A DNA stretch of 64,000 nt from Promethearchaeia archaeon (GTDB lineage Archaea > Asgardarchaeota > Lokiarchaeia > Sigyniarchaeales > SOKP01): NCBI GenBank assembly GCA_029856155.1, contig JAHQWL010000075.1, positions 32,001 to 96,000 on the forward strand, given 5' to 3'. The position numbers and the translations under genes were made by a program. This document shows positions 1 through 64,000 of the stretch, one piece after another. Within the stretch, counting starts at the first letter, position 1, and each line of letters opens with the position of its first letter. The notes under the pieces were generated by a model. The model did no database searches. It had not been told where the DNA came from and saw only the letters and a list, made by a program, of their open reading frames with translations.

Positions 1-1
1 T

Positions 2-286
2 CCAAGTGTTAGAAGTTTAACCATATACTATCCTATTATCATCATTCCTTCATTACTTACGATCTTCTGGCTCTTTAGATTTGCATATAAAAACAAACGC
101 CTCTCTCAAGTAAACACCTTAATCTTAACAATAGGATTCGGAGCATATTTAATCTCTCAAATTGTCCGCCCCTTAGCACAGTTTATTATAGGAGAATCTG
201 ATGTTTTCGTGATTTTTGCAGAATCAATAGACCTAGTAATTTTCCTAGTCATATTTCTCGGGTTTTACCGGGAATCTAAGTATTAA
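2..286 (+). CDS. 3' end of a multi-pass membrane protein (partial, runs off window start)
   Basis: Open frame 2 from window edge: PSVRSLTIYYPIIIIPSLLTIFWLFRF...IFLVIFLGFYRESKY* (TAA 284-286); hydrophobic segments. Confidence 0.75.
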   Translation, partial: PSVRSLTIYYPIIIIPSLLTIFWLFRFAYKNKRLSQVNTLILTIGFGAYLISQIVRPLAQFIIGESDVFVIFAESIDLVIFLVIFLGFYRESKY

Positions 287-374
287 ACTCTTTTTTTTAA
301 ATTATCATGATAATATATCATATTTCCCAAATTTTACTTCTTTAAATAATTAGAATCAAAAATTAAAATGTATT

Positions 375-1601
375 ATGTTTAAATCAAAAAGACATGAATC
401 AAAATCATATTTGAATTTAAATTATATTACATTTATATTCATCTATTTGGTTTCTTCATCTATTTTTGTTTTTCTTAATAATTATTTCCCTATTCTTTTC
501 TTTGATGTCTTTAATGTTAATCGATTCTTGCTTGCATTAATGCAGTTTCTTGCTTATTCTATTTTGTTATTACGTCCAGCTTTTGCAGCTATAACAGACA
601 AATATAAAATCAAGGGGTATCAACGGAAATATTATATTATTTTATCTGGGTATTTTTTAGGTTTAATTTATATCCTGATGGGGCTAAATATTAATAATAT
701 TTTAATATATGGTGTTTTCTTATTTTTGATTTATATGTTAAGTACAATGTTAGATGTCTCTACCAAATCATTAGTTATTGATATCTCTCCAACTAATGAA
801 ATTAAGAAAAAATATCTTTTCTTTATATGCGTTGGTGAAGCTCTAGGAAAATTCTTTCCCTTTCTACTATTTTTTCTTCTAATCAATAATATATATTCAA
901 TAGCTTCTTGGGAAACTTTGATTATCTGTAGTTTTCTTTTGTTAATACCCTTGTTAAGTATATTGCCATTCATTACTGAAAGAAGTCAAACTAATATTCA
1001 AGTCGTTCAAAATCCTGAAGATTTTAGAAATTCTGAAGATTATTGTTTAGATTTACCAAAAAATGCTAAAAAAATATTCGTATTACTCTGTATATTTGTA
1101 TTTTTTGCATTTAGTGATGTTATTTTCATATATCCATTTTACCCTTTTATATTAAATAAATTTGGACTTAAGAATTTTAACCTTTTTAATTTTTTTTTAA
1201 TTTTTTACTTCCTTATAAGCATAACAAGTAGCGCAATCGGAAGTTTTCTTATAAAAAGAACAAAACCTAAAAAAATTATATTATTATTAATCCCAATTAT
1301 AGGTCTTATTTATTTCTTGATAACAATTGTCCCTTTTACTATTTTTGTAATTTTATATTTTTTAGTATGTTCATTAGGAACAATTACTAACTTGAATATT
1401 TCAGTTTATATAATGAAATTTAAAAATGGAAGTAAATCGGTTTACTTTCACATTATAGCATCGTTTAGAAATCTTTCGACATTCATCTTTCTTCCGTTAG
1501 GAACTTTATTATCAGGATTCATCGCTACAGAATATCTAATCATCATTGGGGCTTTTTTACTGAATATATCACTCATCCCTTTAATATTTATAACGCTTTA
1601 A
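375..1601 (+). CDS. MFS transporter (AmpG/BT1-like)
   Basis: 408 aa, about 12 hydrophobic helices, motif-A-like LLRPAFAAITDKYKIKGYQRKYY, DVSTKSL. Confidence 0.8.
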   Translation: MFKSKRHESKSYLNLNYITFIFIYLVSSSIFVFLNNYFPILFFDVFNVNRFLLALMQFLAYSILLLRPAFAAITDKYKIKGYQRKYYIILSGYFLGLIYILMGLNINNILIYGVFLFLIYMLSTMLDVSTKSLVIDISPTNEIKKKYLFFICVGEALGKFFPFLLFFLLINNIYSIASWETLIICSFLLLIPLLSILPFITERSQTNIQVVQNPEDFRNSEDYCLDLPKNAKKIFVLLCIFVFFAFSDVIFIYPFYPFILNKFGLKNFNLFNFFLIFYFLISITSSAIGSFLIKRTKPKKIILLLIPIIGLIYFLITIVPFTIFVILYFLVCSLGTITNLNISVYIMKFKNGSKSVYFHIIASFRNLSTFIFLPLGTLLSGFIATEYLIIIGAFLLNISLIPLIFITL

Positions 1602-1646
1602 TACCAAAATCAAGTTAAATATCAATGATATCTGTAGAATATCCAA

Positions 1647-1686
1647 TAAAGAAAAGAAAAAATAGAAGAATCTTAAAAAGATTCTT
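1647..1686 (-). terminator. hairpin plus U-tract terminator for a minus-strand transcript
   Basis: Perfect 9-bp inverted repeat AAGAATCTT(1666-1674)-AAA-AAGATTCTT(1678-1686), followed on the minus strand by TTTTTTCTTTTCTTT; starts 2 nt after the micro-ORF stop. Confidence 0.5.
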
Positions 1687-1688
1687 AT

Positions 1689-1718
1689 CTAGCCTCCTCC
1701 TTCTCCAGTAGATGGCAT
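1689..1718 (-). CDS. putative micro-peptide MPSTGEGGG
   Basis: ATG...TAG in a GC-rich patch within AT-rich spacer; TTTATAAA box 22-29 nt upstream; terminator downstream; C-terminus resembles the peptide at 16964-17077. Confidence 0.4.
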   Translation of the reverse strand: MPSTGEGGG

Positions 1719-1835
1719 ACCTTTATTTCTAAATGCAATTTTATAAAGTAAACGAAAAAAAAATAATGCAAATAAAGATTATATAAAATTATAAAATATC
1801 TTAATAATAGTGTAAAAAAAACTGTATTATCTAAT

Positions 1836-4800
1836 ATGCTTGGACTTTTTAATTATAAAACTTTAGAGGAGTTATCCATAGGAAAGGGTTTGAGTCGAAT
1901 ACAAAATGTATTTAACACTTTTATTCATGAATTAGAGGATAATCTTAAGATACAACCCATTTACCCAAATATTTTAATAAAAATTATTGACAAAGAAAGT
2001 TTACCAATAGGAAAAAACATATCTATTCTTGATTTTGGGGTTAATAGAATAATTAAAAATACTAAATTAATTATAGAAGTTCCCAAAAATAAATTTTTAC
2101 CATTCATATTGTTTAGAGAAGCATGTTATTCCTTCCTTCCAAATGGTATAAGTCAACTCGTTAAAATTTGTATAAATCAAATTGTAGAAAACAATCTCAT
2201 CGGAGTATCGACTTCTAAAGAATGGAAAAAGTTTATAAGAGATTCCCTAGTAAACAGGGATTTCATTTACTCTCAATTTGATAAATTAAAAAAGTTTTTT
2301 AAAATTGAAGCAGAAGAGCCGTTTGAGAGTTCTACTCAGTTTTTTTTTAAGGAAATGAGAGAAAACATCGAATTGAGCAAAAATAATAACCTCAATAGGT
2401 TCTATGATATAATTTTTGAAAACTATGCTTATAAAACATCAAGATCTATATTTAACTCAGATATTATTAAAACACTGAGGATCCTAATTCAAATTTTCTA
2501 CGAGACTAAAACATATCTAAATTTAACAGATTATCAAACCAAATTTAAAGAGTTTAAAGAAAAAAAGAATTTAGAATTAGAGATAAGTTTGAGAAAATTT
2601 ACAGAAAATATGCAATGGATTAATAAGTGTTCTTCCATTTCGCCTTCATATGAAATCTCCTTTGATAGTATTGACCTTCATCTAATTATAGGTATCATAA
2701 AATTCAATCCCCTTTTAGAAAGAATAAAAATCAAGACTGTTATGGAACAATGGCTATTTTATCATTCTCCAAAATTATGTGAAAATAGTTTTACAACTGA
2801 ACTCTTTTTATTTTTTATTGTTCCCAGACTATATTTAAAAGATCTGTTAAATTATTTTGATAGCTTAAAAGATTCTGGATTTGTTCTTTACAATAAGTTT
2901 TATCAAGTTTCAAGTAAAACATCGCTAATAAACTTAAACTATTTTATGAACGTCTCTAACGTAATTAAGATAATAGAACCATCAAGTATTAAGTATAGGA
3001 GTAATTATGAAATTGAAACTGTCACTGAATATCCCCCTATCCCCCATCAATCCCCCTTGTCCCTATTTGATTTTACCCTTTTAGATCGTATAAAATATGT
3101 TTCAGTCACGGGTTTAACTTTTGATAAAAGAATAGAAACATTAAATGCAATAAAAGATGATATCAAAAATGAGTTACGAAAACAGAAAACATTTAATAGC
3201 CAGTTTAAGGACAATTTAAGTAAACTTAATAAATATAAACACCAATTTTTGCAGTTATTAGAAGAGAATGAGAAACAAGGATTTTTATACTTTTATTCTC
3301 AACTAAACAATATTCTAAATTACATTGATCTAATTGATGGTGTTTTAAATGAGCATTCAGAGATATTAAATATATATCAGCTCAAGACTTTCATAGATGA
3401 AAAAGCAACCTTTCAAATCATCGATGACCAATTAATTTTACAAAATGAAAATATTAATAAAATAGTATTTCATCATTTTCTTCCTCTTTATTTTCAATCT
3501 AAAAGCTCATTTAGAGAAGAAGTAGAAAAATACCAAAATTACTATGACATCTTAAATACCTGTAAAAATCTTAAAATTTTAGATCTGAGGAAAATAAAGA
3601 AAATTGTTAGTGAATCTAAGTTAGCTGATAAAATTTATGAAACAAGAGAAAAAATATACAAGGAATTATTTAAGACTGTAAGTTCATATAAAATTACAAA
3701 TGAGAAAATTGAATCTACTATCAGAACATTTTTAAATCATGATCCTCCGGTGTTGAATCCACTTCTAATAAATACAATTTTCACAAGTACATTTGCGAAA
3801 TATTATCCTGAATTAATACTAAAATATACACCTGAAGTTTATAATCAACTTCAAAAATTGAAACCATATTTTCCAAGAATTTTTATATATAAAATGATAG
3901 AGCTTAAAACAAACAAAAATTTCATTAATATTTCAATCTATTTTCTGAATATCAAAGAAAAAAAACTATTCTTATCGGTCTTATATTCTTATTTTAATGA
4001 CTATATAATTACAATTAAACGTTTTTTTTGGAGAGGTTTTGTAAGAATCCCTGAACTATTGGCAAGAGATTTTTACGATTTTAAATCTAAGCAATTCTTC
4101 TATTCAGAAGATATTTTCAGCCAACTTCAAAAATTTTCTGAAAAAATTCTTGGTGAAAAATTGGTATATCCTGATTATTCAATGATAAAAAATATAAACG
4201 AATTATTCTGGACCAGAAAGCAAAATATGGATAGTTTGGTAAATGTTGTAAAAGAAAGAATCTCACGTCAAAAAATAGACTTCAACTCAAAAGAATTAAA
4301 GGATTTATCAGATTTTACAAAAAATATCGAAACCTTTATATTAAACAGAACTAAATTTATAGATCTAAAAATCAAACAATTCTTCAATACATATATAAAA
4401 TCAATAAATTTTCTTCCAGCATTTCAAAAATTTGGCTTTTCACAGTACTATTTATATTTTCGGCCATTTTTTTATAAATCTCCGACTTTCGAAATTGATT
4501 TCAGAATTTTATTTGCAAATTCCTTCCAAAAAATTAAATATCCAGCTGTTATTGAACAAAATCCAGCAATCTATGGCAAGTATATATTTCCATTAAGAAC
4601 TCCTAATAAATCTTATTTGAACTGGCTTGTAAAATCAAAAAAGATTGTTTCTGAGTATTGTCTTTTTTATAACAAGAAATTTTATGAGATTGTTCATTTT
4701 AATCGCAATTTAACAAATGAAAATTGGAGTTATTCATCACTTAGGTTTAAAACTTACATGCAAGATGTATTATTCAATCCCTACTACGAACCAAAGATTT

Positions 4801-5462
4801 CAGGTATTAGAGAATTCGATATTTGTGAAATTTCCGAAACCGAGATCTATGGATATTATACAAAGGAATTCGAAGATTTATCTAATATTTATAATACTCA
4901 ATCTATTGATATTAAATCATTCTTAGGAACAAAACAATATTCCAAGATTAACACAATTATTGAACTCATCAAGAAGAAATTAATTTTCCCTTATATATCA
5001 CTAAAAAATTTAGATTTTCAAGATAAAGTATCAATTATTTTGCCTGATACTAAACAAGAGTTTAATGAAAAGATAATGAAGGTATTTAGTTTTTTTAATA
5101 TGTGTCGAATATATGAAATTGAGGGAGAATTTTTTATATATGGTTTTGAGGAGGAAAAAACTTTTGAAAATGGATTATTAATTGAAATCTGGTTTCCAAA
5201 ATGTGAATTAGATGAATTTTTTAATGTATTTGATTTAATATTTCAATATTTCGAAATTAAACATTATTTAATCTTGACAGACTTAATTAATGGGAAGACC
5301 TTATTAAAGTCCATTTATGGAAACTTAAATTTTTTAAAAGATTATAATCCCTTATTGAACCTAAAATGGAATGATAAAGATAAGATATGGATGAATCATA
5401 AGCTTTTTAATGAAAAGTTCGAACCAATTTACCCAGATTTGATTAAAAAGGAAAATGAATAA
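1836..5462 (+). CDS. 1208-aa hypothetical protein with repeated Lrp/AsnC-like wHTH+RAM modules; paralogue of 13023-16688
   Basis: Long ORF; Lrp-like linkers (ISPSYEISFDSIDL, LPAFQKFGFSQYYL, LIFPYISLKNLDF); colinear similarity to the second copy (YEIEGE, YLILTDL.NG, YNPL.NL.WN....WMNHKLF). Confidence 0.75.
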   Translation: MLGLFNYKTLEELSIGKGLSRIQNVFNTFIHELEDNLKIQPIYPNILIKIIDKESLPIGKNISILDFGVNRIIKNTKLIIEVPKNKFLPFILFREACYSFLPNGISQLVKICINQIVENNLIGVSTSKEWKKFIRDSLVNRDFIYSQFDKLKKFFKIEAEEPFESSTQFFFKEMRENIELSKNNNLNRFYDIIFENYAYKTSRSIFNSDIIKTLRILIQIFYETKTYLNLTDYQTKFKEFKEKKNLELEISLRKFTENMQWINKCSSISPSYEISFDSIDLHLIIGIIKFNPLLERIKIKTVMEQWLFYHSPKLCENSFTTELFLFFIVPRLYLKDLLNYFDSLKDSGFVLYNKFYQVSSKTSLINLNYFMNVSNVIKIIEPSSIKYRSNYEIETVTEYPPIPHQSPLSLFDFTLLDRIKYVSVTGLTFDKRIETLNAIKDDIKNELRKQKTFNSQFKDNLSKLNKYKHQFLQLLEENEKQGFLYFYSQLNNILNYIDLIDGVLNEHSEILNIYQLKTFIDEKATFQIIDDQLILQNENINKIVFHHFLPLYFQSKSSFREEVEKYQNYYDILNTCKNLKILDLRKIKKIVSESKLADKIYETREKIYKELFKTVSSYKITNEKIESTIRTFLNHDPPVLNPLLINTIFTSTFAKYYPELILKYTPEVYNQLQKLKPYFPRIFIYKMIELKTNKNFINISIYFLNIKEKKLFLSVLYSYFNDYIITIKRFFWRGFVRIPELLARDFYDFKSKQFFYSEDIFSQLQKFSEKILGEKLVYPDYSMIKNINELFWTRKQNMDSLVNVVKERISRQKIDFNSKELKDLSDFTKNIETFILNRTKFIDLKIKQFFNTYIKSINFLPAFQKFGFSQYYLYFRPFFYKSPTFEIDFRILFANSFQKIKYPAVIEQNPAIYGKYIFPLRTPNKSYLNWLVKSKKIVSEYCLFYNKKFYEIVHFNRNLTNENWSYSSLRFKTYMQDVLFNPYYEPKISGIREFDICEISETEIYGYYTKEFEDLSNIYNTQSIDIKSFLGTKQYSKINTIIELIKKKLIFPYISLKNLDFQDKVSIILPDTKQEFNEKIMKVFSFFNMCRIYEIEGEFFIYGFEEEKTFENGLLIEIWFPKCELDEFFNVFDLIFQYFEIKHYLILTDLINGKTLLKSIYGNLNFLKDYNPLLNLKWNDKDKIWMNHKLFNEKFEPIYPDLIKKENE

Positions 5463-5592
5463 GCTTAGAACTTTTAGATTAAACTAAAAGCTAATGTTAA
5501 TTCTTAATTAAAAAGTGTTAAATAATTATAATAAAATTTAAACGTTATTTTGGATATTTTAATAAGTATAAGACATTAAATAGGTAGAAAAA

Positions 5593-5667
5593 GGACCTAT
5601 AGCCTAGCCTGGATAGGGCGTCGGACTTCTAATCCGAAAGTCGCAGGTTCGAATCCTGCTAGGTCCG
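5593..5667 (+). tRNA. tRNA-Arg(UCU), intronless
   Basis: Acceptor GGACCTA/TAGGTCC, anticodon arm TCGGA-CTTCTAA-TCCGA, T arm GCAGG-TTCGAAT-CCTGC; CCA not encoded. Confidence 0.97.
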
Positions 5668-5670
5668 CTC

Positions 5671-6828
5671 TTAATTTGAAGCTTTAATTTTTAAGTCAGC
5701 AACAATCAATTCAGATTTGGGCGAATAATGCTTAACGATTTTAGAATTAATGATAGACTCAATTTCCCAATAATGACGAGTTATTTCTTCCTCAAGGTTC
5801 TTTAAAGATTTATCAATAGGATTTGGTTTTTCAGAGAATTGATAAAAGTGTAAAATCCCACCAGATTCTTTCATTAAATAGCAAGCTACATCAATAAATT
5901 CGATTGAGCTTTCAGGTAAATTCATGATTATCCTATTTGCTTTATTCCTCAGAAGTTGGCCTAAATGGTTTTTAGGCTCAAGAAGTTCTTTAATATCTAT
6001 ATTTTTTGGAAAAATTTCTCCCTTTAGCTTATTTAAATAAATATTTTCTTTCAGATATTCATAAGCATTGGAGTTAATATCAAACGCATAAATTTTGACA
6101 TTTTTATTTTTCGCAATTTGAATAGAGAAAGTTCCAATGCCAGCAAACATATCAACGATTATCTCGTCTTCTTGTATCCTAGTTGAAGCAATCCTTCGTC
6201 GTTCAAAGACTAATCTTGGTGAGAAGTATGTATTCTTAACATCAAGCTTAAAAATACAATCATTTTCCCTATGAATTGTCTCAGATTTTTCTTCACCGTA
6301 CAAAACATCTAATTCTCGTAAACGATATTTTCCTTTGATTTGACTCTTTTTCTCATAAACGGTTTTTACATTTTTATTTACGTTTGATATCCCCTTAGCA
6401 ACCATCTGCTTATAAACGCTGAAATCCTTATCATCAATATTAATAAATTTATCAAACTCGATTATAGCTATACTTCCAACAATATCATATGATTTTGGAA
6501 TTACTTCTGAATACCTATCCGGTATTTTACCTTCTAATGCTTCCTGAAGTGTTCTATATTTAAAATTTTCTTTGGGTATTCCTTCTTTGGAAATTAATTC
6601 AAAATTAATTTTTTTATCTACTGATGAAGTTACTCTATCGATTAGAGTTTGGTCTTTAACTATTGGAAATAGTATATTTTCATTCTCATATAAAATTTTA
6701 AATCTTTGATTAATAAGTTGGGTATTTTTTAACTTATTTTTTAAAAAATTAATGAATGCTTGTCCATCTTTCGCTTTAAATTTAATGTATAAGATCTCAG
6801 TTTGGTTATAATTTCCCATTTTTCTCAT
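5671..6828 (-). CDS. trm5: tRNA (guanine37-N1)-methyltransferase, Trm5/Met-10 family
   Basis: PKSYDIVGSIAI, YFSPRL..ERRRI, VDMFAGIGTFSI, RIIMNLP motifs. Confidence 0.9.
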   Translation of the reverse strand: MRKMGNYNQTEILYIKFKAKDGQAFINFLKNKLKNTQLINQRFKILYENENILFPIVKDQTLIDRVTSSVDKKINFELISKEGIPKENFKYRTLQEALEGKIPDRYSEVIPKSYDIVGSIAIIEFDKFINIDDKDFSVYKQMVAKGISNVNKNVKTVYEKKSQIKGKYRLRELDVLYGEEKSETIHRENDCIFKLDVKNTYFSPRLVFERRRIASTRIQEDEIIVDMFAGIGTFSIQIAKNKNVKIYAFDINSNAYEYLKENIYLNKLKGEIFPKNIDIKELLEPKNHLGQLLRNKANRIIMNLPESSIEFIDVACYLMKESGGILHFYQFSEKPNPIDKSLKNLEEEITRHYWEIESIINSKIVKHYSPKSELIVADLKIKASN

Positions 6829-7243
6829 TTATTTCAAATATGATTGAAAATTTTTTTCCAGAAATTTTTAGATTTTCGATTAGTTCACGGTTTATTTCAA
6901 TCGATGATTTAGTACAATTTATTAGAACCGTTCTATCACAAATAAAATCGCTTTTGCGAAAAACCATATCTTTTTTATCCACTAATCTTAATTCTTTATT
7001 TCCAAAACCATAAAAGCAATCTTGAAGATTTTCCAACCTTAAAATGATTTTTATTTTACTTCCATCTTTTATTTCCTTTTTTAAACAGGGATTTAAATCA
7101 CAACAAGCTTTTGAAGCATTTATTCCTATGATACAATTTCCTTTCTTTGTTAAACTCTTTTCTTTTGTAATTTCAATAGTTGTACTATGCGTACAGAGAA
7201 TATTTTCGTGTCCATAGGCAAAAATCTTTTCTAAAATCGCCAT
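6806..7243 (-). CDS. DUF371 domain protein
   Basis: GHENILCTHSTTIEITKEKSLTKKGNCIIG, MVFRKSDFICDRT signatures. Confidence 0.9.
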   Translation of the reverse strand: MAILEKIFAYGHENILCTHSTTIEITKEKSLTKKGNCIIGINASKACCDLNPCLKKEIKDGSKIKIILRLENLQDCFYGFGNKELRLVDKKDMVFRKSDFICDRTVLINCTKSSIEINRELIENLKISGKKFSIIFEINEKNGKL

Positions 7244-7248
7244 ATACT

Positions 7249-8895
7249 TTATTCATCCCTAAAGAATTGTAATAAATCGTTTAAATTAGTAAATTTAGAA
7301 TAGTTTGAATGAAATTTAGAATTTAAAAGAGGTTCTAATCCATGAATTGGATTAACAGGGTTAAATTTTTCAACTTCATTAAATTGATTTAAATAGCTCT
7401 CGGGAATTAATACTCCACATTTATGATACTTATTATAATTTTGATTAATATAAGCGCTTGACTTCTTAACTGAGTTCTTATAAAGTTCATCATCCTCTTC
7501 GGAGACCGTTATAGATTCAAATTGTCCCATCGGATATGTACTTATTAATTCAAGTGGAATTATTCCAAAATAGAAAGAATTAAACACAATATGTATGTCT
7601 TTAACAGCGATTATTGTATTATCATTTATCTCTTTAAGCCAATTTTGGATTGTTGGAGAATTTTCTCCTCTAGCATCTAATTCTGGTAATATTATTAAAA
7701 ACTTTACATCTTCTGGAACCCGATAGTTGATATTAATCCTCTTCTCATATCTGGTAATCAAAGGTCTGTAAATATCTTCAGTAGAAACAAACATTCTCCC
7801 ATGCTTCTTATACACTTTTTCATAGAGTTCAAACACAGGAGATTTTTTCTTTAAGATCCGTACTGCTTTGATTAAATTAGGGTGTGCTCTTACACGTTGA
7901 TCAACAAGTTCCCACAAATTCCCCTCTCTTATTGCTTGTCTAATTGTTTTTAGCTCAGAAAAAGAAAGATACAAGTTATGTTCTGCTAAGAGTTTAATTC
8001 GCAAATTATCTTCGAATTTCCTCAGTTCATTTGGTTTAAATTTTGTACAAATTGGGCAATGGCATGGAAATTCTTCTAAATCCTCAAGATTTTTTGTACC
8101 TGTGGATAAGGTAAAATACCTATTCTCTTTAGCATATAAGATATATGCTGCAGAATCCATTAAATCGCAACCACATGCGACAGCTAAGGAAAAAAACTGT
8201 GGTAGACCTAACCCAAACATGTGTAATGGTTTATTTGAGTTTATATTTTTTTTCACATTCAACAAAATTTGAATAGCTCTATCAAATCTGTAATCAAGAA
8301 AAGATTTTACCAATCCCCCAATCGCATAAACATCAAAATCCAGTTTATTCATTTCATTAATACATTTTGTCAAAAGATCATCATATTTACCTCCATGAAT
8401 CGGCCCAAACCATGCACAATTTTCATTGAATCGTCTTTTAACGTTATCTCTTGCTCTATCGATTGTTGCATCAACTTTTTTTTTTGCTATTTCATATGCA
8501 TCATCAGGTTGTACAGGAAGATCAAGGATCACAGGAAAATCTGATTCAATCTTTTCTTGAAATCCTTCAATTTCTTCAGCTTCAATCTTCATATCAGACT
8601 TGTTATACATATACTGTTGAAATGCTCCGCTATCGGTTGCGATAAGACCATCAAAATCAAGAAATTGGTGAATCTTTTTCTTCATGAGGCTTTCTTTTAT
8701 AGTTTCATTTTGAAAAAGGATATAAGCATTCGTAAAAACAGCTTGAGCACCAAAGCTTTTTAAATCAGAAGGTTGAATAACATTTTTAAAAGGATGTACT
8801 ACAGGAAAAAGATTAGGGGTAATCATCTGCTTATTGTTGACTTCTAATTTTCCTATTCTGCCTAAAGCATCTACATCTAGAATTTCATACTTCAT
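7249..8895 (-). CDS. tgtA: archaeosine tRNA-guanine(15) transglycosylase
   Basis: TPNLFPVV, TDSGAFQ, HMFGLG, DSAAY, Zn site CHCPIC...HNL. Confidence 0.93.
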   Translation of the reverse strand: MKYEILDVDALGRIGKLEVNNKQMITPNLFPVVHPFKNVIQPSDLKSFGAQAVFTNAYILFQNETIKESLMKKKIHQFLDFDGLIATDSGAFQQYMYNKSDMKIEAEEIEGFQEKIESDFPVILDLPVQPDDAYEIAKKKVDATIDRARDNVKRRFNENCAWFGPIHGGKYDDLLTKCINEMNKLDFDVYAIGGLVKSFLDYRFDRAIQILLNVKKNINSNKPLHMFGLGLPQFFSLAVACGCDLMDSAAYILYAKENRYFTLSTGTKNLEDLEEFPCHCPICTKFKPNELRKFEDNLRIKLLAEHNLYLSFSELKTIRQAIREGNLWELVDQRVRAHPNLIKAVRILKKKSPVFELYEKVYKKHGRMFVSTEDIYRPLITRYEKRININYRVPEDVKFLIILPELDARGENSPTIQNWLKEINDNTIIAVKDIHIVFNSFYFGIIPLELISTYPMGQFESITVSEEDDELYKNSVKKSSAYINQNYNKYHKCGVLIPESYLNQFNEVEKFNPVNPIHGLEPLLNSKFHSNYSKFTNLNDLLQFFRDE

Positions 8896-8922
8896 TTGGT
8901 TTCCTTTGAGAATTTACGTTTA

Positions 8923-9516
8923 TTAATCAAAAAATTCATTTAAACGATCCTCTTTAAATAACTTTTCAAGCCAATCAACTTTTCCAATCTTAAAATTTTC
9001 TCCGTTATTATTTTCAAATATAATTTCAACGATAATTTGCGCTACAGCTTCAATATTAGTATTTGTCGTGTCGATTTCATATATGGGTGCTTTTATCCGC
9101 TTTTGAATAAAATAATTGGCACAATTACCTAGAATTTCTGCTTGAATGTTTTCATTAATTTTTTCTCTATCGAAATTTTTTATTTCTAATCTTCTGAATA
9201 ATTCATCCGGATCACATCTTAAAATAAATACATAATCAATAAATCTTTCGGGAATAATATCTGAGAAATGGCTTTCTATTATCAGGTATGGTGGATTCTC
9301 TTGTTTAATATCTTCAATCTTATCTAAAATATAAGGTAGAAATATTTCAAAATCTACGATATATGTTTTTCTTTCTTCATCATATTCAAATGAAAATTCA
9401 TCCGAAATTGCTAATTCATTTAAAGACATTATTTTAGCTTTAATTAAATTAGAAATTTCTTTTGCTACCGAAGTTTTTCCGCAGCCAGGTGTTCCGGAGA
9501 TAACGATATTTTTCAT
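8923..9516 (-). CDS. adenylate kinase, AK6/Fap7 family
   Basis: ISGTPGCGKT, IIESH, ILRCDP..L..RL, ENIQAEI. Confidence 0.9.
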   Translation of the reverse strand: MKNIVISGTPGCGKTSVAKEISNLIKAKIMSLNELAISDEFSFEYDEERKTYIVDFEIFLPYILDKIEDIKQENPPYLIIESHFSDIIPERFIDYVFILRCDPDELFRRLEIKNFDREKINENIQAEILGNCANYFIQKRIKAPIYEIDTTNTNIEAVAQIIVEIIFENNNGENFKIGKVDWLEKLFKEDRLNEFFD

Positions 9517-9874
9517 TTCTAAGTATATAATAGAGATCGATAATTAAAAAAGTGAATGAACATAATTGAAGTTAATTCATAGTAAGAGTTTTCAGGAAGA
9601 ATTTTTCTTGATAATATCAAAGAATCCTCTAAGATGTAAAAATACATAATAAAAGAGTGATTTAAATTATGATGATAGTATCATTCAATACAATCCATTG
9701 GGTGCTTAATAACATAATTACAATACAAACTTGGTTTCTTATTAAAGAATATTATTACTCATGAGGAGAAAGTACTATTTGATGAATCGATGCGATTACA
9801 GTTAAGTAAGCGCAGAATGGACAAAAATAAAGATCTTGAATTTGAAATTCTAACTTACCTTTTTTTACTATTTA

Positions 9875-10324
9875 CTAATGTTCAAGGAAATCTCTGAAAC
9901 TATGATATACACAGACAATATATTCACATTTGGGGCATTCGTACCAATCTTTATATCTCTCATTTGATTTTATTAGTAATGGGATTTGACAAGAGGGACA
10001 TTTTATAGGTTGTTCTTTATGATTTATTATATGCTTTTTATAATCCTCTTCTAGCTCACATTCAAGATCTTCTTTTAATATATATGAATCTGTTTTTGCT
10101 ATAAAATCTAATATTTCTTGGTTCGGATACCATTCATTATGATGTCTGTATTTTCTAAATCTTTTATGTAAATCATATTCTCCTCTACTATTGCCTTCAA
10201 TAATCTTTAGTATTCTCAATTTGTCTGCATTGAAGCTCTTTAAAATACTACATCTATCTTTTGGATTAGTAGAAAAACCAATCTTTATCAATCCTGTTTT
10301 TTTAGCTTGAATAAAATACAACAT
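9875..10324 (-). CDS. GIY-YIG (T5orf172/MUG113-like) nuclease domain with C-terminal Zn ribbon
   Basis: LYFIQ....IKIGFSTNPKDR...E..LHKRF...NEWY; CPSC...CPKC. Confidence 0.8.
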   Translation of the reverse strand: MLYFIQAKKTGLIKIGFSTNPKDRCSILKSFNADKLRILKIIEGNSRGEYDLHKRFRKYRHHNEWYPNQEILDFIAKTDSYILKEDLECELEEDYKKHIINHKEQPIKCPSCQIPLLIKSNERYKDWYECPKCEYIVCVYHSFRDFLEH

Positions 10325-10674
10325 TATATAATTCCTCTTAAGTGATAATGCTTTTCTTAATCATCGATTAATATGAGTTAAGAAAGAATTTTTGGTCATT
10401 CACCTTCTCTAATTAATTATAAAATAAAGATTTTCTTTAATTTAAATGAAAGAGTCCCGAAATTTTATGATTAATAAATAAATCGATGCAATAAAAAGCA
10501 ACTACTTCGCCAAATAAATAAAAATCTTTAACGTAGACTAAGCATACTTAAATTTAGCAAGTTATTCCATCCATATTTTTAATCGGAGTGACTAATTTAA
10601 CTCATCTCATTGAAAGATTGAAATTTAGTTTTTAATTAAAATTTATTGTTTAAAATAAGGAAATAATAAAATAA

Positions 10675-10869
10675 TTGAGAAAAAACTGCAAGAACCTCAT
10701 GAATTATATATTATTTAAGAATAAATATCCTATGTTTGATATTGAATATAAAATTAGACAGAGCTATTATAATGCTCTCGAAAATGCAAATCTAAAGGAA
10801 GATGATATGATTTTTATTGGTTGGTTTTGTAAAAGATATATTAAAGCAAATGAACATTACTTGAAATAA
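10675..10869 (+). pseudogene. C-terminal remnant of a Fic-domain protein
   Basis: LMNYILFKNKYPMFDI...RQSYYNALE resembles the segment after the Fic HPFxDGNGR motif; the motif itself is absent and T-A-R lies just upstream out of frame. Confidence 0.6.
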
Positions 10870-10938
10870 AAGTTTTATACCTTTTTGAGTGCCCGCTGTA
10901 AAAAAAATAATCGGAGTATCACATGCCTAACTAATAAG

Positions 10939-11042
10939 TGGGAAAGGGGGGCTTCGAACCCCCGACCTCACGGTTATCAGCCGTGCGCTATACCAGGCTA
11001 AGCCACTGAAGAGATACTTCTAACACAAGAATCCACTCTCCC
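10939..11042 (-). tRNA. tRNA-Ile(GAU) with ~30-nt insertion/intron at position 7/8 (11006-11035); alternative 5' end at 11055
   Basis: D arm, CACGG-CTGATAA-CCGTG, GGGGG-TTCGAAG-CCCCC, 3' CTTTCCCA; the 5' acceptor strand (GGGAGAG 11042-11036 or GGGAAAG 11055-11049) is separated from the D arm by an insert. Confidence 0.85.
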
Positions 11043-11199
11043 AAGCTGCTTTCCCTTTAAAGATTAATTATAAAAGTTTTAATTCTTTATTATTAAAAGT
11101 TGTAATGGTTATTATCAATGTACAATTTGTTGAATAATTTATATAATATATAGCTAAAAAATTTTTTGACAATTTGAAAAAGATAAATTTCCCTTAAAT

Positions 11200-12648
11200 T
11201 TACAAAAAGTCGTCTAAAGAACCCTTGATTCGATACGATTCACCATCTCCTAAAGGATCAAACCTAACATAGGGATCATATTTCATTTGAACATCATAAA
11301 GGCCAAATACATCTTTAACCTGTTCATTGAATTGTAGAACAATTTCCTGTATTACTCGTTTTTGATTTTTCAATAACATTTTTCGATTAAAACCGTCCTT
11401 TTCTTTCAAGCGTATTAGAATTATCTTTTTTCTATAAGAAACCTCATTTTTAATAGAGTCTCTCGCGTTTATTGAGGCAAAATCCTCCATACTATCGCAA
11501 AAAGGATTTTTTTTAATATTTATCTCATCATGATAAAAACCATCATATTCTCCAGCTATCGCAAATTTATAATTGATTCCGTCATTCCCTATAACATAAA
11601 CATTAGGACAAAAATGATCATATCTTAATTGGCCAACAAAAACAGGAATAGGATATTTAACTCCATTTATTCGTATTGTTCGGATAATGACCTTCTCTCT
11701 ATCAATTCCACAAGCCTGTTCTAACCTTACTTGAACTTTGAATTCTTTTTTAAAAAACTGCTCTAAATAAGTCCTCATCATTCTTTCACAGATCAACTCA
11801 TTACAATATGGGCACCAATTATAATCATATATTATTTTTCTCACTTGAATCGAGAATTCATGTCCTACTCCGCATGATATTTTTATATACCTATCAGTAG
11901 GATATTCAGTCATTAATTCATAAACAGTTCTCGAAGTCAGAATACGTGCTTTTCCATGACTTCGATACTGAATGAAGTCTTTAATATTCTCATATTCAAT
12001 TCTTTTTCGTATAGCACACGTTTTGCCCCATACTTCATCGTAAATCGCGCGTGATTCACCAGGATTATAGCATTTCACTTGAACAAGATATTCTATTACC
12101 CATGGTTTAAATGTATTTTTACTGATTATCCCATGCAAATCACCTTTTAGTAAATTATTCCTTGTTGGAATCAAAGATATGCTCTTAGGATATAATCTAA
12201 TATATTTTTCAATTATTTCATAAAACCTAATTTTTTCTTTTTTTTTAGCTGAATTTTCTGGCCAAAATAATTTTATAACATCTTCTACTGCTTCTTTCCC
12301 ATATAATATTTCTAACCAAGTTGAAATGTAAGCTCTAAGTGTTGGTCTTGAAATTCCTAAGCGATCTGAAATCGTTCGTAATGATCCAAATCTGTCATCA
12401 TATATAATGTCTTTAAAACAATTTATTGGGTCATTTCCTAATAAATCTATTACATAATTTCTAATTTTTTGTTTATCTATTTCACTGAGATTTGAACAAC
12501 TAGGTTTTAAACCTAAATTTATGTTGTTAGTACGAAAAAAATTCGAATTATTCGGGTCGTAATAATTAAAATGGCGACCTTTGGAGTTATTTAATCCACA
12601 ATAATTTTCACCATTAATATGATTCCTTTTGTTATTTTCTTTTTTCAT
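11200..12648 (-). CDS. HTH + Zn ribbon + Vsr/DUF559-like PD-(D/E)xK endonuclease
   Basis: SLRTISDRLGISRPTL (HTH); CGVGHEF...WCPYC; LRYDHF...GEYDGFYH...DSIKNE...IILIRL. Confidence 0.7.
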   Translation of the reverse strand: MKKENNKRNHINGENYCGLNNSKGRHFNYYDPNNSNFFRTNNINLGLKPSCSNLSEIDKQKIRNYVIDLLGNDPINCFKDIIYDDRFGSLRTISDRLGISRPTLRAYISTWLEILYGKEAVEDVIKLFWPENSAKKKEKIRFYEIIEKYIRLYPKSISLIPTRNNLLKGDLHGIISKNTFKPWVIEYLVQVKCYNPGESRAIYDEVWGKTCAIRKRIEYENIKDFIQYRSHGKARILTSRTVYELMTEYPTDRYIKISCGVGHEFSIQVRKIIYDYNWCPYCNELICERMMRTYLEQFFKKEFKVQVRLEQACGIDREKVIIRTIRINGVKYPIPVFVGQLRYDHFCPNVYVIGNDGINYKFAIAGEYDGFYHDEINIKKNPFCDSMEDFASINARDSIKNEVSYRKKIILIRLKEKDGFNRKMLLKNQKRVIQEIVLQFNEQVKDVFGLYDVQMKYDPYVRFDPLGDGESYRIKGSLDDFL

Positions 12649-13022
12649 TTAATCCCATACATCTTATAATTCTTCTGTTACTCTATTTTCAATAAAAATT
12701 TTATCAAACAATGAAATAAAAATCTATTTTATGTTTTAGAGTTATTATTTTATACATTTTTTATTAGAAATTACCACTTTAAAATCCGTGATATTTATCT
12801 TTTTCTTTCCTCTTTAGATATATAATCATTAGAGTTTATAAATTTATATATTTTCTATTCAAGCGATTTTATCTTTATAAATAAACTAAAAATCTTTAAT
12901 TTAATTTTGCCTTTATAAATCTTTCGTAAAACTAATTTATGTTAGCATACCCATAAATACTATAAAAAAATCAAATTAATGAAACCAAAAAAGTAAATAA
13001 ACTAAGGTATTATGAAAAATAT

Positions 13023-16000
13023 CTAGGATTCTAAAATTCGTTCATTTTCTACTTTTTCTTTGAAAATAAGTTCGGGATACAAAAATTCAAAAGTTTTACT
13101 AAACAATTTATGGTTCATCCACATTTCATTTTTTGTGTTCCATATTAAATTTTTTAAGGGATTATATTTTTCAAGAAAATTTTTATTTCCGTAGACCGAT
13201 TTGATAATAGAGTCACCATTAACCAAATCAGTTAATATCAAATATTTTTCAATCCTTAAGTACTGAAAAATATATTCAAAAATTCTTAAAAATTCAGCAA
13301 TTTCGCAATCTGGAAGATATAATTTGATCATTAGTCCACTATATATCTTTTTCTTCTTACTAAAGCCGTGAATATAATACTCTCCTTCAATTTCGTAAAT
13401 AAAACCTAAATTGAAATACTGAAATATGTATTTTAGTATATCAATTGTATCTTTTTTTAGATTTAGCAAAATAATATGGATAATTTCATTCAATCCCAAA
13501 TTTTTTGGAGTAATAATGGGAAAGATAATTTTCTTCTTGATTAAAGTTTGAATCTCATCGAAGATAGATTGGTTAATAATATTATAATTTTTCTTAATAT
13601 CAACAGAATGCCAATTATATATATGCAATAAAGCTTTAAAATAGGGAGAATTAGGTTTATAATAATCTGAAATTATTAAATCACCAGTATCAAAATGTTT
13701 CACGTCTGAAGTTTGAACTCTATAATTTGGATTGAAAAGAATATTTTGTATATAAGTATTAAAATTATTAGAATCTAAGTACCATCCATTTGAGCTTAAA
13801 TTATAGTTGAAATGGAAAATTTGAGAAACAGATTTAATAGTAAATAGGCAATATTCTCTTATTTTGTTTTTACTTCTCAACCAGTTAAGGTATGAAGTAT
13901 TGGGTTTATTGTAAGGAAATAGATATTTAATAAATATGGAATTAGAACTATCAATTGATGCCATATGCTTAATTTTTTGAAAAGTATTTGTAAATAATAT
14001 TTTGAAATCTACATCTTCTACATCAAAAGGAGTAATATATAAAAAGTATTGTCCTAATCCAAAATTTTGGAAAGCAGGAAGTAGTTTTATTGATTTTATA
14101 TATTGTCTAAAGAAATTTTCTTTTTTTATTATTTGAAATTCTCCTTTGTTCATAAAATGTTTTTCAAGATTTAAGTGAAAATGTATTAATTTTTGAATAT
14201 CTATTGGATTAAAACTGATACATTCAGATCTAATTCTTTTGTTGATTTTCTTAATAAGATTTGCCAGATTTTCTTTTATAGACCAATGTTTAATCGTACT
14301 AACTGATTTTTCTTTAAATTGGTTTAACTCTTCGCCACAAATATTTTTAGTGTAAAGAAAAAATTGCTCAAATAGATCTTTGGTGAAGAAAAACTCTTTC
14401 TTATTGAAATCATAAAAATCTTTTCTTGAAAAAGTATGTAAAAAACCGTCCCATGAATATCGTTTAAAAGATATAATATTTTCTTTAAAAATCTTAGATA
14501 TTACTGAAATTAATGTTATCTTTTCGTTATTATTCAAATATGGAATAAAAAGTTGTAAAAAAATAAATTCTTGGTTACTGAATAAATCTATTGTTTCATA
14601 GAAATAACTTTTAGGAAAATAATTTTTTATTTTATTTATTGTAGCTCTTACTTCAGGGGAATTTTTTAGTATTATTTGAGGAAAATAGCTTGCGACTGAA
14701 TTTGTCCATATAGTAGCAATTAAGTAGGGTTTAATTATCTTAGGATCTTTATTGATAAATTCATCTATCTTGAGATTAATTGTCTTATTTGATACATTAT
14801 AAGTTTTATTTTTTTTTTTTAATTCTCTTAATCGTGCTTTTTTTAATTTAGTAATCTTATTTGATAAGTTTGGATCATTGATTATTTTTTTAATTGATTT
14901 AATACTAAAAATTTTTAAATTAGAACATAACTTTAAAAATTCGTAAAAAATTCGGAGTTTTTCAACATCTTTAGCATATTTGGCTCTAGAATTCAAATAA
15001 TTCAGGAAGAGATTTTTAAAAGTAAAGGAATTTGAATCTATATGGTCAAATATATTACTTTCTTCAATTGATTGTATTATATTCTCTTTTTCAACAAATT
15101 CTTTAAATTGAATAAAATTATTCATTCTGTTTGTATCTTTCGATTCTTTTTCAATTATTTTGAAATAATTTACCCATTTTTTTAATTCATCTTTAATATA
15201 GAAAAATCCGAAATTTTGATTTCTTTCTAAAAAAATTACGAAATCCTTTCGGAGTTCAGGAGAATCAATTAGTATTTTCAAACTATTCTCTAATTCTTCA
15301 ATTAAACTATTTTCACCTATGAAAAAATTAGAATGATCAGATTTTATTATGTTTGAAATTTCCCTTTTTCTTGAAAAGTTTATTCCAACAAAAGAAAAAA
15401 ATCTTATTCTCTCTAAAATTAAAAAATCCAGAAGTGTTAGATTAGGTTTATTAAAGTCTTTATTATAATTTTGTATGAATTCGATTTCAAAGTCTTTTGA
15501 GTAGTTTTTATTATTAAGTTCTATTATCTGCCCATTTTTATAAGATTCTCTAAAATAATTTAAATTCAACGAAAAAACATACTTCTTTGCTAAAGAACAA
15601 TGTTTCTTAATTATGTATCCATATTTCTCCATTTCTTTCAACATATAAATCAAATCTTTAATATAAATTCTTGGAATAACAAAATATGCCGATAATTCTA
15701 CTGCAAAATTAGTTATCGAAAGTTTTGGCATAATTAGAAATGGCATTTGGTTAGTAATCTTGTCAATTTTAGCTTTTTCTAGTAGAGGATTGAATTGCAA
15801 ATGGCATGTAATAATAGCTATATTAATTGCTTTCCAATCAAAATAGTATGATGGGGTTATATAGCTATATTTATTAATCCATCGAAGGTTTTTTCTAAAA
15901 CTCCGTGAACTCAAATCAGTTTGGATGATTCCCTGTTTTTTAAAATTATTAAAGTAATTATAAAATCCTTCCAAAGTATCACAGTTTTTTATTTTGTAGA

Positions 16001-16688
16001 AAATTTTAGTTAAAATTCTAAGAGTTTCTGTAATCTCATTACTCTGTAAATTCTTTGAAGATTTGAACATAAAATCTTCATACATTTTATTAAAGTAAAA
16101 TTGTAGATTCTCATCGAAATCTAGGTTTGAATTTTGCCTGATGTATTCAAAAAAGAATTGTTTTGGACTTTCGGAATCTTTTGTTTCTTTTAATTCAAGG
16201 AATTTGTCAAAACGGAATTTATCTGATTGATTCGATAGAAAATTGTAATTCAAAAATCTTTCTCTTATGAAAAGTCCCCATTCTGTAACCGAGGTGAATT
16301 CTTTTAAATCAATTTCTACAAATTGGTTAATAGCAAAATCAATGAGATTTTTTTCTTTTAGATTATTCGGGATAAAAGTAAGATAAGCACTTTGAAGTAA
16401 TAGAAAGGGGAAGAACTTTCTATAATTTTTAAAAAGTTTAATATGATATATATCATCTCTTATAGATCTATTCACTCCGTAACTATGTAATCTTTTATCT
16501 GAATCTCTGTTCTCATTTATTTCATCAACAACATGTATTTTTACTTTTTTGTTGATTACATCTAAATTTAAATAAGCTTTTAACTCATTCATTAGATAAA
16601 TGAAAATCTGATTTATCTTAATAGGATCATCCATATTAGATAATTTTTTCAACTTATCTAAATTAGGAGAGTTAACCAAATTCATCAA
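13023..16688 (-). CDS. 1221-aa hypothetical protein with repeated Lrp/AsnC-like modules; paralogue of 1836-5462
   Basis: Full-length colinear similarity to 1836-5462 (FNPLLE, LDF..L.RI, RDFYDF/KDFYDF, LPAFQ.FG..QY, SYLNWL, WMNHKLF). Confidence 0.75.
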   Translation of the reverse strand: MMNLVNSPNLDKLKKLSNMDDPIKINQIFIYLMNELKAYLNLDVINKKVKIHVVDEINENRDSDKRLHSYGVNRSIRDDIYHIKLFKNYRKFFPFLLLQSAYLTFIPNNLKEKNLIDFAINQFVEIDLKEFTSVTEWGLFIRERFLNYNFLSNQSDKFRFDKFLELKETKDSESPKQFFFEYIRQNSNLDFDENLQFYFNKMYEDFMFKSSKNLQSNEITETLRILTKIFYKIKNCDTLEGFYNYFNNFKKQGIIQTDLSSRSFRKNLRWINKYSYITPSYYFDWKAINIAIITCHLQFNPLLEKAKIDKITNQMPFLIMPKLSITNFAVELSAYFVIPRIYIKDLIYMLKEMEKYGYIIKKHCSLAKKYVFSLNLNYFRESYKNGQIIELNNKNYSKDFEIEFIQNYNKDFNKPNLTLLDFLILERIRFFSFVGINFSRKREISNIIKSDHSNFFIGENSLIEELENSLKILIDSPELRKDFVIFLERNQNFGFFYIKDELKKWVNYFKIIEKESKDTNRMNNFIQFKEFVEKENIIQSIEESNIFDHIDSNSFTFKNLFLNYLNSRAKYAKDVEKLRIFYEFLKLCSNLKIFSIKSIKKIINDPNLSNKITKLKKARLRELKKKNKTYNVSNKTINLKIDEFINKDPKIIKPYLIATIWTNSVASYFPQIILKNSPEVRATINKIKNYFPKSYFYETIDLFSNQEFIFLQLFIPYLNNNEKITLISVISKIFKENIISFKRYSWDGFLHTFSRKDFYDFNKKEFFFTKDLFEQFFLYTKNICGEELNQFKEKSVSTIKHWSIKENLANLIKKINKRIRSECISFNPIDIQKLIHFHLNLEKHFMNKGEFQIIKKENFFRQYIKSIKLLPAFQNFGLGQYFLYITPFDVEDVDFKILFTNTFQKIKHMASIDSSNSIFIKYLFPYNKPNTSYLNWLRSKNKIREYCLFTIKSVSQIFHFNYNLSSNGWYLDSNNFNTYIQNILFNPNYRVQTSDVKHFDTGDLIISDYYKPNSPYFKALLHIYNWHSVDIKKNYNIINQSIFDEIQTLIKKKIIFPIITPKNLGLNEIIHIILLNLKKDTIDILKYIFQYFNLGFIYEIEGEYYIHGFSKKKKIYSGLMIKLYLPDCEIAEFLRIFEYIFQYLRIEKYLILTDLVNGDSIIKSVYGNKNFLEKYNPLKNLIWNTKNEMWMNHKLFSKTFEFLYPELIFKEKVENERILES

Positions 16689-16963
16689 TTTAATATATAA
16701 TTTTTGTCTTGAATCTAATATGCTGCAATTTACTTTTTAAAATTTTTCAAAGGAACTCCTTTTGTATCAAATATAATATTCCTTTATAAAGAAAAAATTG
16801 AAATAAAAATAATTCTACATAAGGATTTTATAAATATTTTTGATTCACTATAAGTGCAATTTAACCTAATTTTTATCGAAAATTAGAAAATTCTTTCTGT
16901 TTAAATAGAAGAATATAGAAGAAATGACATCAATTCATTTCATTTAATAAAAAGGTAATTAAT

Positions 16964-17077
16964 TTGAAATTATTTAAAGTATATAGAGTTCTTTTATTTG
17001 TATTAATCGGCATTGCTTCCTTTTTGCCTATGATTAGCATTGTATTAGGTTGGAAAGGAGATGGTGGAGGACCATAA
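16964..17077 (+). CDS. 37-aa putative secreted peptide precursor MKLFKVYRVLLFVLIGIASFLPMISIVLGWKGDGGGP
   Basis: AAAGGT SD 7 nt before TTG; basic n-region, hydrophobic h-region, V-L-G cleavage-like site, Gly-rich tail; T-tract about 40 nt downstream; not in ORF track. Confidence 0.65.
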   Translation: MKLFKVYRVLLFVLIGIASFLPMISIVLGWKGDGGGP

Positions 17078-17359
17078 TACAAAAAGCCCATTAATCAAAT
17101 AAAGAATATTTCAAATTTTTTTTACATTTATTTCTCTGATACCTGGATTTTTTATATTAAATTTATGAAATTGAAGCAATTTTTATTAAATTCTGGACTA
17201 ATTTAAAATAGATTTAGATATTTAGATTTAGAATTAACACTATTTAATGGTTGTTAGGAATAAATGTAATAAATAGTATTTAAAAAATTTTTTGACCAAA
17301 AAAATAATAAAATATGCTTATTTTTAATTAATATTATACAGTAGATGTGTTGAGATAAA

Positions 17360-17944
17360 TTGAAGTCGGGATATAGTCATGTGAAAGAAACGTTCGAAAA
17401 GCACGAAAAAGGATATCAAACACCACATTGGTATCGCGGAATTGAATATCGAAAAGGTAGATCGATTCAAAGAGTTGAAAAACCTACAAATCTTCATCGA
17501 GCAAGAACGTTAGGGTATAAGGCAAAACAAGGATACGTAATAGTTCGAGCAAGAATTAGGAAAGGAGGTATGCATAAAATTCGCCCAAAACGAGGAAGAA
17601 AACCAAGAGCTATGGGTGTTACTAGATATACAACTGGCAAGAATCTTCAATGGATTGCTGAGGAACGAGTTCAGAGAAAGTATCCAAATATGCAAGTTCT
17701 AAATAGTTACAAAATCTATGCCGATGGGAAACATTGGTATTACGAGACAATTTTAGTAGACCCCAATCATCCTGTAATTAAGTCGGATCCAAAAATCAAT
17801 TGGATAGCTGACCCACAACATACGAAGAGAGTAACTCGTGGTCTTACATCAGCAGGAAAAAGAGCTCGAGGCCTTCATAAGAAAGGTTGGGGATCAGAAA
17901 AAACACGACCAAGTATTAGAGCAAATAAGGGTCGTGGTAAGTAA
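17360..17944 (+). CDS. rpl15e: 50S ribosomal protein eL15
   Basis: [44 protein letters not shown]. Confidence 0.98.
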
Positions 17945-17986
17945 CTTTTGTAGTTTTATTTTCTCTTTTTAAAAATTTAAAAGAAA

Positions 17987-18784
17987 TTATAACTTATTTA
18001 TACTAATTGTCATTCCACCATCAAGGATTATATTTTGTCCCGTAATATAGTCTGATGCGGGGGATGCTAAGAACAACGCTACATCTGCAACTTGTGTAGA
18101 TTCTCCGATTTTATCAATTGGTAGTTTAACATTTCGTAATTTAATCCATTCTCTGATAAAATCTGGATCATTATTGTATATTGGCGTAAGGAAGATTCCT
18201 GGACAAATAGCATTTACTGTTATGTTGCTAGGGCCTAATTCAAGTGCCCAAAGTTTTGTAAAAGCAATAAGGGCAGCTTTACTGACGCTATACATCCCAA
18301 TAAATGGGTTTAAACCACATTCTGTACCTGCACATGACGTAATATTAATGATTTTTCCTGCTATCGGTTCAAATTTCTGTTTACTCATTTTTCTATAAAA
18401 TGCTTTTGTTATATTCCATGCTCCTTTTACATTTACATCCATAACTCTATTGTAGTCCTTAATTTTAGTTTTTAGACTTGAGGAACCTCCTCTTATCCCC
18501 GCATTATTTACTAAGATAAACACATTATCAAATTTATTAAAAACATTCTCACTCATGATGCTTACTTGTTCTTCATCAGAAATATCTGCTTGTTCAAGTA
18601 AAATCTCAACATTATTCGATTTTAGAACAATATCGCGGGTTTCTTTTATACTTTCAAGGTTAATATCATTTAATACTAAATTTGCACCTTTATTTGCAAA
18701 TGCAATCGCCATTTCACGACCAAATCCACTTCCTGCCCCTGTAATAAGGGCTACTTTTCCCTCCAAAAAGTTTTCTTCTGACAT
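17987..18784 (-). CDS. SDR family NAD(P)-dependent oxidoreductase
   Basis: TGAGSGFG, NNAG, YSVSK, VNAICPG. Confidence 0.95.
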   Translation of the reverse strand: MSEENFLEGKVALITGAGSGFGREMAIAFANKGANLVLNDINLESIKETRDIVLKSNNVEILLEQADISDEEQVSIMSENVFNKFDNVFILVNNAGIRGGSSSLKTKIKDYNRVMDVNVKGAWNITKAFYRKMSKQKFEPIAGKIINITSCAGTECGLNPFIGMYSVSKAALIAFTKLWALELGPSNITVNAICPGIFLTPIYNNDPDFIREWIKLRNVKLPIDKIGESTQVADVALFLASPASDYITGQNIILDGGMTISINKL

Positions 18785-18807
18785 ATTACTTCACTTTTAA
18801 TTAACTT

Positions 18808-20541
18808 TTATTTTCCATATAATCCTTTATTCTTCTTATAAAGTCCTAGTAGTTTCATTGCTGAGGGCGTTTCAAAAGCAATATCAACATCAAGTACAGC
18901 TGGTTTCTTTGAGTTAATCGCTCGTTGTAATGCCGGTTTTATATCTTCTGGTTTATCAATTTTTTCTCCGTAACACCCAAAACTCCTAGCAATTTCAGAA
19001 TAATTTATTGGAGGAAAATCTACATCACAGTATCTTTTTCCAAGATTAAGTTTCTGAGCAGATTTAATCATTCCCCAAGAACAATTATTTCCGATTATAA
19101 TAATTATAGGTAGATTTAACCTTACAGCGGTTTCCAATTCTTGGATATTAAACATAAAGCTGCCATCTCCAGTAATACAAACGACTAATTTATCTGGTTT
19201 AGCCATTTGTGCGCCAATTGCATACGGAATACCAGTACCTAAATGACCCATCGAAATAGAGCGAAAAAAACTTCGTGGTGGGCGTGGTTTAAGACTTATT
19301 AAATCCAATGAAAAAAGATAAATATCTCCCCCATCAATGACTAATTGTGTATCATCTGGTATGAAATCTAATACTTCATGCACAAGTCTGTGAGGTTTCA
19401 TAGGTAATTTATTAGATTTTAACATTTTTTCTATTTGCTGTTTATCATTTTTCCTTACATCCTGCAAATATTCATTCCATTGCGACCATTCAGTTACTTT
19501 TTCTTTAGGAAGATTCTTTTCCATTTCTTCTAATAATTGATTAATAACAGCTTTAGCATCTCCAACAATAGCAACAGTTACAGGTCTATTTTTACCAATT
19601 TCAGTTGGGTCTATATCAACTTGGATAATTTTTTGATCTTGATTCCAAATTGGGGATGCTCCATAAAGAATCGTATGATCCCATTTACAACCAAAAGAAA
19701 GGACTACATTTGCTTCAATAGCAGCTCTTCTATATGCCATAGCAGTCAATTTTCCTCCTACAAATGTTTTATCCGTTGTTACCACTCCTATACCACTTAA
19801 AGTTGTTCCAATAGGAAGATTATATGTTTCTGATAACTTATTTAACTCATTGAAAGCTTCAGAAGCATTGATACCGCCCCCAGCTACTATTAAAGGTTTA
19901 TCGGTATTCTTTAAAATATCTACCGCCTTTATTATACCTTCTATATTTCCCGCTGGTCTATATTCTGGGCGGTATTGTTTTGGATCTAAAATTTTTTTTT
20001 GATCAGCCTCTGTAGCATCTCTGACTAATGCTGTTTCCCTTAATTCGAGAAAAACAGGACCTCTTCTTCCAGTCATAGCAGTTCTTATACATCTTTGAAT
20101 AGCATGCGGTATTTCATATGGATTTTCTACAGAAACCTGTAATTTTGTTATAGGTTTCATCAGATTTATTTGGTCTAAATCCCCTTGTAATATTCCAATA
20201 TTGTCAAACATTCTACCAACTTGAGCACCAATTACCAACATTGGTATCGAATCAGCATATGCCGCAGCAACAGCTGGAATCAGATGAGTTACTCCGGGTC
20301 CTGCTGTTCCTAAACAAACACCTATTTCTCCAGTAGCCCTCGCCCAAGCGTCTGCCATGTGTCCTCCAGCTTGTTCATGTCGTACCATTACAGTGTCGAT
20401 CCCCTCTTCGCGACCCCAACGTTCAATAGCATCATAAATCTTTAGTAATTCTCCACCAACAAGACCAAAAATTTTAGTAACGCCTTCTTTAATAAGGCAT
20501 TTAACAACTAAGTCGCCACCATTTAATAATTGATTTGACAT
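18808..20541 (-). CDS. thiamine-diphosphate enzyme (acetolactate synthase / 2-hydroxyacyl-CoA lyase-like)
   Basis: RHEQAGGHMAD, GPGVTH, GDGSF...NN ThDP motif. Confidence 0.9.
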   Translation of the reverse strand: MSNQLLNGGDLVVKCLIKEGVTKIFGLVGGELLKIYDAIERWGREEGIDTVMVRHEQAGGHMADAWARATGEIGVCLGTAGPGVTHLIPAVAAAYADSIPMLVIGAQVGRMFDNIGILQGDLDQINLMKPITKLQVSVENPYEIPHAIQRCIRTAMTGRRGPVFLELRETALVRDATEADQKKILDPKQYRPEYRPAGNIEGIIKAVDILKNTDKPLIVAGGGINASEAFNELNKLSETYNLPIGTTLSGIGVVTTDKTFVGGKLTAMAYRRAAIEANVVLSFGCKWDHTILYGASPIWNQDQKIIQVDIDPTEIGKNRPVTVAIVGDAKAVINQLLEEMEKNLPKEKVTEWSQWNEYLQDVRKNDKQQIEKMLKSNKLPMKPHRLVHEVLDFIPDDTQLVIDGGDIYLFSLDLISLKPRPPRSFFRSISMGHLGTGIPYAIGAQMAKPDKLVVCITGDGSFMFNIQELETAVRLNLPIIIIIGNNCSWGMIKSAQKLNLGKRYCDVDFPPINYSEIARSFGCYGEKIDKPEDIKPALQRAINSKKPAVLDVDIAFETPSAMKLLGLYKKNKGLYGK

Positions 20542-20607
20542 ACTTAAAGCTATTATAAATAAAAAATAAAGTTTATTATAAAAAGAGATTCAACAAATAT
20601 TTACAAA

Positions 20608-21051
20608 TTAGAGAGCAATCAATTCGAGATAATAGCCTAAAACTTTTTTGGTATCTAAATAGTAAAATTTAACTTTTCCAACTTTTCCCATTTGAATTAC
20701 ATCTATATTGTATTCTTTCTTAAAATAATTAATGAATGTCTCAGCATTCTTAGTATATACGCCTAAGTGATGTAGCCCCACATTTCCTTCTTTTAGAAAT
20801 TCTAAATATAAATGATCCCCTGTTGATTCTAATAGTTCTATAATTTCAAACTGTTTCCCACTAAAGTTTTGCATTATTTTCTTCATTTTAAATTCTACTT
20901 CTTTTCCTTTATAATTTACATTGCTGGTTTGTTCAACAATATTTATCTTTCCTTTAAAATCTAGTAATGCATTGTAAAATTCTGCGGCTTTTTCAATATC
21001 CTTGACAAGGATACCAATTTGATCAAATTTTGATAGCTTTAATTCTGTCAT
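20608..21051 (-). CDS. VOC family protein (methylmalonyl-CoA epimerase/glyoxalase-like)
   Basis: DQIGILVKDIEKA, FEIIE, GLHHLG, YYLDT...LEL. Confidence 0.85.
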   Translation of the reverse strand: MTELKLSKFDQIGILVKDIEKAAEFYNALLDFKGKINIVEQTSNVNYKGKEVEFKMKKIMQNFSGKQFEIIELLESTGDHLYLEFLKEGNVGLHHLGVYTKNAETFINYFKKEYNIDVIQMGKVGKVKFYYLDTKKVLGYYLELIAL

Positions 21052-21068
21052 TATTAATATGCAAAGTC

Positions 21069-22358
21069 TTATTTTACTATTTTAGCAAAATGTAATTTAC
21101 TAATTGGTTTCTTTAGAGGAAAATCCCCCTTTAAAATCAATGATTTTAATTCTTCTGCTAATTTTATTGCTCCATGTCTATCTGATTGTCTTAAGACAAT
21201 TGGGACGTCATTATCTTCGAAATTAACCTTTTTTAGATCTAATTTAAATGCTTCTGGACATAAATGGGTACAATTACCACAATTAAAGCAGCGAGAGCGA
21301 TCTATTGCAAATATCCTACCTCCCTTTATAATAAATGCATCAGTAGGACATTTATCAATAGCTTTACATTCTTCACAATTTTTACAGGCATCAAGGTTAA
21401 ACTTCATTATAAAATTATTGTCCCAAACATCACCATAAGTCATTTCTCCTACTTTTTCACGCCCAACAAGACTTAAAATCGTTAATTTAACAAATTTATC
21501 AGATTTTACGATATTATTGAATATTCTTTCATTTAATATAGGAATAGGAACAGCTATACTACAGATAGGTTCTAAACCATAAGATGTTTTGAAAGCACCC
21601 ATATACTCGGGTTTCATTCCTTGTAATGAAGCAATAGTCATCATGTTAGGTTTTTCGACATAGTTACGAGTTCCAGGCCCCATTAGATACCCAATTGTCC
21701 CATTTACAAGAACAGGAGATCCAACTCCAAATGATTCGAATTCAGGATCATTTTGAAAAGGATTAAGCGCACCACATCCTGAAAAAGTTATTTCTGATTT
21801 ATTAGGAGAAAAAGGTAAACAGGAGAAAATAGTGTTAACTTGATGAGTTTCACAGTTAATCATTGCATTATAATTTTTAATCGCCTGTCTAGTCCCTGCT
21901 AATTTAGCAAATTGCATATCTTCTAGTTTCATTTGTTTTTCAATAGTTTCACCTTCAGCACTCATAGCTACAATTGTTACTACTTTTCTCTCAACGATAT
22001 CTCTAAAAAGAGAACCACCACAATAATTATCAATCGTTTTACTTTGAGTGGTTCCATAAATAATCAGATCTACAATACCTAAATATTCATTTGGGCATGG
22101 TCCAGGAAAGGCTGGGATTCCATTTATATCAACTTCGGTAAATTTTCTCAATGTTTTAGGCGGTGAAAGGCGAAAAGAGAATATCCCCATAATTCCGCTC
22201 ATAAGTCCTTTGGTTGCAGTTGTAACAACATCTACATCTTCAAAATTAACCTTCTTGCCTTCATTAATCCGATCTAACAATTCTTGAACGGTTAATATGA
22301 CTGCCGAACCATTTTCGATCTTTTTTCTGATTTCTGAAAGTTTTCTTTTTTTAACCAA
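21069..22358 (-). CDS. methanogenesis marker 16-type metalloprotein (DUF39/homocysteine-synthesis family + ferredoxin)
   Basis: VDVVTTAT, GPCPNEYLG, FSGCG.LNP.QNDP, C-terminal CxxCxxC...CP / CxxCxxC...CP, RQSDR. Confidence 0.8.
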   Translation of the reverse strand: MVKKRKLSEIRKKIENGSAVILTVQELLDRINEGKKVNFEDVDVVTTATKGLMSGIMGIFSFRLSPPKTLRKFTEVDINGIPAFPGPCPNEYLGIVDLIIYGTTQSKTIDNYCGGSLFRDIVERKVVTIVAMSAEGETIEKQMKLEDMQFAKLAGTRQAIKNYNAMINCETHQVNTIFSCLPFSPNKSEITFSGCGALNPFQNDPEFESFGVGSPVLVNGTIGYLMGPGTRNYVEKPNMMTIASLQGMKPEYMGAFKTSYGLEPICSIAVPIPILNERIFNNIVKSDKFVKLTILSLVGREKVGEMTYGDVWDNNFIMKFNLDACKNCEECKAIDKCPTDAFIIKGGRIFAIDRSRCFNCGNCTHLCPEAFKLDLKKVNFEDNDVPIVLRQSDRHGAIKLAEELKSLILKGDFPLKKPISKLHFAKIVK

Positions 22359-22484
22359 TAGAAATCATCACTTAATTTCAAAAACTATCAATTTAAATAT
22401 TTATTTATAATAAAATTTTATTATTTATCCCATTCTTAACATAATTATAAAGAGTCAAGCAGTTTTTTTGAGGTTATAGTATTT

Positions 22485-23210
22485 TTGTCATATTTTGAAT
22501 CAAGATTGCCAGTAGATTTCAATGATTTTAACGATGTACTAAAGAAGTTAAAATTATGTGAAGAATTAGGAATAAAAAATGTAATTATTGAACCTAAAAA
22601 TAAGTTTAGTAAAATATCCTTAGAAATTAAGAAGAGTATAGAAAGAGAAACGAATTTAAATACTTTTTATCGAATTAATTTAAGATTAGATAATCTCGAA
22701 GGCTTTAAAAGAAGAATTCAAGCTTTTAATAATTTTTCTGATATTCTTTCAATTGAATCTTTAAACAAAGAAGTGCAATTACACGCCGCAAGAGATTCAA
22801 GAGTAGATGTAGTCTCGTTTTCAAATCCTGAAATAATTAAGACACTTACTCCTGGAGTTATTTCACTGACAAAACAAAATAAATCATTTTTAGAATTTTC
22901 AATGGCTCCAATTATGGTGAGAAATAAAATAAATCAATCAAAAAATTTCAGAAATTTATATAGAACCATCCAGTTAACACTAAAATTAAAAGGTAATTTT
23001 ATTATAAGCGGAAATTTTAATAATATATATGATTTTAGACATCCAAGAGCTTTAATAAGTATTTGTAATTCTCTTTTAGGAATTCCTTTAGATAGAGCTA
23101 AAAAAATCTTTAATGTTAATCCTATTTTATTATTAGAAAAATCTAAAAAACGAAATTTGAATAATATTGAACCGGAAGTGAGAATAATTAGAGGTGGGGA
23201 TGTACAATAG
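22485..23210 (+). CDS. rnp3: RNase P protein Rpp30
   Basis: AARDSRVDVV, IISG....YDFRHPRALIS, NP; adjacent to Pop5. Confidence 0.85.
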   Translation: MSYFESRLPVDFNDFNDVLKKLKLCEELGIKNVIIEPKNKFSKISLEIKKSIERETNLNTFYRINLRLDNLEGFKRRIQAFNNFSDILSIESLNKEVQLHAARDSRVDVVSFSNPEIIKTLTPGVISLTKQNKSFLEFSMAPIMVRNKINQSKNFRNLYRTIQLTLKLKGNFIISGNFNNIYDFRHPRALISICNSLLGIPLDRAKKIFNVNPILLLEKSKKRNLNNIEPEVRIIRGGDVQ

Positions 23211-23566
23211 TTAGAAAAGAAAGGCAAAGATATATCTTTTTTAAAATTATTACAGAAAGTAAAACAGATATCACTCAAAATTCTCTAGTAAAATCAATTT
23301 GGCAATCAATCTGGCGATATTTTGGATTGAAAGAAGCTAATAAAATTGGGTTATGGTTAATAGAACTTAACCTAGAAGAAAATTATGGAATTATAAGATG
23401 CACTCACCAAACAAAAGAAATATTAATTTCATCTTTAACTCTTGTACAAGAAATTAATGGAATTAGGGTAATACTGGTCCCTAAAAAAACTTCTGGGACA
23501 ATAAGAACTTTAAAAAAACAGAGCAAATATAGTTTAATAGAAACAAATGAAAAAATCATATCTTAA
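23207..23566 (+). CDS. rnp2: RNase P protein Pop5/Rpp14 (probable ATA start, upstream of ORF-track start 23327)
   Basis: Frame open from TAG 23189-91; RKERQRYIFFKI ... IWRYFG ... GIIRC ... TSGTIR; GAGGTG upstream. Confidence 0.85.
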   Translation: MVRKERQRYIFFKIITESKTDITQNSLVKSIWQSIWRYFGLKEANKIGLWLIELNLEENYGIIRCTHQTKEILISSLTLVQEINGIRVILVPKKTSGTIRTLKKQSKYSLIETNEKIIS

Positions 23567-23572
23567 TGAACG

Positions 23573-24013
23573 ATGAGGGAATACAAGTTAACAAAAGCAC
23601 ATATTCAGCAGATTAATGACATTTCTAAAGCTACTCTAAAAATCTCCTTATTAGATATTAAAAATGTAGAGAAATATCCATTTCTTTTAATAGTTCAATC
23701 AACAATAGAAAACTCAATAAAATTATCAATTTATCCACTAAAAAAAGAGAAAATTATAAAGGTAACATTTTCAGGATTCGATTTTTCCAATAAAATTTTT
23801 GACGAAATCTCAAAAAACCTCCAGAATTTTCAAATTATTCATACATCGGGAGCCTTAATAATTAAGAAACAACTATTTTATGAATGTTATTTGAATTTAA
23901 GTTTAGAAGAAATCAAAGTTATGGATTTAAAAGCTTCTTTAGATGAGATTAAAAATATATTTAAAGAAATAAAAATAGAAGAAATTGGACTTAAAAAAAG
24001 CAAAGAAAATTAA
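23573..24013 (+). CDS. hypothetical protein with possible C-terminal ACT-like domain
   Basis: 146-aa ORF in operon; IIHTSG...YECYL pattern. Confidence 0.65.
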   Translation: MREYKLTKAHIQQINDISKATLKISLLDIKNVEKYPFLLIVQSTIENSIKLSIYPLKKEKIIKVTFSGFDFSNKIFDEISKNLQNFQIIHTSGALIIKKQLFYECYLNLSLEEIKVMDLKASLDEIKNIFKEIKIEEIGLKKSKEN

Positions 24014-24015
24014 TT

Positions 24016-24465
24016 ATGGATACTTGGAAAGTTTTTTTAAAATTCTCAGACGGTGAAGATAAAGAAATCGAATTATTTGATGCAAAAGTATATTTTGGCG
24101 GATACCTAAAGATAAAAAGAAGTTATTTTAATGCTCTTTTTAAAACAATCAAGATGACTAAAAGATATTTTACTCAAAAAGCAATAGAAAAAGTAATTGG
24201 ACCTAATAAAGATAACTGGACCCTTAATCCTTGGATGCTAATAATTGTTAAAGATAATGAAAAAAGAAAACCATTTTGGTTTTTTATTAAAAGAGAAAAA
24301 GATCTCTCTGGGGTACTTGTTGCTATAGGACCTAAACCATTTGCAGAATTTAACAATAAAAATTTATCAGAAGCAAAAAGAGAAATTAAGAGTCTGATAA
24401 ATTATATTGTAGCATATTTAAATAAATTTAAATGTGTTATTATACTCCCAAATTACCTTCCTTGA
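24016..24465 (+). CDS. hypothetical protein
   Basis: 149-aa ORF, 2 nt after previous stop. Confidence 0.75.
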   Translation: MDTWKVFLKFSDGEDKEIELFDAKVYFGGYLKIKRSYFNALFKTIKMTKRYFTQKAIEKVIGPNKDNWTLNPWMLIIVKDNEKRKPFWFFIKREKDLSGVLVAIGPKPFAEFNNKNLSEAKREIKSLINYIVAYLNKFKCVIILPNYLP

Positions 24466-24658
24466 AAGATTACTATCTAAATCAGATTAATCTGATAATT
24501 GTTTCTTTATTTTTTAATTTTAATTGCACAATTTGATGTTGAAACTTCAGAAAAATACAAAGAATATGCGAAAAATATTAAATTAAATTTTAATTATCAA
24601 TTTTAATATCGGTTAATACAGAAAATACAACAATTTAAAATTAAATGGCTTATTAATC

Positions 24659-25453
24659 TTGAAGAAACTAAGTTTCAGAGTCATAATCTGCATACTAATA
24701 GTAAATTTGACTATTATTCCATTCCTTTTTGTATTAAAAGGCTATGGAACAACTGAAGAAATAGATTCTAAGTTCGGGGATTCTCCAGAAATTGATGGAT
24801 ATATTGATCTTTTTTCAGGAGAATGGAATAAAGCTACAAAAGTGGAGCTTTTTTTAGATGATTTACCTATTAAATTTTGGGTTATGCAAAATGAAGAAAA
24901 TCTTTATATTTCTGTTCAATTTGATTTAGTATTAGAGTATCATAATGCCACTGAATTTATTGGACTTATTATTTCAAATAGTTCTTCTGAGGATAAAGAA
25001 GAATTTATCGACGCGAAAATCCTTCAATTTTCTAATATTTCAGTAAATATATTTAACTATTTTGACTATTATATTAACAATAGTATTTTTTCTATTGACA
25101 CTGAAAAAAATGGTGATGGAGCAGCAAATTTGGATGGAACCACTTCCACATATGAGTTTTCTATTCCTATAAAGAATACTTTTGAAAATGAGGAGGATGT
25201 CGTATTAGATTATGGAAATACGTATGCTTTTAATATTACTTATGGAGATGTACCAATTTATCCAAATGGAATAAAAAAAAGCACTATAGTTCTCATAAAC
25301 CTAGGCTCATTACCCTCTTCATTACCAACACTTACTAATATAATTTTATTTGCATTTTGTATAGTAATTTTTAGTATTCTGGGAATTCTCTACGTTTTTT
25401 ATATATATAAAATTTTTAGATTGAAAGCAAATATTAAAAGAGTAAAACGGTAA
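24659..25453 (+). CDS. membrane-anchored DOMON/CBM9-like surface protein
   Basis: N-terminal signal, PEIDG...EW, NLYISV, YEFSIP, C-terminal TM helix with basic tail. Confidence 0.7.
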   Translation: MKKLSFRVIICILIVNLTIIPFLFVLKGYGTTEEIDSKFGDSPEIDGYIDLFSGEWNKATKVELFLDDLPIKFWVMQNEENLYISVQFDLVLEYHNATEFIGLIISNSSSEDKEEFIDAKILQFSNISVNIFNYFDYYINNSIFSIDTEKNGDGAANLDGTTSTYEFSIPIKNTFENEEDVVLDYGNTYAFNITYGDVPIYPNGIKKSTIVLINLGSLPSSLPTLTNIILFAFCIVIFSILGILYVFYIYKIFRLKANIKRVKR

Positions 25454-25454
25454 A

Positions 25455-25871
25455 ATGTCAAAAATTCCTAAACAACAAGAAAAGGACCTAAAATCAAAGG
25501 AAAAATATCGATCTAACGAAAAATTTGCGTATAAATCTGTAATAATCTCAGCTATTTTAGGAGGAATTTTTTATACTATCTCTCTCTTCTTTAATACGGG
25601 ATTTATAACTATTTTTATGAATAAAGATATATTTTGGAATTTTATTGATATCACCATTAAATCAATAGCTATTATGTTGTTTTTTTTGTTTATGATAACG
25701 AGTGTTGGAAATTATAAAGAATTAATTGGTAAACCATTAAATTGGAAAGAATTACTTTTATTATTCTTGCTTTCTATTGGTCAAACTATCTTAAATATTT
25801 GGGTTTTTACTTTTACGCTTTTTGGACTTGCTATCATACTAATCTACCTATATATAGTCCAAGAGTTCTAA
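25455..25871 (+). CDS. small multi-pass membrane protein
   Basis: 138 aa, 3-4 hydrophobic helices. Confidence 0.75.
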   Translation: MSKIPKQQEKDLKSKEKYRSNEKFAYKSVIISAILGGIFYTISLFFNTGFITIFMNKDIFWNFIDITIKSIAIMLFFLFMITSVGNYKELIGKPLNWKELLLLFLLSIGQTILNIWVFTFTLFGLAIILIYLYIVQEF

Positions 25872-25884
25872 AACAGAACTTCTT

Positions 25885-26640
25885 ATGAATTTAAAAATGA
25901 ATTCGGAAATTTTATATATTGGACATAGAGGAACTAGAACTAATTTTGATGAAAATACTATAGACGCATTTAAAAAAGCTATAGAATTTGGGGCGGAATA
26001 TATTGAATTTGATGTCCGGAAAACTAAAGATAAAAAACTCATTATTCTGCATGATTCATCTTTAAATAGAACCACAAATGGCTCGGGGAAACTAAAAAAC
26101 TTCAATTATAATGAAATTAAAAAATATAGGACTAAAAATCATAAATGTGCTATTCCACTCTTATCAGAAGTCTTAGAAGAGTTAAAAGGACTAGTAAAGT
26201 TTATAATTGAGTTAAAAGATGATGACTTAACAGACGGAATTCTAGAAATAGTTAATAATTACAGCATATTAGAAGAATGTATATTTAGTGGGAGGAATTT
26301 AATAGATTTACAAGAAATTAAAAAGATTTATCCAAAAAGCAGAATATGCTATAATATTACTAAAGGATTGGGACTCAAAATCAAAGATTTTTTGAGATTA
26401 GGGAGATTTAAACAATTAGAATTTAAACTAGATTTAATAAATCTAAGATCGAATCTAATATCTTTAGAATTTATTGAAATTTGCCATAATAATAATATTA
26501 AATCTTTAGCATGGGACTTTATCTCATATAACAATCCAATATTTCAGATTAAATCTCTAATTGATTTAGGTATTGATGGGATTTTATTTGACAATCATAG
26601 AAATATTACAAAAATTAAAAGCTGGGTCAGCTTAACTTAA
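25885..26640 (+). CDS. glycerophosphodiester phosphodiesterase
   Basis: GHRG...ENT..AF, EFDVR.TKD, HD..L.RTTNG, ELK, GIDGI. Confidence 0.93.
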   Translation: MNLKMNSEILYIGHRGTRTNFDENTIDAFKKAIEFGAEYIEFDVRKTKDKKLIILHDSSLNRTTNGSGKLKNFNYNEIKKYRTKNHKCAIPLLSEVLEELKGLVKFIIELKDDDLTDGILEIVNNYSILEECIFSGRNLIDLQEIKKIYPKSRICYNITKGLGLKIKDFLRLGRFKQLEFKLDLINLRSNLISLEFIEICHNNNIKSLAWDFISYNNPIFQIKSLIDLGIDGILFDNHRNITKIKSWVSLT

Positions 26641-28697
26641 TTATCTTTCTTAATCCTTGAAATCCCGTTGGGCAAATATAAAATAATTTCATCTATGGAT
26701 AATAATTTAACCCAAATTCTTGAGTCTTTATCAGCGTTTTTAATAAAATAAGATTTTATCTCTTTAGCTAGTTTTCCTTTGGTGAATCCACTTGATTTTG
26801 AGGGTATAATACTTACTACATTTTTGGTTTGCTTTTTTATTGCCGATTCTGGACCAGAAATGATTTTTGGGTAAAATATTTTACTAGTATCCGTTAAATC
26901 CGCTTCTAAATCAATAATTTTTAATCCTATTGTCAATTCAGTCTTTGCATTTTTGATAAAATTCTTTTTTCCAGAAATAATAAAAGACCCTTTTGGTAAA
27001 AACTCACCTGAAGGAGGACTTTTTGAAATTTGATTTGGTTGTATATAAAATATATCAACAACACCCCAGTTCTCTTTCCATGCCCTTGAATAACTTGCCA
27101 CAAAATCAGCAGTTTCATGAATAGTATTTAATGGAATTTTTTTATCTTCTGTATTTTTAATTACTACTAATGGAGAGCCGGGGAAGTTAGTATGAAATAC
27201 TAGATCTTTTGCTTCGATATAATTTTTAAAAATAGTTTCATTTGAACTAGCATCTCTCCCACCGATAATTAGAAACCCATCAGAAGATATAAACCATCTA
27301 TACTTCTCATACCATTTTTTCTTTGGCTTTTTAATTAGGAAATCAACTTCGGCTTCAATTGACTCTTTTTCAAGTTTTAATTTGTCAATTTTCTTTTTAG
27401 TTTTTTCAATGGCAATTATAGTTCCTTGAATTTTTTTCTCAGCTTTCTTACCCTTGGAGTATATATCATTAGCATTTTGTCCAATACTTTTCTTTAAGTC
27501 AACGTAAACATTATGGTCGTTAACTCTTATTAATAGTTGATTAGTTGAAGGAATCACTTTTTCATAGAATTCTGTTCCATTTAAAGATTCCAATTTTGCT
27601 GTCTGCAGTTTATTATTAATTTCTACCCATTGGTAACCTTTTTTTTTTGCTTCCAATATCACAGAATATAATTTTTCTAACGAATTTAAATTAGTATATA
27701 TTAATTCTCCAATTTCGTAATATTTTTTCTTTTTATTCTTAAGCTCTTCAAGATATTCCTTTTGATTTTGTAAAATTTTTTCTTGAGATTTTATTTGATC
27801 ATCAATTCTTTGATCTTTTGGACTCTTTAAGGCTTCAGAATCTATTTTAGAAAAAAATTCATCAACAGCTTCATTAAATGTAAAAAAATGTTTTTTATCG
27901 TAATCTCTAAGAATTTCGATTTCAAAAGGAAGTACAGATATTTGATTCCCTTGTTGATCAAAAATGATTTGAGCATCAATTTTGCCAAATAATAATTGAT
28001 TTCTTAAATTTTTAAAAGAATCATATAAATTTTGGTATTCTTCATCAGAAAGGTTTTTTCCAAGAAGTTTTTTATCAATCTTTCCTCTATGACATATTTC
28101 TTCACTATATAAACCAGATAGGTGGATATTTCTTGAAAGATCTCTGACAATTTCGACTTCAGAGTTTTTAAATAAATCTTTAAAATCTTCTTTATTTAAT
28201 GTAATAAAATTCTTTCCTTGACTTTTAGGAAAAAAATACTCTTTTTGAGCAAGGAGCGCTCTCTCTCTAAATATTCTATATTTTTTCGCAATTTTAATAA
28301 TATTTTTTTCATCTAAGAGGAGAAAATTTCCCTTATTAAATAATTCTATTACAAATTTCCAAGGTTTGTTTTCCCAATTGCTTAATTCGATTATGATGAT
28401 TCGATCAAATTGATGTTGGGAAATTTTTAGTATCCTACGATTTCTTAAAAGTTTTCTTAAAGAACCAATATATTGACTGGGATAATTTGGAATAGGATAA
28501 TCATAATCTGTTAAATTTATCCGAGAATCTTTTTTAATAATTAAATTTTTCTTTCCAAAATTGGTATTGATTTTAATTATCAATAAATCTTCTATTTCAT
28601 AGATATTTAGTATTGTACCATTGGTCAATATTGAATCTAATTCTTTAACAATAGCAAATACGTCAAAATTAGAAAATTCTTGGGTTATTTTAATCAT
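26637..28697 (-). CDS. rqcH: ribosome quality control protein RqcH/NEMF (NFACT)
   Basis: FDRII, IELF..GN, WYEKYRWFISSDGFLIIGGRDASSNE, SKSPPSGEFLPKGSF. Confidence 0.93.
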   Translation of the reverse strand: MIKITQEFSNFDVFAIVKELDSILTNGTILNIYEIEDLLIIKINTNFGKKNLIIKKDSRINLTDYDYPIPNYPSQYIGSLRKLLRNRRILKISQHQFDRIIIIELSNWENKPWKFVIELFNKGNFLLLDEKNIIKIAKKYRIFRERALLAQKEYFFPKSQGKNFITLNKEDFKDLFKNSEVEIVRDLSRNIHLSGLYSEEICHRGKIDKKLLGKNLSDEEYQNLYDSFKNLRNQLLFGKIDAQIIFDQQGNQISVLPFEIEILRDYDKKHFFTFNEAVDEFFSKIDSEALKSPKDQRIDDQIKSQEKILQNQKEYLEELKNKKKKYYEIGELIYTNLNSLEKLYSVILEAKKKGYQWVEINNKLQTAKLESLNGTEFYEKVIPSTNQLLIRVNDHNVYVDLKKSIGQNANDIYSKGKKAEKKIQGTIIAIEKTKKKIDKLKLEKESIEAEVDFLIKKPKKKWYEKYRWFISSDGFLIIGGRDASSNETIFKNYIEAKDLVFHTNFPGSPLVVIKNTEDKKIPLNTIHETADFVASYSRAWKENWGVVDIFYIQPNQISKSPPSGEFLPKGSFIISGKKNFIKNAKTELTIGLKIIDLEADLTDTSKIFYPKIISGPESAIKKQTKNVVSIIPSKSSGFTKGKLAKEIKSYFIKNADKDSRIWVKLLSIDEIILYLPNGISRIKKDN

Positions 28698-28769
28698 ATT
28701 ATGTTTAAATCCTTATTTATCAATAATATATAATGATTTTTATAATAAATAATATTTATACTATTAATT

Positions 28770-29210
28770 ATGGGAAAGCGCAAGAAGGTAGATATTAAAA
28801 AAAGAAGACATAAATTACTAAGAGAGAAGAAGAAAGAACTACAGAAAAAGAAAATTCAAACTGAAAAAAAACCATTAACAATTTTGGATCTCCGATTAGA
28901 AAAGGAAACAAAGTTATATTGGATTCGCGCACTTACTGGCGCGTTAAGTGCAATCATAGGAAGACTTCTATTTGGATTAATAGGATGGTTTATGCTTCTA
29001 TGGATGTTAATTTGGTGGTTTTTATTTCCTTTCGTAGTTAGTTTTATAATTTATAATTATGACTATGATAAAGAAGAGTGGAATTGGAAAAATATAATTC
29101 TTCCAGGCATAGGTATGTTTTTCTTCTTGTTTATGATTTTCGGTGTTCTTATTCATACAATACTTAATTTTATACCGGAATTTTCATCGGTCCTTGAGTT
29201 ATTTCTATAA
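28770..29210 (+). CDS. EMC6/Rab5ip-like 3-TM membrane protein with basic N-tail
   Basis: KLYWIRALTGALSAIIG...GLIG ... WKNIILPGIGMFFFLFMIFGVLIHTI resembles the EMC6 pattern. Confidence 0.6.
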   Translation: MGKRKKVDIKKRRHKLLREKKKELQKKKIQTEKKPLTILDLRLEKETKLYWIRALTGALSAIIGRLLFGLIGWFMLLWMLIWWFLFPFVVSFIIYNYDYDKEEWNWKNIILPGIGMFFFLFMIFGVLIHTILNFIPEFSSVLELFL

Positions 29211-29227
29211 GAATAAACCTTTCATCT

Positions 29228-29734
29228 TTATAATTGTATTCTTTGTATAATTTTTTTCTCTTTCTTTTCTTTTGATGTAAAAACAATTGCTTCTAAATTA
29301 TAAATACGTTCACAATAAACACACTGTATTTTCAAGGGTTTCTCGTCTAAAACTAGAAATTCAGTATCAATGGGTTCCTTTTCTGAATTTGAAATGCATG
29401 TCTCATTGACACATAATATTAATTTTTTAATAGTTTTTGGAAGTTCCACTTTTTTCTTTTCAATTACTTTATAATTTTCAATTAAAGAAATTGTAGCATT
29501 AGGAGATAGTATAGATATCTGTTGCATTTGTGTTTCATTTAAAAAAACATTCTCAATTTTTATTATATCTTTTGTTTGATATTTCTTTGATGAAACATTA
29601 ACTCCAATGGTCATTAAATTTCTAGATTCATCAATTCCAGTAAGATTGAGAATTGTCAAAGCATACCCCGCATCTATATGATCAATTACAGTACCTTTAG
29701 ATATTTTATCAATTTTTAATTTTTCTTCTAACAT
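29228..29734 (-). CDS. pyrI: aspartate carbamoyltransferase regulatory subunit
   Basis: GTVIDHI, KDIIKIE, CVNETCISN, CVYCER. Confidence 0.95.
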   Translation of the reverse strand: MLEEKLKIDKISKGTVIDHIDAGYALTILNLTGIDESRNLMTIGVNVSSKKYQTKDIIKIENVFLNETQMQQISILSPNATISLIENYKVIEKKKVELPKTIKKLILCVNETCISNSEKEPIDTEFLVLDEKPLKIQCVYCERIYNLEAIVFTSKEKKEKKIIQRIQL

Positions 29735-29799
29735 TTCCTTAAAAAAAAATTACCTTAATTGAAAAAATTTTTGATAATTGCAAAATAATATTTTTTACT

Positions 29800-30870
29800 T
29801 CATAATAATGGAATTGAAATAAAAAATAAAATGGCAGACAAAGAGAAATTATAAGATAAATTGTCATCAATCTCTAAATCTAAATAATCCAATAATCCAA
29901 TTATTAATGCACCCACTAAGGGAATTAAAAAAAACCCTAACAGGCTAAATCTATAAAAACTTCTTAGCAAATATAATAAAATCAATCCAGATATGAAGGC
30001 AATAATAATACCAGAAATTAATCCTTCATACGTTTTATTTGTTTTTCTAATTCTTCTGTGTCCTATAGTCCTACCAATTAAATTAGATGTTATATCTCCA
30101 AAAATAGACATTACCATTGAAGTACAAATAATTACGGGACCTTTTGGTTGAATTAATCCATAAATAATTATTATCGAAAAACATCCAATACTCATTGAAA
30201 TGTGAGGTCCTAACCTTAAATGTAATTCTTTTTCTCTTAATAATTGATTGACTGGCTTTAAAGGGTAGATATCAGGTGTTAATATTCTAACTATATCAGC
30301 AGTTAATAAACCTAATAAGGATATCCCAACTAAAAAAATTACCAAATTTTGAGTAAAAACCATTATATCCCCTCCAATATGAAATAATTCTGAAATGAAA
30401 TCTGGTATGTATTCTAAAATATATACAAAAAAATTTTGGATTAAAAATCCAAGTGTAAAATAAAAGAAAACAATTCCTAAAACCACTAAATGTGTTAATT
30501 TTCTATATATATCATACTTAAGAGGGAGTTCTGTAAATGATTGTGGTTCACTCTTATTCTCTCTATATTTAATATTTTTAACTCTATGTTTCTCTCGAGA
30601 AATGAAAAGATAGAAGAGAGGAAGGTAAAATCCAATAGAGCCGATTAGTAAAATATTAAATGGAAAAACTAAGAATTCTTTGTTGGAGAGGTTTAAAAAT
30701 TTTATCAGTATGAGATTAGCTGTAATTGACGTTATTAGAACTAACCCGTTTGATAAATTATTGATAAATGCCCCCTTTTCCTTATTTTTTCTTGCTAAAT
30801 ACGTAATATAAAAAATAATAAACCCATAACTATACAGAGTACTAACAATTATTATCGAAAAAATGTTCAA
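29800..30870 (-). CDS. CTP-dependent polyprenol/dolichol/diacylglycerol kinase family membrane protein
   Basis: RKLTHL, GDITSNLIGRTIG, NKTYEG, IDDN. Confidence 0.85.
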   Translation of the reverse strand: MNIFSIIIVSTLYSYGFIIFYITYLARKNKEKGAFINNLSNGLVLITSITANLILIKFLNLSNKEFLVFPFNILLIGSIGFYLPLFYLFISREKHRVKNIKYRENKSEPQSFTELPLKYDIYRKLTHLVVLGIVFFYFTLGFLIQNFFVYILEYIPDFISELFHIGGDIMVFTQNLVIFLVGISLLGLLTADIVRILTPDIYPLKPVNQLLREKELHLRLGPHISMSIGCFSIIIIYGLIQPKGPVIICTSMVMSIFGDITSNLIGRTIGHRRIRKTNKTYEGLISGIIIAFISGLILLYLLRSFYRFSLLGFFLIPLVGALIIGLLDYLDLEIDDNLSYNFSLSAILFFISIPLL

Positions 30871-31090
30871 TAACGACCAAACTCATGAAAGTTTAATATT
30901 TAAAGGTTTTATTTTTTTTAATATTTTCTTGATGAAGAAGGAGTTAAAATATAAAAAAAAATAATTGACATTCGTTAATTAAAGGCAATTCTTCTGAAAT
31001 TAAAGTCTTTTGAAATGTTTGAATATTTAAAATCCTTTAATAAAGTTATAGAAAAAGATGATTAAAATACAATAAAAAGTATAAAGAAAG

Positions 31091-31495
31091 CTAGCGTCCT
31101 TCAAAAATTTTATAGAGATTTTTTGCCGCAATTCTCATTACTTTTACAGTCTTCATTAGTGTATCAATTATAGTTCCAGCACATACAATCACTAATCTTC
31201 CAGCATTAGTAATAACAATATAACCATTTTCTGCTCTTACTATTATCTCACTTAAATCTTCTTGGAATAAAGTTTGGATTGTTGATCTCCCCGTCATTAA
31301 CAATGCACTAGCGAGTCCGCAGAATTGGTCCCCATCAACATGATATTGTGGTAAAGCAGAGAAAGCTATTTGATATCCTTCAAAACTTACAAGTGCGATT
31401 GCTTCAATATCTGCATTGGAGGTTATAAATGTAATTTGAGGACTTATTTTTTCGATATCATCTTGATTGATTCCTAAATCAGACCCAAATTGAAT
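31091..31495 (-). CDS. roadblock/LC7 domain protein (probable ATT start; ORF track truncates it at 31303)
   Basis: Frame open from TAA 31510-08: ...DIEAIALVSFEGYQIAFSAL...FCGLASALL..G...LSEIIVRAENGYIVITNAG; SD AAAGGTG 7 nt before ATT. Confidence 0.85.
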   Translation of the reverse strand: MQFGSDLGINQDDIEKISPQITFITSNADIEAIALVSFEGYQIAFSALPQYHVDGDQFCGLASALLMTGRSTIQTLFQEDLSEIIVRAENGYIVITNAGRLVIVCAGTIIDTLMKTVKVMRIAAKNLYKIFEGR

Positions 31496-31916
31496 AAGTC
31501 TACACCTTTAGTGCTTTTAGGTTTTATAATTATTATTATAAATATAATAATTTTTATCTTATTATATTTTTATTTTTAACATTTGAAGTTTATTTTAGGT
31601 TGAAATTAAAAAAATTAGATCAAAGATTTAATAATACATTCTAACTAGGATATTGATCCCTTCTATGATTATTCTTATAAATCACAATTTGTAAAAACTA
31701 AAAAAATATCAAATTTATCGATTTATCTAAATTATCTCAACCTACTATAATATTTTTATAGAAGTACTTTATTTACTATTCAAAAGTAAATTTTAATATT
31801 TTATAATCTTAAAAATATTTAACACAACCTTTGAGTTTTTTTAAGGGTTTGTGAATGAATTTTTTAGACTAAAAATTAATTGATTAATAATTACGAGATA
31901 TTAATAAAATCAGATT

Positions 31917-34223
31917 ATGATAACCACACGCGAATCTATAAGTTATCAGTACTCATTGATTTTTGGATATTCGTCTCCAAATGATGTTGTTGTTGGAGAT
32001 GTAATTGGTGTTGGAAGGCTAACGAGAAAAAAAGTGAATGAACTATCGCAAGAAGTTATTAAATATTTAACAATGTATAATGCGGTTTTAAGGGATTATA
32101 CCGGGGCTGAATTATTTAGTATTGAGTTTGATTTATACAACTTTGATGAAAAAAGTGCTCGAATTAATATTTACCCAAAATCAATGATATTTATACCAGG
32201 TAAATTTAAGGACTGTGAAAGTCTATTACTTGCTTTAAAACCTGAGACGGGGGTTTTAGATATACATAAATCTAGAGAATCATTGAATAATATAAGTAAG
32301 CTATTTTTTGAAGTAGAAGAGTTTTCTAATCGCCCAGAATTAAGGAAAGAAAATAAAGAACAAGTATATGACAAATTTGCTACTAGGTTTAATAAAAAAC
32401 TTTATGGAGAACTAATTGAAGATAAATGGAACAAAAAATTGATTGGTTTAAGTAAAACTCTGCCAACAGAAAAAGAAATGTTGAATACATATGCTAAGGT
32501 TATCTCTAACGTTGAGGTTTTGTGGTATAAAAAACCAATAGAGATTAAATTTTTAAATCCGAAATTTCAAAAATTTAGACCGCCTTTTATTGGGCAACAA
32601 GCTATTGAACATCTTAAGTTTTCAATATCTGAACCAAGTGCTAATTTTATTGTAGACAAGACCTTAGATCTAGGCACTAATCTTATTAATTTAGCAAATA
32701 CCGGAACTTTAGATGAATCTCAAGATGAATTAATTATTTTTATGATTAATCATATTAACCTTAAGATAAAAGAATATATTGAATCTCAAACAGCAGAATG
32801 GCTTGTATCCAATGTAAATAAGTTATTAATTGATTTACAAGAATTTTTAAATAAATTTTTAGAATATTCTAGAACTTTTCTCGGTACTGGTGAAATGGGG
32901 AATTTAAATGAATTACTTAGCAAATATGAACATTTTATATTAAATAAAGCGAAATTAGAAGGCGAAGATTTCGAGAATATCTATAAAATAACAGAAAAAT
33001 TTATCGAACAATCACTAACCCAAAAAGATAGTTTACGGATAATAGAATTGAGTTCTGTATTTAACTATTTTTCAGAAATTACCAATGCAAGTCTTAGTTT
33101 AATTAGAAAATCACTTCCAAAATATCTTTCTTATCGTCGATTAAAAACTCTAACTATTGAATTGATAGATAATTTAGAGGAAAAATTTAATCAGGAGCGA
33201 AAACCAGCAAAAGTTTTAGGACAGAAATTAATAAGGAAATTTAAAGAATTTCTTTTTAACCAAATTGAAACACACCCAATTATATTAAGAAAGGATCTTA
33301 AATTTAATGAAAAAGAACTGATAAATGAGTTTAATTTATTAGTGAATAAGAATGTTGATATTTTCTTTAACAATGTAGCTTTAAAAATAGATGATTTAGT
33401 ATCTTTTGCAGAAATCCAGATGGAATCCAATATAAATAGTATAAGGAATCACCTAGAAAAATTTAAGAAGTTTTCAAGAGAATTAAATTATTTATTAAGC
33501 TACGTTCTAAGGTATTCTACGATAAAACGTTATATTAAGGAAGAACCTGATAAGGAAATCAGTGATCCTGTAACCTTCTCAAATAGATTTCATAGATTTT
33601 TAGAAAAGAGAATTGGAGGTATAAATTTAGAATGGAAATTTTATATACTTGAGTGGATTAAAGATTATTCTAAAAAATATCTTAAGCCAGAAGAACAAAG
33701 AACTTGGACATTAACAGAAGTATATGATGATTTTATTGGATATTTTGAAGAGAGAGAATTAGATGAGCAAAAAATAGAAAATTTCTTAAAATTCTTAGAC
33801 ATTTACATTCCAAAATTAATAAATCCCGAAGAGAGAAAATTGTTACTTGAATTTTATAAAAATTATGAACTTAGTATTGATATCAATATTGAATTTCCAA
33901 AGTATGTCAAAAATAGTATTAAAAATGAGTTAAAAAATCTAAATCCACAATTGGAAAATATCATTCCTTTCAATTACTTTTATCTAGATGAGGATGAGAC
34001 ATTTTACAATTATGTTAAAAATTCAGAATTAAAATACTTTTCAAAATTAATACCAAGACCTTTAACTGTGACTCTAAAACATATTTTAACAAATGAAGAA
34101 AAAGAAATATTTAAAGGAGAGCTTTTTCATGTAATAGATTTCAAATTTTGGCATGATAATGCTAGATTTGAATTATCAGATAATTTTAAAGAAGTCTATA
34201 GAGAATGGGTGAGAGAATTATGA
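31917..34223 (+). CDS. large hypothetical protein
   Basis: 768-aa ORF, no motif recognised. Confidence 0.8.
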   Translation: MITTRESISYQYSLIFGYSSPNDVVVGDVIGVGRLTRKKVNELSQEVIKYLTMYNAVLRDYTGAELFSIEFDLYNFDEKSARINIYPKSMIFIPGKFKDCESLLLALKPETGVLDIHKSRESLNNISKLFFEVEEFSNRPELRKENKEQVYDKFATRFNKKLYGELIEDKWNKKLIGLSKTLPTEKEMLNTYAKVISNVEVLWYKKPIEIKFLNPKFQKFRPPFIGQQAIEHLKFSISEPSANFIVDKTLDLGTNLINLANTGTLDESQDELIIFMINHINLKIKEYIESQTAEWLVSNVNKLLIDLQEFLNKFLEYSRTFLGTGEMGNLNELLSKYEHFILNKAKLEGEDFENIYKITEKFIEQSLTQKDSLRIIELSSVFNYFSEITNASLSLIRKSLPKYLSYRRLKTLTIELIDNLEEKFNQERKPAKVLGQKLIRKFKEFLFNQIETHPIILRKDLKFNEKELINEFNLLVNKNVDIFFNNVALKIDDLVSFAEIQMESNINSIRNHLEKFKKFSRELNYLLSYVLRYSTIKRYIKEEPDKEISDPVTFSNRFHRFLEKRIGGINLEWKFYILEWIKDYSKKYLKPEEQRTWTLTEVYDDFIGYFEERELDEQKIENFLKFLDIYIPKLINPEERKLLLEFYKNYELSIDINIEFPKYVKNSIKNELKNLNPQLENIIPFNYFYLDEDETFYNYVKNSELKYFSKLIPRPLTVTLKHILTNEEKEIFKGELFHVIDFKFWHDNARFELSDNFKEVYREWVREL

Positions 34224-36607
34224 TTAGTGGAGTAAAAAGAAAAACAACCGCAGTTGAAAGTACTTATAGATTTTTTCAAACTGTTGATTTAATTATATCT
34301 CATTTTAAAAGGGAAGCTGATAAAAATAAAATCTTTGAGCTTATTAGTAGGAAAACTAGTTTTGATGATTTACTAAAAGCTACAGCGACTATTCATATAT
34401 ATCACAGTTTAGGAATCCGAGTTCAAAAGTTTTTAGATAAAGATAAATTTACTTTCGATTCCACTAAGAATTTAGAACTTACAGAGAAAAAGGTGATTAA
34501 TGAGGAAGTTGATTTACTATTAAAAAACTCCTTAAATTTAGAAGTAAACCTCCTCAACAAGATAATTGATTTAGAAAATAAGATTATTTCTTTTTTAATT
34601 GAAGAGAGAAAGGAAACCCTCCAGAATATCGAAAGAGAAAAATTATTAAAGGATATTGAAGGTCAAATTGAACAAGAATTACAAGAAATCATATTGAACT
34701 ATCCCCCATTCTACTTTTACGATTTAATTGGTGATTTGATTGGACTTAATAATGAAATTAAAAAAGAAATTTTAGAGGAATCTGCTGCTTTTAAGGATAT
34801 TTCTGTCGAATTAGAGAAGAAACTTGAGTTAGAAGAAAAAGAAGATAAATTCATAGAATTAGCGACATTGGACAGGCTGATAGATAAAATACGTAGAGAT
34901 TTCGAATTTAAATCATATAAAGAATTACAAATTCAAGCAATGCCCGTAAGAATGATAAAAAGAAGAGTATTAGAATACAATTTTAACCGGTTTCCTATTT
35001 CGATACCCGGTTTGAAGGTATTCATGGAAGCGAATAACCTAAAAAAAGACCTTATATATAAAATTGAAAATGCTCTTAAAGAAAAAATCGATTATGAACA
35101 ATTTGAGACAAAAATTCTTAGCTTTTTAAGATTAGCATTAATTAAAAAATTAAAAGAGAACCCTAATGATTTTATCTATTTTCTACAAAGTATAAATGAA
35201 TGTGGTTTTGAAGATATAATTTATATATTACAAAAATATGGAGTTTACAATATTTTACATTTTTTAAATGTAGATGAAGATCTACCGGAAAATGTAAAAA
35301 AAAATATGGTTAGATATAATATAAAAAAATTAGATATTATATCCTTAAATGATAACAAACAAAATTTAATATATTTAGCAAAAAAGGCGATTTCAGAGCA
35401 GAATATTCAGAATGTCAGAGAAATTGTTGAAAAATCTGAAAAAATCTCTGAATTTGACCTATTAGACTTCATAACCCAAGATATCAATAATTATCCGGAT
35501 TTAATAAGATTTTTAGAAGAAAAAACCGGAACTAATATTAATGATTTAAGGCAGTACATTAAAAAAAAGCAAGCAATTGACAGAGTTTTTTTAAATGAAC
35601 TGAAATTAAAAAATTACTCTCACTTATTATTTATCTTAGAGTTCGAAGAGATTATCAATGAATTAGCAAAGGATATTTTCTTTTATATCTTATCCAAAAT
35701 TTTAAGGCAGCTTAGCAGAATAATTGAGGTTTATCTTAAGGTTTCTAACGACAGGTCATTATATTTATTAGCATTAAAGAAAATGGGTGGAACAACTGAT
35801 TCAGAAGAATGGATAAATGTAAAACTCGAAGAGTTGATCATTAAAAGAATAAACAAGAGACAAGAAGAATTAGTCATAGTATTTGACGCAAATAATCAAC
35901 CATTCTTAGTTAATGGATTTATTTTAGCACGATTGATGGAACTATCTTTAAGAGAAGCGGTTGCTGATTTAAAAAACAATCCAAGTCCAATATATGAAGA
36001 TATAGCTCAATTAAATTTAAAGTCAGATATAATATCTCCAATTTCATACTGCATTGGATATGATATAATTAAAAGAATTGAAAAATTTGAAGAAAGCCGA
36101 AAATTAGAAGTAGAACAGATAATTGAATCTAAAGAAAAGAAAAAAGAGGAAAAAGCTAAGAAAATACGTGAAGTACAAGAATTAAGTACTTTAAATTGGG
36201 TTGAACGCAGAATCACAAGTTCACTAATGAGAATTAATAGTCCTGGGATTAACCCAAATCAGTTATATTGGCAAGAAAAAGACACAAAAATTGCTACTGA
36301 TAATATAAAACTTCATAGTGAATTGAAAGGTGATCCAATTGAGCTAGTAGGTCAATTTTTTAATTTTGCCGTAGAGAAAATTAGAAATTTAACTCCAGAT
36401 TTCAAATTGCCCAATTATGAAAAAATTATGAATATTGTTAACGATATTACTGAAAAATTATTAACTAATAGACTTGGTAGAATTCCTACTCCCGAAGAAA
36501 AAAAGAATTTACTTGATGGAGAAAGGTATGAAATTGGTAATCAAATTGCTGAAAAAATTGGACGCTTATTAGATAAAGCATTATATATAAAATTTAAAAG
36601 TAGATAG
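34205..36607 (+). CDS. large helical hypothetical protein
   Basis: 800-aa ORF overlapping the previous stop (alternative ATG 34220 in an ATGA overlap). Confidence 0.8.
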   Translation: MGERIMISGVKRKTTAVESTYRFFQTVDLIISHFKREADKNKIFELISRKTSFDDLLKATATIHIYHSLGIRVQKFLDKDKFTFDSTKNLELTEKKVINEEVDLLLKNSLNLEVNLLNKIIDLENKIISFLIEERKETLQNIEREKLLKDIEGQIEQELQEIILNYPPFYFYDLIGDLIGLNNEIKKEILEESAAFKDISVELEKKLELEEKEDKFIELATLDRLIDKIRRDFEFKSYKELQIQAMPVRMIKRRVLEYNFNRFPISIPGLKVFMEANNLKKDLIYKIENALKEKIDYEQFETKILSFLRLALIKKLKENPNDFIYFLQSINECGFEDIIYILQKYGVYNILHFLNVDEDLPENVKKNMVRYNIKKLDIISLNDNKQNLIYLAKKAISEQNIQNVREIVEKSEKISEFDLLDFITQDINNYPDLIRFLEEKTGTNINDLRQYIKKKQAIDRVFLNELKLKNYSHLLFILEFEEIINELAKDIFFYILSKILRQLSRIIEVYLKVSNDRSLYLLALKKMGGTTDSEEWINVKLEELIIKRINKRQEELVIVFDANNQPFLVNGFILARLMELSLREAVADLKNNPSPIYEDIAQLNLKSDIISPISYCIGYDIIKRIEKFEESRKLEVEQIIESKEKKKEEKAKKIREVQELSTLNWVERRITSSLMRINSPGINPNQLYWQEKDTKIATDNIKLHSELKGDPIELVGQFFNFAVEKIRNLTPDFKLPNYEKIMNIVNDITEKLLTNRLGRIPTPEEKKNLLDGERYEIGNQIAEKIGRLLDKALYIKFKSR

Positions 36608-36783
36608 AAATCAATTTGAATTTAACAAAATTTTGAGTAAAAATATAATTCTGAAAATCTTTATCATTTTCTCTTTTTAATAATATAAGTTTTGAACACA
36701 ACTTCTAAGAAATAATAAAGATATTAAAATATTTATTATTTAATCTATATAAAATTAAATTAGTAAAAACGTATTATATTCTT

Positions 36784-37059
36784 ATGGTCTTACTATTTTC
36801 ATGGATTAAGAAAGAGTTAATCTATATAAAAGATTCTCTCACTGAAATCATTAAAGGGATAATTCTTGTAGCTTTAGCATCTTCTGGTCTAGCATTAGCT
36901 TTATTACTCCGATATTTAGGATATAATGGGACAATAATCACATTTGTTGGGATTGTTGCAGAATCTGTTTCTTTATTCATTTGTTACTTCTTATTTCGTA
37001 ATTATTTGAAATCAGAGGAAAAAATTGAACCCTCTAAACCGAAGGGAAAGAAAATCTAA
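36784..37059 (+). CDS. small 2-TM membrane protein
   Basis: 91 aa, two hydrophobic helices. Confidence 0.7.
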   Translation: MVLLFSWIKKELIYIKDSLTEIIKGIILVALASSGLALALLLRYLGYNGTIITFVGIVAESVSLFICYFLFRNYLKSEEKIEPSKPKGKKI

Positions 37060-37071
37060 TTAAAGAAAAAA

Positions 37072-37794
37072 TTATATGAAATTTTCCCAAGGTCTTTCAT
37101 CAATTCGTTGAGAGATTAAATAATCTTTAACGTCAATTTTTAATATATTAGGGTCATATTCCCAAGCACCTTCTTTATTAAATGAAATACATCTAAGGTC
37201 TTTAATATTTAATTTGGATTTAATTAATAAACCATACATTGAGACTTGTGGTAGAGAAAGTAAAAAATTACCCTCTGGTTTATAGTCAATTACTTTAACA
37301 ACATCATTTTGAATTTGAATTAAGTCAATATGCCCCGTAATTATATTTTTTTTCTGGTCATTCCAAATTGGAACCTCTATAGCTATAGCATCCTTATCTT
37401 TTATCAAAATATTCTTCAAAATAGGTTCATGTCCTGGTGTTCCTGGGAAATTATTAGCTTGATAATTCTCATAAACTTTTTGAGCATACTTTGGTAATTT
37501 CGAATTACAATCATGATATTGAATTTTATTAGATCTAATAAGGTTTTTACTAAAACTTCTAATAAACGCATTTTTAATACCTCTAATTTTAAATTGAGAT
37601 ACTCTTGGAAATTGTTTTGTATTAAATAGATTGTTGGGGATTAATCCCTCTAAAACCTTCTTAAAATGGTCCTTGAGTCGATTTAATTCTTCTCTGTTAG
37701 AGGTTATTTGCAAATATTTTTCTCTATGGTGTGTTTTATTCCAATTAAAGGAATAGGGAATATTTTGATGAATAAAAATTTTTTTCTTAAGCAA
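37072..37794 (-). CDS. PD-(D/E)xK (RecB/Cas4-like) nuclease family protein
   Basis: AIEVPIW...TGHIDLI...IDYKP...QVSMY. Confidence 0.8.
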   Translation of the reverse strand: MLKKKIFIHQNIPYSFNWNKTHHREKYLQITSNREELNRLKDHFKKVLEGLIPNNLFNTKQFPRVSQFKIRGIKNAFIRSFSKNLIRSNKIQYHDCNSKLPKYAQKVYENYQANNFPGTPGHEPILKNILIKDKDAIAIEVPIWNDQKKNIITGHIDLIQIQNDVVKVIDYKPEGNFLLSLPQVSMYGLLIKSKLNIKDLRCISFNKEGAWEYDPNILKIDVKDYLISQRIDERPWENFI

Positions 37795-38262
37795 GATTTA
37801 TACTCTCTAAAAAATTACCAGTTCTAAAAAATACAATTAATATTAGTCTTAAATTCAATTTAAGAATTTTAATTATTAAAAAGAATATGTTAACAATTTA
37901 TTAATTTCTTAAGAATTTTTGGCTTAATTTAGCTTACTTAAATTAAATTAACCCATTTATTAAAGGATTCTACTAAATTTAAGGAAATTAAACTTTTTTC
38001 TTTACAAGCTATTTTACAAATAGAAAATTTACCATTAATTATATATTAATTTCGATGTAAATTAATAGAATTTTTTGATTCTTTAAAGAATCTTTGGTAG
38101 AATTCTTAGGGTAAAATTTTAATTAACCATAAGCTTTTTAATGAAAAATTATAATCTTATATTTAGATTTAGTCTATAAAGAAAATTATTGTCTTTTAAG
38201 TATTCAAATTAATATAAAATTGAATCTAATTCAAGAAATAAATCATAAGAGATTTTAACTCT

Positions 38263-38748
38263 ATGGATCATGATAATAAAAAAGATACTCTTAACAAGAA
38301 AATTAAAGTCAAGGATAAAGAAGGATTAACAGTATCCTACAAAAAAGAAGAATTCCTTGAGCATTTCCCATCCCTCATAAAAGAGATATCTGAAAAAAAA
38401 AAATCAATAAAAATAAATGCAATTAATGGTCAAAATGAGCAAATTCATAAAGAAAAATCTGAGATTTCAAAAAATGTTTACCCAAGTGAGCTATATAATC
38501 CAGAAGCGATTGATTTTATCAGAAGATGTTCAAACAAAGAGGATGCAATTAATATATTGGATTATTTAATGAAAAGAAATGAAATTGATAAAGAAGATTA
38601 TAAATCTTATAAGAACATTATTTCACAAGAAGGGGGGTTAGAACGGATTATTAACGAGAGTGGTGGCTTAAAAAAACCTGGATACTATATGAGAAAATTT
38701 TATAAAAAGGATATTAAAAATCAAAAATTAAATAGTAATGAGGATTAG
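38263..38748 (+). CDS. DUF2095 family protein
   Basis: F..HFPSL.KEI, YNP.AIDFIRRC..KEDA..ILDYL.KRNEI, KKPGYY. Confidence 0.8.
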   Translation: MDHDNKKDTLNKKIKVKDKEGLTVSYKKEEFLEHFPSLIKEISEKKKSIKINAINGQNEQIHKEKSEISKNVYPSELYNPEAIDFIRRCSNKEDAINILDYLMKRNEIDKEDYKSYKNIISQEGGLERIINESGGLKKPGYYMRKFYKKDIKNQKLNSNED

Positions 38749-38756
38749 CATCATTT

Positions 38757-38829
38757 GACAGATGATGAACTTATGACAAAGCTAGCTGCTTGCTCGGTAG
38801 CAATGACGTTGTCGCCCCAAACTGATGTC
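38757..38829 (+). ncRNA. box C/D guide sRNA, predicted guide for 23S rRNA Gm2251 (E. coli numbering)
   Basis: Terminal stem GACA/TGTC, box C ATGATGA 38762-68, C'-like ATGACG, box D CTGA 38822-25; D guide TGTCGCCCCA complementary to P-loop UGGGGCG(G/A)CA. Confidence 0.85.
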
Positions 38830-38844
38830 TTAACTTATTATTAA

Positions 38845-39093
38845 CTATTTATCTAATATTTTTCGAAAAAGAATTCCCTTTTCAGATAAAAAGTATTCAT
38901 CATTTTTTTTTTTAATAAGACCTAAATCGAATAAAACCGGGATTCTCCCATTTATACATGATATTGGCAAACCAGAAAATAATTTAATCGTCTCGTAATT
39001 TTTTGCCCCATTATCGATTGCAACCAGTATTTCAATTCCCATATAACCTAAAATATTCTTTAAATCTTCTGAAGTTTCTTCTTCATTAGGCAT
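38845..39093 (-). CDS. small winged-helix protein
   Basis: 82 aa; EIL..I..G...YETIKLFSGLP...RIPVL..LGLI...YFLSEKG. Confidence 0.75.
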   Translation of the reverse strand: MPNEEETSEDLKNILGYMGIEILVAIDNGAKNYETIKLFSGLPISCINGRIPVLFDLGLIKKKNDEYFLSEKGILFRKILDK

Positions 39094-39158
39094 TATAAAT
39101 CGTTTGGTTGTAAATTTTTTTAAGCAACAAATTCAAATTTCTATGTATTGTTTAATTA

Positions 39159-40418
39159 CTATTTTATTCGCGTGGTTTTATTTTTTTTAGAATTTTTTTT
39201 TCTTGTATTTTTTAAATTAGATTTATTTTCTTCTATTGGAATACTTAGTTTTCCTTCATCAAATTCCTCTCCTTCTTTAAGTTTGGGGGAATATTTATTT
39301 GCAACTACAGGTTCAGATTCCTTTGGTAAAAGTTTTCTCATCCATTCTGGAAAAGCAGTTGTAATTTGCAAATTGGTTTTTAAAACAATATAAGTCTCAC
39401 CATTATAATTTAATTCTTCAATCACATCAAATTTCTTTAAAAAATCAATATTTTCCATTAAGGAATCCAAAGATTTCTTTGAAACTAGTTTAGGTAATTT
39501 ATCTTTTGAAATTAACCCATTTCTTAATTCTGAGAGGACATTATATTTTTTAGAATCCGCCATTATTTGAAATAAAGTAAAAGCATCTTCTTTTATTTGT
39601 TCCTTAGTTTTCTTTTCATATTCACTATAGTATTCTTGAACTTTGGGAAGGAGTAATTCGATCAATTCTGGCTTATCATCAATATACTCAATGACACTAT
39701 CCGGTGGTATCCTTTCAGCGTTTACTTCTTTTAATAAAAGTACGTATTTCTCTACTAAACCTATTTGGTTAATAAAAATAAATTGTTTATCTACTAAAGT
39801 ATCAATAATCTCATTAAAATCTTTTCCTGGAAACTTCTCAATATACCATTCTCTTAACCATTCTAGTGGTATTGGACCTTTAGATAATTTTTCTAATGTC
39901 TTGAATATATGCTTATCATTTAATAAAATCGCTATCTTCTCTTCCTCTGTTTTTTCTCTTGTATCTTCAATAATTGCCCAATATAGATTATTTACCCACG
40001 CTTCTATTAAAGATTCATTTTTAACTATATTCTCCTGATCATCTTCATCAAAATTATTTATATCATTTATATAAAATGCTGTAAAAATTTCTTCATTTGA
40101 TTGCAACCGTTCTGAGAATTCAGTGCATAGAAGTGATATTTTCTCTTCAATTTCAAGAGGAATTTGTTGGTCAAGAATAATTGAAACCATTAACATTTCT
40201 TTATTTCCTCGCGCCCAATCTGAATGAATCTCAAAGTAGTAATTCATTGATTTTAGATTTTCAAAAGAATGAGTAAAAAAACCTTCACTAAATTGCTGAT
40301 CCATGATGTTGGCTACTTTTCCTGATAGTTCCTTTTCTAATATATTCTTTGGGTAAGAATAAAATACTAATGGACCAATTTTACGATGAAAATATGATAA
40401 GACGACGATAGTTTTCAA
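39159..40418 (-). CDS. longin/uDENN-like (NPRL2-type N-terminus) protein with wHTH-like C-terminal segments
   Basis: IVVLSYFHRKIGPLVFYSYP resembles the F-H-x3-GP longin start of NPRL2/DENN proteins; ARG motif. Confidence 0.65.
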   Translation of the reverse strand: MKTIVVLSYFHRKIGPLVFYSYPKNILEKELSGKVANIMDQQFSEGFFTHSFENLKSMNYYFEIHSDWARGNKEMLMVSIILDQQIPLEIEEKISLLCTEFSERLQSNEEIFTAFYINDINNFDEDDQENIVKNESLIEAWVNNLYWAIIEDTREKTEEEKIAILLNDKHIFKTLEKLSKGPIPLEWLREWYIEKFPGKDFNEIIDTLVDKQFIFINQIGLVEKYVLLLKEVNAERIPPDSVIEYIDDKPELIELLLPKVQEYYSEYEKKTKEQIKEDAFTLFQIMADSKKYNVLSELRNGLISKDKLPKLVSKKSLDSLMENIDFLKKFDVIEELNYNGETYIVLKTNLQITTAFPEWMRKLLPKESEPVVANKYSPKLKEGEEFDEGKLSIPIEENKSNLKNTRKKNSKKNKTTRIK

Positions 40419-40626
40419 TTAATGAATCTCCATTACGAATTCTATATTAGATAAAAAGAACAGCTCTTTTTTTCTGTTTAACCTAAAATAAATTAATATT
40501 GAAGATTATATATTATTAAAGATAAATAAATTTATCTTATGTCAACATCTAATATCCTAGGATAATTAATATAAGCAATCAACTTAAATTATTTTAATGA
40601 ATTAGTGATAAAATTAAAACCTAATA

Positions 40627-41382
40627 ATGAGCCCCATAAAATTAATTGGATTTGATTTGGATGATTGTCTTTTTGACTCAACGGGGTTGTCTGAAAGAGC
40701 TAGAATTAAAGGACTTTATGCAATGATTGACTTGGGCTTAAAAATAGATAAAAAGAAAGCAGCTCTGATATTAGATGAAATAGTGAGAGAGTATGGTTCA
40801 AATTCCTCGAAACATTATAATCATTTCCTAAGAAGACTGAATCAGATGGAGGAAAACGTTGAATTTCTCTCATATAATGATCGATATAAATATATTGCCA
40901 GTGCTGTTATGGCATACCATGAAGAAAAAGTAAATTCAATAAAATTATATGATGACGTTGAGGAAAGCTTAAGTAGGTTAAAAGATTTATCAATAAAAAC
41001 AGCAATTATAACAGACGGAATCCCAATAAAGCAATATGAAAAGATTTTAAGACTTAAAATCGATAAATTAATTGATTTAGTAGTTATTTCAGATGAAATT
41101 GGAATTAAAAAACCTAACCCAGAACTATTCAATTATTGTTTAAAAAAATTTGGAGTTAAAGGGCAAGAAACAATATATGTAGGAGATCGTATTGATAAAG
41201 ATATAATCCCGGCTAATTTAAACAATATCTATAGTGTATATCTTCATCGAGGAGGAAAGTATGATAGTTATAAATTAGATATGAAAAACCAAGATAATTT
41301 TAAGCCAGATTACGAGATTTCCAATTTAAACGAATTATTTAATATAATCGATGAAATTACCAAAAAAGTAAATATGGGTTAA
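40627..41382 (+). CDS. HAD-superfamily hydrolase (archaeal TIGR02253-like)
   Basis: FDLDDCL, IITDG...QYEKI, KKPNP, YVGDR..KDI. Confidence 0.92.
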   Translation: MSPIKLIGFDLDDCLFDSTGLSERARIKGLYAMIDLGLKIDKKKAALILDEIVREYGSNSSKHYNHFLRRLNQMEENVEFLSYNDRYKYIASAVMAYHEEKVNSIKLYDDVEESLSRLKDLSIKTAIITDGIPIKQYEKILRLKIDKLIDLVVISDEIGIKKPNPELFNYCLKKFGVKGQETIYVGDRIDKDIIPANLNNIYSVYLHRGGKYDSYKLDMKNQDNFKPDYEISNLNELFNIIDEITKKVNMG

Positions 41383-41390
41383 TCTATAAA

Positions 41391-42209
41391 ATGAAAGTGG
41401 CTTGTATTCAACCAAAAATATTTGAAAGTAGAACTAAGTGTTATAATGAAATTGAACTAATTTTAAGGGAATTATTAGAAGAACATAAAATTTGTGATGT
41501 AATATGCTTACCAGAAAGATGGGTTCCTTTTTTTAGAGATTTTACTCAAAATTTTCAAGAACAAAGAGGCGAAGATTATGCTTTTATTAAAACTTTAGCA
41601 AAAGAATACAATATTAAACTTTTATCGGGAGCAATTTGGGAGAAAAGAATTAATTCAAAAAAACCTAGCATAACTTGTTATTTTTTTGATGAAAACGGTG
41701 AAGAAATCGGTAGACAAGATAAAATTCACCTATATGCTTACGAACGCAAACAATTCGAGTCAGGCAAAGAATTGAAATTATTTAAACTCAACAATTCTTA
41801 TTATTTTACTATTCTTATCTGCTTTGATATGGCTTTTTTTGAAACACCTCGATTAGCTGTTGAAAATGGGGCAGATATATTGTTTTCACCAACTCAAATA
41901 AGAGATAATGGAATGGAAAATTGGACAATCTATCTAAAAGCCCGTGCTCTTGAAAATAGAGTACCAATTGTAGCTTGTAACACTTATGGCAAGTTTATGA
42001 AAAGAAGATTTCTAGGTAATAGTAAAATTATTTCATTCCGAGAAGGGAATATATCTCCATCAAAATTGAAGATTATAGAAGGCCCAAAAGATTCAAGGGG
42101 ATTTATTTTTGATAAGATCGATTTGGATTTTCCAAGAAAATTAAGAAAGATTCGTTTAAAAGAACAAATTGATAAAAACGAAATAAAAGTTAAAATAATT
42201 AATAAATAA
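41391..42209 (+). CDS. carbon-nitrogen hydrolase (nitrilase superfamily)
   Basis: LPE, DKIHL, LICFD triad; RALEN. Confidence 0.92.
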   Translation: MKVACIQPKIFESRTKCYNEIELILRELLEEHKICDVICLPERWVPFFRDFTQNFQEQRGEDYAFIKTLAKEYNIKLLSGAIWEKRINSKKPSITCYFFDENGEEIGRQDKIHLYAYERKQFESGKELKLFKLNNSYYFTILICFDMAFFETPRLAVENGADILFSPTQIRDNGMENWTIYLKARALENRVPIVACNTYGKFMKRRFLGNSKIISFREGNISPSKLKIIEGPKDSRGFIFDKIDLDFPRKLRKIRLKEQIDKNEIKVKIINK

Positions 42210-42230
42210 AATATAATTGTGTGATTTGAC

Positions 42231-43187
42231 ATGAATGGTTCAAAAGAATTAAATAAAATTCTTTTTTGTGGTTTAGAAAGTGGTGGAAAAACTTCAATTT
42301 TGCTATTATTAGATAAAAAATTTAGTTTATTACCTACAGTTAAACCGACTATAAAAGCAAAAAGAACTTTCTATACAAACTCATTATTGGGAACCTCAAT
42401 TGTCCGTTGGGATTTAGGGGGTCAAAAAGGTTATAGAAAAATATATTTGGGTAATAAGAGCAAATATTTTACAGAAACGCAATCAATATTCTATGTTATA
42501 GATATTCAAGCACCTAAAAAATTTGAAGAATCATTAAGATTTCTTAAAGATATTGTAAGTGTAACCTCAGAGTCACATCCCGAAAATTTTCAGTTATTAA
42601 TATTACTCCATAAATACGATCCTGACATTAAAAATAAGAAAGAAATTTTAGATCATATCAATTACCTAGAAAATAAAATTTCATCTGCCATTAACAAAGT
42701 TAAGTTTTCTATTTTTAAAACTTCAATATATGATGAATCAAGTCTATTGAAGGCTTTTTCTGATGGTGTGTTTTTTGCAACACATAAGTCTAAAATGTTT
42801 GAAACCTTATTGAAAGAATATATGGGTAAAACTTACAATAGTTCTATGCTTCTACTTGATCAGAATTGCTTTATAATTGCTAGTAGAACAACAAATGAAA
42901 GTTATCAGAAAATTTGTGAAGCTATCGCTCCAAGATTAACTCAAGCATTAGAAAAATTAGAGGAATGGGATATAAATACAATTGATATTGTAACAAATAT
43001 AGAATTTCCAGAGAAACAATCAATCTATCAAAAAGAGGGAATAATCTTTCTTAGAAAATTAGATATAATTAAAACGAGATTTTATTTAATCGCACTTTGT
43101 CTAAATAAGAAAGTGAAAATTAAATCATATGAATATTTACCATTGTTAGCAGATAATTTAAAAAATTTACTAGAGAGTTTTGATTAA
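42231..43187 (+). CDS. Rag/Arf-like small GTPase with C-terminal roadblock-like domain
   Basis: GLESGGKTS, PT, WDLGGQ, HKYD, TSIYD; tail SSMLLLDQNCFIIAS. Confidence 0.85.
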   Translation: MNGSKELNKILFCGLESGGKTSILLLLDKKFSLLPTVKPTIKAKRTFYTNSLLGTSIVRWDLGGQKGYRKIYLGNKSKYFTETQSIFYVIDIQAPKKFEESLRFLKDIVSVTSESHPENFQLLILLHKYDPDIKNKKEILDHINYLENKISSAINKVKFSIFKTSIYDESSLLKAFSDGVFFATHKSKMFETLLKEYMGKTYNSSMLLLDQNCFIIASRTTNESYQKICEAIAPRLTQALEKLEEWDINTIDIVTNIEFPEKQSIYQKEGIIFLRKLDIIKTRFYLIALCLNKKVKIKSYEYLPLLADNLKNLLESFD

Positions 43188-43372
43188 TTTTCAATTATCA
43201 TTTAAAATTATAATTTTGTCATTTGTCTTTTATCATAATTTTAATCCTAATTGGTAATTAAATCCTCATTTTTTTTAAAAAAAGATATAGTTTAATTTTA
43301 CTTTTAGTCATCTCTCTGGGGGTGGGGTTTAAATACTTGTGATTAAAATCAATTTAAATAAAGGTTTAAAAT

Positions 43373-44566
43373 ATGATAGCACCATCCAATGTAAATAAAT
43401 ATTATGTAGGACCTAAAGCTTTATTTGACCCAGACTACATCCCCCCCCACCTATTATATAGAAAAAAAGAAGAAGATTCCCTCTTTTCTATTTTAAATGA
43501 TTCAATTTCTGATGAGTTTAATCTCAACATACTCTATCAAGGAATTAATGGTATTGGAAAGAAAGTAATAGTTAATAAAGTATTAAACGATCTTTTAAAC
43601 CAAAATAAAGAATTCGTTAAAATTAATAAAATTTGTGTAGATTGTAAAGAAAAGAATCCTGAAGAATTAATTTTTTTATTGTTAAGTGAAATTAACGGAT
43701 TGTCAAATCTAAATTTCGATGTCCGACCACTATTAAATTCAGAAATACATCAATTATGGAATACGTTTAAGTTCATTTGTAATAGATTTGATTCTCATTT
43801 ATTTTTTATCTTTAATAACATCGAATATTTAGAACCCGAAATTTTTAATAAATTCTTACAATTTGGCAAAGAGTCAAATATAACTCTAATATCTACTGTA
43901 AATAAAATTATACAACCTGGAACAATGGAATTATTCTCTGAATTTGATTTGAAAAAAAGATTAAATTTTTATAATTATCAAGAGCTTTATTCTATTCTTA
44001 AACAAAGAGTATTATTAAGTTTTTCACAGGAAATAGATAGAAACCTAATTAGATACATAACAGATTTAATCTGTGAGCAATATGTACCAGTTCCGGGTAA
44101 AGGAATTGAAATCCTTCGAGATTTATATCCATTATTAAAAAACAAAAATATTTTAGGCAATTTTGATTTATTAGACATTTGTCAAAATAAATTTGACTCT
44201 TTTCAAATTTCTGATGAATTTAGTATGATTAACTATCTTTCTGAAGAAGATATATTGACAGTAATATTTTTAGATAATTTTTCAAATTATTTTATTAGTA
44301 AAAATAAATATTATATTTCTATAAAAGATTTACACGAATTATATGAAATTTCTTGTGAAACTTTAGAATATGAAAAAAGTATTATTGAATTTCGTAAAAT
44401 AACCGAAGAATTATTGAATATTGGAATTGTAAAACCATCAAAAAGAACATTTCATAAAAAAAGTACTCATGAAAATATTAATGGTTTAAATAATGATTCT
44501 TTCTTTATATTAATGAATCCTAAACAAATTAAGGTAATTATTGATGCAATTTTTAACCAGTGTTAA
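43373..44566 (+). CDS. divergent Cdc6/Orc1-like AAA+ protein with degenerate ATPase motifs
   Basis: LFDPDYIPPHLLYR..E, GINGIGKK, FNNIE, YNYQELYSILKQR, C-terminal wHTH. Confidence 0.8.
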   Translation: MIAPSNVNKYYVGPKALFDPDYIPPHLLYRKKEEDSLFSILNDSISDEFNLNILYQGINGIGKKVIVNKVLNDLLNQNKEFVKINKICVDCKEKNPEELIFLLLSEINGLSNLNFDVRPLLNSEIHQLWNTFKFICNRFDSHLFFIFNNIEYLEPEIFNKFLQFGKESNITLISTVNKIIQPGTMELFSEFDLKKRLNFYNYQELYSILKQRVLLSFSQEIDRNLIRYITDLICEQYVPVPGKGIEILRDLYPLLKNKNILGNFDLLDICQNKFDSFQISDEFSMINYLSEEDILTVIFLDNFSNYFISKNKYYISIKDLHELYEISCETLEYEKSIIEFRKITEELLNIGIVKPSKRTFHKKSTHENINGLNNDSFFILMNPKQIKVIIDAIFNQC

Positions 44567-44736
44567 ACATTTCTAAAATCTAAACATGTCTTTTTAAATT
44601 TAAGAAAAAAATTCCTTTCAAAGCGATTCCAAAAATCGGAAAATGTAAAACAGATTTTTTTAATAAGATATCTTATATATTTATAGGTATAATCACACTA
44701 TTTTTTTATTAATATAGGTAAAAATGGAGATAAATT

Positions 44737-47700
44737 TTGACTCATATTAAAAAAATTTCTATGAGTGGTTTCAAATCTTTTGGAGATCGAACAGTAACTA
44801 TCAAGCTCTCTAGTGGATTCACATGCATCGTAGGACCAAATGGGGCGGGTAAATCTAATATAATAGATGCTCTATGCTTCTCGTTAGGCAGATTAAGCAA
44901 AAAAACTATGAGAGCAAAAAGCTTAGAGGATCTAATCTTTGCTGGCTCACGAGGTAAAAATCCCTCCCAGAGAGCTTCTGTTACATTATATTTTGACAAT
45001 TCTGATAATGTTTTTCCAGGAGTGACTGGTGATTTTGAGATTACTCGCATTATTAAAAGGGGTGGTGGGGGAGGATATAAAATGAACGGAAAAAAAGTCA
45101 CCCGTCAGCAAATACTTAACGCTTTAGCCGCGGCAAATATTGATCCTGATGGTAGTAATCAATTCGTATTACAAGGAAAGATTGTTGAATTAACACATAT
45201 GAATCCTGAAGATCGCAGAAAATTTATTGAGGAATTAATAGGGCTTCAAAAATACGACGAAATGAAGGATGTTACTCTAAAGGAATTAGAAAAAGCAGAA
45301 AGAGATTTAGGACAGTTTGAAGCAATCTTCAAAGAAGTATCATCCCAACTGAAAAAAGTTGAAAAAGAAAAAAATGATGCTTTAGCTTGGAAAGAATTGG
45401 ATGAGCAAATAAATTTCTTAAATTCACAGTTAATTGCCTTGAAAATTTCAAAATTAAGAGAAGAAGAAGATGAATTAGAAAAAAAAATTGACGTTTCTTC
45501 AAAAATCGTTGAAGAATTGCAAGAAAAAATAAACCGGCAAGAAGATGTATTAAAACAAGAATCTCTTGTTATGGATAATATCCAAAAAACTATTACCGAC
45601 AAAGAAAAGGAAAGAGAGCAAATAACCGAAAATATAACTCAAATAAAAACTCAAATATCTTCAAGTCAAACAACTTTAAATTTAGATATAAAATCTATTG
45701 ATAAACTAACTAAAGAAATTGAATCCTTAGAAAGTCAGCAAATGAAACTTGAGGAGGGACAGACTTTTGATTCATTAATAGAAAGTGTCTCAAATGAAAT
45801 TTCAGAAAACGAAGATCATATTGAAGAAGCTAAAAAAGAAATTGAAAAAAGGCAACAAAGCCAAGCTGAACTAGACTTTAAAATAAAAAATAATGAAGAT
45901 GAAAAATCCCTTTTTAAAGCAGAAATTTCTAAAATACAACAAAGTGTATCATCTAATAACGCTCAAATTAAGGTTTTAAGAGGAAACATCAGAAAAAATG
46001 AAGAAAAGAAAGAAAAATTAGAAAACGAATTACAAAGGTTAAAAAAAGATGCTGAAAGCATCGATGAGGCTATTGAAGTCACCAAAAAAGCAGAATCAGA
46101 AATTAGAAATAGAATAAACCAATTGAATATTAAAATTTCTAAAGAAAATCAAAATCAAAAAGATTTAGAAAATAACATTAACTCCATCCAAGCAGAAAAG
46201 AATCAGCTAAATTCTAAATTGGCAAACTTTCAAGCTACATTGTCCTCTATAAGTACAGAAATTAAAATGAATCGTGAGAGCATACAAGAATTAAATGAAA
46301 AGAAAACTTCTATAGAGCAAAAGATTACGGATTTAAGTAAAGGTAAAGATGCTGAAAAAGCAGTAAAGGAATTACTGAGTGAAAATGATATTATTAATAA
46401 AGATTTAAGCGACTTAAAAGCAAAATTAAAACAAGAAAATTCAGTCTATAGGAAAAGTGAACAAGATCTAGAATTATTGAAAATGAAGAAATATTCTTGT
46501 GAATCAGAAATCAGTGATAATAATGCAAAGATTGATAATATTAATACAGAACTAAAAATTCTTACAAAAGAATTAACATCCATGGATAGAGAGAAAAATA
46601 ATTTAGAGTTGCAAGTAGATGCTCAAAATAACACTCTTACAGATATTACAAGTTCTACTGAAAAATTTATTATTAAAAAGGATAATGTACAAAGACGTTT
46701 AGAGGATCTTTCACAAGAAAAAGAAAATTTAACAAAAAAAATTGAGTCTTCAGAGGAAGAATACGAGAAAAATACAAAAGATATTACAGGAATTCTCCAA
46801 ATTTTAAATATGCTCACACAGAATATTAATATCTCAGTTGAATCTATTAAGGGTAATATACAACAATCAAACGCAGAGGCAATTGAATCTTCAGCAGAAG
46901 ATTTTAAAAAGTATATATTAGATATCATTGATATTATGAGAACAGTTGAGGATATTGGTGAAGACAGGGATAAATCTACTGAAATGACAGAAATGCTAGG
47001 TTCTATAATGCAAACTTTAAAAATGTTTACTGATAATGCTGATGACACAATTAGTCAATTAATCGATAAAGTAAAAGAATCAGCTGATATTGAAGTACAA
47101 AGTTCAACCTCTACATTTGATAGTTTTATTCAAGATCTAATGGAAATTCTTGAAAATGTATATCTCTCTTTAAGAAAACTAACTATGTCTAAAAGTCAAG
47201 AACTATACAAACAATTGGAAGAAATTTCAGATACTATTAAATCGCAAACTGATGATTTTAATAAAATTGAGAAAAAATTAACTGAAAGTAATATCCAAGA
47301 AAAACACCTATCTGAAAATCTTTCAACCTATAATAAAAGACTAAATGAAATAGATAAAAGAAATACTGAATTAACTGAAAGAATTAAAAAAGGAGAAGAA
47401 GCGATTAGTGAAAGAGAGGAAGTAATTAAGACCAGACAATCGGAAGCTAACACATTGGATAATGATATAGAGAAATTAAAGAAATTAAAGGATACATATT
47501 GGGATAACCTTTCTACAATTCAAGATGATATTGATAAAAAACAAAAAGAATTAGAGAATCTGAGAGAAAAATTACAAGAATTGCATGGAATCCAGAATTT
47601 ATTTGATAATATTACTGAAATTGATGATAACATAGAAAAATTGAATAACCTTATTGCAGAAAAGAAAAATTTAATAATAAACACAGAAGAAAATATTAAA

Positions 47701-49188
47701 AATATTCAAGAAGAACAAAACTCATATCAAAAAAAGATTGATGAACTAGTTCTAAAAAAGCAGAATTTCTGGGAAATAACAGAGAACTTGCGAAAACAAA
47801 TCGATGATGAAAATAAAGTGCTTGAAGATACAATGGATCGTTTAAGAGCACTTGAAAATGTAATGAGGATTATCAACTCTATTGAAGATATTAAAAAAGA
47901 AAATAATGATGCTAAAAATAGCGTTGAAACTTGCTTAAAGGATATTGAAGGATTAAATTCTCAGGTTGAAGAGATCCAAAAAAATGTTGATCAAAAACAA
48001 GAAGTGTTAGATTCTTTAAGAAATGAAAAAACAGAAGAGTTAGAATCACAGAAAGCAGCCCAAAAGAAATTAAATAAATTGAATAAAGATTTGCAGAAAT
48101 CTCAAGGGAAATTGAATGAGTTAAATAAAAATAAAGAAAGAGAACAGAAGATTATTGGGTTGCATCAAGATATAAAAGATACTGAAGAACAAATTGAATC
48201 AATAACAAAAGAATTAGGCAATTTTAAAGAGAATTTGGATAGTGAAAATGAAAAGAAAACCGAGAAACAAAAGGAGATTGATAAATTTATACAAGAAAAA
48301 GATGAATCATGGAAAAAACAAAAACAATATCAGAAAAATATAACTGACTTAAAATCAGATCTCTCTATGGAGAATTCTAAAATCAACAATTTTGAATCAA
48401 AAAAGATAATGTGCACTGATCAAATTGAAACTTTATTCCAGCGTTCTAAAGAATATGGGTCATTACCTCCTGTAACTGACGGACTTTCAGAAGCAGAATT
48501 ACAATCAGATATTGTAGAAAAAACACAGAACAAAAAAACTCTTGAACCTGTGAATTTAAAAGCAATTGAACAATATGACACTGTAAAGGAAAGATTTGAT
48601 GAGATAGATATGAGACGACAAACAATACAGAGAGAAAGGAAATCAATTCTAGATGCTATTGATAAAATTGAACTAGAAAAGACAAGAACATTCATGAAGG
48701 CTTATCACGAGATAAATAGAGAATTTAGTAGGATTTTTCAAAAGCTCAGTCCTGGTGGTTCAGCAAAAATGATTTTGGATAGACCAGATAAGCCATTTGA
48801 AGGAGGTATTAGCATAGAAGCAAGACCAAGGGGTAAAAAAATCAGCTCATTAGAAATATTAAGTGGTGGTGAAAAAACATTAGTAGCGTTATCTTTTATA
48901 TTTGCTGTTCAAGAATTTTATCCCGCTCCATTTTATGTAATGGATGAGATCGATGCGGCTTTGGACGGTCCAAACGTCCACAGAGTCTCTACAGTCATAA
49001 AGGAATTTGCTTCACAAGCTCAATTCATGGTAATAAGTCATAGAGAAGAGAATATTGTAAATGCAGATAGGATATACGGTGTATCCATGCAACAATCAGG
49101 TATTACAGACATATTTAGTGTTGATTTAGAGGAAGAGGCAAAACGTATTTTAGAACTTGAGGATATTGAGCCAACTATTACAGATTAA
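44737..49188 (+). CDS. smc: chromosome segregation SMC protein, extra-long, without canonical hinge
   Basis: GFKSF, GPNGAGKSN, VLQG, PVNLKAI, LSGGEK, MDEIDAALD, ISH. Confidence 0.95.
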   Translation: MTHIKKISMSGFKSFGDRTVTIKLSSGFTCIVGPNGAGKSNIIDALCFSLGRLSKKTMRAKSLEDLIFAGSRGKNPSQRASVTLYFDNSDNVFPGVTGDFEITRIIKRGGGGGYKMNGKKVTRQQILNALAAANIDPDGSNQFVLQGKIVELTHMNPEDRRKFIEELIGLQKYDEMKDVTLKELEKAERDLGQFEAIFKEVSSQLKKVEKEKNDALAWKELDEQINFLNSQLIALKISKLREEEDELEKKIDVSSKIVEELQEKINRQEDVLKQESLVMDNIQKTITDKEKEREQITENITQIKTQISSSQTTLNLDIKSIDKLTKEIESLESQQMKLEEGQTFDSLIESVSNEISENEDHIEEAKKEIEKRQQSQAELDFKIKNNEDEKSLFKAEISKIQQSVSSNNAQIKVLRGNIRKNEEKKEKLENELQRLKKDAESIDEAIEVTKKAESEIRNRINQLNIKISKENQNQKDLENNINSIQAEKNQLNSKLANFQATLSSISTEIKMNRESIQELNEKKTSIEQKITDLSKGKDAEKAVKELLSENDIINKDLSDLKAKLKQENSVYRKSEQDLELLKMKKYSCESEISDNNAKIDNINTELKILTKELTSMDREKNNLELQVDAQNNTLTDITSSTEKFIIKKDNVQRRLEDLSQEKENLTKKIESSEEEYEKNTKDITGILQILNMLTQNINISVESIKGNIQQSNAEAIESSAEDFKKYILDIIDIMRTVEDIGEDRDKSTEMTEMLGSIMQTLKMFTDNADDTISQLIDKVKESADIEVQSSTSTFDSFIQDLMEILENVYLSLRKLTMSKSQELYKQLEEISDTIKSQTDDFNKIEKKLTESNIQEKHLSENLSTYNKRLNEIDKRNTELTERIKKGEEAISEREEVIKTRQSEANTLDNDIEKLKKLKDTYWDNLSTIQDDIDKKQKELENLREKLQELHGIQNLFDNITEIDDNIEKLNNLIAEKKNLIINTEENIKNIQEEQNSYQKKIDELVLKKQNFWEITENLRKQIDDENKVLEDTMDRLRALENVMRIINSIEDIKKENNDAKNSVETCLKDIEGLNSQVEEIQKNVDQKQEVLDSLRNEKTEELESQKAAQKKLNKLNKDLQKSQGKLNELNKNKEREQKIIGLHQDIKDTEEQIESITKELGNFKENLDSENEKKTEKQKEIDKFIQEKDESWKKQKQYQKNITDLKSDLSMENSKINNFESKKIMCTDQIETLFQRSKEYGSLPPVTDGLSEAELQSDIVEKTQNKKTLEPVNLKAIEQYDTVKERFDEIDMRRQTIQRERKSILDAIDKIELEKTRTFMKAYHEINREFSRIFQKLSPGGSAKMILDRPDKPFEGGISIEARPRGKKISSLEILSGGEKTLVALSFIFAVQEFYPAPFYVMDEIDAALDGPNVHRVSTVIKEFASQAQFMVISHREENIVNADRIYGVSMQQSGITDIFSVDLEEEAKRILELEDIEPTITD

Positions 49189-49213
49189 TGAAAATATTTC
49201 ATAGAGGTAGGTA

Positions 49214-50224
49214 ATAATTTCAAAAAATGAACAAAATTCAGTTGAAAAACATAATTTTAATGAATGGACTATAAAAGATTTAAGGGAATTTGCATCGAAA
49301 AACAACATTAAAATTCCTTCTAAATCTAAAAAAAAGGATATTGTTGAATTACTACAAAATATAACATCTAATCCCGATTTCGTTGATCGATCCCTAGAAG
49401 AAGAAATGGAAGAACCTGAAATAGAATTAGTTGCTGAGTTTGATGATGATGAGGATCTTGCATTATTGAGAAAAGAGAAAGCTGAATTAAAATTTTGGCA
49501 AAAACCACCCTTTTCAAGTCTTTTAGATACAGAATTAGCAAAAGAATCCGACATTGCATTTTATGATTTATCAAAATTAGTAGATACTTTTTTTGATAAT
49601 ATGCTACATGAAGAATTGATTAATTATAAGATTTCTGGAATTGCGCTTAAAACGTCGGCATCTTTACATCATTACAAAATCTCAAGTATAATAAAAGAAG
49701 AAGAACAAATTCAGAAAAGAGAAGAACTAGAAAAATTCAGACAAAGTCATTCTAGAACAATCCCAAAAGCATTACCTCAGCCAATTTCCCCTAAAATGCA
49801 AATTGCTACCAAAGATGAACTATTTGATGCTATGCGATCAGCTATTATTGAAGTTATGCAGAATAAAGAAAAGTTAAAAAGAAGAAGAATGCGAAGAGAA
49901 GAGCTTAAAGATCAGAAGATCCAAATGAAGTCTAAAGCACAATTACCCAAAGAACTCTTAAAACATATTAGTGGAAAGGAGCAAACAGTTGAAGAATTGC
50001 ATGAATCATGGTACAATCGAATAAAAGCTACCATCAATTTAAACAATAAAGAGACTAATATTTATGATTTAATGAATATTATTAAAAATGAAGAAAAAAG
50101 TAGTATAGGGCGGAAATTTTCATTAGTACGTATGTTTTTAGCTTTAATGTTTTTATCTACTGGAAGTAAGTTATACTTATCTCAAGAGGAAGATTTCCAA
50201 AATATTTCAGTAGATATTGGTTAA
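49214..50224 (+). CDS. scpA: ScpA-like kleisin with N-terminal HEH/SAP-like extension (probable ATA/ATT start)
   Basis: Between smc and scpB; YDLSKLVDTF, ISGIAL..SA.L..YK, C-terminal FLALMFL...LYLSQEEDFQNI; in-frame upstream extension after GAGGT. Confidence 0.8.
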   Translation: MISKNEQNSVEKHNFNEWTIKDLREFASKNNIKIPSKSKKKDIVELLQNITSNPDFVDRSLEEEMEEPEIELVAEFDDDEDLALLRKEKAELKFWQKPPFSSLLDTELAKESDIAFYDLSKLVDTFFDNMLHEELINYKISGIALKTSASLHHYKISSIIKEEEQIQKREELEKFRQSHSRTIPKALPQPISPKMQIATKDELFDAMRSAIIEVMQNKEKLKRRRMRREELKDQKIQMKSKAQLPKELLKHISGKEQTVEELHESWYNRIKATINLNNKETNIYDLMNIIKNEEKSSIGRKFSLVRMFLALMFLSTGSKLYLSQEEDFQNISVDIG

Positions 50225-50264
50225 AAATAACTATATTAAAAATTATTACCAGAAGTGATGTGAA

Positions 50265-51218
50265 TTGGAAGAAGAACAGAATGGAGAACCAAATGAGGAA
50301 ATAGAAAATAATCATGCTAACACTTTTGATGAAGAAAATATAGAAGAATTTGAAGAAGAAATTACAGATTTAGAAAATGTGTCTGAAGAAGAGTCTATAC
50401 AAAGAGATTCAAATGATTCAATAGAAGAAATTGGAGATAATGTCATTGAAGAACAAGAAATAGAATCAGAAGATATTGAGAAAACAGAATTAACTGAAGA
50501 ATATGATAACGAACCAGAAAATCTTCTAATAGAAGAATCTATGGATACGCAAATTGTTGAAGATGGAAAAATTATAGAAGATGATATGTCAGAAAGTACC
50601 ATAGTTGATGAAAAAGCATTAGAACTTGATGAAAAAGCTCTTCGTCGAAATTTCATTGAGGCCGCTTTTTTTGCCGCTGGAGGTCCTTTAACAATAGAAG
50701 AGTTATCAAATAAATTAGAATTTTCAAAAAAGGAAGTAGAAAATTTAGTAAATGAATTAGCCTTTGATTATTTAGAGCGTACTACGTCACTAATAATAGC
50801 ACAAATTGGAGATAGATATCAAATGCAAATTAGACCAGAATACACAGAAAAGGTATCCAAATTTGCAAAAGGGGGGGCAATAGCAGAGAGGTATTTAAGA
50901 ACTTTGACGATTGTTGCTCTAAAGCAACCAATCTTAAAATCAATGGTGATAAAATTAAGGGGTAGCGGAGCATATGAGCATGTGAAATACCTTTTAGACA
51001 ACGACTTCATAAAAGCCGTAAAAAAAGGAAGATCTCACGAACTATCAACTACTGATAAGTATGCTGAAATGTTCGGATTGCCAAAAGATATAAGATTGCT
51101 GAAACAAGCTATGATTACTCAATTAGGACTTGAAGAAGGAGGAAAAAGTGAGCCTTCAGGTGAAATTGAGAACGCGGATCAAGGTGAACCTTTGAGTGAA
51201 AGTGAAGAAGAAGAATAA
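50265..51218 (+). CDS. scpB: ScpB (kite) with long acidic N-terminal extension
   Basis: IEAAFFAAGGPL, LRTLTIVALKQPI, LRG, TTDKYAEMFGL. Confidence 0.92.
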   Translation: MEEEQNGEPNEEIENNHANTFDEENIEEFEEEITDLENVSEEESIQRDSNDSIEEIGDNVIEEQEIESEDIEKTELTEEYDNEPENLLIEESMDTQIVEDGKIIEDDMSESTIVDEKALELDEKALRRNFIEAAFFAAGGPLTIEELSNKLEFSKKEVENLVNELAFDYLERTTSLIIAQIGDRYQMQIRPEYTEKVSKFAKGGAIAERYLRTLTIVALKQPILKSMVIKLRGSGAYEHVKYLLDNDFIKAVKKGRSHELSTTDKYAEMFGLPKDIRLLKQAMITQLGLEEGGKSEPSGEIENADQGEPLSESEEEE

Positions 51219-51233
51219 ATTTAGAAAATCTTT

Positions 51234-53834
51234 TTATTTAAAGTAATAAACTGTAATATTCAGATCTTCAACATATTCTATTAAATCTGGCTTCTTTTTA
51301 ATTGATTCTTCTAATGATTTCCCAATTACCTCTAAATTGTTTATTCTGATAGTATTTTTTATATCTTCTTTTAGGATCTCAATATTTTTATGTTGATCTG
51401 TTTCTGTTATTAAAATTATTTTCTCAACACTCTCATTCAAAGGTATTTGAAGTTTTGATTTTAACATCCTTAGAAATTTTATGATTTCAATACCTAATTT
51501 ACCTTGTTCAGCTAATGCTTCAGATATATGATCATAAGGTTCTGGCCAATTTTCTAAGTTTATGGACTCTAAGTCCTTAAATTGTTTATATAGAATAAAA
51601 TATATTTCTTCTGAAATGAAAGGCATTATAACTGAAGAAATAGTTAATAATTTGTAAAAAAGGTTTAAAGCATTCTTTAATGAGGTTTCTCTTGTTCTTT
51701 GATCTTCAACATAAAACTTATACTTTATAGCTTCAATATAATTATCGCAGATGTCATTCCAAAAGAATGTACGAAGAATCATCATAGCTCCATGCCAATT
51801 ATACCCATCAAAAAGATTTGTGATTAGATTTAAATTCTTATTAAATTCTGAAAAGAAAAAGCTATCTATACTCGATAAAGCCTTAGGATCTATTTTAATA
51901 TCACTTAATTTTATCTTAGTTAAATTCAAATATAAAAATCTATATGCATTCCAAATTTTAGTTAAAAATCTCGAAGCTCCAATTAATTGTTCAAACCTCC
52001 TGCGATATTTTTTGTTAAATTTATCTTCTGGAAGTTTTTCCCTTTCCTTCAGAATAATTTCATTTGATACGGGCTGTTTGTTTTGTAGATTTATCCAAGT
52101 GAATTCAAAGGGATAATCATCTCCAAGTGTTCCCATTGCAGTCCAGTATCTTATTGAATCAGCACCAAATTCGGGCATAACTTCCTCTGGTGCAATATAG
52201 TTTCCCAGACTCTTTGACATGTGCCTTCCATCTGGACCAGCAACCATCCCGTTAATCATTGCTTCATAAAAAGGAGCTTTTCCAGTTAAAATCTTACATC
52301 GAAATAAGGTGTAAAATAACCAAGTTCGGATAATTTCATAACCCTGTGGACGATGAACTTTTGCATTCATATAAGCTCTTCTAAAGAATTCAGCATCTTC
52401 AGTCCATTTTGATATTTCTAAAGGTGTAAGACTTGAATCAATCCAACAATCACAGACATCTTTTTCGCCTATAATATTCTTACTTTTGCATTTTGGACAC
52501 TGTTTAATTGGTGGTGAAATTTTCACAGGATTTAATGGTAAATCGTCTCTTTTAGGTGGTATTATCTCACCACAATCGCTGCAGTACCAAAACGGGATAG
52601 GTGTACCAAAAAAACGCTGACGTGAGATCACCCAATTCCAATCTAAACCTTTTGCCCAATCTATTAATCTTTGTTTTTGTTTTTCTGGATACCATTTCAT
52701 TATTTCTCCAGATTCAATAATTTCACTAGTGAATTCCTTTACATTAATAAACCACTGATATACGGGTAAATATTCTATAGGTTTCCGACAAGATGATCGT
52801 TCTGAATGGACAATGATACTATGTTCATAATCTTCAATTTTTTCGATTAATCCCAATTTATCAAGATCTTTAACAATTTGTTCTCTTGCACCCATAATTG
52901 TTAAACCTTGATATTTAGAATTTTCATTCATATGACCATCTTCAGTAAAAATTTGGATCTCATCCAGATTATATTCAAGCTTCCACTTAATATCCATTTC
53001 ATCACCATAAGTACAAACATAAACAACACCAGTACCAAAATTCATATCAACGGTGTTATCCATATAAACTCGAACAGCACGGTTTGTAAATGGAATTTCT
53101 ATTTCAGAAGCAGAAATATCATAATAACGATCATCATTTGGATGAACCATAACAGCGACACAAGCTTCCATGTATTCAGGTCGCGTAGTAGCTATCGTAA
53201 TAAATTCATTTTCTCTCCCAATAATTGGCAATTTTATGTACCATAATTTTCCTAACTCATCTTGATAACCTACTTCTGCTTTTGCCACAGAAGTTTCACA
53301 ATTCACACAGAAATGAGTTGGAAATTTATCTCTATAAAGCATACCTTTTTCATAAAAATCTAAAAGTGAAATTTGGACTTTGCGTTTATAATCGTCATTC
53401 ATAGTCCGATATGTATAATCCCAATCTGTAGAATATCCTAACTCATCCAATTGTTTTGTCATATTTTTAATATTGTTTTCTACCCATTCTCTACATTTTT
53501 CTAAAAAGTTTGCTCGATCATCTTTAGTTACACCATAATTTTTAGTTACTGCTAACTCGACAGGTAATCCATGACAATCCCATCCTTGAGGAAAAAATAC
53601 ATTTTCTCCTTTCATTCGATGATACCTTGCTACAAAATCTATCCAAGCATAATTTAGATATTGTCCTATGTGTAGAACTCCACTAACAAATGGAGGTGGT
53701 GTATCAATAGTAAAAATTTCATCCATTCGATTCTCATCAAAAGCATATATCTTCTTGTTTTCCCAATATTTTATCCATTTCTCTTGAACTCTTTTAAAAT
53801 TAAACCTTTTTGGATATGTTGTTTCTTGTGCCAT
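51234..53834 (-). CDS. valS: valine--tRNA ligase (archaeal type)
   Basis: IDTPPPFVSG.LHIGQ, GWDCHGLP, ATTRPE, WVISRQR, RPQGYEIIRTW, HMSKS. Confidence 0.96.
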   Translation of the reverse strand: MAQETTYPKRFNFKRVQEKWIKYWENKKIYAFDENRMDEIFTIDTPPPFVSGVLHIGQYLNYAWIDFVARYHRMKGENVFFPQGWDCHGLPVELAVTKNYGVTKDDRANFLEKCREWVENNIKNMTKQLDELGYSTDWDYTYRTMNDDYKRKVQISLLDFYEKGMLYRDKFPTHFCVNCETSVAKAEVGYQDELGKLWYIKLPIIGRENEFITIATTRPEYMEACVAVMVHPNDDRYYDISASEIEIPFTNRAVRVYMDNTVDMNFGTGVVYVCTYGDEMDIKWKLEYNLDEIQIFTEDGHMNENSKYQGLTIMGAREQIVKDLDKLGLIEKIEDYEHSIIVHSERSSCRKPIEYLPVYQWFINVKEFTSEIIESGEIMKWYPEKQKQRLIDWAKGLDWNWVISRQRFFGTPIPFWYCSDCGEIIPPKRDDLPLNPVKISPPIKQCPKCKSKNIIGEKDVCDCWIDSSLTPLEISKWTEDAEFFRRAYMNAKVHRPQGYEIIRTWLFYTLFRCKILTGKAPFYEAMINGMVAGPDGRHMSKSLGNYIAPEEVMPEFGADSIRYWTAMGTLGDDYPFEFTWINLQNKQPVSNEIILKEREKLPEDKFNKKYRRRFEQLIGASRFLTKIWNAYRFLYLNLTKIKLSDIKIDPKALSSIDSFFFSEFNKNLNLITNLFDGYNWHGAMMILRTFFWNDICDNYIEAIKYKFYVEDQRTRETSLKNALNLFYKLLTISSVIMPFISEEIYFILYKQFKDLESINLENWPEPYDHISEALAEQGKLGIEIIKFLRMLKSKLQIPLNESVEKIILITETDQHKNIEILKEDIKNTIRINNLEVIGKSLEESIKKKPDLIEYVEDLNITVYYFK

Positions 53835-53954
53835 TTTGAACTCTAATTAGAAGGTTAATTAATATAAAAATGTATAATACTTGATAACTTTATAAGATTT
53901 GTTCAATTCATGGTATTCAATGTAGCTTTCTTTATGGTATAATTTAAAAATTTT

Positions 53955-53972
53955 AATGGACCTGATGGGAAT
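53955..53972 (-). repeat. att-like direct repeat of the tRNA-Ala 3' end
   Basis: AATGGACCTGATGGGAAT versus AATGGACCTGACGGGAAT at 54779-54796 (17/18 identical). Confidence 0.8.
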
Positions 53973-54016
53973 CGTCTAAAAGTGATATCGCGAAATTATA
54001 TTTTTTCCATTAAATT

Positions 54017-54628
54017 TTAACTTTTAATCCTTCGACCAATATATCTAAATACTTTTCTTTTATATTCAATATAATCCTTTCCAAAGCATTGTTCTAATTC
54101 TTTTTCTTCTAACCTAATTCTATAATGAAAATTAATAATGAATATAATAATAGATAGGAATGTTATCCATGTTGGAATTATTAAACTGAATCCTATTGTT
54201 AAAATGTGCAATCCAAGATAAATAGGGTTTCTTGATATTGCATATATTCCTCTTGTTTTTAATGCAGATGAGTTAGATTTATCTGCTGAACCTATTATTG
54301 AATTTAGATTAAAATATGCGATTAGAAATATAATGGTTCCAATTAAAACAAAAATATCTCCTATATATTTTAAAAGGTCTATATTTAGCATTTCTATTGG
54401 TAAAAAAAGATTAAATGCTAAAATAGGATTGAAAATATAAATTAATGTTAAAAAGCATATATAAATATATCCTAAAATACAAATTACTATTAATGGATAA
54501 ATCCATTGAGGAATCTCAGGAAAATTAACTGCTCTTTCAATCTTATGTGATAATTTTCTATAAATTATATGGAATAAAACGATAATTATTATTATCCAAA
54601 AAATAATCAATGATATTTTAGTCAACAT
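54017..54628 (-). CDS. isoprenylcysteine carboxyl methyltransferase (ICMT/PEMT) family membrane protein
   Basis: LKTRGIYAISRNPIYLG, EEKEL...FG..Y.EY. Confidence 0.88.
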   Translation of the reverse strand: MLTKISLIIFWIIIIIVLFHIIYRKLSHKIERAVNFPEIPQWIYPLIVICILGYIYICFLTLIYIFNPILAFNLFLPIEMLNIDLLKYIGDIFVLIGTIIFLIAYFNLNSIIGSADKSNSSALKTRGIYAISRNPIYLGLHILTIGFSLIIPTWITFLSIIIFIINFHYRIRLEEKELEQCFGKDYIEYKRKVFRYIGRRIKS

Positions 54629-54780
54629 ATTAAAAAACAGAATTTGTTTTAACTAAATTTTATTTTTAGTATGTTTTTAATTTTACTAGAATGATTAATT
54701 TTAACTAAATTGCTAATAAATTTATTACTAACTGGATGCATGTGTTATTTAAAATCCTTTTAAGATGTTTAATAGTAGAA

Positions 54781-54881
54781 TGGACCTGACGGGAATTGAA
54801 CCCGTGACCTCTTGAATGCGAATCTTGTAATTAAGCCTTTCACTTAATTTATCAAGCGATCTTCCACTGATCTACAGGCCC
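54781..54881 (-). tRNA. tRNA-Ala(CGC) with 29-nt intron at 32/33 (54822-54850)
   Basis: Acceptor GGGCCTG/CAGGTCC; GATC D stem; CTTGA/TCAAG anticodon stem with loop TTCGCAT after splicing; ACGGG-TTCAATT-CCCGT. Confidence 0.93.
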
Positions 54882-54968
54882 AACTATAATGATTATATAA
54901 TTATATTGCAAAAATCAGAATGACTAAAATTTTTTATTATTTTTCTTAGATTTTTAAAAAAAATAAGA

Positions 54969-57347
54969 TTAATACTCAGTTCTGGCAATAATTTCATCTT
55001 GAGCGTTTTTTGATAATTCTGTAAAATATACAGAATATCCAGCGACTCTTACAACTAACCCTCTATAATTATCAGGATTTAGTTGAGCATCACATAGAGC
55101 TTCCTTTCCCACAACATTGAATTGTACTTGATAACCCCCTTCGGGTTGAAAAAAAGTTCTAAGAAGCGGATTTAAGATTTCTGTATTTAATGTATTTGGA
55201 TGAAAAGCTAAAATTAATGAATTACCATTGGTCATTAACTCATTATTGAGTTTTTTAATTGAATTGAGAATGGCTGTTGGACCCTTTTTATCCATACCAC
55301 TTGTTGGACTTAGACCATTTGAAAGAGGTTCTGTTTTTCTTCTACCATCCGCTGATGCTCCTGTGAAAACGCCAAATGCTAAATGAAATGTTGTGGAATA
55401 AATTCCGGGATTAAATATTCCGCCTCTATAATTTGAATGTTTTGAAATTTCTTCGCAATAAAATTTTGCGACCTCTACCGCAATCTGATCAACATAATCG
55501 TCATCATTTCCGAATTTCGGTACCTTATTAACGAAAAATTCTCGCCATTCCGTTCCTTTTTTTCCTTGATAAATACCTCTAAAATTCTTTGCAAGCATTT
55601 GAACTAAATCTTCAAATGATATGATTTTATCTTCAAAAACGGTTTTCTTAATTACAGCAAGACTGTCTGCAACTGTGGCTAAACCAATTAATTGTGGTCC
55701 TGTAAAATTATAAATCGCACCACCTTTAGTTATATCAAGACCACGCTCTAAACAATCATCTATTGTTGTAGATAAAAATGGTTGCGGCGTAAGTTCAGCA
55801 ATTGCTTTATCAAGAAAATACATGGTTTTTACCATGTAATCAATGAAAAATTTCACTTGATTCTTAAAAATATTCCAAAGATCTTCATATGAATTAATCT
55901 CTCTATTATTTTTAAATCCATAATCTTTCCTAGTCAACATATCGACTCCATTATTCAATGCTAACTCTAAACATTTCACTACATTAAATTGGTTAGCATT
56001 TGTTGATCCAAATGATTTATATGGATGTTGAGGCTCAACACATCCGATTGGTGCATATTCTCGAGCATCTTCTAGAGTAAAACCTCGATTAATAAGACCG
56101 GGGATCATTACTTGGTCATTGAATAAAGCAATACTGGTACCACTTTTTATAGATTCCCCAACTCTCAATATAAAATCATCTGAGGTTTCTTTATGAATTC
56201 TAACACAAAATGTTGGCTGGACAGTTTTTATATGAGTATATGCATCCAAAATCATCAAAGATAATTCATTTGTAGCATCTTTTCCTTCACGATCTAATCC
56301 CCCAATTACTAAATTTTCAGCAATAGGAGGGCCTTCAACAGCTACTACCCCTTTTGAAATAACATAGTTCCATAAGGTAGAAATTTTAATGAAAAAGCAT
56401 TCAATTAGAAATTGAGCTTTTTCTCGTGTAATATTTCCCTCTTTTATATCTTTTAAATAATAGGGATATAGGTACTGATCTAAGCGACCTATTGAAATGG
56501 CAAAACCACCATCTTCTAAACCACATATTAGATGAGTAAAATAAATTAATTGTATCGCTTCTTCAAAATTATTAGGTCTATTTTGAGAGATATTATTACA
56601 AATTTTAGATATATTGTAGAGTTCTTCTTGACGTTCAGGATTCTGTTCATTCTTAGCCATTTCTCTTGCTAAGACTGAAAATCTCTGCATAAATTTCTTA
56701 GCTGCATCTAATAAAATGATTACTGATTCAAAAAAAGTCTTTTTATTGTTATCATTAGAAAATTTTTTTAAATTCTTCCTAGTTTTATGAATTAAACCAT
56801 TTATACCATTTTTTAAAACATTTTCATGACCTGGAAAAAAATGACCAATTCCACTCGAGAGTTCTACATCTACAGCAAAAACGAGTTTTTCCATAATATC
56901 TCTTAAATCTGAGTCTAGATATGATTGAAACCGCTCCTGCACAGTAATTTCCTCATCTTTCCAATAAGGAATTATTACTTCTTTTATATTTTGTCTCTCT
57001 TCATTTGTTAAGTAAAGTTTCTGGACAGGACGAGTATCATAATTATCAATATCCTGATTTATTGTATCTATTCGAGCTTCGGGATACAATGGAGTTCCTA
57101 CAAATTTAGTACATCTATTACCAATTATATATTCCTCATTCCATATTTTTAATGTCATATTTATCAAATAATAGTCCATGGCTTTCGCGAATCTAATAAT
57201 CGGGTTTTCTCCTTTTGTTTTTTTATAAGATTCTGTAAATAATTTAGCTCGTTCGACACAAATTTCATGTGGTGCCTTTACAAGTTTGTTTTTCATTCTT
57301 AACGTACGTTCATTATAGCTTGAAATGGTAATATGTTCCAATTGCAT
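54969..57347 (-). CDS. glycyl radical enzyme (PFL-like family)
   Basis: SIGRLDQYLYPYY, GCVEP catalytic loop, PKFGNDD, RVAGYS glycyl loop. Confidence 0.93.
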   Translation of the reverse strand: MQLEHITISSYNERTLRMKNKLVKAPHEICVERAKLFTESYKKTKGENPIIRFAKAMDYYLINMTLKIWNEEYIIGNRCTKFVGTPLYPEARIDTINQDIDNYDTRPVQKLYLTNEERQNIKEVIIPYWKDEEITVQERFQSYLDSDLRDIMEKLVFAVDVELSSGIGHFFPGHENVLKNGINGLIHKTRKNLKKFSNDNNKKTFFESVIILLDAAKKFMQRFSVLAREMAKNEQNPERQEELYNISKICNNISQNRPNNFEEAIQLIYFTHLICGLEDGGFAISIGRLDQYLYPYYLKDIKEGNITREKAQFLIECFFIKISTLWNYVISKGVVAVEGPPIAENLVIGGLDREGKDATNELSLMILDAYTHIKTVQPTFCVRIHKETSDDFILRVGESIKSGTSIALFNDQVMIPGLINRGFTLEDAREYAPIGCVEPQHPYKSFGSTNANQFNVVKCLELALNNGVDMLTRKDYGFKNNREINSYEDLWNIFKNQVKFFIDYMVKTMYFLDKAIAELTPQPFLSTTIDDCLERGLDITKGGAIYNFTGPQLIGLATVADSLAVIKKTVFEDKIISFEDLVQMLAKNFRGIYQGKKGTEWREFFVNKVPKFGNDDDYVDQIAVEVAKFYCEEISKHSNYRGGIFNPGIYSTTFHLAFGVFTGASADGRRKTEPLSNGLSPTSGMDKKGPTAILNSIKKLNNELMTNGNSLILAFHPNTLNTEILNPLLRTFFQPEGGYQVQFNVVGKEALCDAQLNPDNYRGLVVRVAGYSVYFTELSKNAQDEIIARTEY

Positions 57348-57457
57348 TTGTATCCCAAAATATTATGAATCATTCATTTTAATTAAAAATATAATTGCTA
57401 TGTTTAATAAACGTTTTTATTATATTTTTTTAAAAGATTCTGGGGAATTTCTAAGAT

Positions 57458-58294
57458 TTAAATAAATTTCATCAAATGATTCTTAGTTTCGGGAGAAAAC
57501 AATAAACCCGCTTTCTTTTTGTTATTAAATCTTTTGATAGCTACATCTAAATATTCTTTCTTTAAGTCAATTCCAATGAAATTTCGGTTTAAAATACTAC
57601 ATACAATTCCAGTAGTTCCAGACCCCATAAATGGATCTAATACCCAATCACCCTCATTTGAAGAAGATGAAATTATTCTATTTAATAATTCCAGTGGTTT
57701 TTGAGTTGGGTGTTTACCGAATTCTTTTTCATCCTTTGATATTAAAGGAATTGACCAAACACTTCTCATTTGTTTATCTTTATTCTTCAATTTATCTTTA
57801 GGATTATTCCATGCCTTCATTTTTTCATAATTAAATGTATGGTTTGAATTTTTAGATTTGCGAGCCCATAATACTATTTCATGGCTATGTGTAAAGTATT
57901 TACATGATAAATTAGGTGGAGCATTTGGTTTATACATAACAACATCATTAATAATATCATAACCATTGTTCTCTAATAGATAACCCACTTTATAGATAAT
58001 ATGTAACGTTCCAGAAACCCATAAACTACCATTATTTTTTAAAAGTCTTCTACAAGCTTTTAACCAAGAATCTATAAAATTAATATCCTCGTCGAAACCT
58101 TTTGATTTATCCCATTCTCCTTTATTAACCGATACCATCCTGCCCGATTTACACGTAATCCCATCATTTGATAAGAAATAAGGTGGATCAGCAAAAATTA
58201 AATCAAAACTTCTATCTTCAAATTGATTTAGTATATCTAAAGTGTCTCCATGGTACAAAATGAAATTATTCTCTTCAAAATAAGGTTTTATCAT
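57458..58294 (-). CDS. beta-class N6-adenine DNA methyltransferase, DpnA/M.MboIB-like, orphan
   Basis: ADPPYFLSNDG...VSVNKGEWD, HPTQKP, LDPFMGSGTT. Confidence 0.88.
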   Translation of the reverse strand: MIKPYFEENNFILYHGDTLDILNQFEDRSFDLIFADPPYFLSNDGITCKSGRMVSVNKGEWDKSKGFDEDINFIDSWLKACRRLLKNNGSLWVSGTLHIIYKVGYLLENNGYDIINDVVMYKPNAPPNLSCKYFTHSHEIVLWARKSKNSNHTFNYEKMKAWNNPKDKLKNKDKQMRSVWSIPLISKDEKEFGKHPTQKPLELLNRIISSSSNEGDWVLDPFMGSGTTGIVCSILNRNFIGIDLKKEYLDVAIKRFNNKKKAGLLFSPETKNHLMKFI

Positions 58295-58455
58295 ATTTGG
58301 GTAAATTCATCTTAGAAGTTATGAAAAATTCAATAAAATAGGTTAAGAGAATATAATATCTTTTAATTATTAACTTTAAAGTTTAATATTAACAAACAAT
58401 TAATATTCATGTAAGAAAATCGTTAATTTATTCAAAATGCATTCGAGTTTTAAAC

Positions 58456-59397
58456 ATGATAAATAAACAAAGATTTGAGGAGTTATTTAACGAACATGTT
58501 ATTAAAGACATTTCTGAAGAACAAATTGATATAGTTCTTTCAGGGCAATATGGTAAAGCATTAGAATTATTAAGAGATGCAGAGTCAACTGGATTGTTTC
58601 CTGCTTTAGTCGGTCCTCCTGGAGTTGGCAAAACCATTTTATGTCGATATTTTGCTAGTTTAAGGGCGAAAGAGAAGAAAAATAAGAGTTTTTACTGGTT
58701 AACTATGGATGAGAGTATAAAACCTTCTCATTTTGTTGGCTCTTTTGATCCCGCAATTACGTTAAAAAAAGGATTTGTATTGGAGTCTTTTAACCCAGGC
58801 CCATTATTAAACGCTATGCTAGAAGGGGGTACTTTCTTAGCTAATGAAATTAATAGAGCTACAGAATATTCTCAAAACACGCTATTAGAGCCCCTAGAGG
58901 AAGCATCTATTGGTATTCCCCATTTAGGGAGAATAAAAGCAGATAACAATTTTTTCTTTATATGTGCAATGAACCCTGAAGAATTATCAGGAACTCATCG
59001 CTTATCTGAAGCTTTAAAAGATAGAATAAAGGTCTGGATCAAATTGACTTATCCAGATAAATCGACTGAACTAGATATTATAAGAATTAATCTACCGGAA
59101 CATTTTATTATTGAAGAATCTGAATTAGAATTAATATATTCAATTATTAAAGAAACTAGACAAAATAAAATAGATATTGAAATTCCCGCTTCTATAAGAG
59201 CTGGAATTGCTATTGCTAAATTATTAGCAAGAAAAAGACTATTAGAGAAAGAAAACAAAGTGAAAGAAAAAGAATCAGCGTACCTTTATCTCTCAGAAAT
59301 TGCCCGTCATGTTTTATTGGGCAGTTTAAAACCTAAACCTGGAGTAAAAGTTGAAAATATTATAGAAAATATTATTCATAAGACGTTAGGAGGGTAA
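58456..59397 (+). CDS. MoxR-family AAA+ ATPase
   Basis: GPPGVGKT, PGPL, NEINRA...QN.LLE.LEE, MNP, LSEALKDR, SIR. Confidence 0.92.
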   Translation: MINKQRFEELFNEHVIKDISEEQIDIVLSGQYGKALELLRDAESTGLFPALVGPPGVGKTILCRYFASLRAKEKKNKSFYWLTMDESIKPSHFVGSFDPAITLKKGFVLESFNPGPLLNAMLEGGTFLANEINRATEYSQNTLLEPLEEASIGIPHLGRIKADNNFFFICAMNPEELSGTHRLSEALKDRIKVWIKLTYPDKSTELDIIRINLPEHFIIEESELELIYSIIKETRQNKIDIEIPASIRAGIAIAKLLARKRLLEKENKVKEKESAYLYLSEIARHVLLGSLKPKPGVKVENIIENIIHKTLGG

Positions 59398-59402
59398 ATT
59401 TA

Positions 59403-61892
59403 TTGGGAGTTTTTCCTGAAAACCCTTGTGAATTTGCTGTGGAGTTTATTAGAAGGATGAGAAATCATCCAGATATAATCCAAATGCCATCTCCAAGGCA
59501 GGTTTTATCAATACCAAATTTAATCATATCAAGATATTATCGTAAAGGATCTATTACTCCAAATGATTTTATTGAAATTGGTACTGTCACCTCATTTCCA
59601 GATAACCAAAATTTAGCGAAAGATATAGCATTTGAGATTTTATTTCCAAATTACAAGAAAGACTTAATAAAATCATTCTTTGTTGAGAATGAGATTAATG
59701 ATTTTGAGAATGAATTGAAAAACTCTGGGATCAAATCGGAATTAGACCAATTACAAGATATCATAGATGAGATTGAATTTTCAAAATCCTTTGACACAGA
59801 TATGATTCAACAATTAGAAGAGTTTATGGAACAATTAAATCAAAAAAGGCATGAAGAACCATATACATCAGCCCTTAATTTCTTTAACGATGATTCTGAG
59901 TTATATAAGGAAGAAATAACTTCATTTGAGAAATTACTTGAAGAGGCAAAGAACCGAATGCTTCAAAAAATAAATTCTTTAGATCCTAAGGATCTTAAAG
60001 CTGGCACTAACCTAGGATTAAATGAATTAGTACAACAACAATCTTTAAGAGAATGGGAAAAAATTACAAGTAAAGCTTTAAATAATCGAAATATTGAGAA
60101 CGATTTAAATAAATTGATAAAATCAGGAAGTTTAGAAGATTTCCTTCAATCTATGAAATTTTTAAATGATACTAATGCCATTTCTAAAGAACAATTAGAA
60201 AATCTAAAAAAAGAACTTCAAAATAAGATTGGTAATTTAGATCAATTATTTCAATCGGCAAAACACTTAGGAGAAACACCCAATTTTGACATTAATAAAA
60301 TAATGAACAATAGTCTAAACCAATCTTCATTTGAACATAATTTCAATTTAGCAAATTCACTTGATCAATTTTTTGGCACTAATCTAAGACCTTCATTATT
60401 AGATACCTTTGATCAACAGAATAAAAGTTCCCAAATGAATCTTTCACTTGAAACTTTAACAAAAACTGCATTTACAAACAAATCGTGGAATTCACTATTT
60501 AATCAAGCTTTAAAAAATGCAATAACAGAAGCGGACGCTCAAAATAAGAAATATGAAGCTTTTAAATCACTTACACATGAATTGCAGCAGCTTATGAATA
60601 GTTGTCAAAATATGCACTGTAGTCAAAAAATGGCTCAAAACATTCCAGATCTTATGTCCTTAACTTTGGAATCTTGTGAGACTCCTTCCCAGCTTAGAGA
60701 TGCAACCGAATTTTTAAGAAAAATCGGATTAATCCCAAAATCAGAAGTCATTGAAAAAATTGGAAAGAAACTTCAAATGCCTGAAGATGAAATTTTTGAA
60801 TTAATTGAACCCACTTATCAATTACTAAAAAAATTAGTGGAAAGTAAAAAAGCAGATTTTCAAAGATTGAGTAATTTATTAAATCAAATTAAGGATCAAT
60901 TAAATTATGAGAGGATAAAAGAATTAACTGCCAGTGCTTTAGCTTCTGATAACAGAGATGCTTTAGGAGCACTTGGAAATTTTAATTTAAGTGAAGCGTT
61001 AAAAAGTGCTCAGCAAATAGGAGGTCAAGAAGGTGAGAATAAGATGATTTCTTGTTTATCTGCTGGTAGTGGAGAAAATCTACTTACACAATGGTTTATT
61101 CATCGTAAAAACTTACCAGAACCAACTAAACAAAAAGTTAAAGAATTAGCAAAAAAAATGTTAATTGAATTAGGTATATATTATTCAAGAGCACGTTTAG
61201 GCACTTCCACAACAGGGCCAATCCCAATTAATATAGTAAGACCTTATTCAATAGGAGACGATTTTGAAAATATTGACCTTGAAGAAACACTCTATAATAT
61301 ATTAGAAAAAGGTAAAAAATTAGATCATATTAATTATGACGATTTTTTTGTTTATGAAACTGCTAAAGGGCTCCGAACTGCTTGTTTTGAGCTTGATATT
61401 TCAGGTAGTATGACGGGAGATAAACTTGCTTATATGAGTATCTGTGTAACGATGTTATGTTATGGGATGCGAAAAGACGAGCTTGGAATAGCCTTTTTTG
61501 AATCAAATACTCATGTTCTGAAAGGTTTGGATGAAAAAATAGATTTAGAAAAATTAGCAGATGAGCTACTTTCTGTCACTGCCCGAGGGGGAACAAGAAT
61601 ACAAAGTGCTGTTGAATGGGCAAATAAACAATTTAAGGAACATTCTAATTCACGTGAAAAATTGAATATATTGTTTACTGATGGTGAAATTTTCGATATT
61701 AAAGAAGCTCTGGTAGAATTTAGGAAAATGCGTTCATTAGGTATTGATTTCATATTAGTGTGTCCTGAAGATTCATATAACTTTAAAGAAGCTAAAAAAA
61801 TGGTAAAAGTTGCTGGAGGGCAATTACTTACGATAAAAGATTGGAATGAATTTCCCAAATTAATTTCAGAAATAATTAAGTCAAGATTTTAA
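59403..61892 (+). CDS. VWA-domain protein (CoxE-like C-terminus)
   Basis: GDD...IDLEETL, MIDAS DISGS...GGT...TDG. Confidence 0.88.
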   Translation: MGVFPENPCEFAVEFIRRMRNHPDIIQMPSPRQVLSIPNLIISRYYRKGSITPNDFIEIGTVTSFPDNQNLAKDIAFEILFPNYKKDLIKSFFVENEINDFENELKNSGIKSELDQLQDIIDEIEFSKSFDTDMIQQLEEFMEQLNQKRHEEPYTSALNFFNDDSELYKEEITSFEKLLEEAKNRMLQKINSLDPKDLKAGTNLGLNELVQQQSLREWEKITSKALNNRNIENDLNKLIKSGSLEDFLQSMKFLNDTNAISKEQLENLKKELQNKIGNLDQLFQSAKHLGETPNFDINKIMNNSLNQSSFEHNFNLANSLDQFFGTNLRPSLLDTFDQQNKSSQMNLSLETLTKTAFTNKSWNSLFNQALKNAITEADAQNKKYEAFKSLTHELQQLMNSCQNMHCSQKMAQNIPDLMSLTLESCETPSQLRDATEFLRKIGLIPKSEVIEKIGKKLQMPEDEIFELIEPTYQLLKKLVESKKADFQRLSNLLNQIKDQLNYERIKELTASALASDNRDALGALGNFNLSEALKSAQQIGGQEGENKMISCLSAGSGENLLTQWFIHRKNLPEPTKQKVKELAKKMLIELGIYYSRARLGTSTTGPIPINIVRPYSIGDDFENIDLEETLYNILEKGKKLDHINYDDFFVYETAKGLRTACFELDISGSMTGDKLAYMSICVTMLCYGMRKDELGIAFFESNTHVLKGLDEKIDLEKLADELLSVTARGGTRIQSAVEWANKQFKEHSNSREKLNILFTDGEIFDIKEALVEFRKMRSLGIDFILVCPEDSYNFKEAKKMVKVAGGQLLTIKDWNEFPKLISEIIKSRF

Positions 61893-61897
61893 AAAAA

Positions 61898-64000
61898 ATG
61901 GTAAAAAAATCAATATCAAGTCTTATAATTGAGAAATTTGGTTTAAATTTATATCAAAAATCACTTAAATTTCTTACAAGTAAAGTTAATATTATTGATA
62001 TTAAAGAAGATCCAATACTAATTAGAAGTCTAATTTTAGATTATGAGCGTGAATTTCATCTTATAATTGATAATAGGAATAATGAAATATTTCATGATTG
62101 TCCCGCTTTTCTTATTCATTCAGAAAGAGAAAAAAAAATTTGCATTCACTTAATAAAATTGTTATTAGTTATTAGAGATTCTCTTGCTCAAAAAATCTTA
62201 GAAGATTTCAACAAGTATACTTTGACTTCAGAAGATTTAGGATCAAAAAAGAAAAGTAAGAACTTTAAGTTATTAGCAAATCGTTGTTTTGAAAAAAACA
62301 ATTGCGTAGAAGCATTAAGCTATTTGAATAAAGCAATTATCAATCAATTAGATAGTGAAAAAATTATAGAATCATTCTTGGATACAGCAATTAATAATAA
62401 TTTATTTATTGAATTTTTTGAATTTTTAGAGAATGGGTATGAAAATGAATTAGAAAATTACTTTTTAAAATTTAATGATTATATCGAAAGAGGGTTTAAA
62501 AGATTTTTAAGTACAATACCTAGCTACTCATTTTTCAACATTCTTAAAATTATTGAATCTATCGATAAAATATCAGAATATAAAGATATTTCTTTTATTG
62601 CTTCATCTTTCAATAAGTTAAAGGAGATCGTAAATAGTTCGGATTTAAGCACTAAATATTTTTCAATTTATCTTATAAAAAAGAATTATGAAAAATTAAT
62701 TATGAAAAATCAAGCATTTAAGGATTTAATATCTGAAGCTCAACTAAATGCTATAAGAACCGACCTATTAAAATACTTTTTTTCTGAGATTGATAATTTC
62801 TGCGTAATCGAGAAATTAAAGTTATTGAAAAAACAATTTAAAGTAATAAATATCCCAAAAGAAAAATTCTATAGTGAATATAAGAATTATAAAATAGAAA
62901 TTCAAGAGTTGGAAAGAAAAGTATATCTCAAAAAATTTGCATTTTTAAAGGTATTGATTGAAAAATATAACATAAAAAAAGCAAAAGGAGAATTTAGAAA
63001 AAAAAGAAATACTTATATTGTAAAACACGATGAAAATAATTTAAAAAATCCTGTTTATAATTTTATTATCTCTCGCATTGGTTTTTTTGGATTAAATGAT
63101 CAGATAATAAAATCTTCTGAAATTGGGATCAATTATTTCATAATGAAAGAATTATTTTTAGATGATTTAAGTAGTTTTCAAGATGTGTTCTATTATAGAC
63201 AACAGTTCTGGGGTGAATTGGATAATTATGAAATAAAATCAATTAAAGGGTTAGCATTATCAAGTGAAAGTATAGAATACAGTTATGACGTTGAAAACGA
63301 ATTTTCTGATGATGTAATGGTTATAGAATGGAATTTGGCAAATAAACCTATTCAAGGAAGCATTGTCAATGCATATAGTTCTCAAATCATAATTCCTGAT
63401 TATAATAACCCACTTTTTCATGATTTAAAACCATTTGATTTGTGTTATTGTAAAAAAACTCCTGTAAAAATTGAGAGTAATATAATTAAAACTGTAAATG
63501 TAATTAGAAAATGTTCATTTAAAGAAGCGATTGAGAGTATATCAAAAGGAATGGAATTCATAGAGGGATATTTCAGATTATCATTAGTTAAAGCAGTGTT
63601 AAATAAAGAAATTGATCCATTTTATGCTAATGAGCTAGTAACTAATAACCAAAATAGAGTTTTTATCCCTAAATATAATGCTTTCATAAAAGCTTTTAAT
63701 GAATTTTTATTTAATTTTATTTTTAAAGAAAGAGATTATATCTTTGAAGGATTAAAAACCAGTCTTGAACATAATACTAATCAAATTTTAACTTTATTAA
63801 ATTTGAATAATGAATTAGCGGGGTTAGACCTACCCTACAATGAAATATTAAAAGATTGTATTCATCCAAATATTAAATTAAAAGAGTTTAAATCAAGATT
63901 TTTAAATAAAATCCATTCCATTATAAAAGATATCTTAAAAGAACGCGAACTTGGTAGCACAACCTTGTTTGACTTGAAAAAATTACAGCATACTCCATTC
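61898..64000 (+). CDS. large protein with N-terminal SWIM-like Zn finger (partial, runs off window end)
   Basis: ATG 61898: MVKKSISSLIIEKFG...FHDCPAF...KICIHLIKLLL; I saw no stop in this frame to 64000; absent from ORF track. Confidence 0.8.
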   Translation, partial: MVKKSISSLIIEKFGLNLYQKSLKFLTSKVNIIDIKEDPILIRSLILDYEREFHLIIDNRNNEIFHDCPAFLIHSEREKKICIHLIKLLLVIRDSLAQKILEDFNKYTLTSEDLGSKKKSKNFKLLANRCFEKNNCVEALSYLNKAIINQLDSEKIIESFLDTAINNNLFIEFFEFLENGYENELENYFLKFNDYIERGFKRFLSTIPSYSFFNILKIIESIDKISEYKDISFIASSFNKLKEIVNSSDLSTKYFSIYLIKKNYEKLIMKNQAFKDLISEAQLNAIRTDLLKYFFSEIDNFCVIEKLKLLKKQFKVINIPKEKFYSEYKNYKIEIQELERKVYLKKFAFLKVLIEKYNIKKAKGEFRKKRNTYIVKHDENNLKNPVYNFIISRIGFFGLNDQIIKSSEIGINYFIMKELFLDDLSSFQDVFYYRQQFWGELDNYEIKSIKGLALSSESIEYSYDVENEFSDDVMVIEWNLANKPIQGSIVNAYSSQIIIPDYNNPLFHDLKPFDLCYCKKTPVKIESNIIKTVNVIRKCSFKEAIESISKGMEFIEGYFRLSLVKAVLNKEIDPFYANELVTNNQNRVFIPKYNAFIKAFNEFLFNFIFKERDYIFEGLKTSLEHNTNQILTLLNLNNELAGLDLPYNEILKDCIHPNIKLKEFKSRFLNKIHSIIKDILKERELGSTTLFDLKKLQHTPF

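Follow-up and report, generated by a model that had tools for sequence, protein, structure and literature searches.

Divergent micropeptide mini-genes and giant Lrp-like proteins in a genus of Promethearchaeota: a candidate RiPP-like cassette

Two divergent loci in the window

The window, a stretch of 64,000 nucleotides from a Promethearchaeia archaeon (contig JAHQWL010000075.1, positions 32,001 to 96,000), contains two paralogous genes encoding proteins of about 1200 aa. The sequence confirms that each is divergent from a micro-ORF, at the positions where the original prediction had placed them. The features of the two loci, in window coordinates, are the following.

375..1601, plus strand: MFS transporter gene, convergent with micro-ORF A (Pfam MFS_1, E 7e-8); candidate peptide exporter
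1647..1664, minus strand: T-rich run following the locus A hairpin; terminator signal of the mini-gene
1666..1686, minus strand: inverted repeat AAGAATCTT / AAGATTCTT, perfect 9-bp stem and 3-nt loop, 3 nt past the micro-ORF A stop
1689..1718, minus strand: micro-ORF A, 9 codons, M-P-S-T-G-E-G-G-G, a member of the M-P-x-x-G-E family
1740..1747, minus strand: TATA-like box TTTATAAA, 22 nt upstream of the micro-ORF A ATG
1836..5462, plus strand: giant protein A, 1208 aa; predicted to comprise four Lrp/AsnC-like winged-helix/RAM units and a zincin-like head that lacks HEXXH
13023..16688, minus strand: giant protein B, 1221 aa, paralogue of A
16900..16907, plus strand: TATA-like box TTTAAATA, upstream of micro-ORF B
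16951..16956, plus strand: Shine-Dalgarno-like AAAGGT, 7 nt ahead of the micro-ORF B TTG
16964..17077, plus strand: micro-ORF B, 37 codons, TTG start, TAA stop, tail ending K-G-D-G-G-G-P
17116..17123, plus strand: T8 run, an archaeal-type terminator for micro-ORF B within a conserved 3' region

Locus A is made up of the MFS gene, the peptide gene and giant gene A, from which micro-ORF A (ATG at 1718, TAG at 1689, minus strand) diverges. The position of the TATA box, 22 nt before the ATG, makes a leaderless transcript probable, and the same spacing is found in the leaderless units L023, L026, L029 and L044. RNA folding of the hairpin gave -8.1 kcal/mol (z = -3.9). In relatives, hairpins of different stem sequence occupy the homologous position, and the hairpin and T-run layout also recurs 3' of their short mini-genes. 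Searching both strands of the 4.1-Mb genome for ATG-CCN-N6-GGN-GAR with a stop inside 14 codons gave only two matches, at locus A and inside a gene of 569 aa; a nhmmer profile of the unit found locus A as its only match in this genome, with a weak score. Micro-ORF A lies at the orthologous position within an MFS / giant / TYW2 synteny.

Locus B combines giant gene B with a divergent gene for a signal-bearing peptide, laid out as a K/K/R n-region, a hydrophobic core, V-L-G and an 8-residue tail. Its TATA-like element is kept upstream of paralogous and orthologous 37-aa genes; the Shine-Dalgarno sequence is kept in the L002 copies, and L040 has an ATG start with a Shine-Dalgarno of its own. Conservation of the 3' region extends to L002, L038 and L040, and RNA folding revealed no stable hairpin at the T8 run. 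The signals originally noted, a TATA box and terminator at locus A and a Shine-Dalgarno with signal-peptide anatomy at locus B, are therefore present as sequence elements. The genome carries three copies of the 37-aa peptide gene, each divergently upstream of a giant paralogue, two of them in tandem beside a third giant paralogue on a different contig. Orthologues occur in L038, L040, L041, L042 (two copies) and P0110-P0113, and the family was found upstream of every B-type orthologue examined.

Mini-genes across the genus

The survey covered one genus of Asgard (Promethearchaeota) archaea. Among 34 homologous loci for which 300 nt or more of upstream sequence was available, 26 had a clear peptide mini-gene, 4 a candidate and 4 none; the pairing of giant gene and divergent micropeptide goes beyond coincidence and is conserved as predicted, in counts which are not independent, since most loci are orthologous within one genus. 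At least 20 short mini-genes lie divergently upstream of orthologous giant genes, genus-wide, and follow one plan: TATA box or strong Shine-Dalgarno, an M-P-x-x-G-E-x-x-[P/G] ORF, hairpin and T-run. About 25 units share this succession of promoter, Shine-Dalgarno at 7-9 nt, ORF, hairpin and T-run. Across 54 genomes the ORF pattern was matched 21 times, against 5 in the reversed control, and about 15 of the matches represent bona fide units, nearly all adjoining giant genes. The linkage persists in unrelated genomic contexts, and the class of peptide tracks the clade of giant protein. Giant genes are lacking near one bona fide unit (G028:C30), and in G002, a genome 100% complete, a unit and its radical SAM gene are kept with no detectable giant gene.

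The motif G-[DE]-GGG, initially taken to be shared by the peptides, was replaced by two defining motifs, M-P-x-x-G-E in the short class and [S/D]GGGP in the long one. Similarly, the reading of the G-rich patch as glycine codons fails in many relatives, where the patch is the Shine-Dalgarno of the mini-gene.

As judged from the sequences, constraint acts at the codon level, which supports the original interpretation. In 13 distinct 9-codon ORFs, the codons of G5 and E6 are invariant at positions 1-2 and variable at position 3, and Pro9 is encoded by CCC, CCA or CCT; the 9-codon length is constant in 14 units despite sequence change, and the spacing of the Shine-Dalgarno is kept. Long-form peptides have a conserved signal-like leader, a hypervariable middle and the [S/D]GGGP end, with pN/pS between 0.27 and 0.70 in 14 of 15 pairs (1.0 in the closest); their tails vary by in-frame indels which retain the [S/R]GGGP-stop end. 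One relative encodes a 46-aa precursor with three repeated cores, generated by an in-frame 3x 36-nt repeat. Hairpins reach z < -2 in 18 of 29 units, with stems differing in sequence between clades. The units have no Rfam match, and no consensus RNA structure was found beyond the terminator hairpin.

The giant protein and the neighboring genes

Giant proteins A and B are 36% identical over their full length. No Pfam or NCBIfam match was found, nor any sequence-level match to HTH_AsnC or AsnC_trans_reg. The AlphaFold2 model of B (residues 1-1200, pLDDT 83.8, pTM 0.82), from which the architecture of A was also derived, contains four modules per chain, each made of a winged helix and, after it, a RAM domain (beta-alpha-beta-beta-alpha-beta). 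The four units are packed as two pseudo-dimers, and a 190-residue helical hairpin is also present. In fold comparisons, residues 828-1200 resembled NirDL (Z 11.6, 272 residues superposed), residues 211-381 the Lrp/AsnC regulator NMB0573 (Z 5.5, 149/157 residues) and residues 18-211 zincin peptidases, the latter at Z 7-8, the grey zone of the tool. The Lrp-like and zincin-like assignments thus hold at the level of the predicted fold only: the Lrp repeats originally proposed find a counterpart in structure and none in Pfam or NCBIfam. As NirDL has this fold, the fold need not bind DNA. Membership of the RRNPP family, with whose loci the divergent arrangement had been compared, is ruled out by the absence of a TPR domain from the fold.

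Protein B is predicted to be soluble and net basic. Complex prediction of its residues 1-960 with the 37-aa peptide gave a median of 0.40 against 0.00 for the best control (partner pLDDT at least 37, runs agreeing in at least 41% of contacts), which lends the pairing weak support, as most passes at or below 0.60 are wrong where the pairing was not likely beforehand. In the calibration, solved complexes reached the mark in 58 of 80 cases and mismatched pairs in 2 of 110. The giant protein is probably a peptide-responsive regulator; it may bind the peptide and regulate the shared divergent promoter region.

The MFS transporter has no other homologue in the window's genome. Its orthologues (57-76% identity) flank the A-type locus in many genomes, and relatives at 26-35% identity flank giant genes of other clades. 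MFS genes are common at loci with leaderless peptides, and none was seen at loci with signal-bearing peptides, within flanks that spanned 1.5-2.5 kb and, for L057, up to about 8 kb.

Next in line behind the peptide gene, relatives carry a B12-radical-SAM gene (at least 8 genomes) or YcaO, with an MFS transporter after it. The radical SAM enzyme, of class B, adjoins the peptide or giant gene in G002, G014, G015, G016, G017, G020, G064 and L043. In G005, YcaO follows a Cys-containing precursor with three cores and has the MFS gene behind it; ThiF was found in one genome only, G020. No curated equivalog was reached for the radical SAM enzyme or YcaO. The suggestion of a RiPP-like precursor/modifier pair finds independent support in that such enzymes and MFS genes follow the peptide gene in relatives, and fails in that the modifiers seen are separate enzymes, absent from the window's genome: neither locus has a tailoring enzyme, and no radical SAM orthologue was found elsewhere in that genome. 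Nothing points to the giant protein itself as a modifier. In the giant-protein tree, radical SAM genes turn up here and there in three deep clades, a distribution suggestive of an ancestral component, not an add-on.

A candidate peptide cassette, its alternatives and known systems

The interpretation first given to these loci is partly supported. We consider it rather likely that they belong to a RiPP-like peptide cassette, lineage-specific to one Promethearchaeota genus, in which translated mini-genes are accompanied by the giant protein as constant partner. With the transporter and peptide-modifying enzymes added by relatives, it looks like an undescribed archaeal peptide-product or peptide-signal cassette; no earlier description was found in the literature. 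Each mini-gene would be a complete unit, with its own promoter, a leaderless start or strong Shine-Dalgarno, and a terminator, yielding a short peptide, acidic and Gly-rich, about 8-14 residues long. Three routes to this product may exist: a direct 9-mer of M-P-x-x-G-E type (locus A), a tail carried by a precursor of 36-41 aa whose leader resembles a Sec signal (locus B), and three cores repeated in the single 46-aa precursor. The full cassette would consist of the giant gene, one or more divergent peptide genes, a tailoring enzyme of exchangeable kind, either class-B B12 radical SAM or YcaO (in one case ThiF as well), and a convergent MFS gene, an arrangement organised like a RiPP or peptide-export gene cluster. 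A stripped cassette would be present in the window's genome. The giant protein, a soluble basic protein combining a dead zincin-like head with four winged-helix/RAM units, would sense the peptide and then control the divergent promoters. The label 'RiPP' derives from the relatives, since the window's genome has neither a tailoring enzyme nor a radical SAM orthologue.

The best-placed alternative, a pure signaling pair of RRNPP or Rgg/SHP kind, is improbable. In it an unmodified pheromone, exported by Sec at locus B and by MFS at locus A, would be re-imported and sensed by the giant protein, which would control the divergent promoters; the enzymes of relatives would be late add-ons. The head-to-head genes share a control region of 100-500 bp, the long class joins a conserved leader and hypervariable tail with small residues at -3/-1, and the peptide type follows the giant-protein clade in the manner of pherotypes. 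The soluble, basic giant protein, with RAM units of ligand-binding type and winged helices, the lack of tailoring enzymes in the window's genome and, weakly, the complex prediction (0.40 versus 0.00) also agree with it. It is opposed by the lack of a TPR receptor fold, by the absence of an Opp-type importer nearby, by the apparently ancestral radical SAM in three deep clades, by the YcaO adjoining a Cys-bearing multi-core precursor, and by G002, which has peptide and radical SAM without the giant protein.

Considerably less likely is a cis-acting leader peptide or attenuator, comparable to the mccA terminator, tnaC or the MAGDIS uORF, where a ribosome paused at the end of the ORF would mask the hairpin and tune read-through into radical SAM, YcaO or MFS genes. 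The ORF is too short to exit the ribosome tunnel, the hairpin begins 3-9 nt past the stop in most units, Pro-stop is the ending of many, and a same-strand enzyme gene follows in G002, G014, G015, G016, G020, G005 and G064. However, no same-strand gene follows the unit in the window, L024, L027, L032 or L033, where the convergent MFS gene comes next and the unit nonetheless retains an intact promoter, ORF and hairpin. Every tandem copy is served by a promoter of its own, the last three codons, site of any stalling motif, are the most variable, and the signal-like leader of the long class and the three-core precursor would make no sense.

A non-coding element with incidental ORFs is quite unlikely; it would be either a small RNA or an operator/terminator module of the DNA within the giant-gene promoter region. 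Promoter and hairpin are conserved at least as well as the ORF, palindromes (7-5-7, or 12-nt perfect) are candidate sites for a dimeric winged-helix protein, and the 3' region of the 37-aa gene is strongly conserved as DNA; against this stand strong Shine-Dalgarno sequences correctly spaced from the ATG, the fixed 9-codon length with codon periodicity at G5, E6 and P9, the pN/pS below 1 and in-frame indels of the long class, and the lack of Rfam matches and of RNA structure except the terminator hairpin. On a further reading, locus A would be a decayed, functionless remnant whose ancestor was a longer gene for a membrane peptide, as at locus B. The idea is prompted by a frame without stops as far upstream as about 1778, which crosses a hydrophobic stretch (29 codons stop-to-stop), by the missing Shine-Dalgarno and weak nhmmer score, and by a G-G-G tail in place of the commoner T-x-P. 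It is very improbable, given that the extended frame has no start codon, that the unit retains its TATA box, ATG, stop, perfect hairpin and T-run undamaged, and that orthologous loci of the same clade have intact leaderless 8-9-codon M-P-x-x-G-E genes with the same TATA-to-ATG spacing.

The favored RiPP-like cassette can be compared with several known systems. RiPP clusters combine a short precursor gene, a radical-SAM or YcaO enzyme and an exporter, as in microcin B17 (Gly-rich McbA and YcaO) and streptide (StrA and radical SAM). Here too a short precursor gene with its own terminator hairpin precedes the enzyme gene, in relatives with class-B radical SAM or YcaO (once with ThiF) directly downstream and MFS next; the long class has a conserved leader and hypervariable core, one relative a multi-core precursor, and the Gly-rich cores contain Ser or Cys. 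Unlike RiPP clusters, most cassette precursors are leaderless and 8-10 residues long, the window's genome has no tailoring enzyme at all, and a 1200-aa partner with pseudo-zincin head and Lrp-like repeats is constant; we know of no RiPP class with such a protein. Leaderless 9-residue precursors are atypical for RiPPs, microcin C being an exception. A precursor of this size has no leader to hold a recognition element.

The microcin C operon consists of mccA (7 codons), MccB (ThiF/E1-like) and MccC (MFS). The cassette shares with it a gene of fewer than 10 codons, followed by a terminator hairpin that would yield excess precursor transcript, an MFS exporter and, in G020, a ThiF-family gene. It differs in its archaeal host, in having ThiF in one genome only and no MccD/E/F, and in missing the defining C-terminal Asn, as 1 of about 20 cassette peptides ends in N. 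With RRNPP and Rgg/SHP systems it shares a peptide gene adjacent and divergent to a large cytoplasmic candidate receptor/regulator, the presence of both Sec-leader and leaderless precursors, and the co-variation of peptide type and partner clade. It is distinguished from them by its archaeal origin, by a giant protein about three times the size of RRNPP receptors, with winged-helix and RAM repeats and a zincin-like head in place of TPR, by the absence of any oligopeptide permease seen, and by the tailoring enzymes of relatives.

Drosophila pri/tarsal-less, a polycistronic micropeptide gene encoding 11-aa peptides (PMC10635573), is not homologous and is eukaryotic, whereas each prokaryotic cassette copy is its own transcription unit; the resemblance lies in tandem ORFs of about 10 codons, encoding near-identical peptides with a short conserved core. 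Finally, the giant protein differs from Lrp/AsnC regulators in having four units fused in one chain, together with the 190-residue helical hairpin and the zincin-like N-domain. Each of its modules nevertheless pairs a winged helix with a RAM domain and packs pairwise as in Lrp dimers, and its C-terminal half superposes on the tandem-Lrp NirDL of the Lrp-like siroheme decarboxylases (NirDL/AhbAB).

The two loci and their peptide genes

Both giant genes of the window lie next to a small ORF on the opposite strand, and the original prediction, which had described two such divergent pairs of micro-ORF and giant paralogue, proved accurate in its anatomy, all four genes being located in the sequence. 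The elements are as follows.

1666-1686, minus strand: perfect 9-bp hairpin followed by a T-run, 3' of the micro-ORF A stop
1689-1718, minus strand: micro-ORF A, ATG 1718 to TAG 1689, nine residues (M-P-S-T-G-E-G-G-G), upstream of paralogue A
1740-1747: TATA box of micro-ORF A, 22 nt ahead of its ATG
1836-5462, plus strand: giant paralogue A
13023-16688, minus strand: giant paralogue B, full-length like A and 36% identical to it across ~1210 residues
16964-17077, plus strand: micro-ORF B, TTG 16964 to TAA 17077, 37 residues, upstream of paralogue B

A third giant paralogue is found on a separate contig of the 4.1-Mb assembly. An Rfam scan of positions 1-20000 returned tRNAs only, and no family matching the mini-genes. 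Among the tRNA matches, that at 10945-11007 (minus strand, 44.7 bits) covers model positions 6-65 only and is not called by ARAGORN; it could represent a tRNA that is split or contains an intron, without an adjacent 5' acceptor strand. Directly 3' of giant gene B lies a 482-aa ORF (11200-12648, minus strand), with no Pfam or NCBIfam match and no counterpart in the compared flanks of other giant loci.

Upstream of the giant genes of related genomes a recurrent unit of ~110 nt was found on the divergent strand. In each unit a TATA-like box precedes the ATG, which is either a leaderless start or has a strong SD (GGAGGT) at a distance of 7-9 nt. The ORF comprises 8-12 codons (nine codons in 14 of the 21 aligned units), and past its stop come a hairpin, beginning after 3-9 nt, and a T-run. 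The ORFs of this short class share the consensus M-P-x-x-G-E-x-x-[P/G/S/L], as in MPHAGETLP, MPFQGETQP, MPYSGEIGG and MPHGGEVCP, and micro-ORF A matches the layout exactly. A DNA profile built from eight units detected additional ones solely upstream of giant genes, its sole match in the whole own genome being 1653-1718. Similarly, ATG-CCN-N6-GGN-GAR followed by a stop within 14 codons was found at two positions in the 8.2 Mb formed by both strands of the own genome, once as ORF A and once inside a 569-aa gene. Across 54 genomes of the genus, a 9-codon version of this pattern gave 21 matches, versus 5 in the reversed control; about 15 of the 21 have the full unit anatomy, all but two beside a giant gene (one at 3.7 kb). 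At four giant loci no peptide gene could be recognised.

Two proposals on composition had to be narrowed. G-[DE]-GGG is a local variant of a broader theme, consisting of Gly-rich peptides that carry a single acidic residue and frequently end in Pro. The GC-rich patch corresponds to Gly codons at some loci, while at ~10 loci it is formed by the SD of the mini-gene, and the notion that all G-rich patches are Gly codons was dropped. Two further candidates were considered. An ATCUN-like metal site, with His at position 3, was discarded, position 2 being Pro and His3 variable; a Pup- or ubiquitin-like tag is kept as a remark, the C-terminal GG being confined to part of one clade and ThiF to one genome.

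Some loci depart from this layout. At three related loci (L014, L017, L019; ~1190-1330 in gene orientation) the divergent micro-ORFs begin with M-S-G-[D/E] and encode 6-12 aa, and ~100 nt of nearly invariant non-coding DNA, which may be a different leader or RNA element, separate them from a PD-(D/E)XK-like 247-aa gene. At two others (L010 1227-1290 and L011 1238-1300, minus strand) the usual hairpin after the micro-ORF is replaced by two copies, ~25-30 nt apart, of a perfect 12-nt palindrome, AAATTCGAATTT; these look more like protein-binding sites than terminators.

Micro-ORF B represents the long class. It has an SD 7 nt 5' of the start codon and a T8 run 3' of the gene, and encodes a K/K/R n-region, a 22-residue hydrophobic core, V-L-G and the tail W-K-G-D-G-G-G-P. 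A six-frame genome search placed the 37-aa peptide at only three places, all beside giant paralogues, with two tandem divergent homologues upstream of the third paralogue; for database homologues a 41-aa relative was used as query. The leader is nearly invariant and appears signal-like, with small residues at -3/-1; the tail varies from 8 to 13 residues via in-frame insertions and always ends in [S/R]-G-G-G-P-stop or G-G-G-G-stop. In genome G005, a 46-aa ORF contains three in-frame 36-nt repeats, each encoding P-H-G-G-D-G-C-P, the same core as in free-standing 9-mers of sister species. Leader and core are thus both present in forms of 36-46 aa, those of 8-10 aa having no leader. The long-class tail resembles the free 10-mers of locus L013 (M-F-R-G-D-G-G-G-V-P and M-F-H-G-D-G-D-L-S-P); at the sister locus L012 the counterpart of these 10-mers forms the final part of a 36-aa ORF that is hydrophobic at its N-terminus. 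It is likely that the short and long classes are related, and on the giant-protein tree every peptide type is confined to its own clade.

Fold and distribution of the giant protein

Comparison of the giant protein with Pfam and NCBIfam (E <= 0.01 / 1) revealed no family, and no HTH_AsnC or AsnC_trans_reg match; PDB sequences were not matched either, by phmmer or by a profile of 41 members. A language-model search gave a multi-HTH_AsnC cluster (0.81), as a lead only. No internal repeat above 13% probability was detected by hhalign among segments of the giant alignment, the repeats being visible in structure only. The AlphaFold2 model of paralogue B residues 1-1200, based on a 55-row alignment (pLDDT 83.8, pTM 0.82), contains these parts.

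Residues 18-211: N-terminal domain
Residues 281-375, 652-743, 864-958 and 1055-1157: RAM-like domains of four modules, each a winged helix plus beta-alpha-beta-beta-alpha-beta
Residues 443-631: 190-residue helical hairpin

Residues 828-1200 match NirDL (4ch7), a tandem Lrp-like siroheme decarboxylase, with Z 11.6 and rmsd 5.5 over 272 aligned residues. Residues 211-381 match the Lrp/AsnC regulator NMB0573 (2p6t) with Z 5.5 over 149 of 157 residues, i.e. the whole regulator, and residues 211-282 match winged-helix domains. In the model RAM1 packs with RAM2, and RAM3 with RAM4, as pseudo-dimers. The designation "Lrp-repeat protein" therefore holds for the fold, with its wHTH and paired RAM units and the NirDL match, and finds no family match at the level of sequence. 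Apart from NirDL, Foldseek with the whole model returned mostly AcrB-type pumps at TM below 0.1, which were set aside as chance matches of ferredoxin-like subdomains.

The N-terminal domain, folded alone, reached pLDDT 82.9. About 38 of its best 50 fold matches are zincins (Z 8.1-5.3 over 160-175 residues, values in the grey zone of the tool), including M1, M4, M36, M3, minigluzincins, SprT and TAF2; Atlas matches (M78, SprT-like) have TM below 0.5. HEXXH is absent from the domain, and no His is conserved in the equivalent helix, 87-103, where the consensus has L-L-R-E-A-Y and giant B has L-L-Q-S-A-Y, so that the model points to a zincin-like fold without a metal site, at grey-zone Z values. 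The giant protein has no hydrophobic segment, and its net charge is +44 in B and +23 in A. This charge and the palindromes between giant and peptide genes hint, at most indirectly, that it may bind DNA in a ligand-dependent way. When giant B residues 1-960 were modelled in complex with the 37-aa peptide, the median score was 0.40 (best control 0.00), with a partner pLDDT of at least 37 and runs agreeing in at least 41% of contacts; passes of this tool up to 0.60 are wrong more often than right, except where the pairing is likely beforehand, and the predicted pairing receives weak support.

The giant gene was found in 31 of the 36 sampled genomes of the genus, and in none of 24 genomes outside it. 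Public protein sets contain 107 close homologues and, in a search with a profile of residues 100 to end, 292 clusters at 50% identity, the best 150 of which are the same family or fragments, with no remote relative among them. Database entries are "hypothetical", and those with a source name come nearly all from Promethearchaeota. One member (P0044) is annotated as a transposase, owing to an OrfB zinc-ribbon match. Several genomes (G022, G023, G025, G026, G004, G030, G001 and G010) hold extra giant copies with in-frame stops, or C-terminal fragments only, which suggests frequent duplication and decay of the family.

The cassette in related genomes

The A-type neighbourhood is conserved, and consists of an MFS gene, one or more peptide genes, the giant gene, and a block which forms its right-hand anchor across the genus. 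In the window this block is composed as follows.

5593-8895: whole block, tRNA-Arg(TCT) directly 3' of giant gene A and an operon on the minus strand
5671-6828, minus strand: Trm5/TYW2-type methyltransferase
6806-7243, minus strand: DUF371
7249-8895, minus strand: archaeosine-type TGT (ArcTGT)

A class-B (B12-binding) radical SAM (rSAM) gene adjoins the precursor or the giant gene in at least 8 genomes of relatives. In four of them (G014, G015, G016, G020) it immediately follows the peptide genes and separates them from the MFS; G020 also contains a third peptide copy, a gene of 155 aa and one of the ThiF family. A 589-aa YcaO gene occupies this slot in G005, located after the Cys-containing three-core precursor. 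The rSAM gene also adjoins giant genes of other clades and contexts (G064, G017, locus L043), and in G064 a signal-type peptide gene sits between the two. On the giant-protein tree the rSAM is scattered across three deep clades, which suggests that the association is old. Giant genes in other clades are flanked by MFS relatives whose identity is only 26-35%; no MFS was found, within the flanks examined, at loci whose peptide has a signal-like leader. The own genome contains one member of the cassette MFS type, no rSAM orthologue, and no tailoring enzyme next to a precursor, either in the window or elsewhere. In G020, the peptide unit is present in direct copies on both sides of the enzyme block, and recombination between such copies could have given the stripped form of the window.

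Three loci are reported separately. L058 (G005:C22:21700-31700; 409-3803) carries the 46-aa precursor, the YcaO gene and a convergent MFS, and, taken alone, looks like a textbook RiPP cluster, of the azoline or thioamide type, from an Asgard archaeon. Genome G002, 100% complete, has a peptide unit and an rSAM but no detectable giant gene: the unit (L044, G002:C1:382600-394600; 6000-6029, plus strand) encodes a leaderless M-P-R-G-G-E-I-G-S followed by a hairpin, and lies 320 nt upstream of the rSAM gene, between the TYW2 operon and an MFS. L045 (G028:C30:16350-28350; 6002-6031, minus strand) is an orphan unit with a strong SD and no giant gene nearby, encoding the same peptide as the copy beside the giant gene of G028; a hypF carbamoyltransferase gene lies downstream of this unit, and a PI-PLC-like gene is divergent from it.

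Proposed role, alternatives and relation to known systems

On the most economical interpretation, this is a cassette of the RiPP-like or peptide-export type, in which a short ribosomal peptide would be produced in excess from its own promoter-terminator unit, could be modified by a neighbouring rSAM or YcaO enzyme, and would leave the cell by Sec (long class) or through the MFS transporter (short class). The giant protein is the constant member, facing the peptide gene across a common control region, and is built, by its predicted fold, of ligand-sensing Lrp-type units and a peptide-groove-like dead zincin; on these grounds the role of peptide-responsive regulator of the locus is ranked first for it, above those of scaffold or chaperone for modification, or immunity. 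It is a considerably less probable, rather speculative step that the giant protein and a clade-specific peptide of 8-14 residues, exported by Sec or MFS and optionally modified by rSAM or YcaO, serve cell-cell communication in Asgard archaea, the former as a peptide receptor inside the cell and transcription regulator of a new class. If real, such a system would to our knowledge have no forerunner in the lineage nearest to eukaryotes.

Among the alternatives, a pure RRNPP-like signalling pair ranks highest, with a low probability. As in Rgg/SHP loci, a peptide gene adjoins a candidate receptor gene, and the long class has what appears to be a signal-like leader; the TPR domain of those receptors is absent from the giant protein by Pfam, secondary structure and fold matches, where wH/RAM units are seen instead, together with a zincin-like head and a single long helical hairpin. 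That the mini-gene is a cis-acting leader peptide or attenuator would agree with a very short ORF followed by a hairpin; against it stand the separate promoter of each tandem copy, the signal-like leader of the long class and the multi-core precursor.

A non-coding operator or terminator module would account for the palindromes in the intergenic region common to giant and peptide genes. The hairpins vary in sequence among clades and keep their position, as terminators would. RNAalifold gave no consensus structure on 21 aligned units because the hairpins are out of register among them; these were assessed by folding each unit singly. No Rfam family or common RNA structure beyond the hairpin was found for the units. 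DNA conservation without codon-level constraint had been named in the original prediction as the mark of a DNA or RNA element, and codon-level constraint is present in both classes. A set of 13 different 9-codon ORFs keeps the first two codon positions of Gly5 and Glu6 constant, with changes at the third; Pro9 is encoded by CCC, CCA and CCT, and residues 3, 4 and 7-9 change freely at fixed length. In the long class, pN/pS is 0.27-0.70 in 14 of 15 pairs and 1.0 in the closest pair. From codon periodicity, fixed length, pN/pS, in-frame indels and core repeats, canonical SD distance and the lack of shared RNA structure beyond the hairpin, we conclude that the conserved constraint acts on the peptide, and not on a DNA or RNA element. 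A decayed remnant at locus A fits poorly with the intact unit found there.

Gene callers miss 9-codon genes; here, under the reading as a peptide cassette, a whole family is recognisable from conservation alone, by promoter, ribosome-binding site, fixed ORF length and terminator. Its link to an unannotated 1200-residue family of ~290 public clusters offers a first functional handle on Asgard "dark matter", and suggests that Promethearchaeota, whose secondary metabolism and communication are almost unknown, make ribosomal peptides as products or signals. If the giant protein is a receptor, its sensor architecture would be new. The peptides are short and easy to synthesise, and therefore directly testable against cultures, the purified giant protein and the co-located rSAM and YcaO enzymes.

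With Lrp/AsnC (FFRP) proteins the giant protein shares the winged HTH, the RAM fold and the pairing of RAM domains, but no sequence-model match; a thermolysin-like fold, as in gluzincins, is suggested for its head at grey-zone Z only, and HEXXH is absent. Microcin C differs in its Asn-ended precursor with adjacent MccB: the peptides described here end in P, G, S, L or A, and one in N, and a ThiF-family (MccB-like) gene is found in G020 only. As in RiPP clusters, the precursor gene is under coding constraint, evident from periodicity, pN/pS below 1 in all long-class pairs but one, and in-frame changes, but a tailoring enzyme stands beside it only in relatives (B12-rSAM, YcaO in G005, ThiF in G020), and the smallest precursors have no leader. 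The partner carries several winged-helix domains, any of which would be at most a putative leader-recognition element (RRE). Asgard archaea receive just a passing mention in a survey of archaeal RiPPs (PMC12144867), and no description of the giant family or its mini-genes was found in the literature searched. The system would thus be a ribosomal-peptide cassette, in itself a known kind, whose partner protein is without precedent and whose precursor genes are exceptionally small.

Follow-up and report, generated by a model that had tools for sequence, protein, structure and literature searches.

We analysed a 64,000-nucleotide stretch of DNA (positions 32,001 to 96,000 of the forward strand of contig JAHQWL010000075.1, assembly GCA_029856155.1; henceforth the window) from a Lokiarchaeia genome, in which a single uninterrupted open reading frame at 44737-49188 (+) encodes a 1483-aa SMC protein. 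It is followed by scpA (kleisin; 49214-50224, +) and scpB (kite; 50265-51218, +). It is preceded by a degenerate Cdc6/Orc1-like gene (43373-44566, +) with degenerate Walker A and B motifs, which lies directly upstream of smc in most loci of this family but not in other families, and whose role is unproven. Further upstream are a Rag/Arf-like small GTPase with a C-terminal extension (42231-43187; PF04670, E 1e-23) and a 419-aa ORF without a Pfam hit (39159-40418), i.e., a typical Asgard signature-protein neighbourhood. The SMC heads are of the condensin type. Specifically, TIGR02169 matched with an E-value of 5e-186 and TIGR02168 with 614 bits, over its cut-off, while Rad50 models reached E 1e-32 or weaker (71-111 bits, far under their cut-offs of 700-1087). 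All ATPase motifs are canonical: Walker A (44833-44856; aa 33-40), R-loop (44908-44916; aa 58), Q-loop (45163-45177; aa 146), ABC signature (48859-48873; aa 1375), Walker B/D-loop (48934-48966; aa 1400) and H-loop (49033-49044; aa 1433). A sigma-70 promoter scan, which does not suit archaea, returned only chance-level hits, and neither expression nor read support was examined.

The sequence-only reading had proposed that the midpoint of this protein (46780-47210, here aa 682-825) contains neither an SMC hinge nor a Rad50 hook but acidic amphipathic helices, and our analysis confirmed this observation. A Pfam scan for the hinge (PF06470), a significant hit to which had been specified in advance as grounds for rejection, returned nothing at E<=1 on the whole protein and nothing on aa 500-1000. 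A hinge HMM built from 39 Asgard hinges scored -0.2 bits, against 92-220 bits for the listed training hinges and 191 and 31 bits for two held-out ones, although one very degenerate hinge (from locus L139; L labels denote loci and G labels genomes of our Asgard set) scored only 5. HHalign comparison of the apex with the hinge gave a probability of 0.5%. A predicted canonical hinge fold, the other outcome that would have counted against the proposal, was likewise not obtained, as AlphaFold2 on a 57-row alignment predicted five helices and no strand (pLDDT 81). We found no CxxC in the protein or in the apex region of 29 homologues, and no G-x6-G-x3-GG motif in the protein, although the latter is weak evidence by itself since many true Asgard hinges also fail the strict pattern. 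The architecture does not reflect chance or an artefact: none of 120 listed homologues had PF06470, and apex identity within the family was 65-74%, compared to 37-56% in the adjoining arm windows.

To describe what occupies the apex instead, we examined its predicted structure, repeats and conservation. The apex module (46759-47196; aa 675-820) consists of four predicted amphipathic helices of about 30 residues, a (46771-46863), b (46873-46962), c (46978-47079) and d (47095-47187), with a turn at about aa 743-747. The three helices singled out by the sequence-only reading lie at aa 683-705, 723-735 and 794-815. The module is a duplication of a ~70-aa helix-helix unit, with the first copy (helices a-b; 46780-46962) homologous to the second (helices c-d; 46990-47172; HHalign 98.1%, E 1e-13). 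It is acidic, with 14 K/R against 28 D/E and a net charge of -14 (-11 to -23 in 29 homologues), and contains 4 Gly and no Pro. Strongly conserved hydrophobic columns make up 26-35% of the apex helices but 14-17% of the arms, so more than a two-helix coil is buried, as expected for a four-helix bundle. We found no relative in Pfam, PDB sequences, PADLOC or the ESM Atlas (PDB sequence searches and Atlas features gave only generic coiled coils), and an apex profile found only about 35 strong hits among 1.84 billion representative proteins, in a library without taxonomy. Folded alone, the module was modelled as a compact four-helix bundle over aa 674-820. Foldseek against PDB found nothing at E<=0.001, while structural alignment (VIA-align) gave Z-scores of 13-15.8 to designed bundles, the p130Cas FAT domain, TIP47 and the vinculin tail; such scores are generic for helical bundles. 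The FAT, vinculin and talin type of bundle matched with Z 13-14 at 7-10% identity, below designed bundles and without significant sequence similarity, which leaves homology to these domains, as opposed to mere shape, undecided. A comparison with MukB, MksB, JetC and RecN apices had been suggested beforehand; no MukB, JetC or RecN apex was among the listed VIA-align or Atlas rows, which does not exclude such a relationship.

The arms are unusually long, at approximately 1.45 times the normal length. The span from Q-loop to signature is 1230 aa, against about 945 aa in hinged relatives. Scaling from the 344-aa, 47-nm arm of B. subtilis gives a rough estimate of 500 aa and 68 nm. Profile autocorrelation peaked at 195 (with a weaker peak at 97) in the N-arm and at 90 and 180 in the C-arm. 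Homologues of 1299 aa from Sigynarchaeum lack exactly one unit on each side of the apex, namely 97 aa of the N-arm (46210-46500; aa 492-588) and 90 aa of the C-arm (47323-47592; aa 863-952), the two units facing each other across the apex. This matches the 91-aa functional period and the ~99-aa superhelical period reported for Smc arms (PMC5344682).

Both partner genes were as the sequence-only reading had stated. ScpB, which has an acidic N-terminal extension, was clear (PF04079, E 5e-33), whereas ScpA scored weakly in Pfam but aligned over its full length to typical Asgard ScpA (HHalign 99.8%). The scpA gene probably starts about 65 codons upstream of the called ATG, at a non-canonical ATA or ATT behind a GAGGT motif, which adds an uncalled N-terminal SAP/HeH-like domain (49214-49405; PF10281, 28.3 bits, over cut-off); several relatives show the same truncation under standard start codons. 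Homologous kleisins at these loci carry that domain, a lysine-rich tail, a small zinc-binding motif or what looks like a helix-hairpin-helix pair, while typical Asgard ScpAs and the two second kleisins seen do not. That extra DNA binding on the kleisin offsets the acidic apex is a hypothesis only. A kleisin and a kite were co-encoded in most loci examined.

We next investigated the distribution of the apex. The apex profile hit 131 of 154 genomes of this order (one through a non-SMC protein only) and 2 of 246 other Asgard genomes. Both outside hits lie on short contigs and are probably bin contamination: that in G218 nests inside one genus of the order, and G194 has three near-identical-scoring copies. 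Named homologues are Promethearchaeota/Lokiarchaeia and include those of the cultured P. syntrophicum (QEE14997.1) and L. ossiferum (UYP46603.1). The long smc is split by a stop or frameshift in G006 (L055) and by an N gap in G038 (L043), probably through sequencing or assembly errors. In a scan of the phylum, most genomes of four families (labelled f12-f15; for example 20 of 21 in f13) had no TIGR02169 match at E<=1e-60, and so may lack a condensin-type SMC or have a very divergent one.

Whether the genome has a second, hinge-bearing SMC was a question posed by the sequence-only reading. We found one hinge, in a 1155-aa SMC on another contig (C26) that groups with the SMC5/6-type proteins and is followed by two short genes that look like a kleisin and a kite; most genomes of the order have such a hinged SMC5/6-type complex. 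No second condensin-type SMC, ScpA or ScpB was found in this 97% complete assembly. By contrast, 24 of 154 genomes of the order, including both cultured species, also have a hinged condensin-type paralogue (QEE17671 in P. syntrophicum, UYP45082.1 in L. ossiferum), mostly with a second scpB nearby. A second scpA was found in two of five genomes probed, where it lies elsewhere in the genome (PF02616 is too insensitive for these kleisins). The paralogue was not found in the 54 genomes of this genus, none of which gave a strong hinge hit, or in the 42 of the next largest; as these are drafts and kin, this is not proof of absence. Two genomes that carry the hinge-less SMC and no full hinged paralogue contain stand-alone ORFs of 233-245 aa with a strong SMC hinge (E 4e-25) and no heads (L110:5024-5758:- and L111:4719-5417:-). 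In addition, one Helarchaeota-type genome (G059; 1 of 160 genomes) encodes a 1260-aa SMC with condensin-type heads, no hinge and a single CxxC at aa 622, at the apex (L078:3236-7015:+), which looks like a natural Smc with a zinc hook.

The module also occurs outside this architecture. A non-SMC family of 920-1290 aa (L103:2984-5746:- and L095-L102; DSAG12_01461 in P. syntrophicum), of unknown function, carries two homologous apex modules with their flanking coils (HHalign 99.8% and 98.0%), a beta-rich region and a lysine-rich tail. It is absent from this genome and was seen almost only in one other, related family. Moreover, an SMC fragment in G051 (L054:11-3589:+) has two modules in tandem, at aa 118-262 and 398-544 of the fragment, and an 878-aa ORF without a Pfam hit in a genome of this genus (G145; L106:1036-3669:-) has one and a half.

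To place the protein, we built head trees, an analysis that had been proposed at the outset, using Asgard sequences only. The hinge-less proteins formed one clade with support of 100 inside the condensin-type group, and apart from the SMC5/6-related paralogue. The best trees put this clade next to hinged Helarchaeales and Hodarchaeales SMCs (100; 94/92 under C20), whose hinges are degenerate and already net acidic (-2 to -10). However, an AU test did not reject grouping with the hinged paralogue of the same order (p 0.17), leaving the origin undecided. Either way, the hinge-less state is most simply read as derived and order-specific.

Considering this, the interpretation offered by the sequence-only reading, namely a different dimerisation module and loss of a basic DNA-binding hinge in a lineage near eukaryote origins, was only partly supported. 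Hinge and hook are indeed absent, and a different, conserved helical module sits at the apex, is acidic and unlikely to bind DNA, and most likely dimerises (an inference from models). The claim nevertheless requires several qualifications. The cell is not hinge-free, given its hinged SMC5/6-type complex. The loss of a basic hinge overstates the change, because the hinges of the nearest hinged relatives in the preferred tree are already acidic. As the trait is confined to one order, and Hodarchaeales and Helarchaeales SMCs keep hinges, it looks like a derived speciality rather than an ancestral state for eukaryotes, and does not bear directly on the eukaryotic ancestor. Finally, since an unrelated zinc hook can replace the hinge in B. 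subtilis (PMC5344682), hinge replacement is known to be tolerable.

Our preferred explanation, held with moderate confidence, is a homodimeric Smc-ScpAB complex in which the hinge was replaced by a helical zip. In this view, each arm would continue into an extended antiparallel hairpin about 70 residues long (helices a-b up, turn, c-d down), whose extra hydrophobic face packs against the same hairpin of the partner SMC, parallel and in register, to give a two-layer four-helix bundle much like a chemoreceptor signalling-domain dimer. This would close the far end of the ring and favour a juxtaposed rod, with ATP-driven head engagement, ScpA and ScpB working as usual and DNA handled at the heads and kleisin rather than at the acidic apex. 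The two-module protein provides a natural test case. Its model (pLDDT 88.6, pTM 0.61) shows module 2 as two unbroken helices (241-362 and 367-434), and none of the 50 listed fold matches lies inside one module: ranges such as 44-437 fit a base layer of a,d,a',d', and 77-402, 85-408 and 88-390 fit a tip layer of b,c,b',c'. Because a resembles c and b resembles d, a lone chain can satisfy the same contacts by folding back, which would explain the compact single-module model. This packing is read from first and last aligned residues rather than from coordinates, comes from a different protein and rests on 16 sequences, and no homodimer model of aa 644-859 of the SMC itself was obtained, which is no evidence either way. 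The two models thus leave dimerisation at the distal arm end undecided, with indirect support from the two-module model and a fold-back monomer as the alternative. Further support comes from the natural arm variants, which differ by exactly one 97/90-aa unit per arm, in line with the 91-99-aa period that functional Smc arms obey; from B. subtilis, in which hinge dimerisation is essential yet the fold of the dimerisation domain is not (PMC5344682); and from the finding that this is the only condensin-type SMC, with the only ScpA and ScpB, found in the genome. What our data establish directly is the loss of the hinge, the intact motifs, the gene context, the conservation, the repeat structure and the distribution, while the all-helical fold and the module-module packing in the two-module protein are predictions, and dimerisation of the SMC by the same contacts and DNA loop extrusion are inferences. 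No experiment shows dimerisation, ATPase activity, DNA loading or expression, and DNA entrapment and loop extrusion are not shown.

An unlikely alternative, though the strongest of those remaining, is that the apex is a compact intramolecular four-helix bundle (FAT/vinculin/talin-like in shape) that caps the arm and docks a partner or anchor, with SMCs pairing only through ATP-engaged heads and ScpAB, or through weak bundle-to-bundle contact, and the ring open or loosely closed. The single-module model, which could represent a stable monomeric cap, the pseudo-symmetry given by the a-b/c-d repeat and the portability of the domain (i.e., its presence in a non-SMC protein) are consistent with this. 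By contrast, the fold matches are generic, the model appears not to fold back when two modules are present, and Smc without distal dimerisation is non-functional in B. subtilis. More doubtful is that the hairpins pair antiparallel, tip past tip, as in RecN, giving a long linear dimer or polymer with heads at opposite ends that tethers distant DNA rather than extruding loops. The all-helical apex, the very long arms and a hairpin with two hydrophobic faces, which could pair either way, would allow this, but the two-module model implies aligned tips, the heads match Smc and not RecN (E 1e-186 against 9e-6), a kleisin and kite are co-encoded in most loci examined, and arm variation by the superhelical period suggests heads held in phase. 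We consider it similarly improbable that the complex has been repurposed as a structural tether or scaffold (for example chromosome to membrane or cytoskeleton, possibly pairing with the two-module protein), with the hinged SMC5/6-type complex folding the chromosome. The presence of that complex, the coexistence of the long and the hinged condensin-type paralogues in about 20 genomes, which suggests different jobs, and the SAP/HeH-like domain of ScpA speak for it, while the intact ATPase motifs, heads 58-99% identical across the order and the absence of the two-module protein from this genome speak against it. Lastly, a frameshift, a mis-assembly or a hinge too divergent to detect can be largely dismissed, since, although hinges of related Asgard SMCs are degenerate and Pfam misses or barely finds some (L139, L137), those still show the Gly/Pro-rich alpha/beta pattern by eye, whereas this apex has 4 Gly and no Pro and its model has no strand, and the same architecture occurs in over 100 independent assemblies, including closed genomes.

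The role of the hinge (DNA gate, DNA-binding foot or mere clasp) divides current models of SMC action. A more far-reaching possibility, which we put forward only tentatively, is that an order-wide Smc-ScpAB motor, with a zipped four-helix bundle that can neither open as a gate nor bind DNA on arms of about 70 nm, serves as the sole condensin-type SMC of most genomes in its family and still extrudes loops. If true, this would show in nature that loop extrusion needs only a closed rod end, against models that need hinge opening or hinge-DNA contact. As P. syntrophicum and L. ossiferum encode both the hinge-less and a hinged version, the two can be compared side by side, and the need for a hinge can be tested directly. 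The finding also raises the count of SMC complexes in some Lokiarchaeia to three.

We found no description of this apex in the literature searched, which included few subscription papers, but related systems are known. The example smc-kleisin-kite cluster of a 'condensin/cohesin-related' P. syntrophicum operon in van Hooff et al. (10.1101/2024.01.07.573240; genes _810, _809, _808) is most likely this hinge-less locus (DSAG12_00820, minus strand, about 319 kb from the SMC5/6-type gene they number _495), as inferred from gene numbers, strand and spacing; the authors do not mention a missing hinge (the word is absent from the supplements and has three generic uses in the text). SMC-family proteins with neither hinge nor CxxC hook were reported as an oceanic cluster of Actinobacteria-like metagenomic genes (Sussfeld et al. 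2025, PMC12153180), for which we saw no replacement module or kleisin context described; their sequences were not compared here, so a common origin was not examined. Chemoreceptor (MCP) cytoplasmic domain dimers (e.g., PDB 2ch7, 3zx6), in which hairpin plus hairpin gives a parallel four-helix bundle, were the top natural Foldseek rows for the apex model (E 5e-3 to 1e-2, weak), but without a Pfam MCP hit or significant sequence match this is an analogy of shape only. The protein is not a Rad50/SbcC, lacking both the zinc hook and Rad50-type heads. RecN is an SMC-like ATPase that also dimerises through a helical apex, but it is about 560 aa long with no kleisin or kite, and its model scored only 24.9 bits here (TIGR00634; cut-off 408). 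JetC models of the MukB/MksB/JetC (Wadjet) group matched at E 1e-16 or weaker, mostly on coiled coil, and the neighbouring genes had no PADLOC hit. The protein works most like canonical Smc-ScpAB (B. subtilis, Pyrococcus), with which it shares the heads, all ATPase motifs, antiparallel arms, the smc-scpA-scpB order and, within Asgard, placement among condensin-type SMCs, while differing in the 146-aa helical apex in place of the alpha/beta hinge, the longer span between Q-loop and signature, the arm repeats and the added N-terminal domain of ScpA. Also close is the engineered B. subtilis Smc(Zh) chimera (Burmann et al. 2017, PMC5344682), which likewise combines Smc heads and arms with an unrelated dimerisation module and shows arm length changes in steps of about 91-99 aa. 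That swap suggested that the hinge fold is dispensable in B. subtilis, which lowers the surprise; the present case is natural, conserved across an order, helical rather than a zinc hook, and built on much longer arms.

Follow-up and report, generated by a model that had tools for sequence, protein, structure and literature searches.

Tandem coiled-coil units on both arm strands of a hinge-less SMC protein from a Lokiarchaeia archaeon

In this work, we show that the mid-arm of a 1483-aa SMC protein from a Lokiarchaeia archaeon contains tandem sequence repeats on both strands, that these repeats are confined to a family of SMC proteins lacking the hinge, and that a sister clade differs from it by one repeat unit per strand. 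Judged from the aligned sequences, the arm length of the two clades differs by one whole unit on each strand, or approximately one turn of the coiled coil. As a whole, this is probably best explained by a matched tandem duplication, gained in the lineage of the 1483-aa protein, that preserves the rotational phase of the arm.

The smc gene lies in a 64,000-nt window of contig JAHQWL010000075.1 (GCA_029856155.1) and is followed by genes for the two usual partners (Table 1). The protein bears both halves of an SMC head: the N-terminal Walker A part (PF02463, 117 bits at aa 3–138, with GPNGAGKS at aa 33) and the C-terminal part with the LSGGEK signature at aa 1375 followed by the Walker B motif DEIDAALD. 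Known Smc head structures match aa 1255–1473, the Pyrococcus Smc head (5xei) aligns with the protein at E 3e-120, and the C-terminal head is 44–52% identical to those of other Asgard SMCs. The score for TIGR02168 (614.0) exceeds the cut-off of 567.35, and that for the archaeal-type model TIGR02169 (620.7) stays below its cut-off of 729.4. The Pfam match of the putative kleisin gene is weak by itself, so its assignment is supported by its location between smc and scpB. The protein is thus a condensin-type SMC encoded together with kleisin and kite partners. Two other identities were considered and rejected: Rad50/SbcC, since no CxxC is present anywhere in the protein and the Rad50 models give only 41–111 bits against cut-offs of 700–1087, and the archaea-specific SMC-related protein ASRP (NF045487), which scores 166 bits against a cut-off of 300.

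Table 1. Features of the smc–scpA–scpB region; nt positions are those of the window, and z-scores were calculated against 1500 random coil-versus-coil pairs taken from the 1483-aa SMC.
Feature	Position (nt)	Strand	Evidence and remarks
smc gene, 1483 aa, TTG start	44737..49188	+	ORF and translation; condensin-type SMC heads, without hinge domain
N0, N-arm unit, aa 210–306	45364..45654	+	weak kin of other N units, z 1.3–2.2; short-form counterpart strongly conserved, score 183
N1, aa 307–403, begins ISSSQ; loop aa 335–343 (nt 45739–45765)	45655..45945	+	z 4.6 vs N2 (0/1500); AF2 helix break 335–343
N2, aa 404–501, begins VSSNN; loop aa 436–441 (nt 46042–46059)	45946..46239	+	z 4.6 to N1, 4.5 to N3; AF2 break 436–441
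N3, aa 502–598, begins LSSIS; loop aa 535–538 (nt 46339–46350)	46240..46530	+	z 4.5 to N2; AF2 break 535–538; in stretch absent from short form
N4, aa 599–695, begins IDNIN; weak repeat running into apex	46531..46821	+	z 2.0 to N3 (30/1500); orthologous to last N unit of short form, score 93
Apex region, aa ~680–830, at expected hinge place; turn aa 741–748 (nt 46957–46980)	46774..47226	+	AF2, orthologue alignment
C0, C-arm stretch, aa 828–917, no clear repeat	47218..47487	+	z 0.1–1.2 to other C units
C1, aa 918–1007, begins KDTYW	47488..47757	+	z 4.7 vs C2 (0/1500); without counterpart in short form
C2, aa 1008–1097, begins KQNFW	47758..48027	+	z 4.7 vs C1; collinear with the only Trp-bearing unit of short form
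C3, aa 1098–1187, begins KTEEL; moderate relation	48028..48297	+	z 2.2–2.6 to C1 and C2 (8–26/1500)
aa 1188–1277, begins KDESW; Trp-bearing start motif, then head-proximal joint	48298..48567	+	z 2.6 to C3 only; 41% identical to matching short-form stretch
scpA-like (kleisin) gene, 272 aa	49406..50224	+	PF02616 weak, 16.8 bits, below cut-off 24.6
scpB (kite) gene, 317 aa	50265..51218	+	PF04079 114.5 bits, TIGR00281 94.2 bits, both above cut-offs

The canonical hinge is absent from this protein. The PF06470 hinge model found no match in the 1483-aa SMC, in its 120 best orthologues, in the forms of family f2 or in the short forms described below, and a hinge profile built from canonical Asgard SMCs shows no similarity to the 1483-aa SMC (E 0.6–0.7). 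In the AlphaFold2 (AF2) model, the corresponding place is occupied by two long helices linked by a loop at aa 741–748 with a pLDDT below 50; the indels among orthologues concentrate at aa 742, and the flanking blocks (691–720 and 781–840) are conserved at 83–92%. The apex as a whole is modelled with low confidence (pLDDT 45–70), and the long-form and short-form models disagree around it. The globular hinge has probably been replaced by a helical turn in the order to which this archaeon belongs, with a lengthening of the arm, and how such a protein would dimerize can only be inferred. The hinge of Bacillus subtilis Smc can be swapped for another dimerisation domain (PMC5344682).

The first-pass annotation, made from the sequence alone, proposed that both arms are built from tandem modules, with C-arm motifs KDTYW, KQNFW, KTEEL and KDESW spaced by 90 aa and N-arm motifs ISSSQ, VSSNN, LSSIS and IDNIN spaced by 97 or 98 aa. 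The motifs are indeed found where they were claimed to be: the former start at aa 918, 1008, 1098 and 1188 (final codons at nt 47500, 47770, 48040 and 48310), and the latter at aa 307, 404, 502 and 599 (second codons at nt 45658, 45949, 46243 and 46534). When the protein was compared with itself using BLOSUM62, lags of 90, 180 and 98 gave the three top diagonals of the whole protein, and lag 195 (97 + 98) was likewise among the top ones for the N-arm. With 500 shuffles of 7-residue blocks as the null, the values for lag 90 in the C-arm (0.83) and lag 195 in the N-arm (0.63) exceeded all 500 shuffles, the 99th percentiles of the null being 0.25 and 0.21, respectively. The repeats thus stand above the heptad background, a result on which the first-pass proposal depended and which the unit z-scores clearly support as well.

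All 500 shuffles were beaten at both lags in four long SMCs, of which three share just 29% arm identity with the 1483-aa protein; altogether, the 90-aa lag of the C-arm did so in seven proteins from three lineages, and the N-arm period did so in four long proteins and was weaker in the short forms (p 0.006–0.16). Neither the 90- nor the 195-aa period, nor any common lag, was found in nine hinge-bearing Asgard SMCs of 1183–1205 aa. Profile comparison gave the same pairs of units, N1 with N2 (hhalign probability 88%, E 3.5e-6) and C1 with C2 (93–95%, E 4e-7 to 6e-8 over 87–90 ungapped columns), and detected no repeat in aa 1188–1277. We did not rely on these E-values, as they are inflated between coiled-coil profiles, unrelated coil segments of canonical SMCs reaching E ~1e-5. 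The number of four modules per strand suggested by the four motifs has to be reduced: three units per strand are clear, but the outer ones are weak, those at aa 210 and 828 being marginal only or not significant. The relation of C3 is also looser, with a mean score to C1 and C2 of 46–49 in nine long proteins, compared with 87 for the C1/C2 pair. Identity between units is low (13–22%), and no DNA-level repeat was found in the smc gene; what recurs are landmarks, namely Trp at 922, 1012 and 1192, Ser-Ser at 308, 405 and 503, and a single loop in each N unit. Of the Trp residues, 1012 is nearly invariant in both families and 1192 is invariant.

The AF2 model of aa 230–1230 (pLDDT 78) is all helix, interrupted only by the three N-arm breaks listed in Table 1, the apical turn and one kink at 951. 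Each of the units N1–N3 thus has one short loop in the model, and the C-strand is nearly unbroken, which accounts for the unit length of 97.5 aa on one strand and 90 aa on the other. Only two N-arm loops appear in the model of the short form. The models are compatible with a hairpin of long helices with one central turn, in which the pairing of the strands is inferred from hairpin geometry, no contacts between them being seen. The strands from head to turn measure ~570 and ~541 aa, and the arm could be 520–560 aa long, depending on how much of the tip (0–80 aa) is counted as apex. Since the choice of the point at which the apex starts changes the absolute arm length, we cannot claim a match to the published arm-length modes.

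At 1483 aa, the protein is about 300 aa longer than the hinge-bearing Asgard SMCs (1183–1205 aa), as had been noted at first reading. The expectation that orthologue lengths would be discrete rather than continuous also held: the hinge-less proteins fall into two classes, 1296–1299 aa and 1464–1497 aa, and neither 461 Asgard genomes nor the 150 best representatives from a library of 1.8 billion proteins yielded a complete protein of intermediate length. The hinge-less family comprises five full-length clusters of 1464–1497 aa without any arm indel of at least 3 aa, down to 32% identity between clusters, plus one 1296-aa cluster. The short form (1296–1299 aa), belonging to a Sigynarchaeota-type sister clade, is encoded in the same smc-scpB operon in three assemblies, two of which carry the 1299-aa form. 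In the tree of heads, the hinge-less clade (support 100/100) splits into two sister groups, the short form (100/100) and the long form (93/96). When compared with the 1483-aa SMC, the short-form protein P0129 lacks 28 + 69 aa in the N-arm (97 aa within aa 479–588) and, in the C-arm, exactly 90 aa at about aa 869–962. Distances between conserved anchors gave a consistent result, 653 vs. 557 aa from GPNG to the N-side apex motif and 581 vs. 491 aa from the C-side apex motif to LSGGEK, such that the N-arm is shorter by 96–97 aa and the C-arm by 90 aa. The step of ~187 aa predicted for orthologues is therefore observed exactly once (96–97 aa in N plus 90 aa in C), but with only two hinge-less length classes there is no series of such steps.

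We propose that the mid-arm is built of tandem units, those of the N strand (97–98 aa) each consisting of a helix of about 92 aa and a short conserved loop, and those of the C strand (exactly 90 aa) forming a nearly unbroken helix. If the strands run antiparallel from the turn, N1–N3 would lie opposite C3–C1, such that each N/C pair would make one segment of ~13 nm, close to the length of a superhelical turn in a two-stranded coiled coil. Matched tandem duplications on the two strands would have produced the units, and the heads and the tip would stay in rotational phase as long as the length changed by whole units only, a constraint known from the resizing of Bacillus Smc. The 1483-aa protein's lineage most likely gained one matched N + C pair relative to the sister clade, because the short form has one middle unit that resembles both N2 and N3 on one strand and one that resembles both C1 and C2 on the other. 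The direction of this change is inferred, as are the facing of the strands and the phase argument.

Conversely, the ancestor may have had the full matched set, with one N and one C unit lost in the Sigynarchaeota-type clade. This is possible, although we regard it as unlikely. In its favour, the head tree requires one change either way, the short form being sister to all long forms. The unit scores bear on both directions. The Trp-bearing unit of the short form scores 108 to C1, 122 to C2 and 55 to C3, and its middle N unit 117 to N2, 97 to N3 and 69 to N1. The near-equal similarity to both members of a pair, with the other units at ~55–69, counts against a loss, after which only the true orthologue should be resembled, and C1/C2 is the most similar pair of the C-arm. 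On the other hand, the members of C1/C2 (87) and N2/N3 (90) resemble each other less within the long form than they resemble the short form's unit (97–122), which would be expected from an older duplication followed by loss; a later gain, a duplication near the split and a loss in the sister clade fit these values about equally well.

The periodicity might instead reflect a repeated function, each unit providing, much as in tropomyosin, a site (the conserved loop, Trp or Ser-Ser) at which the arms zip together or a partner protein binds, so that the number of units would set the number of sites. The per-unit landmarks are kept across families with arms 29% identical, the arms have no indels of at least 3 aa across clusters, and Burmann et al. 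consider rod formation and periodic sites of the tropomyosin kind as alternative explanations (PMC5344682). We nevertheless find this improbable as a replacement for duplication, since no partner is known, and since such sites are compatible with both duplication and the phase rule, which they would complement rather than compete with. There is even less room for convergence without any duplication, with each superhelical turn under equal packing constraints. The low identity between units and the lack of a DNA-level repeat would agree with it, but canonical SMC arms obey the same packing rules without such a period, and the difference from the sister clade is exactly one unit per strand, at the most similar pair, with that clade's own unit matching both members, which is the signature of a whole-unit insertion or deletion. 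Finally, the view that heptad periodicity and biased composition merely simulate repeats is already refuted by the shuffle and unit-score tests: coiled coils do give many weak off-diagonal matches, lags at multiples of 7 do reach z ~4–6, and hhalign does inflate the scores of coil profiles compared with each other, but 90 is not a multiple of 7, and the shuffles were exceeded, for the C-arm, in proteins of three lineages.

Taken together, the repeats and the one-unit step support matched duplication as a form of arm-length quantisation, as first suggested; the parts of that suggestion that remain less secure are the facing of N and C units, which is inferred, and the extension of a published rule that concerns hinge-bearing Smc to a protein without the hinge, a loss that the first-pass annotation did not bring into this argument. 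In Bacillus subtilis Smc, only arm lengths on a 91-aa period are functional; the superhelical period is ~99 aa, and the arms of natural proteins have length modes at 341, 423 and 515 aa, ~100 aa apart (PMC5344682); the difference between the long and short forms equals about one such period (91–99 aa per strand). We further suggest, as a tentative generalization that may or may not hold, that the natural route between permitted SMC arm lengths is to duplicate one-turn units in tandem, matched on the two strands, and that this Asgard order followed it at least twice after a helical tip had replaced the hinge, with the arm growing from ~50 to ~67 and then ~80 nm. The present data add a natural sequence record of one step, with a unit on each strand at positions inferred to face each other, two sister proteins exactly one step apart, and an invariant arm length within each class despite arm divergence to 29% identity, all in an SMC without the domain usually treated as defining. 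They also raise the puzzle of how two separate insertions ~1.2 kb apart in one gene became jointly fixed. A change on one strand only would leave a 90-aa mismatch, and the survival of such an intermediate is unexplained. We found no published description of paired arm modules in a hinge-less SMC.

Several known systems share part of this organization. Tropomyosin-type coils are also long coiled coils of equal units, and they tolerate the loss of a whole unit (work cited in PMC5344682), but they are parallel dimers with actin-binding periods of ~40 aa, whereas the arm described here is inferred to fold back on itself as an intramolecular antiparallel hairpin, which would require every unit in two copies, one on each strand. 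Rad50/SbcC combines an ABC-type head with a coiled-coil hairpin without a globular hinge, an arrangement like the one inferred here; it differs in having a zinc hook CxxC at the tip and Mre11 as a partner instead of ScpA/ScpB. The hinge-less SMC variants of marine Actinobacteria (PMC12153180) have SMC-type heads and a long antiparallel coil with neither hinge nor CxxC hook, but they form a bacterial clade of unknown context, for which arm repeats and unit-wise length classes were not described. Pyrococcus Smc (PDB 5XEI, 5XNS, 4I99) and the hinge-bearing Asgard SMCs have homologous heads, yet they are ~1170–1205 aa long, with a strong PF06470 hinge (110–127 bits) and no 90/195-aa period. The closest parallel is with Bacillus subtilis Smc-ScpAB, which has the same type of head and kleisin/kite partners, and whose 91-aa period compares with steps of 90 aa (C) and 96–97 aa (N) here. 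In that case, the one-turn spacing rule has so far rested on engineered constructs and on length histograms of hinge-bearing proteins, with no sequence repeats in the arms reported, whereas the archaeal protein has recognisable tandem arm units, a natural absence of the hinge, and sister clades one unit pair apart.

The smc gene is a single open reading frame with a TTG start, and it encodes a hinge-less SMC of 1483 aa (hereafter the long form). Both protein ends form a condensin-type SMC head (PF02463, 117 bits; TIGR02168, 614 bits, above the cut-off), and Pyrococcus Smc head structures match the long form with E 3e-120. Of the next two genes downstream, the first matches ScpA weakly and the second is a clear ScpB. 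The named smc orthologues come from Lokiarchaeia/Promethearchaeota metagenome genomes. A 217-nt gap separates smc from the start called for scpA, and only the C-terminal part of that ORF matches ScpA; because the counterpart in the operon of the short form (the SMC of a sister clade, 1296-1299 aa) is a longer ORF of 393 aa, the scpA start in the window may have been called too late. Upstream of smc, in like orientation, lie a gene for a Gtr1/RagA-type small GTPase (PF04670, 84 bits) and a 397-aa ORF without a Pfam family.

Positions of the smc gene, its surroundings and related loci
Feature	Location	Positions	Strand
Gtr1/RagA-type small GTPase gene	window	42231-43187	+
397-aa ORF	window	43373-44566	+
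smc	window	44737-49188	+
Apex of the SMC (aa ~680-830)	window	46774-47226	
Gap between smc and called scpA start	window	49189-49405	
Counterpart of the scpA ORF, short-form operon	locus L059	1099-2280	-
Second SMC paralogue	same genome (G000), contig C26, locus L010	5948-9415	-

Another contig of the genome encodes a second SMC paralogue (1155 aa), divergent in its heads and with a hinge match that is weak but above threshold; the adjoining ORFs of 416 and 215 aa had no Pfam family. This paralogue may represent the SMC5/6-related complex reported in Asgard archaea, and the presence of a second, hinge-bearing SMC is consistent with the published view that these archaea carry two SMC complexes (bioRxiv 10.1101/2024.01.07.573240).

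The first-pass annotation had assigned eight motifs to particular codons of the two arms, and all of them were found there; the C-arm motifs are exactly 90 aa apart, the N-arm motifs 97/98/97 aa. When the whole protein was compared with itself using BLOSUM62, the three strongest diagonals were those at lags 90, 180 and 98, with 97 and 195 also near the top. A profile built from 120 orthologues gave 0.55 for lag 90 and 0.38 for lag 180 in the C-arm vs. 0.12 for the next lag, and in the N-arm lag 195 stood clear. Repeats no stronger than the heptad background would have refuted the proposed tandem modules, but lags 90 and 195 exceeded 500 of 500 shuffles of 7-residue blocks, a null that preserves the heptad phase and the local composition. 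Shuffles and empirical backgrounds were used because hhalign E-values between coil profiles are unreliable: comparisons of N-arm with C-arm, and of coil segments of canonical (hinge-bearing Asgard) SMCs with each other, reach 1e-5 to 1e-9 at arbitrary offsets, and such values were dropped as absolute evidence. The hhalign self-comparison gave no off-diagonal matches, and a faint match of the N-arm to the C-arm at lag 618 (hhalign prob 48%) does not establish homology of N and C units.

Each unit was then scored against a background of 1500 random coil pairs drawn from the long-form protein. The pairs 918/1008 in the C-arm (units C1 and C2, named by their first residues) and 307/404 and 404/502 in the N-arm (N1-N3) reached z 4.5-4.7, a level attained by 0/1500 random pairs; the unit at 1098 (C3) was moderate (z 2.2-2.6), the repeats at 599, 1188 and 210 were weak, and this scoring revealed no repeat in the stretch at aa 828. 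Four repeats per arm had been proposed; the unit scores therefore leave three clear units per strand, the flanking ones being degenerate. At the DNA level, Tandem Repeats Finder and a repeat finder detected no repeat of 270 or 291 nt.

The survey of 301 genomes of the phylum, based on open frames and C-head identity, assigned frames of ~1473-1500 aa with 81-100% identical C-heads to all members of the window's order, and frames of ~1183-1237 aa with 44-52% identical C-heads to every other family. Intermediate frame lengths from fragmented genomes were left out of the count; wherever the arithmetic was checked, they were at contig ends. Nine canonical proteins are 1183-1205 aa long once trimmed to the shared start, and strong Pfam hinge matches (110-127 bits) were present in 5/5 of those scanned; the long proteins had no hinge match against Pfam, and the canonical hinge profile likewise gave no match in the long form (E 0.6-0.7). 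Lags 195 and 90 were again on top (0/500 shuffles) in three long proteins from another family that share only 29% arm identity with the window's protein, and the heptad-block shuffle test found a consistent lag in none of the nine canonical proteins. No arm indels of at least 3 aa were found within the long class down to 32% identity.

The 'extra' units could not be identified by global profile alignment of long and canonical proteins, which dispersed the extra length over many gaps, and a local match between long aa 410-694 and canonical aa 236-494 was no better than cross-arm matches. Four representatives of greater or intermediate length that were candidates for further arm classes (P0235, P0160, P0268 and P0260) turned out to be SMCs of the canonical type, intein-bearing or C-terminally extended; the first three are archaeal proteins from outside the window whose inteins (Intein_splicing with or without LAGLIDADG) lie just past the Walker A region, so that they mimic 'long' SMCs in length lists. 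Most canonical Asgard C-arms (loci L041, L042, L048, L050 and others) show a weak top lag of 153-160 aa (p ~0.006-0.17). A 1260-aa SMC-type protein of Helarchaeota from outside the window (P0210) has neither a Pfam hinge nor the 90/195-aa period, and bears at its exact centre (~aa 628) a C-K-T-C (CxxC) motif that resembles a zinc hook of the Rad50 type at the tip of the arm.

The AlphaFold2 model of aa 230-1230 of the long form (37 sequences, mean pLDDT 78) is helical throughout, with breaks at 335-343, 436-441 and 535-538; its C strand has one kink, at 951, and is otherwise unbroken. As modelled, every 97-98-aa unit of the N strand thus contains a short loop and the C strand is free of them, a pattern that accounts for the N units being 7-8 aa longer than the C units at an equal rod span. 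A low-confidence turn at aa 741-748 is the sole indel hotspot among orthologues. Given a turn at ~745, N1-N3 would lie opposite C3-C1, and the confidence dips of the C strand (aa ~940-959 and ~1030-1049) would fall opposite the N loops; both placements are inferred from geometry, with no coordinates and, for the units, no contacts behind them. The tip is of low confidence, and the long-form and short-form models disagree there. The apex, where a hinge would be expected, is a helical midpoint without one, and its blocks 691-720 and 781-840 exceed the arms in conservation. The strands on either side of the turn (666-737 and 737-808) show a weak mutual likeness at lag 71 (hhalign prob 57%).

An exhaustive representative search of the hinge-less family yielded five full-length clusters (1464-1497 aa) and a single 1296-aa cluster, represented by P0129 (Candidatus Sigynarchaeota per NCBI). 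In both of two independent alignments, P0129 is shorter by 97 aa (28 + 69) in its N-arm, by exactly 90 aa in its C-arm and by 5 aa at the turn. Distances that do not depend on alignment were 653 aa in the long form vs. 557 aa in the short form from GPNG to the N-side apex motif, and 581 vs. 491 aa from the C-side apex motif to LSGGEK. Versions of 1299 aa occur in two more genomes, one family within the window's order, with scpB downstream in the one checked. In the head tree, the hinge-less proteins form one clade (100/100), which splits into two sister groups, the short form (100/100) and the long form (93/96). Lag 90 is retained in the short form (0.72-0.86, 0/500 shuffles), and its model has two N-arm loops vs. 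three in the long form. Taken together, the arm is modular and its length shifts by matched whole units, the pairing of the strands not being shown.

The Trp-bearing C unit of the short form scores 108 to C1 and 122 to C2 but just 55 to C3, and its middle N unit 117 to N2, 97 to N3 and 69 to N1; therefore, the extra units of the long form fall within the pairs N2/N3 and C1/C2, which by hairpin geometry, though not by demonstrated strand pairing, face each other. Since the short form's unit resembles the two partners of each pair alike, we lean towards the gain of one unit pair on the branch leading to this genome, a history read from sequence comparison alone. Loss of a pair in the short-form sister clade is not excluded, and it draws support from the pairs within the long form (87-90), which are somewhat less alike than each member is to the short form's unit. 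The long arm minus two unit pairs would be ~360-375 aa, near the canonical length, which suggests two growth rounds after hinge loss; this is arithmetic rather than evidence.

Literature text searches found no published description of repeats in the arm or of a lost hinge in Lokiarchaeia; hinge-less SMCs have been published for marine Actinobacteria (PMC12153180). The Smc dimerisation domain can be exchanged for the Rad50 zinc hook, and resized Bacillus Smc is functional only within length windows of a 91-aa period, which is near the superhelical period of ~99 aa (PMC5344682, Burmann et al.). Natural arm lengths have modes at 238, 341 and 515 aa and minor ones at 163 and 423 aa (PMC5344682). 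With no match of absolute length to these modes being shown, the 90 aa per C strand, ~13 nm by our own estimate, fits the rule of Burmann et al.
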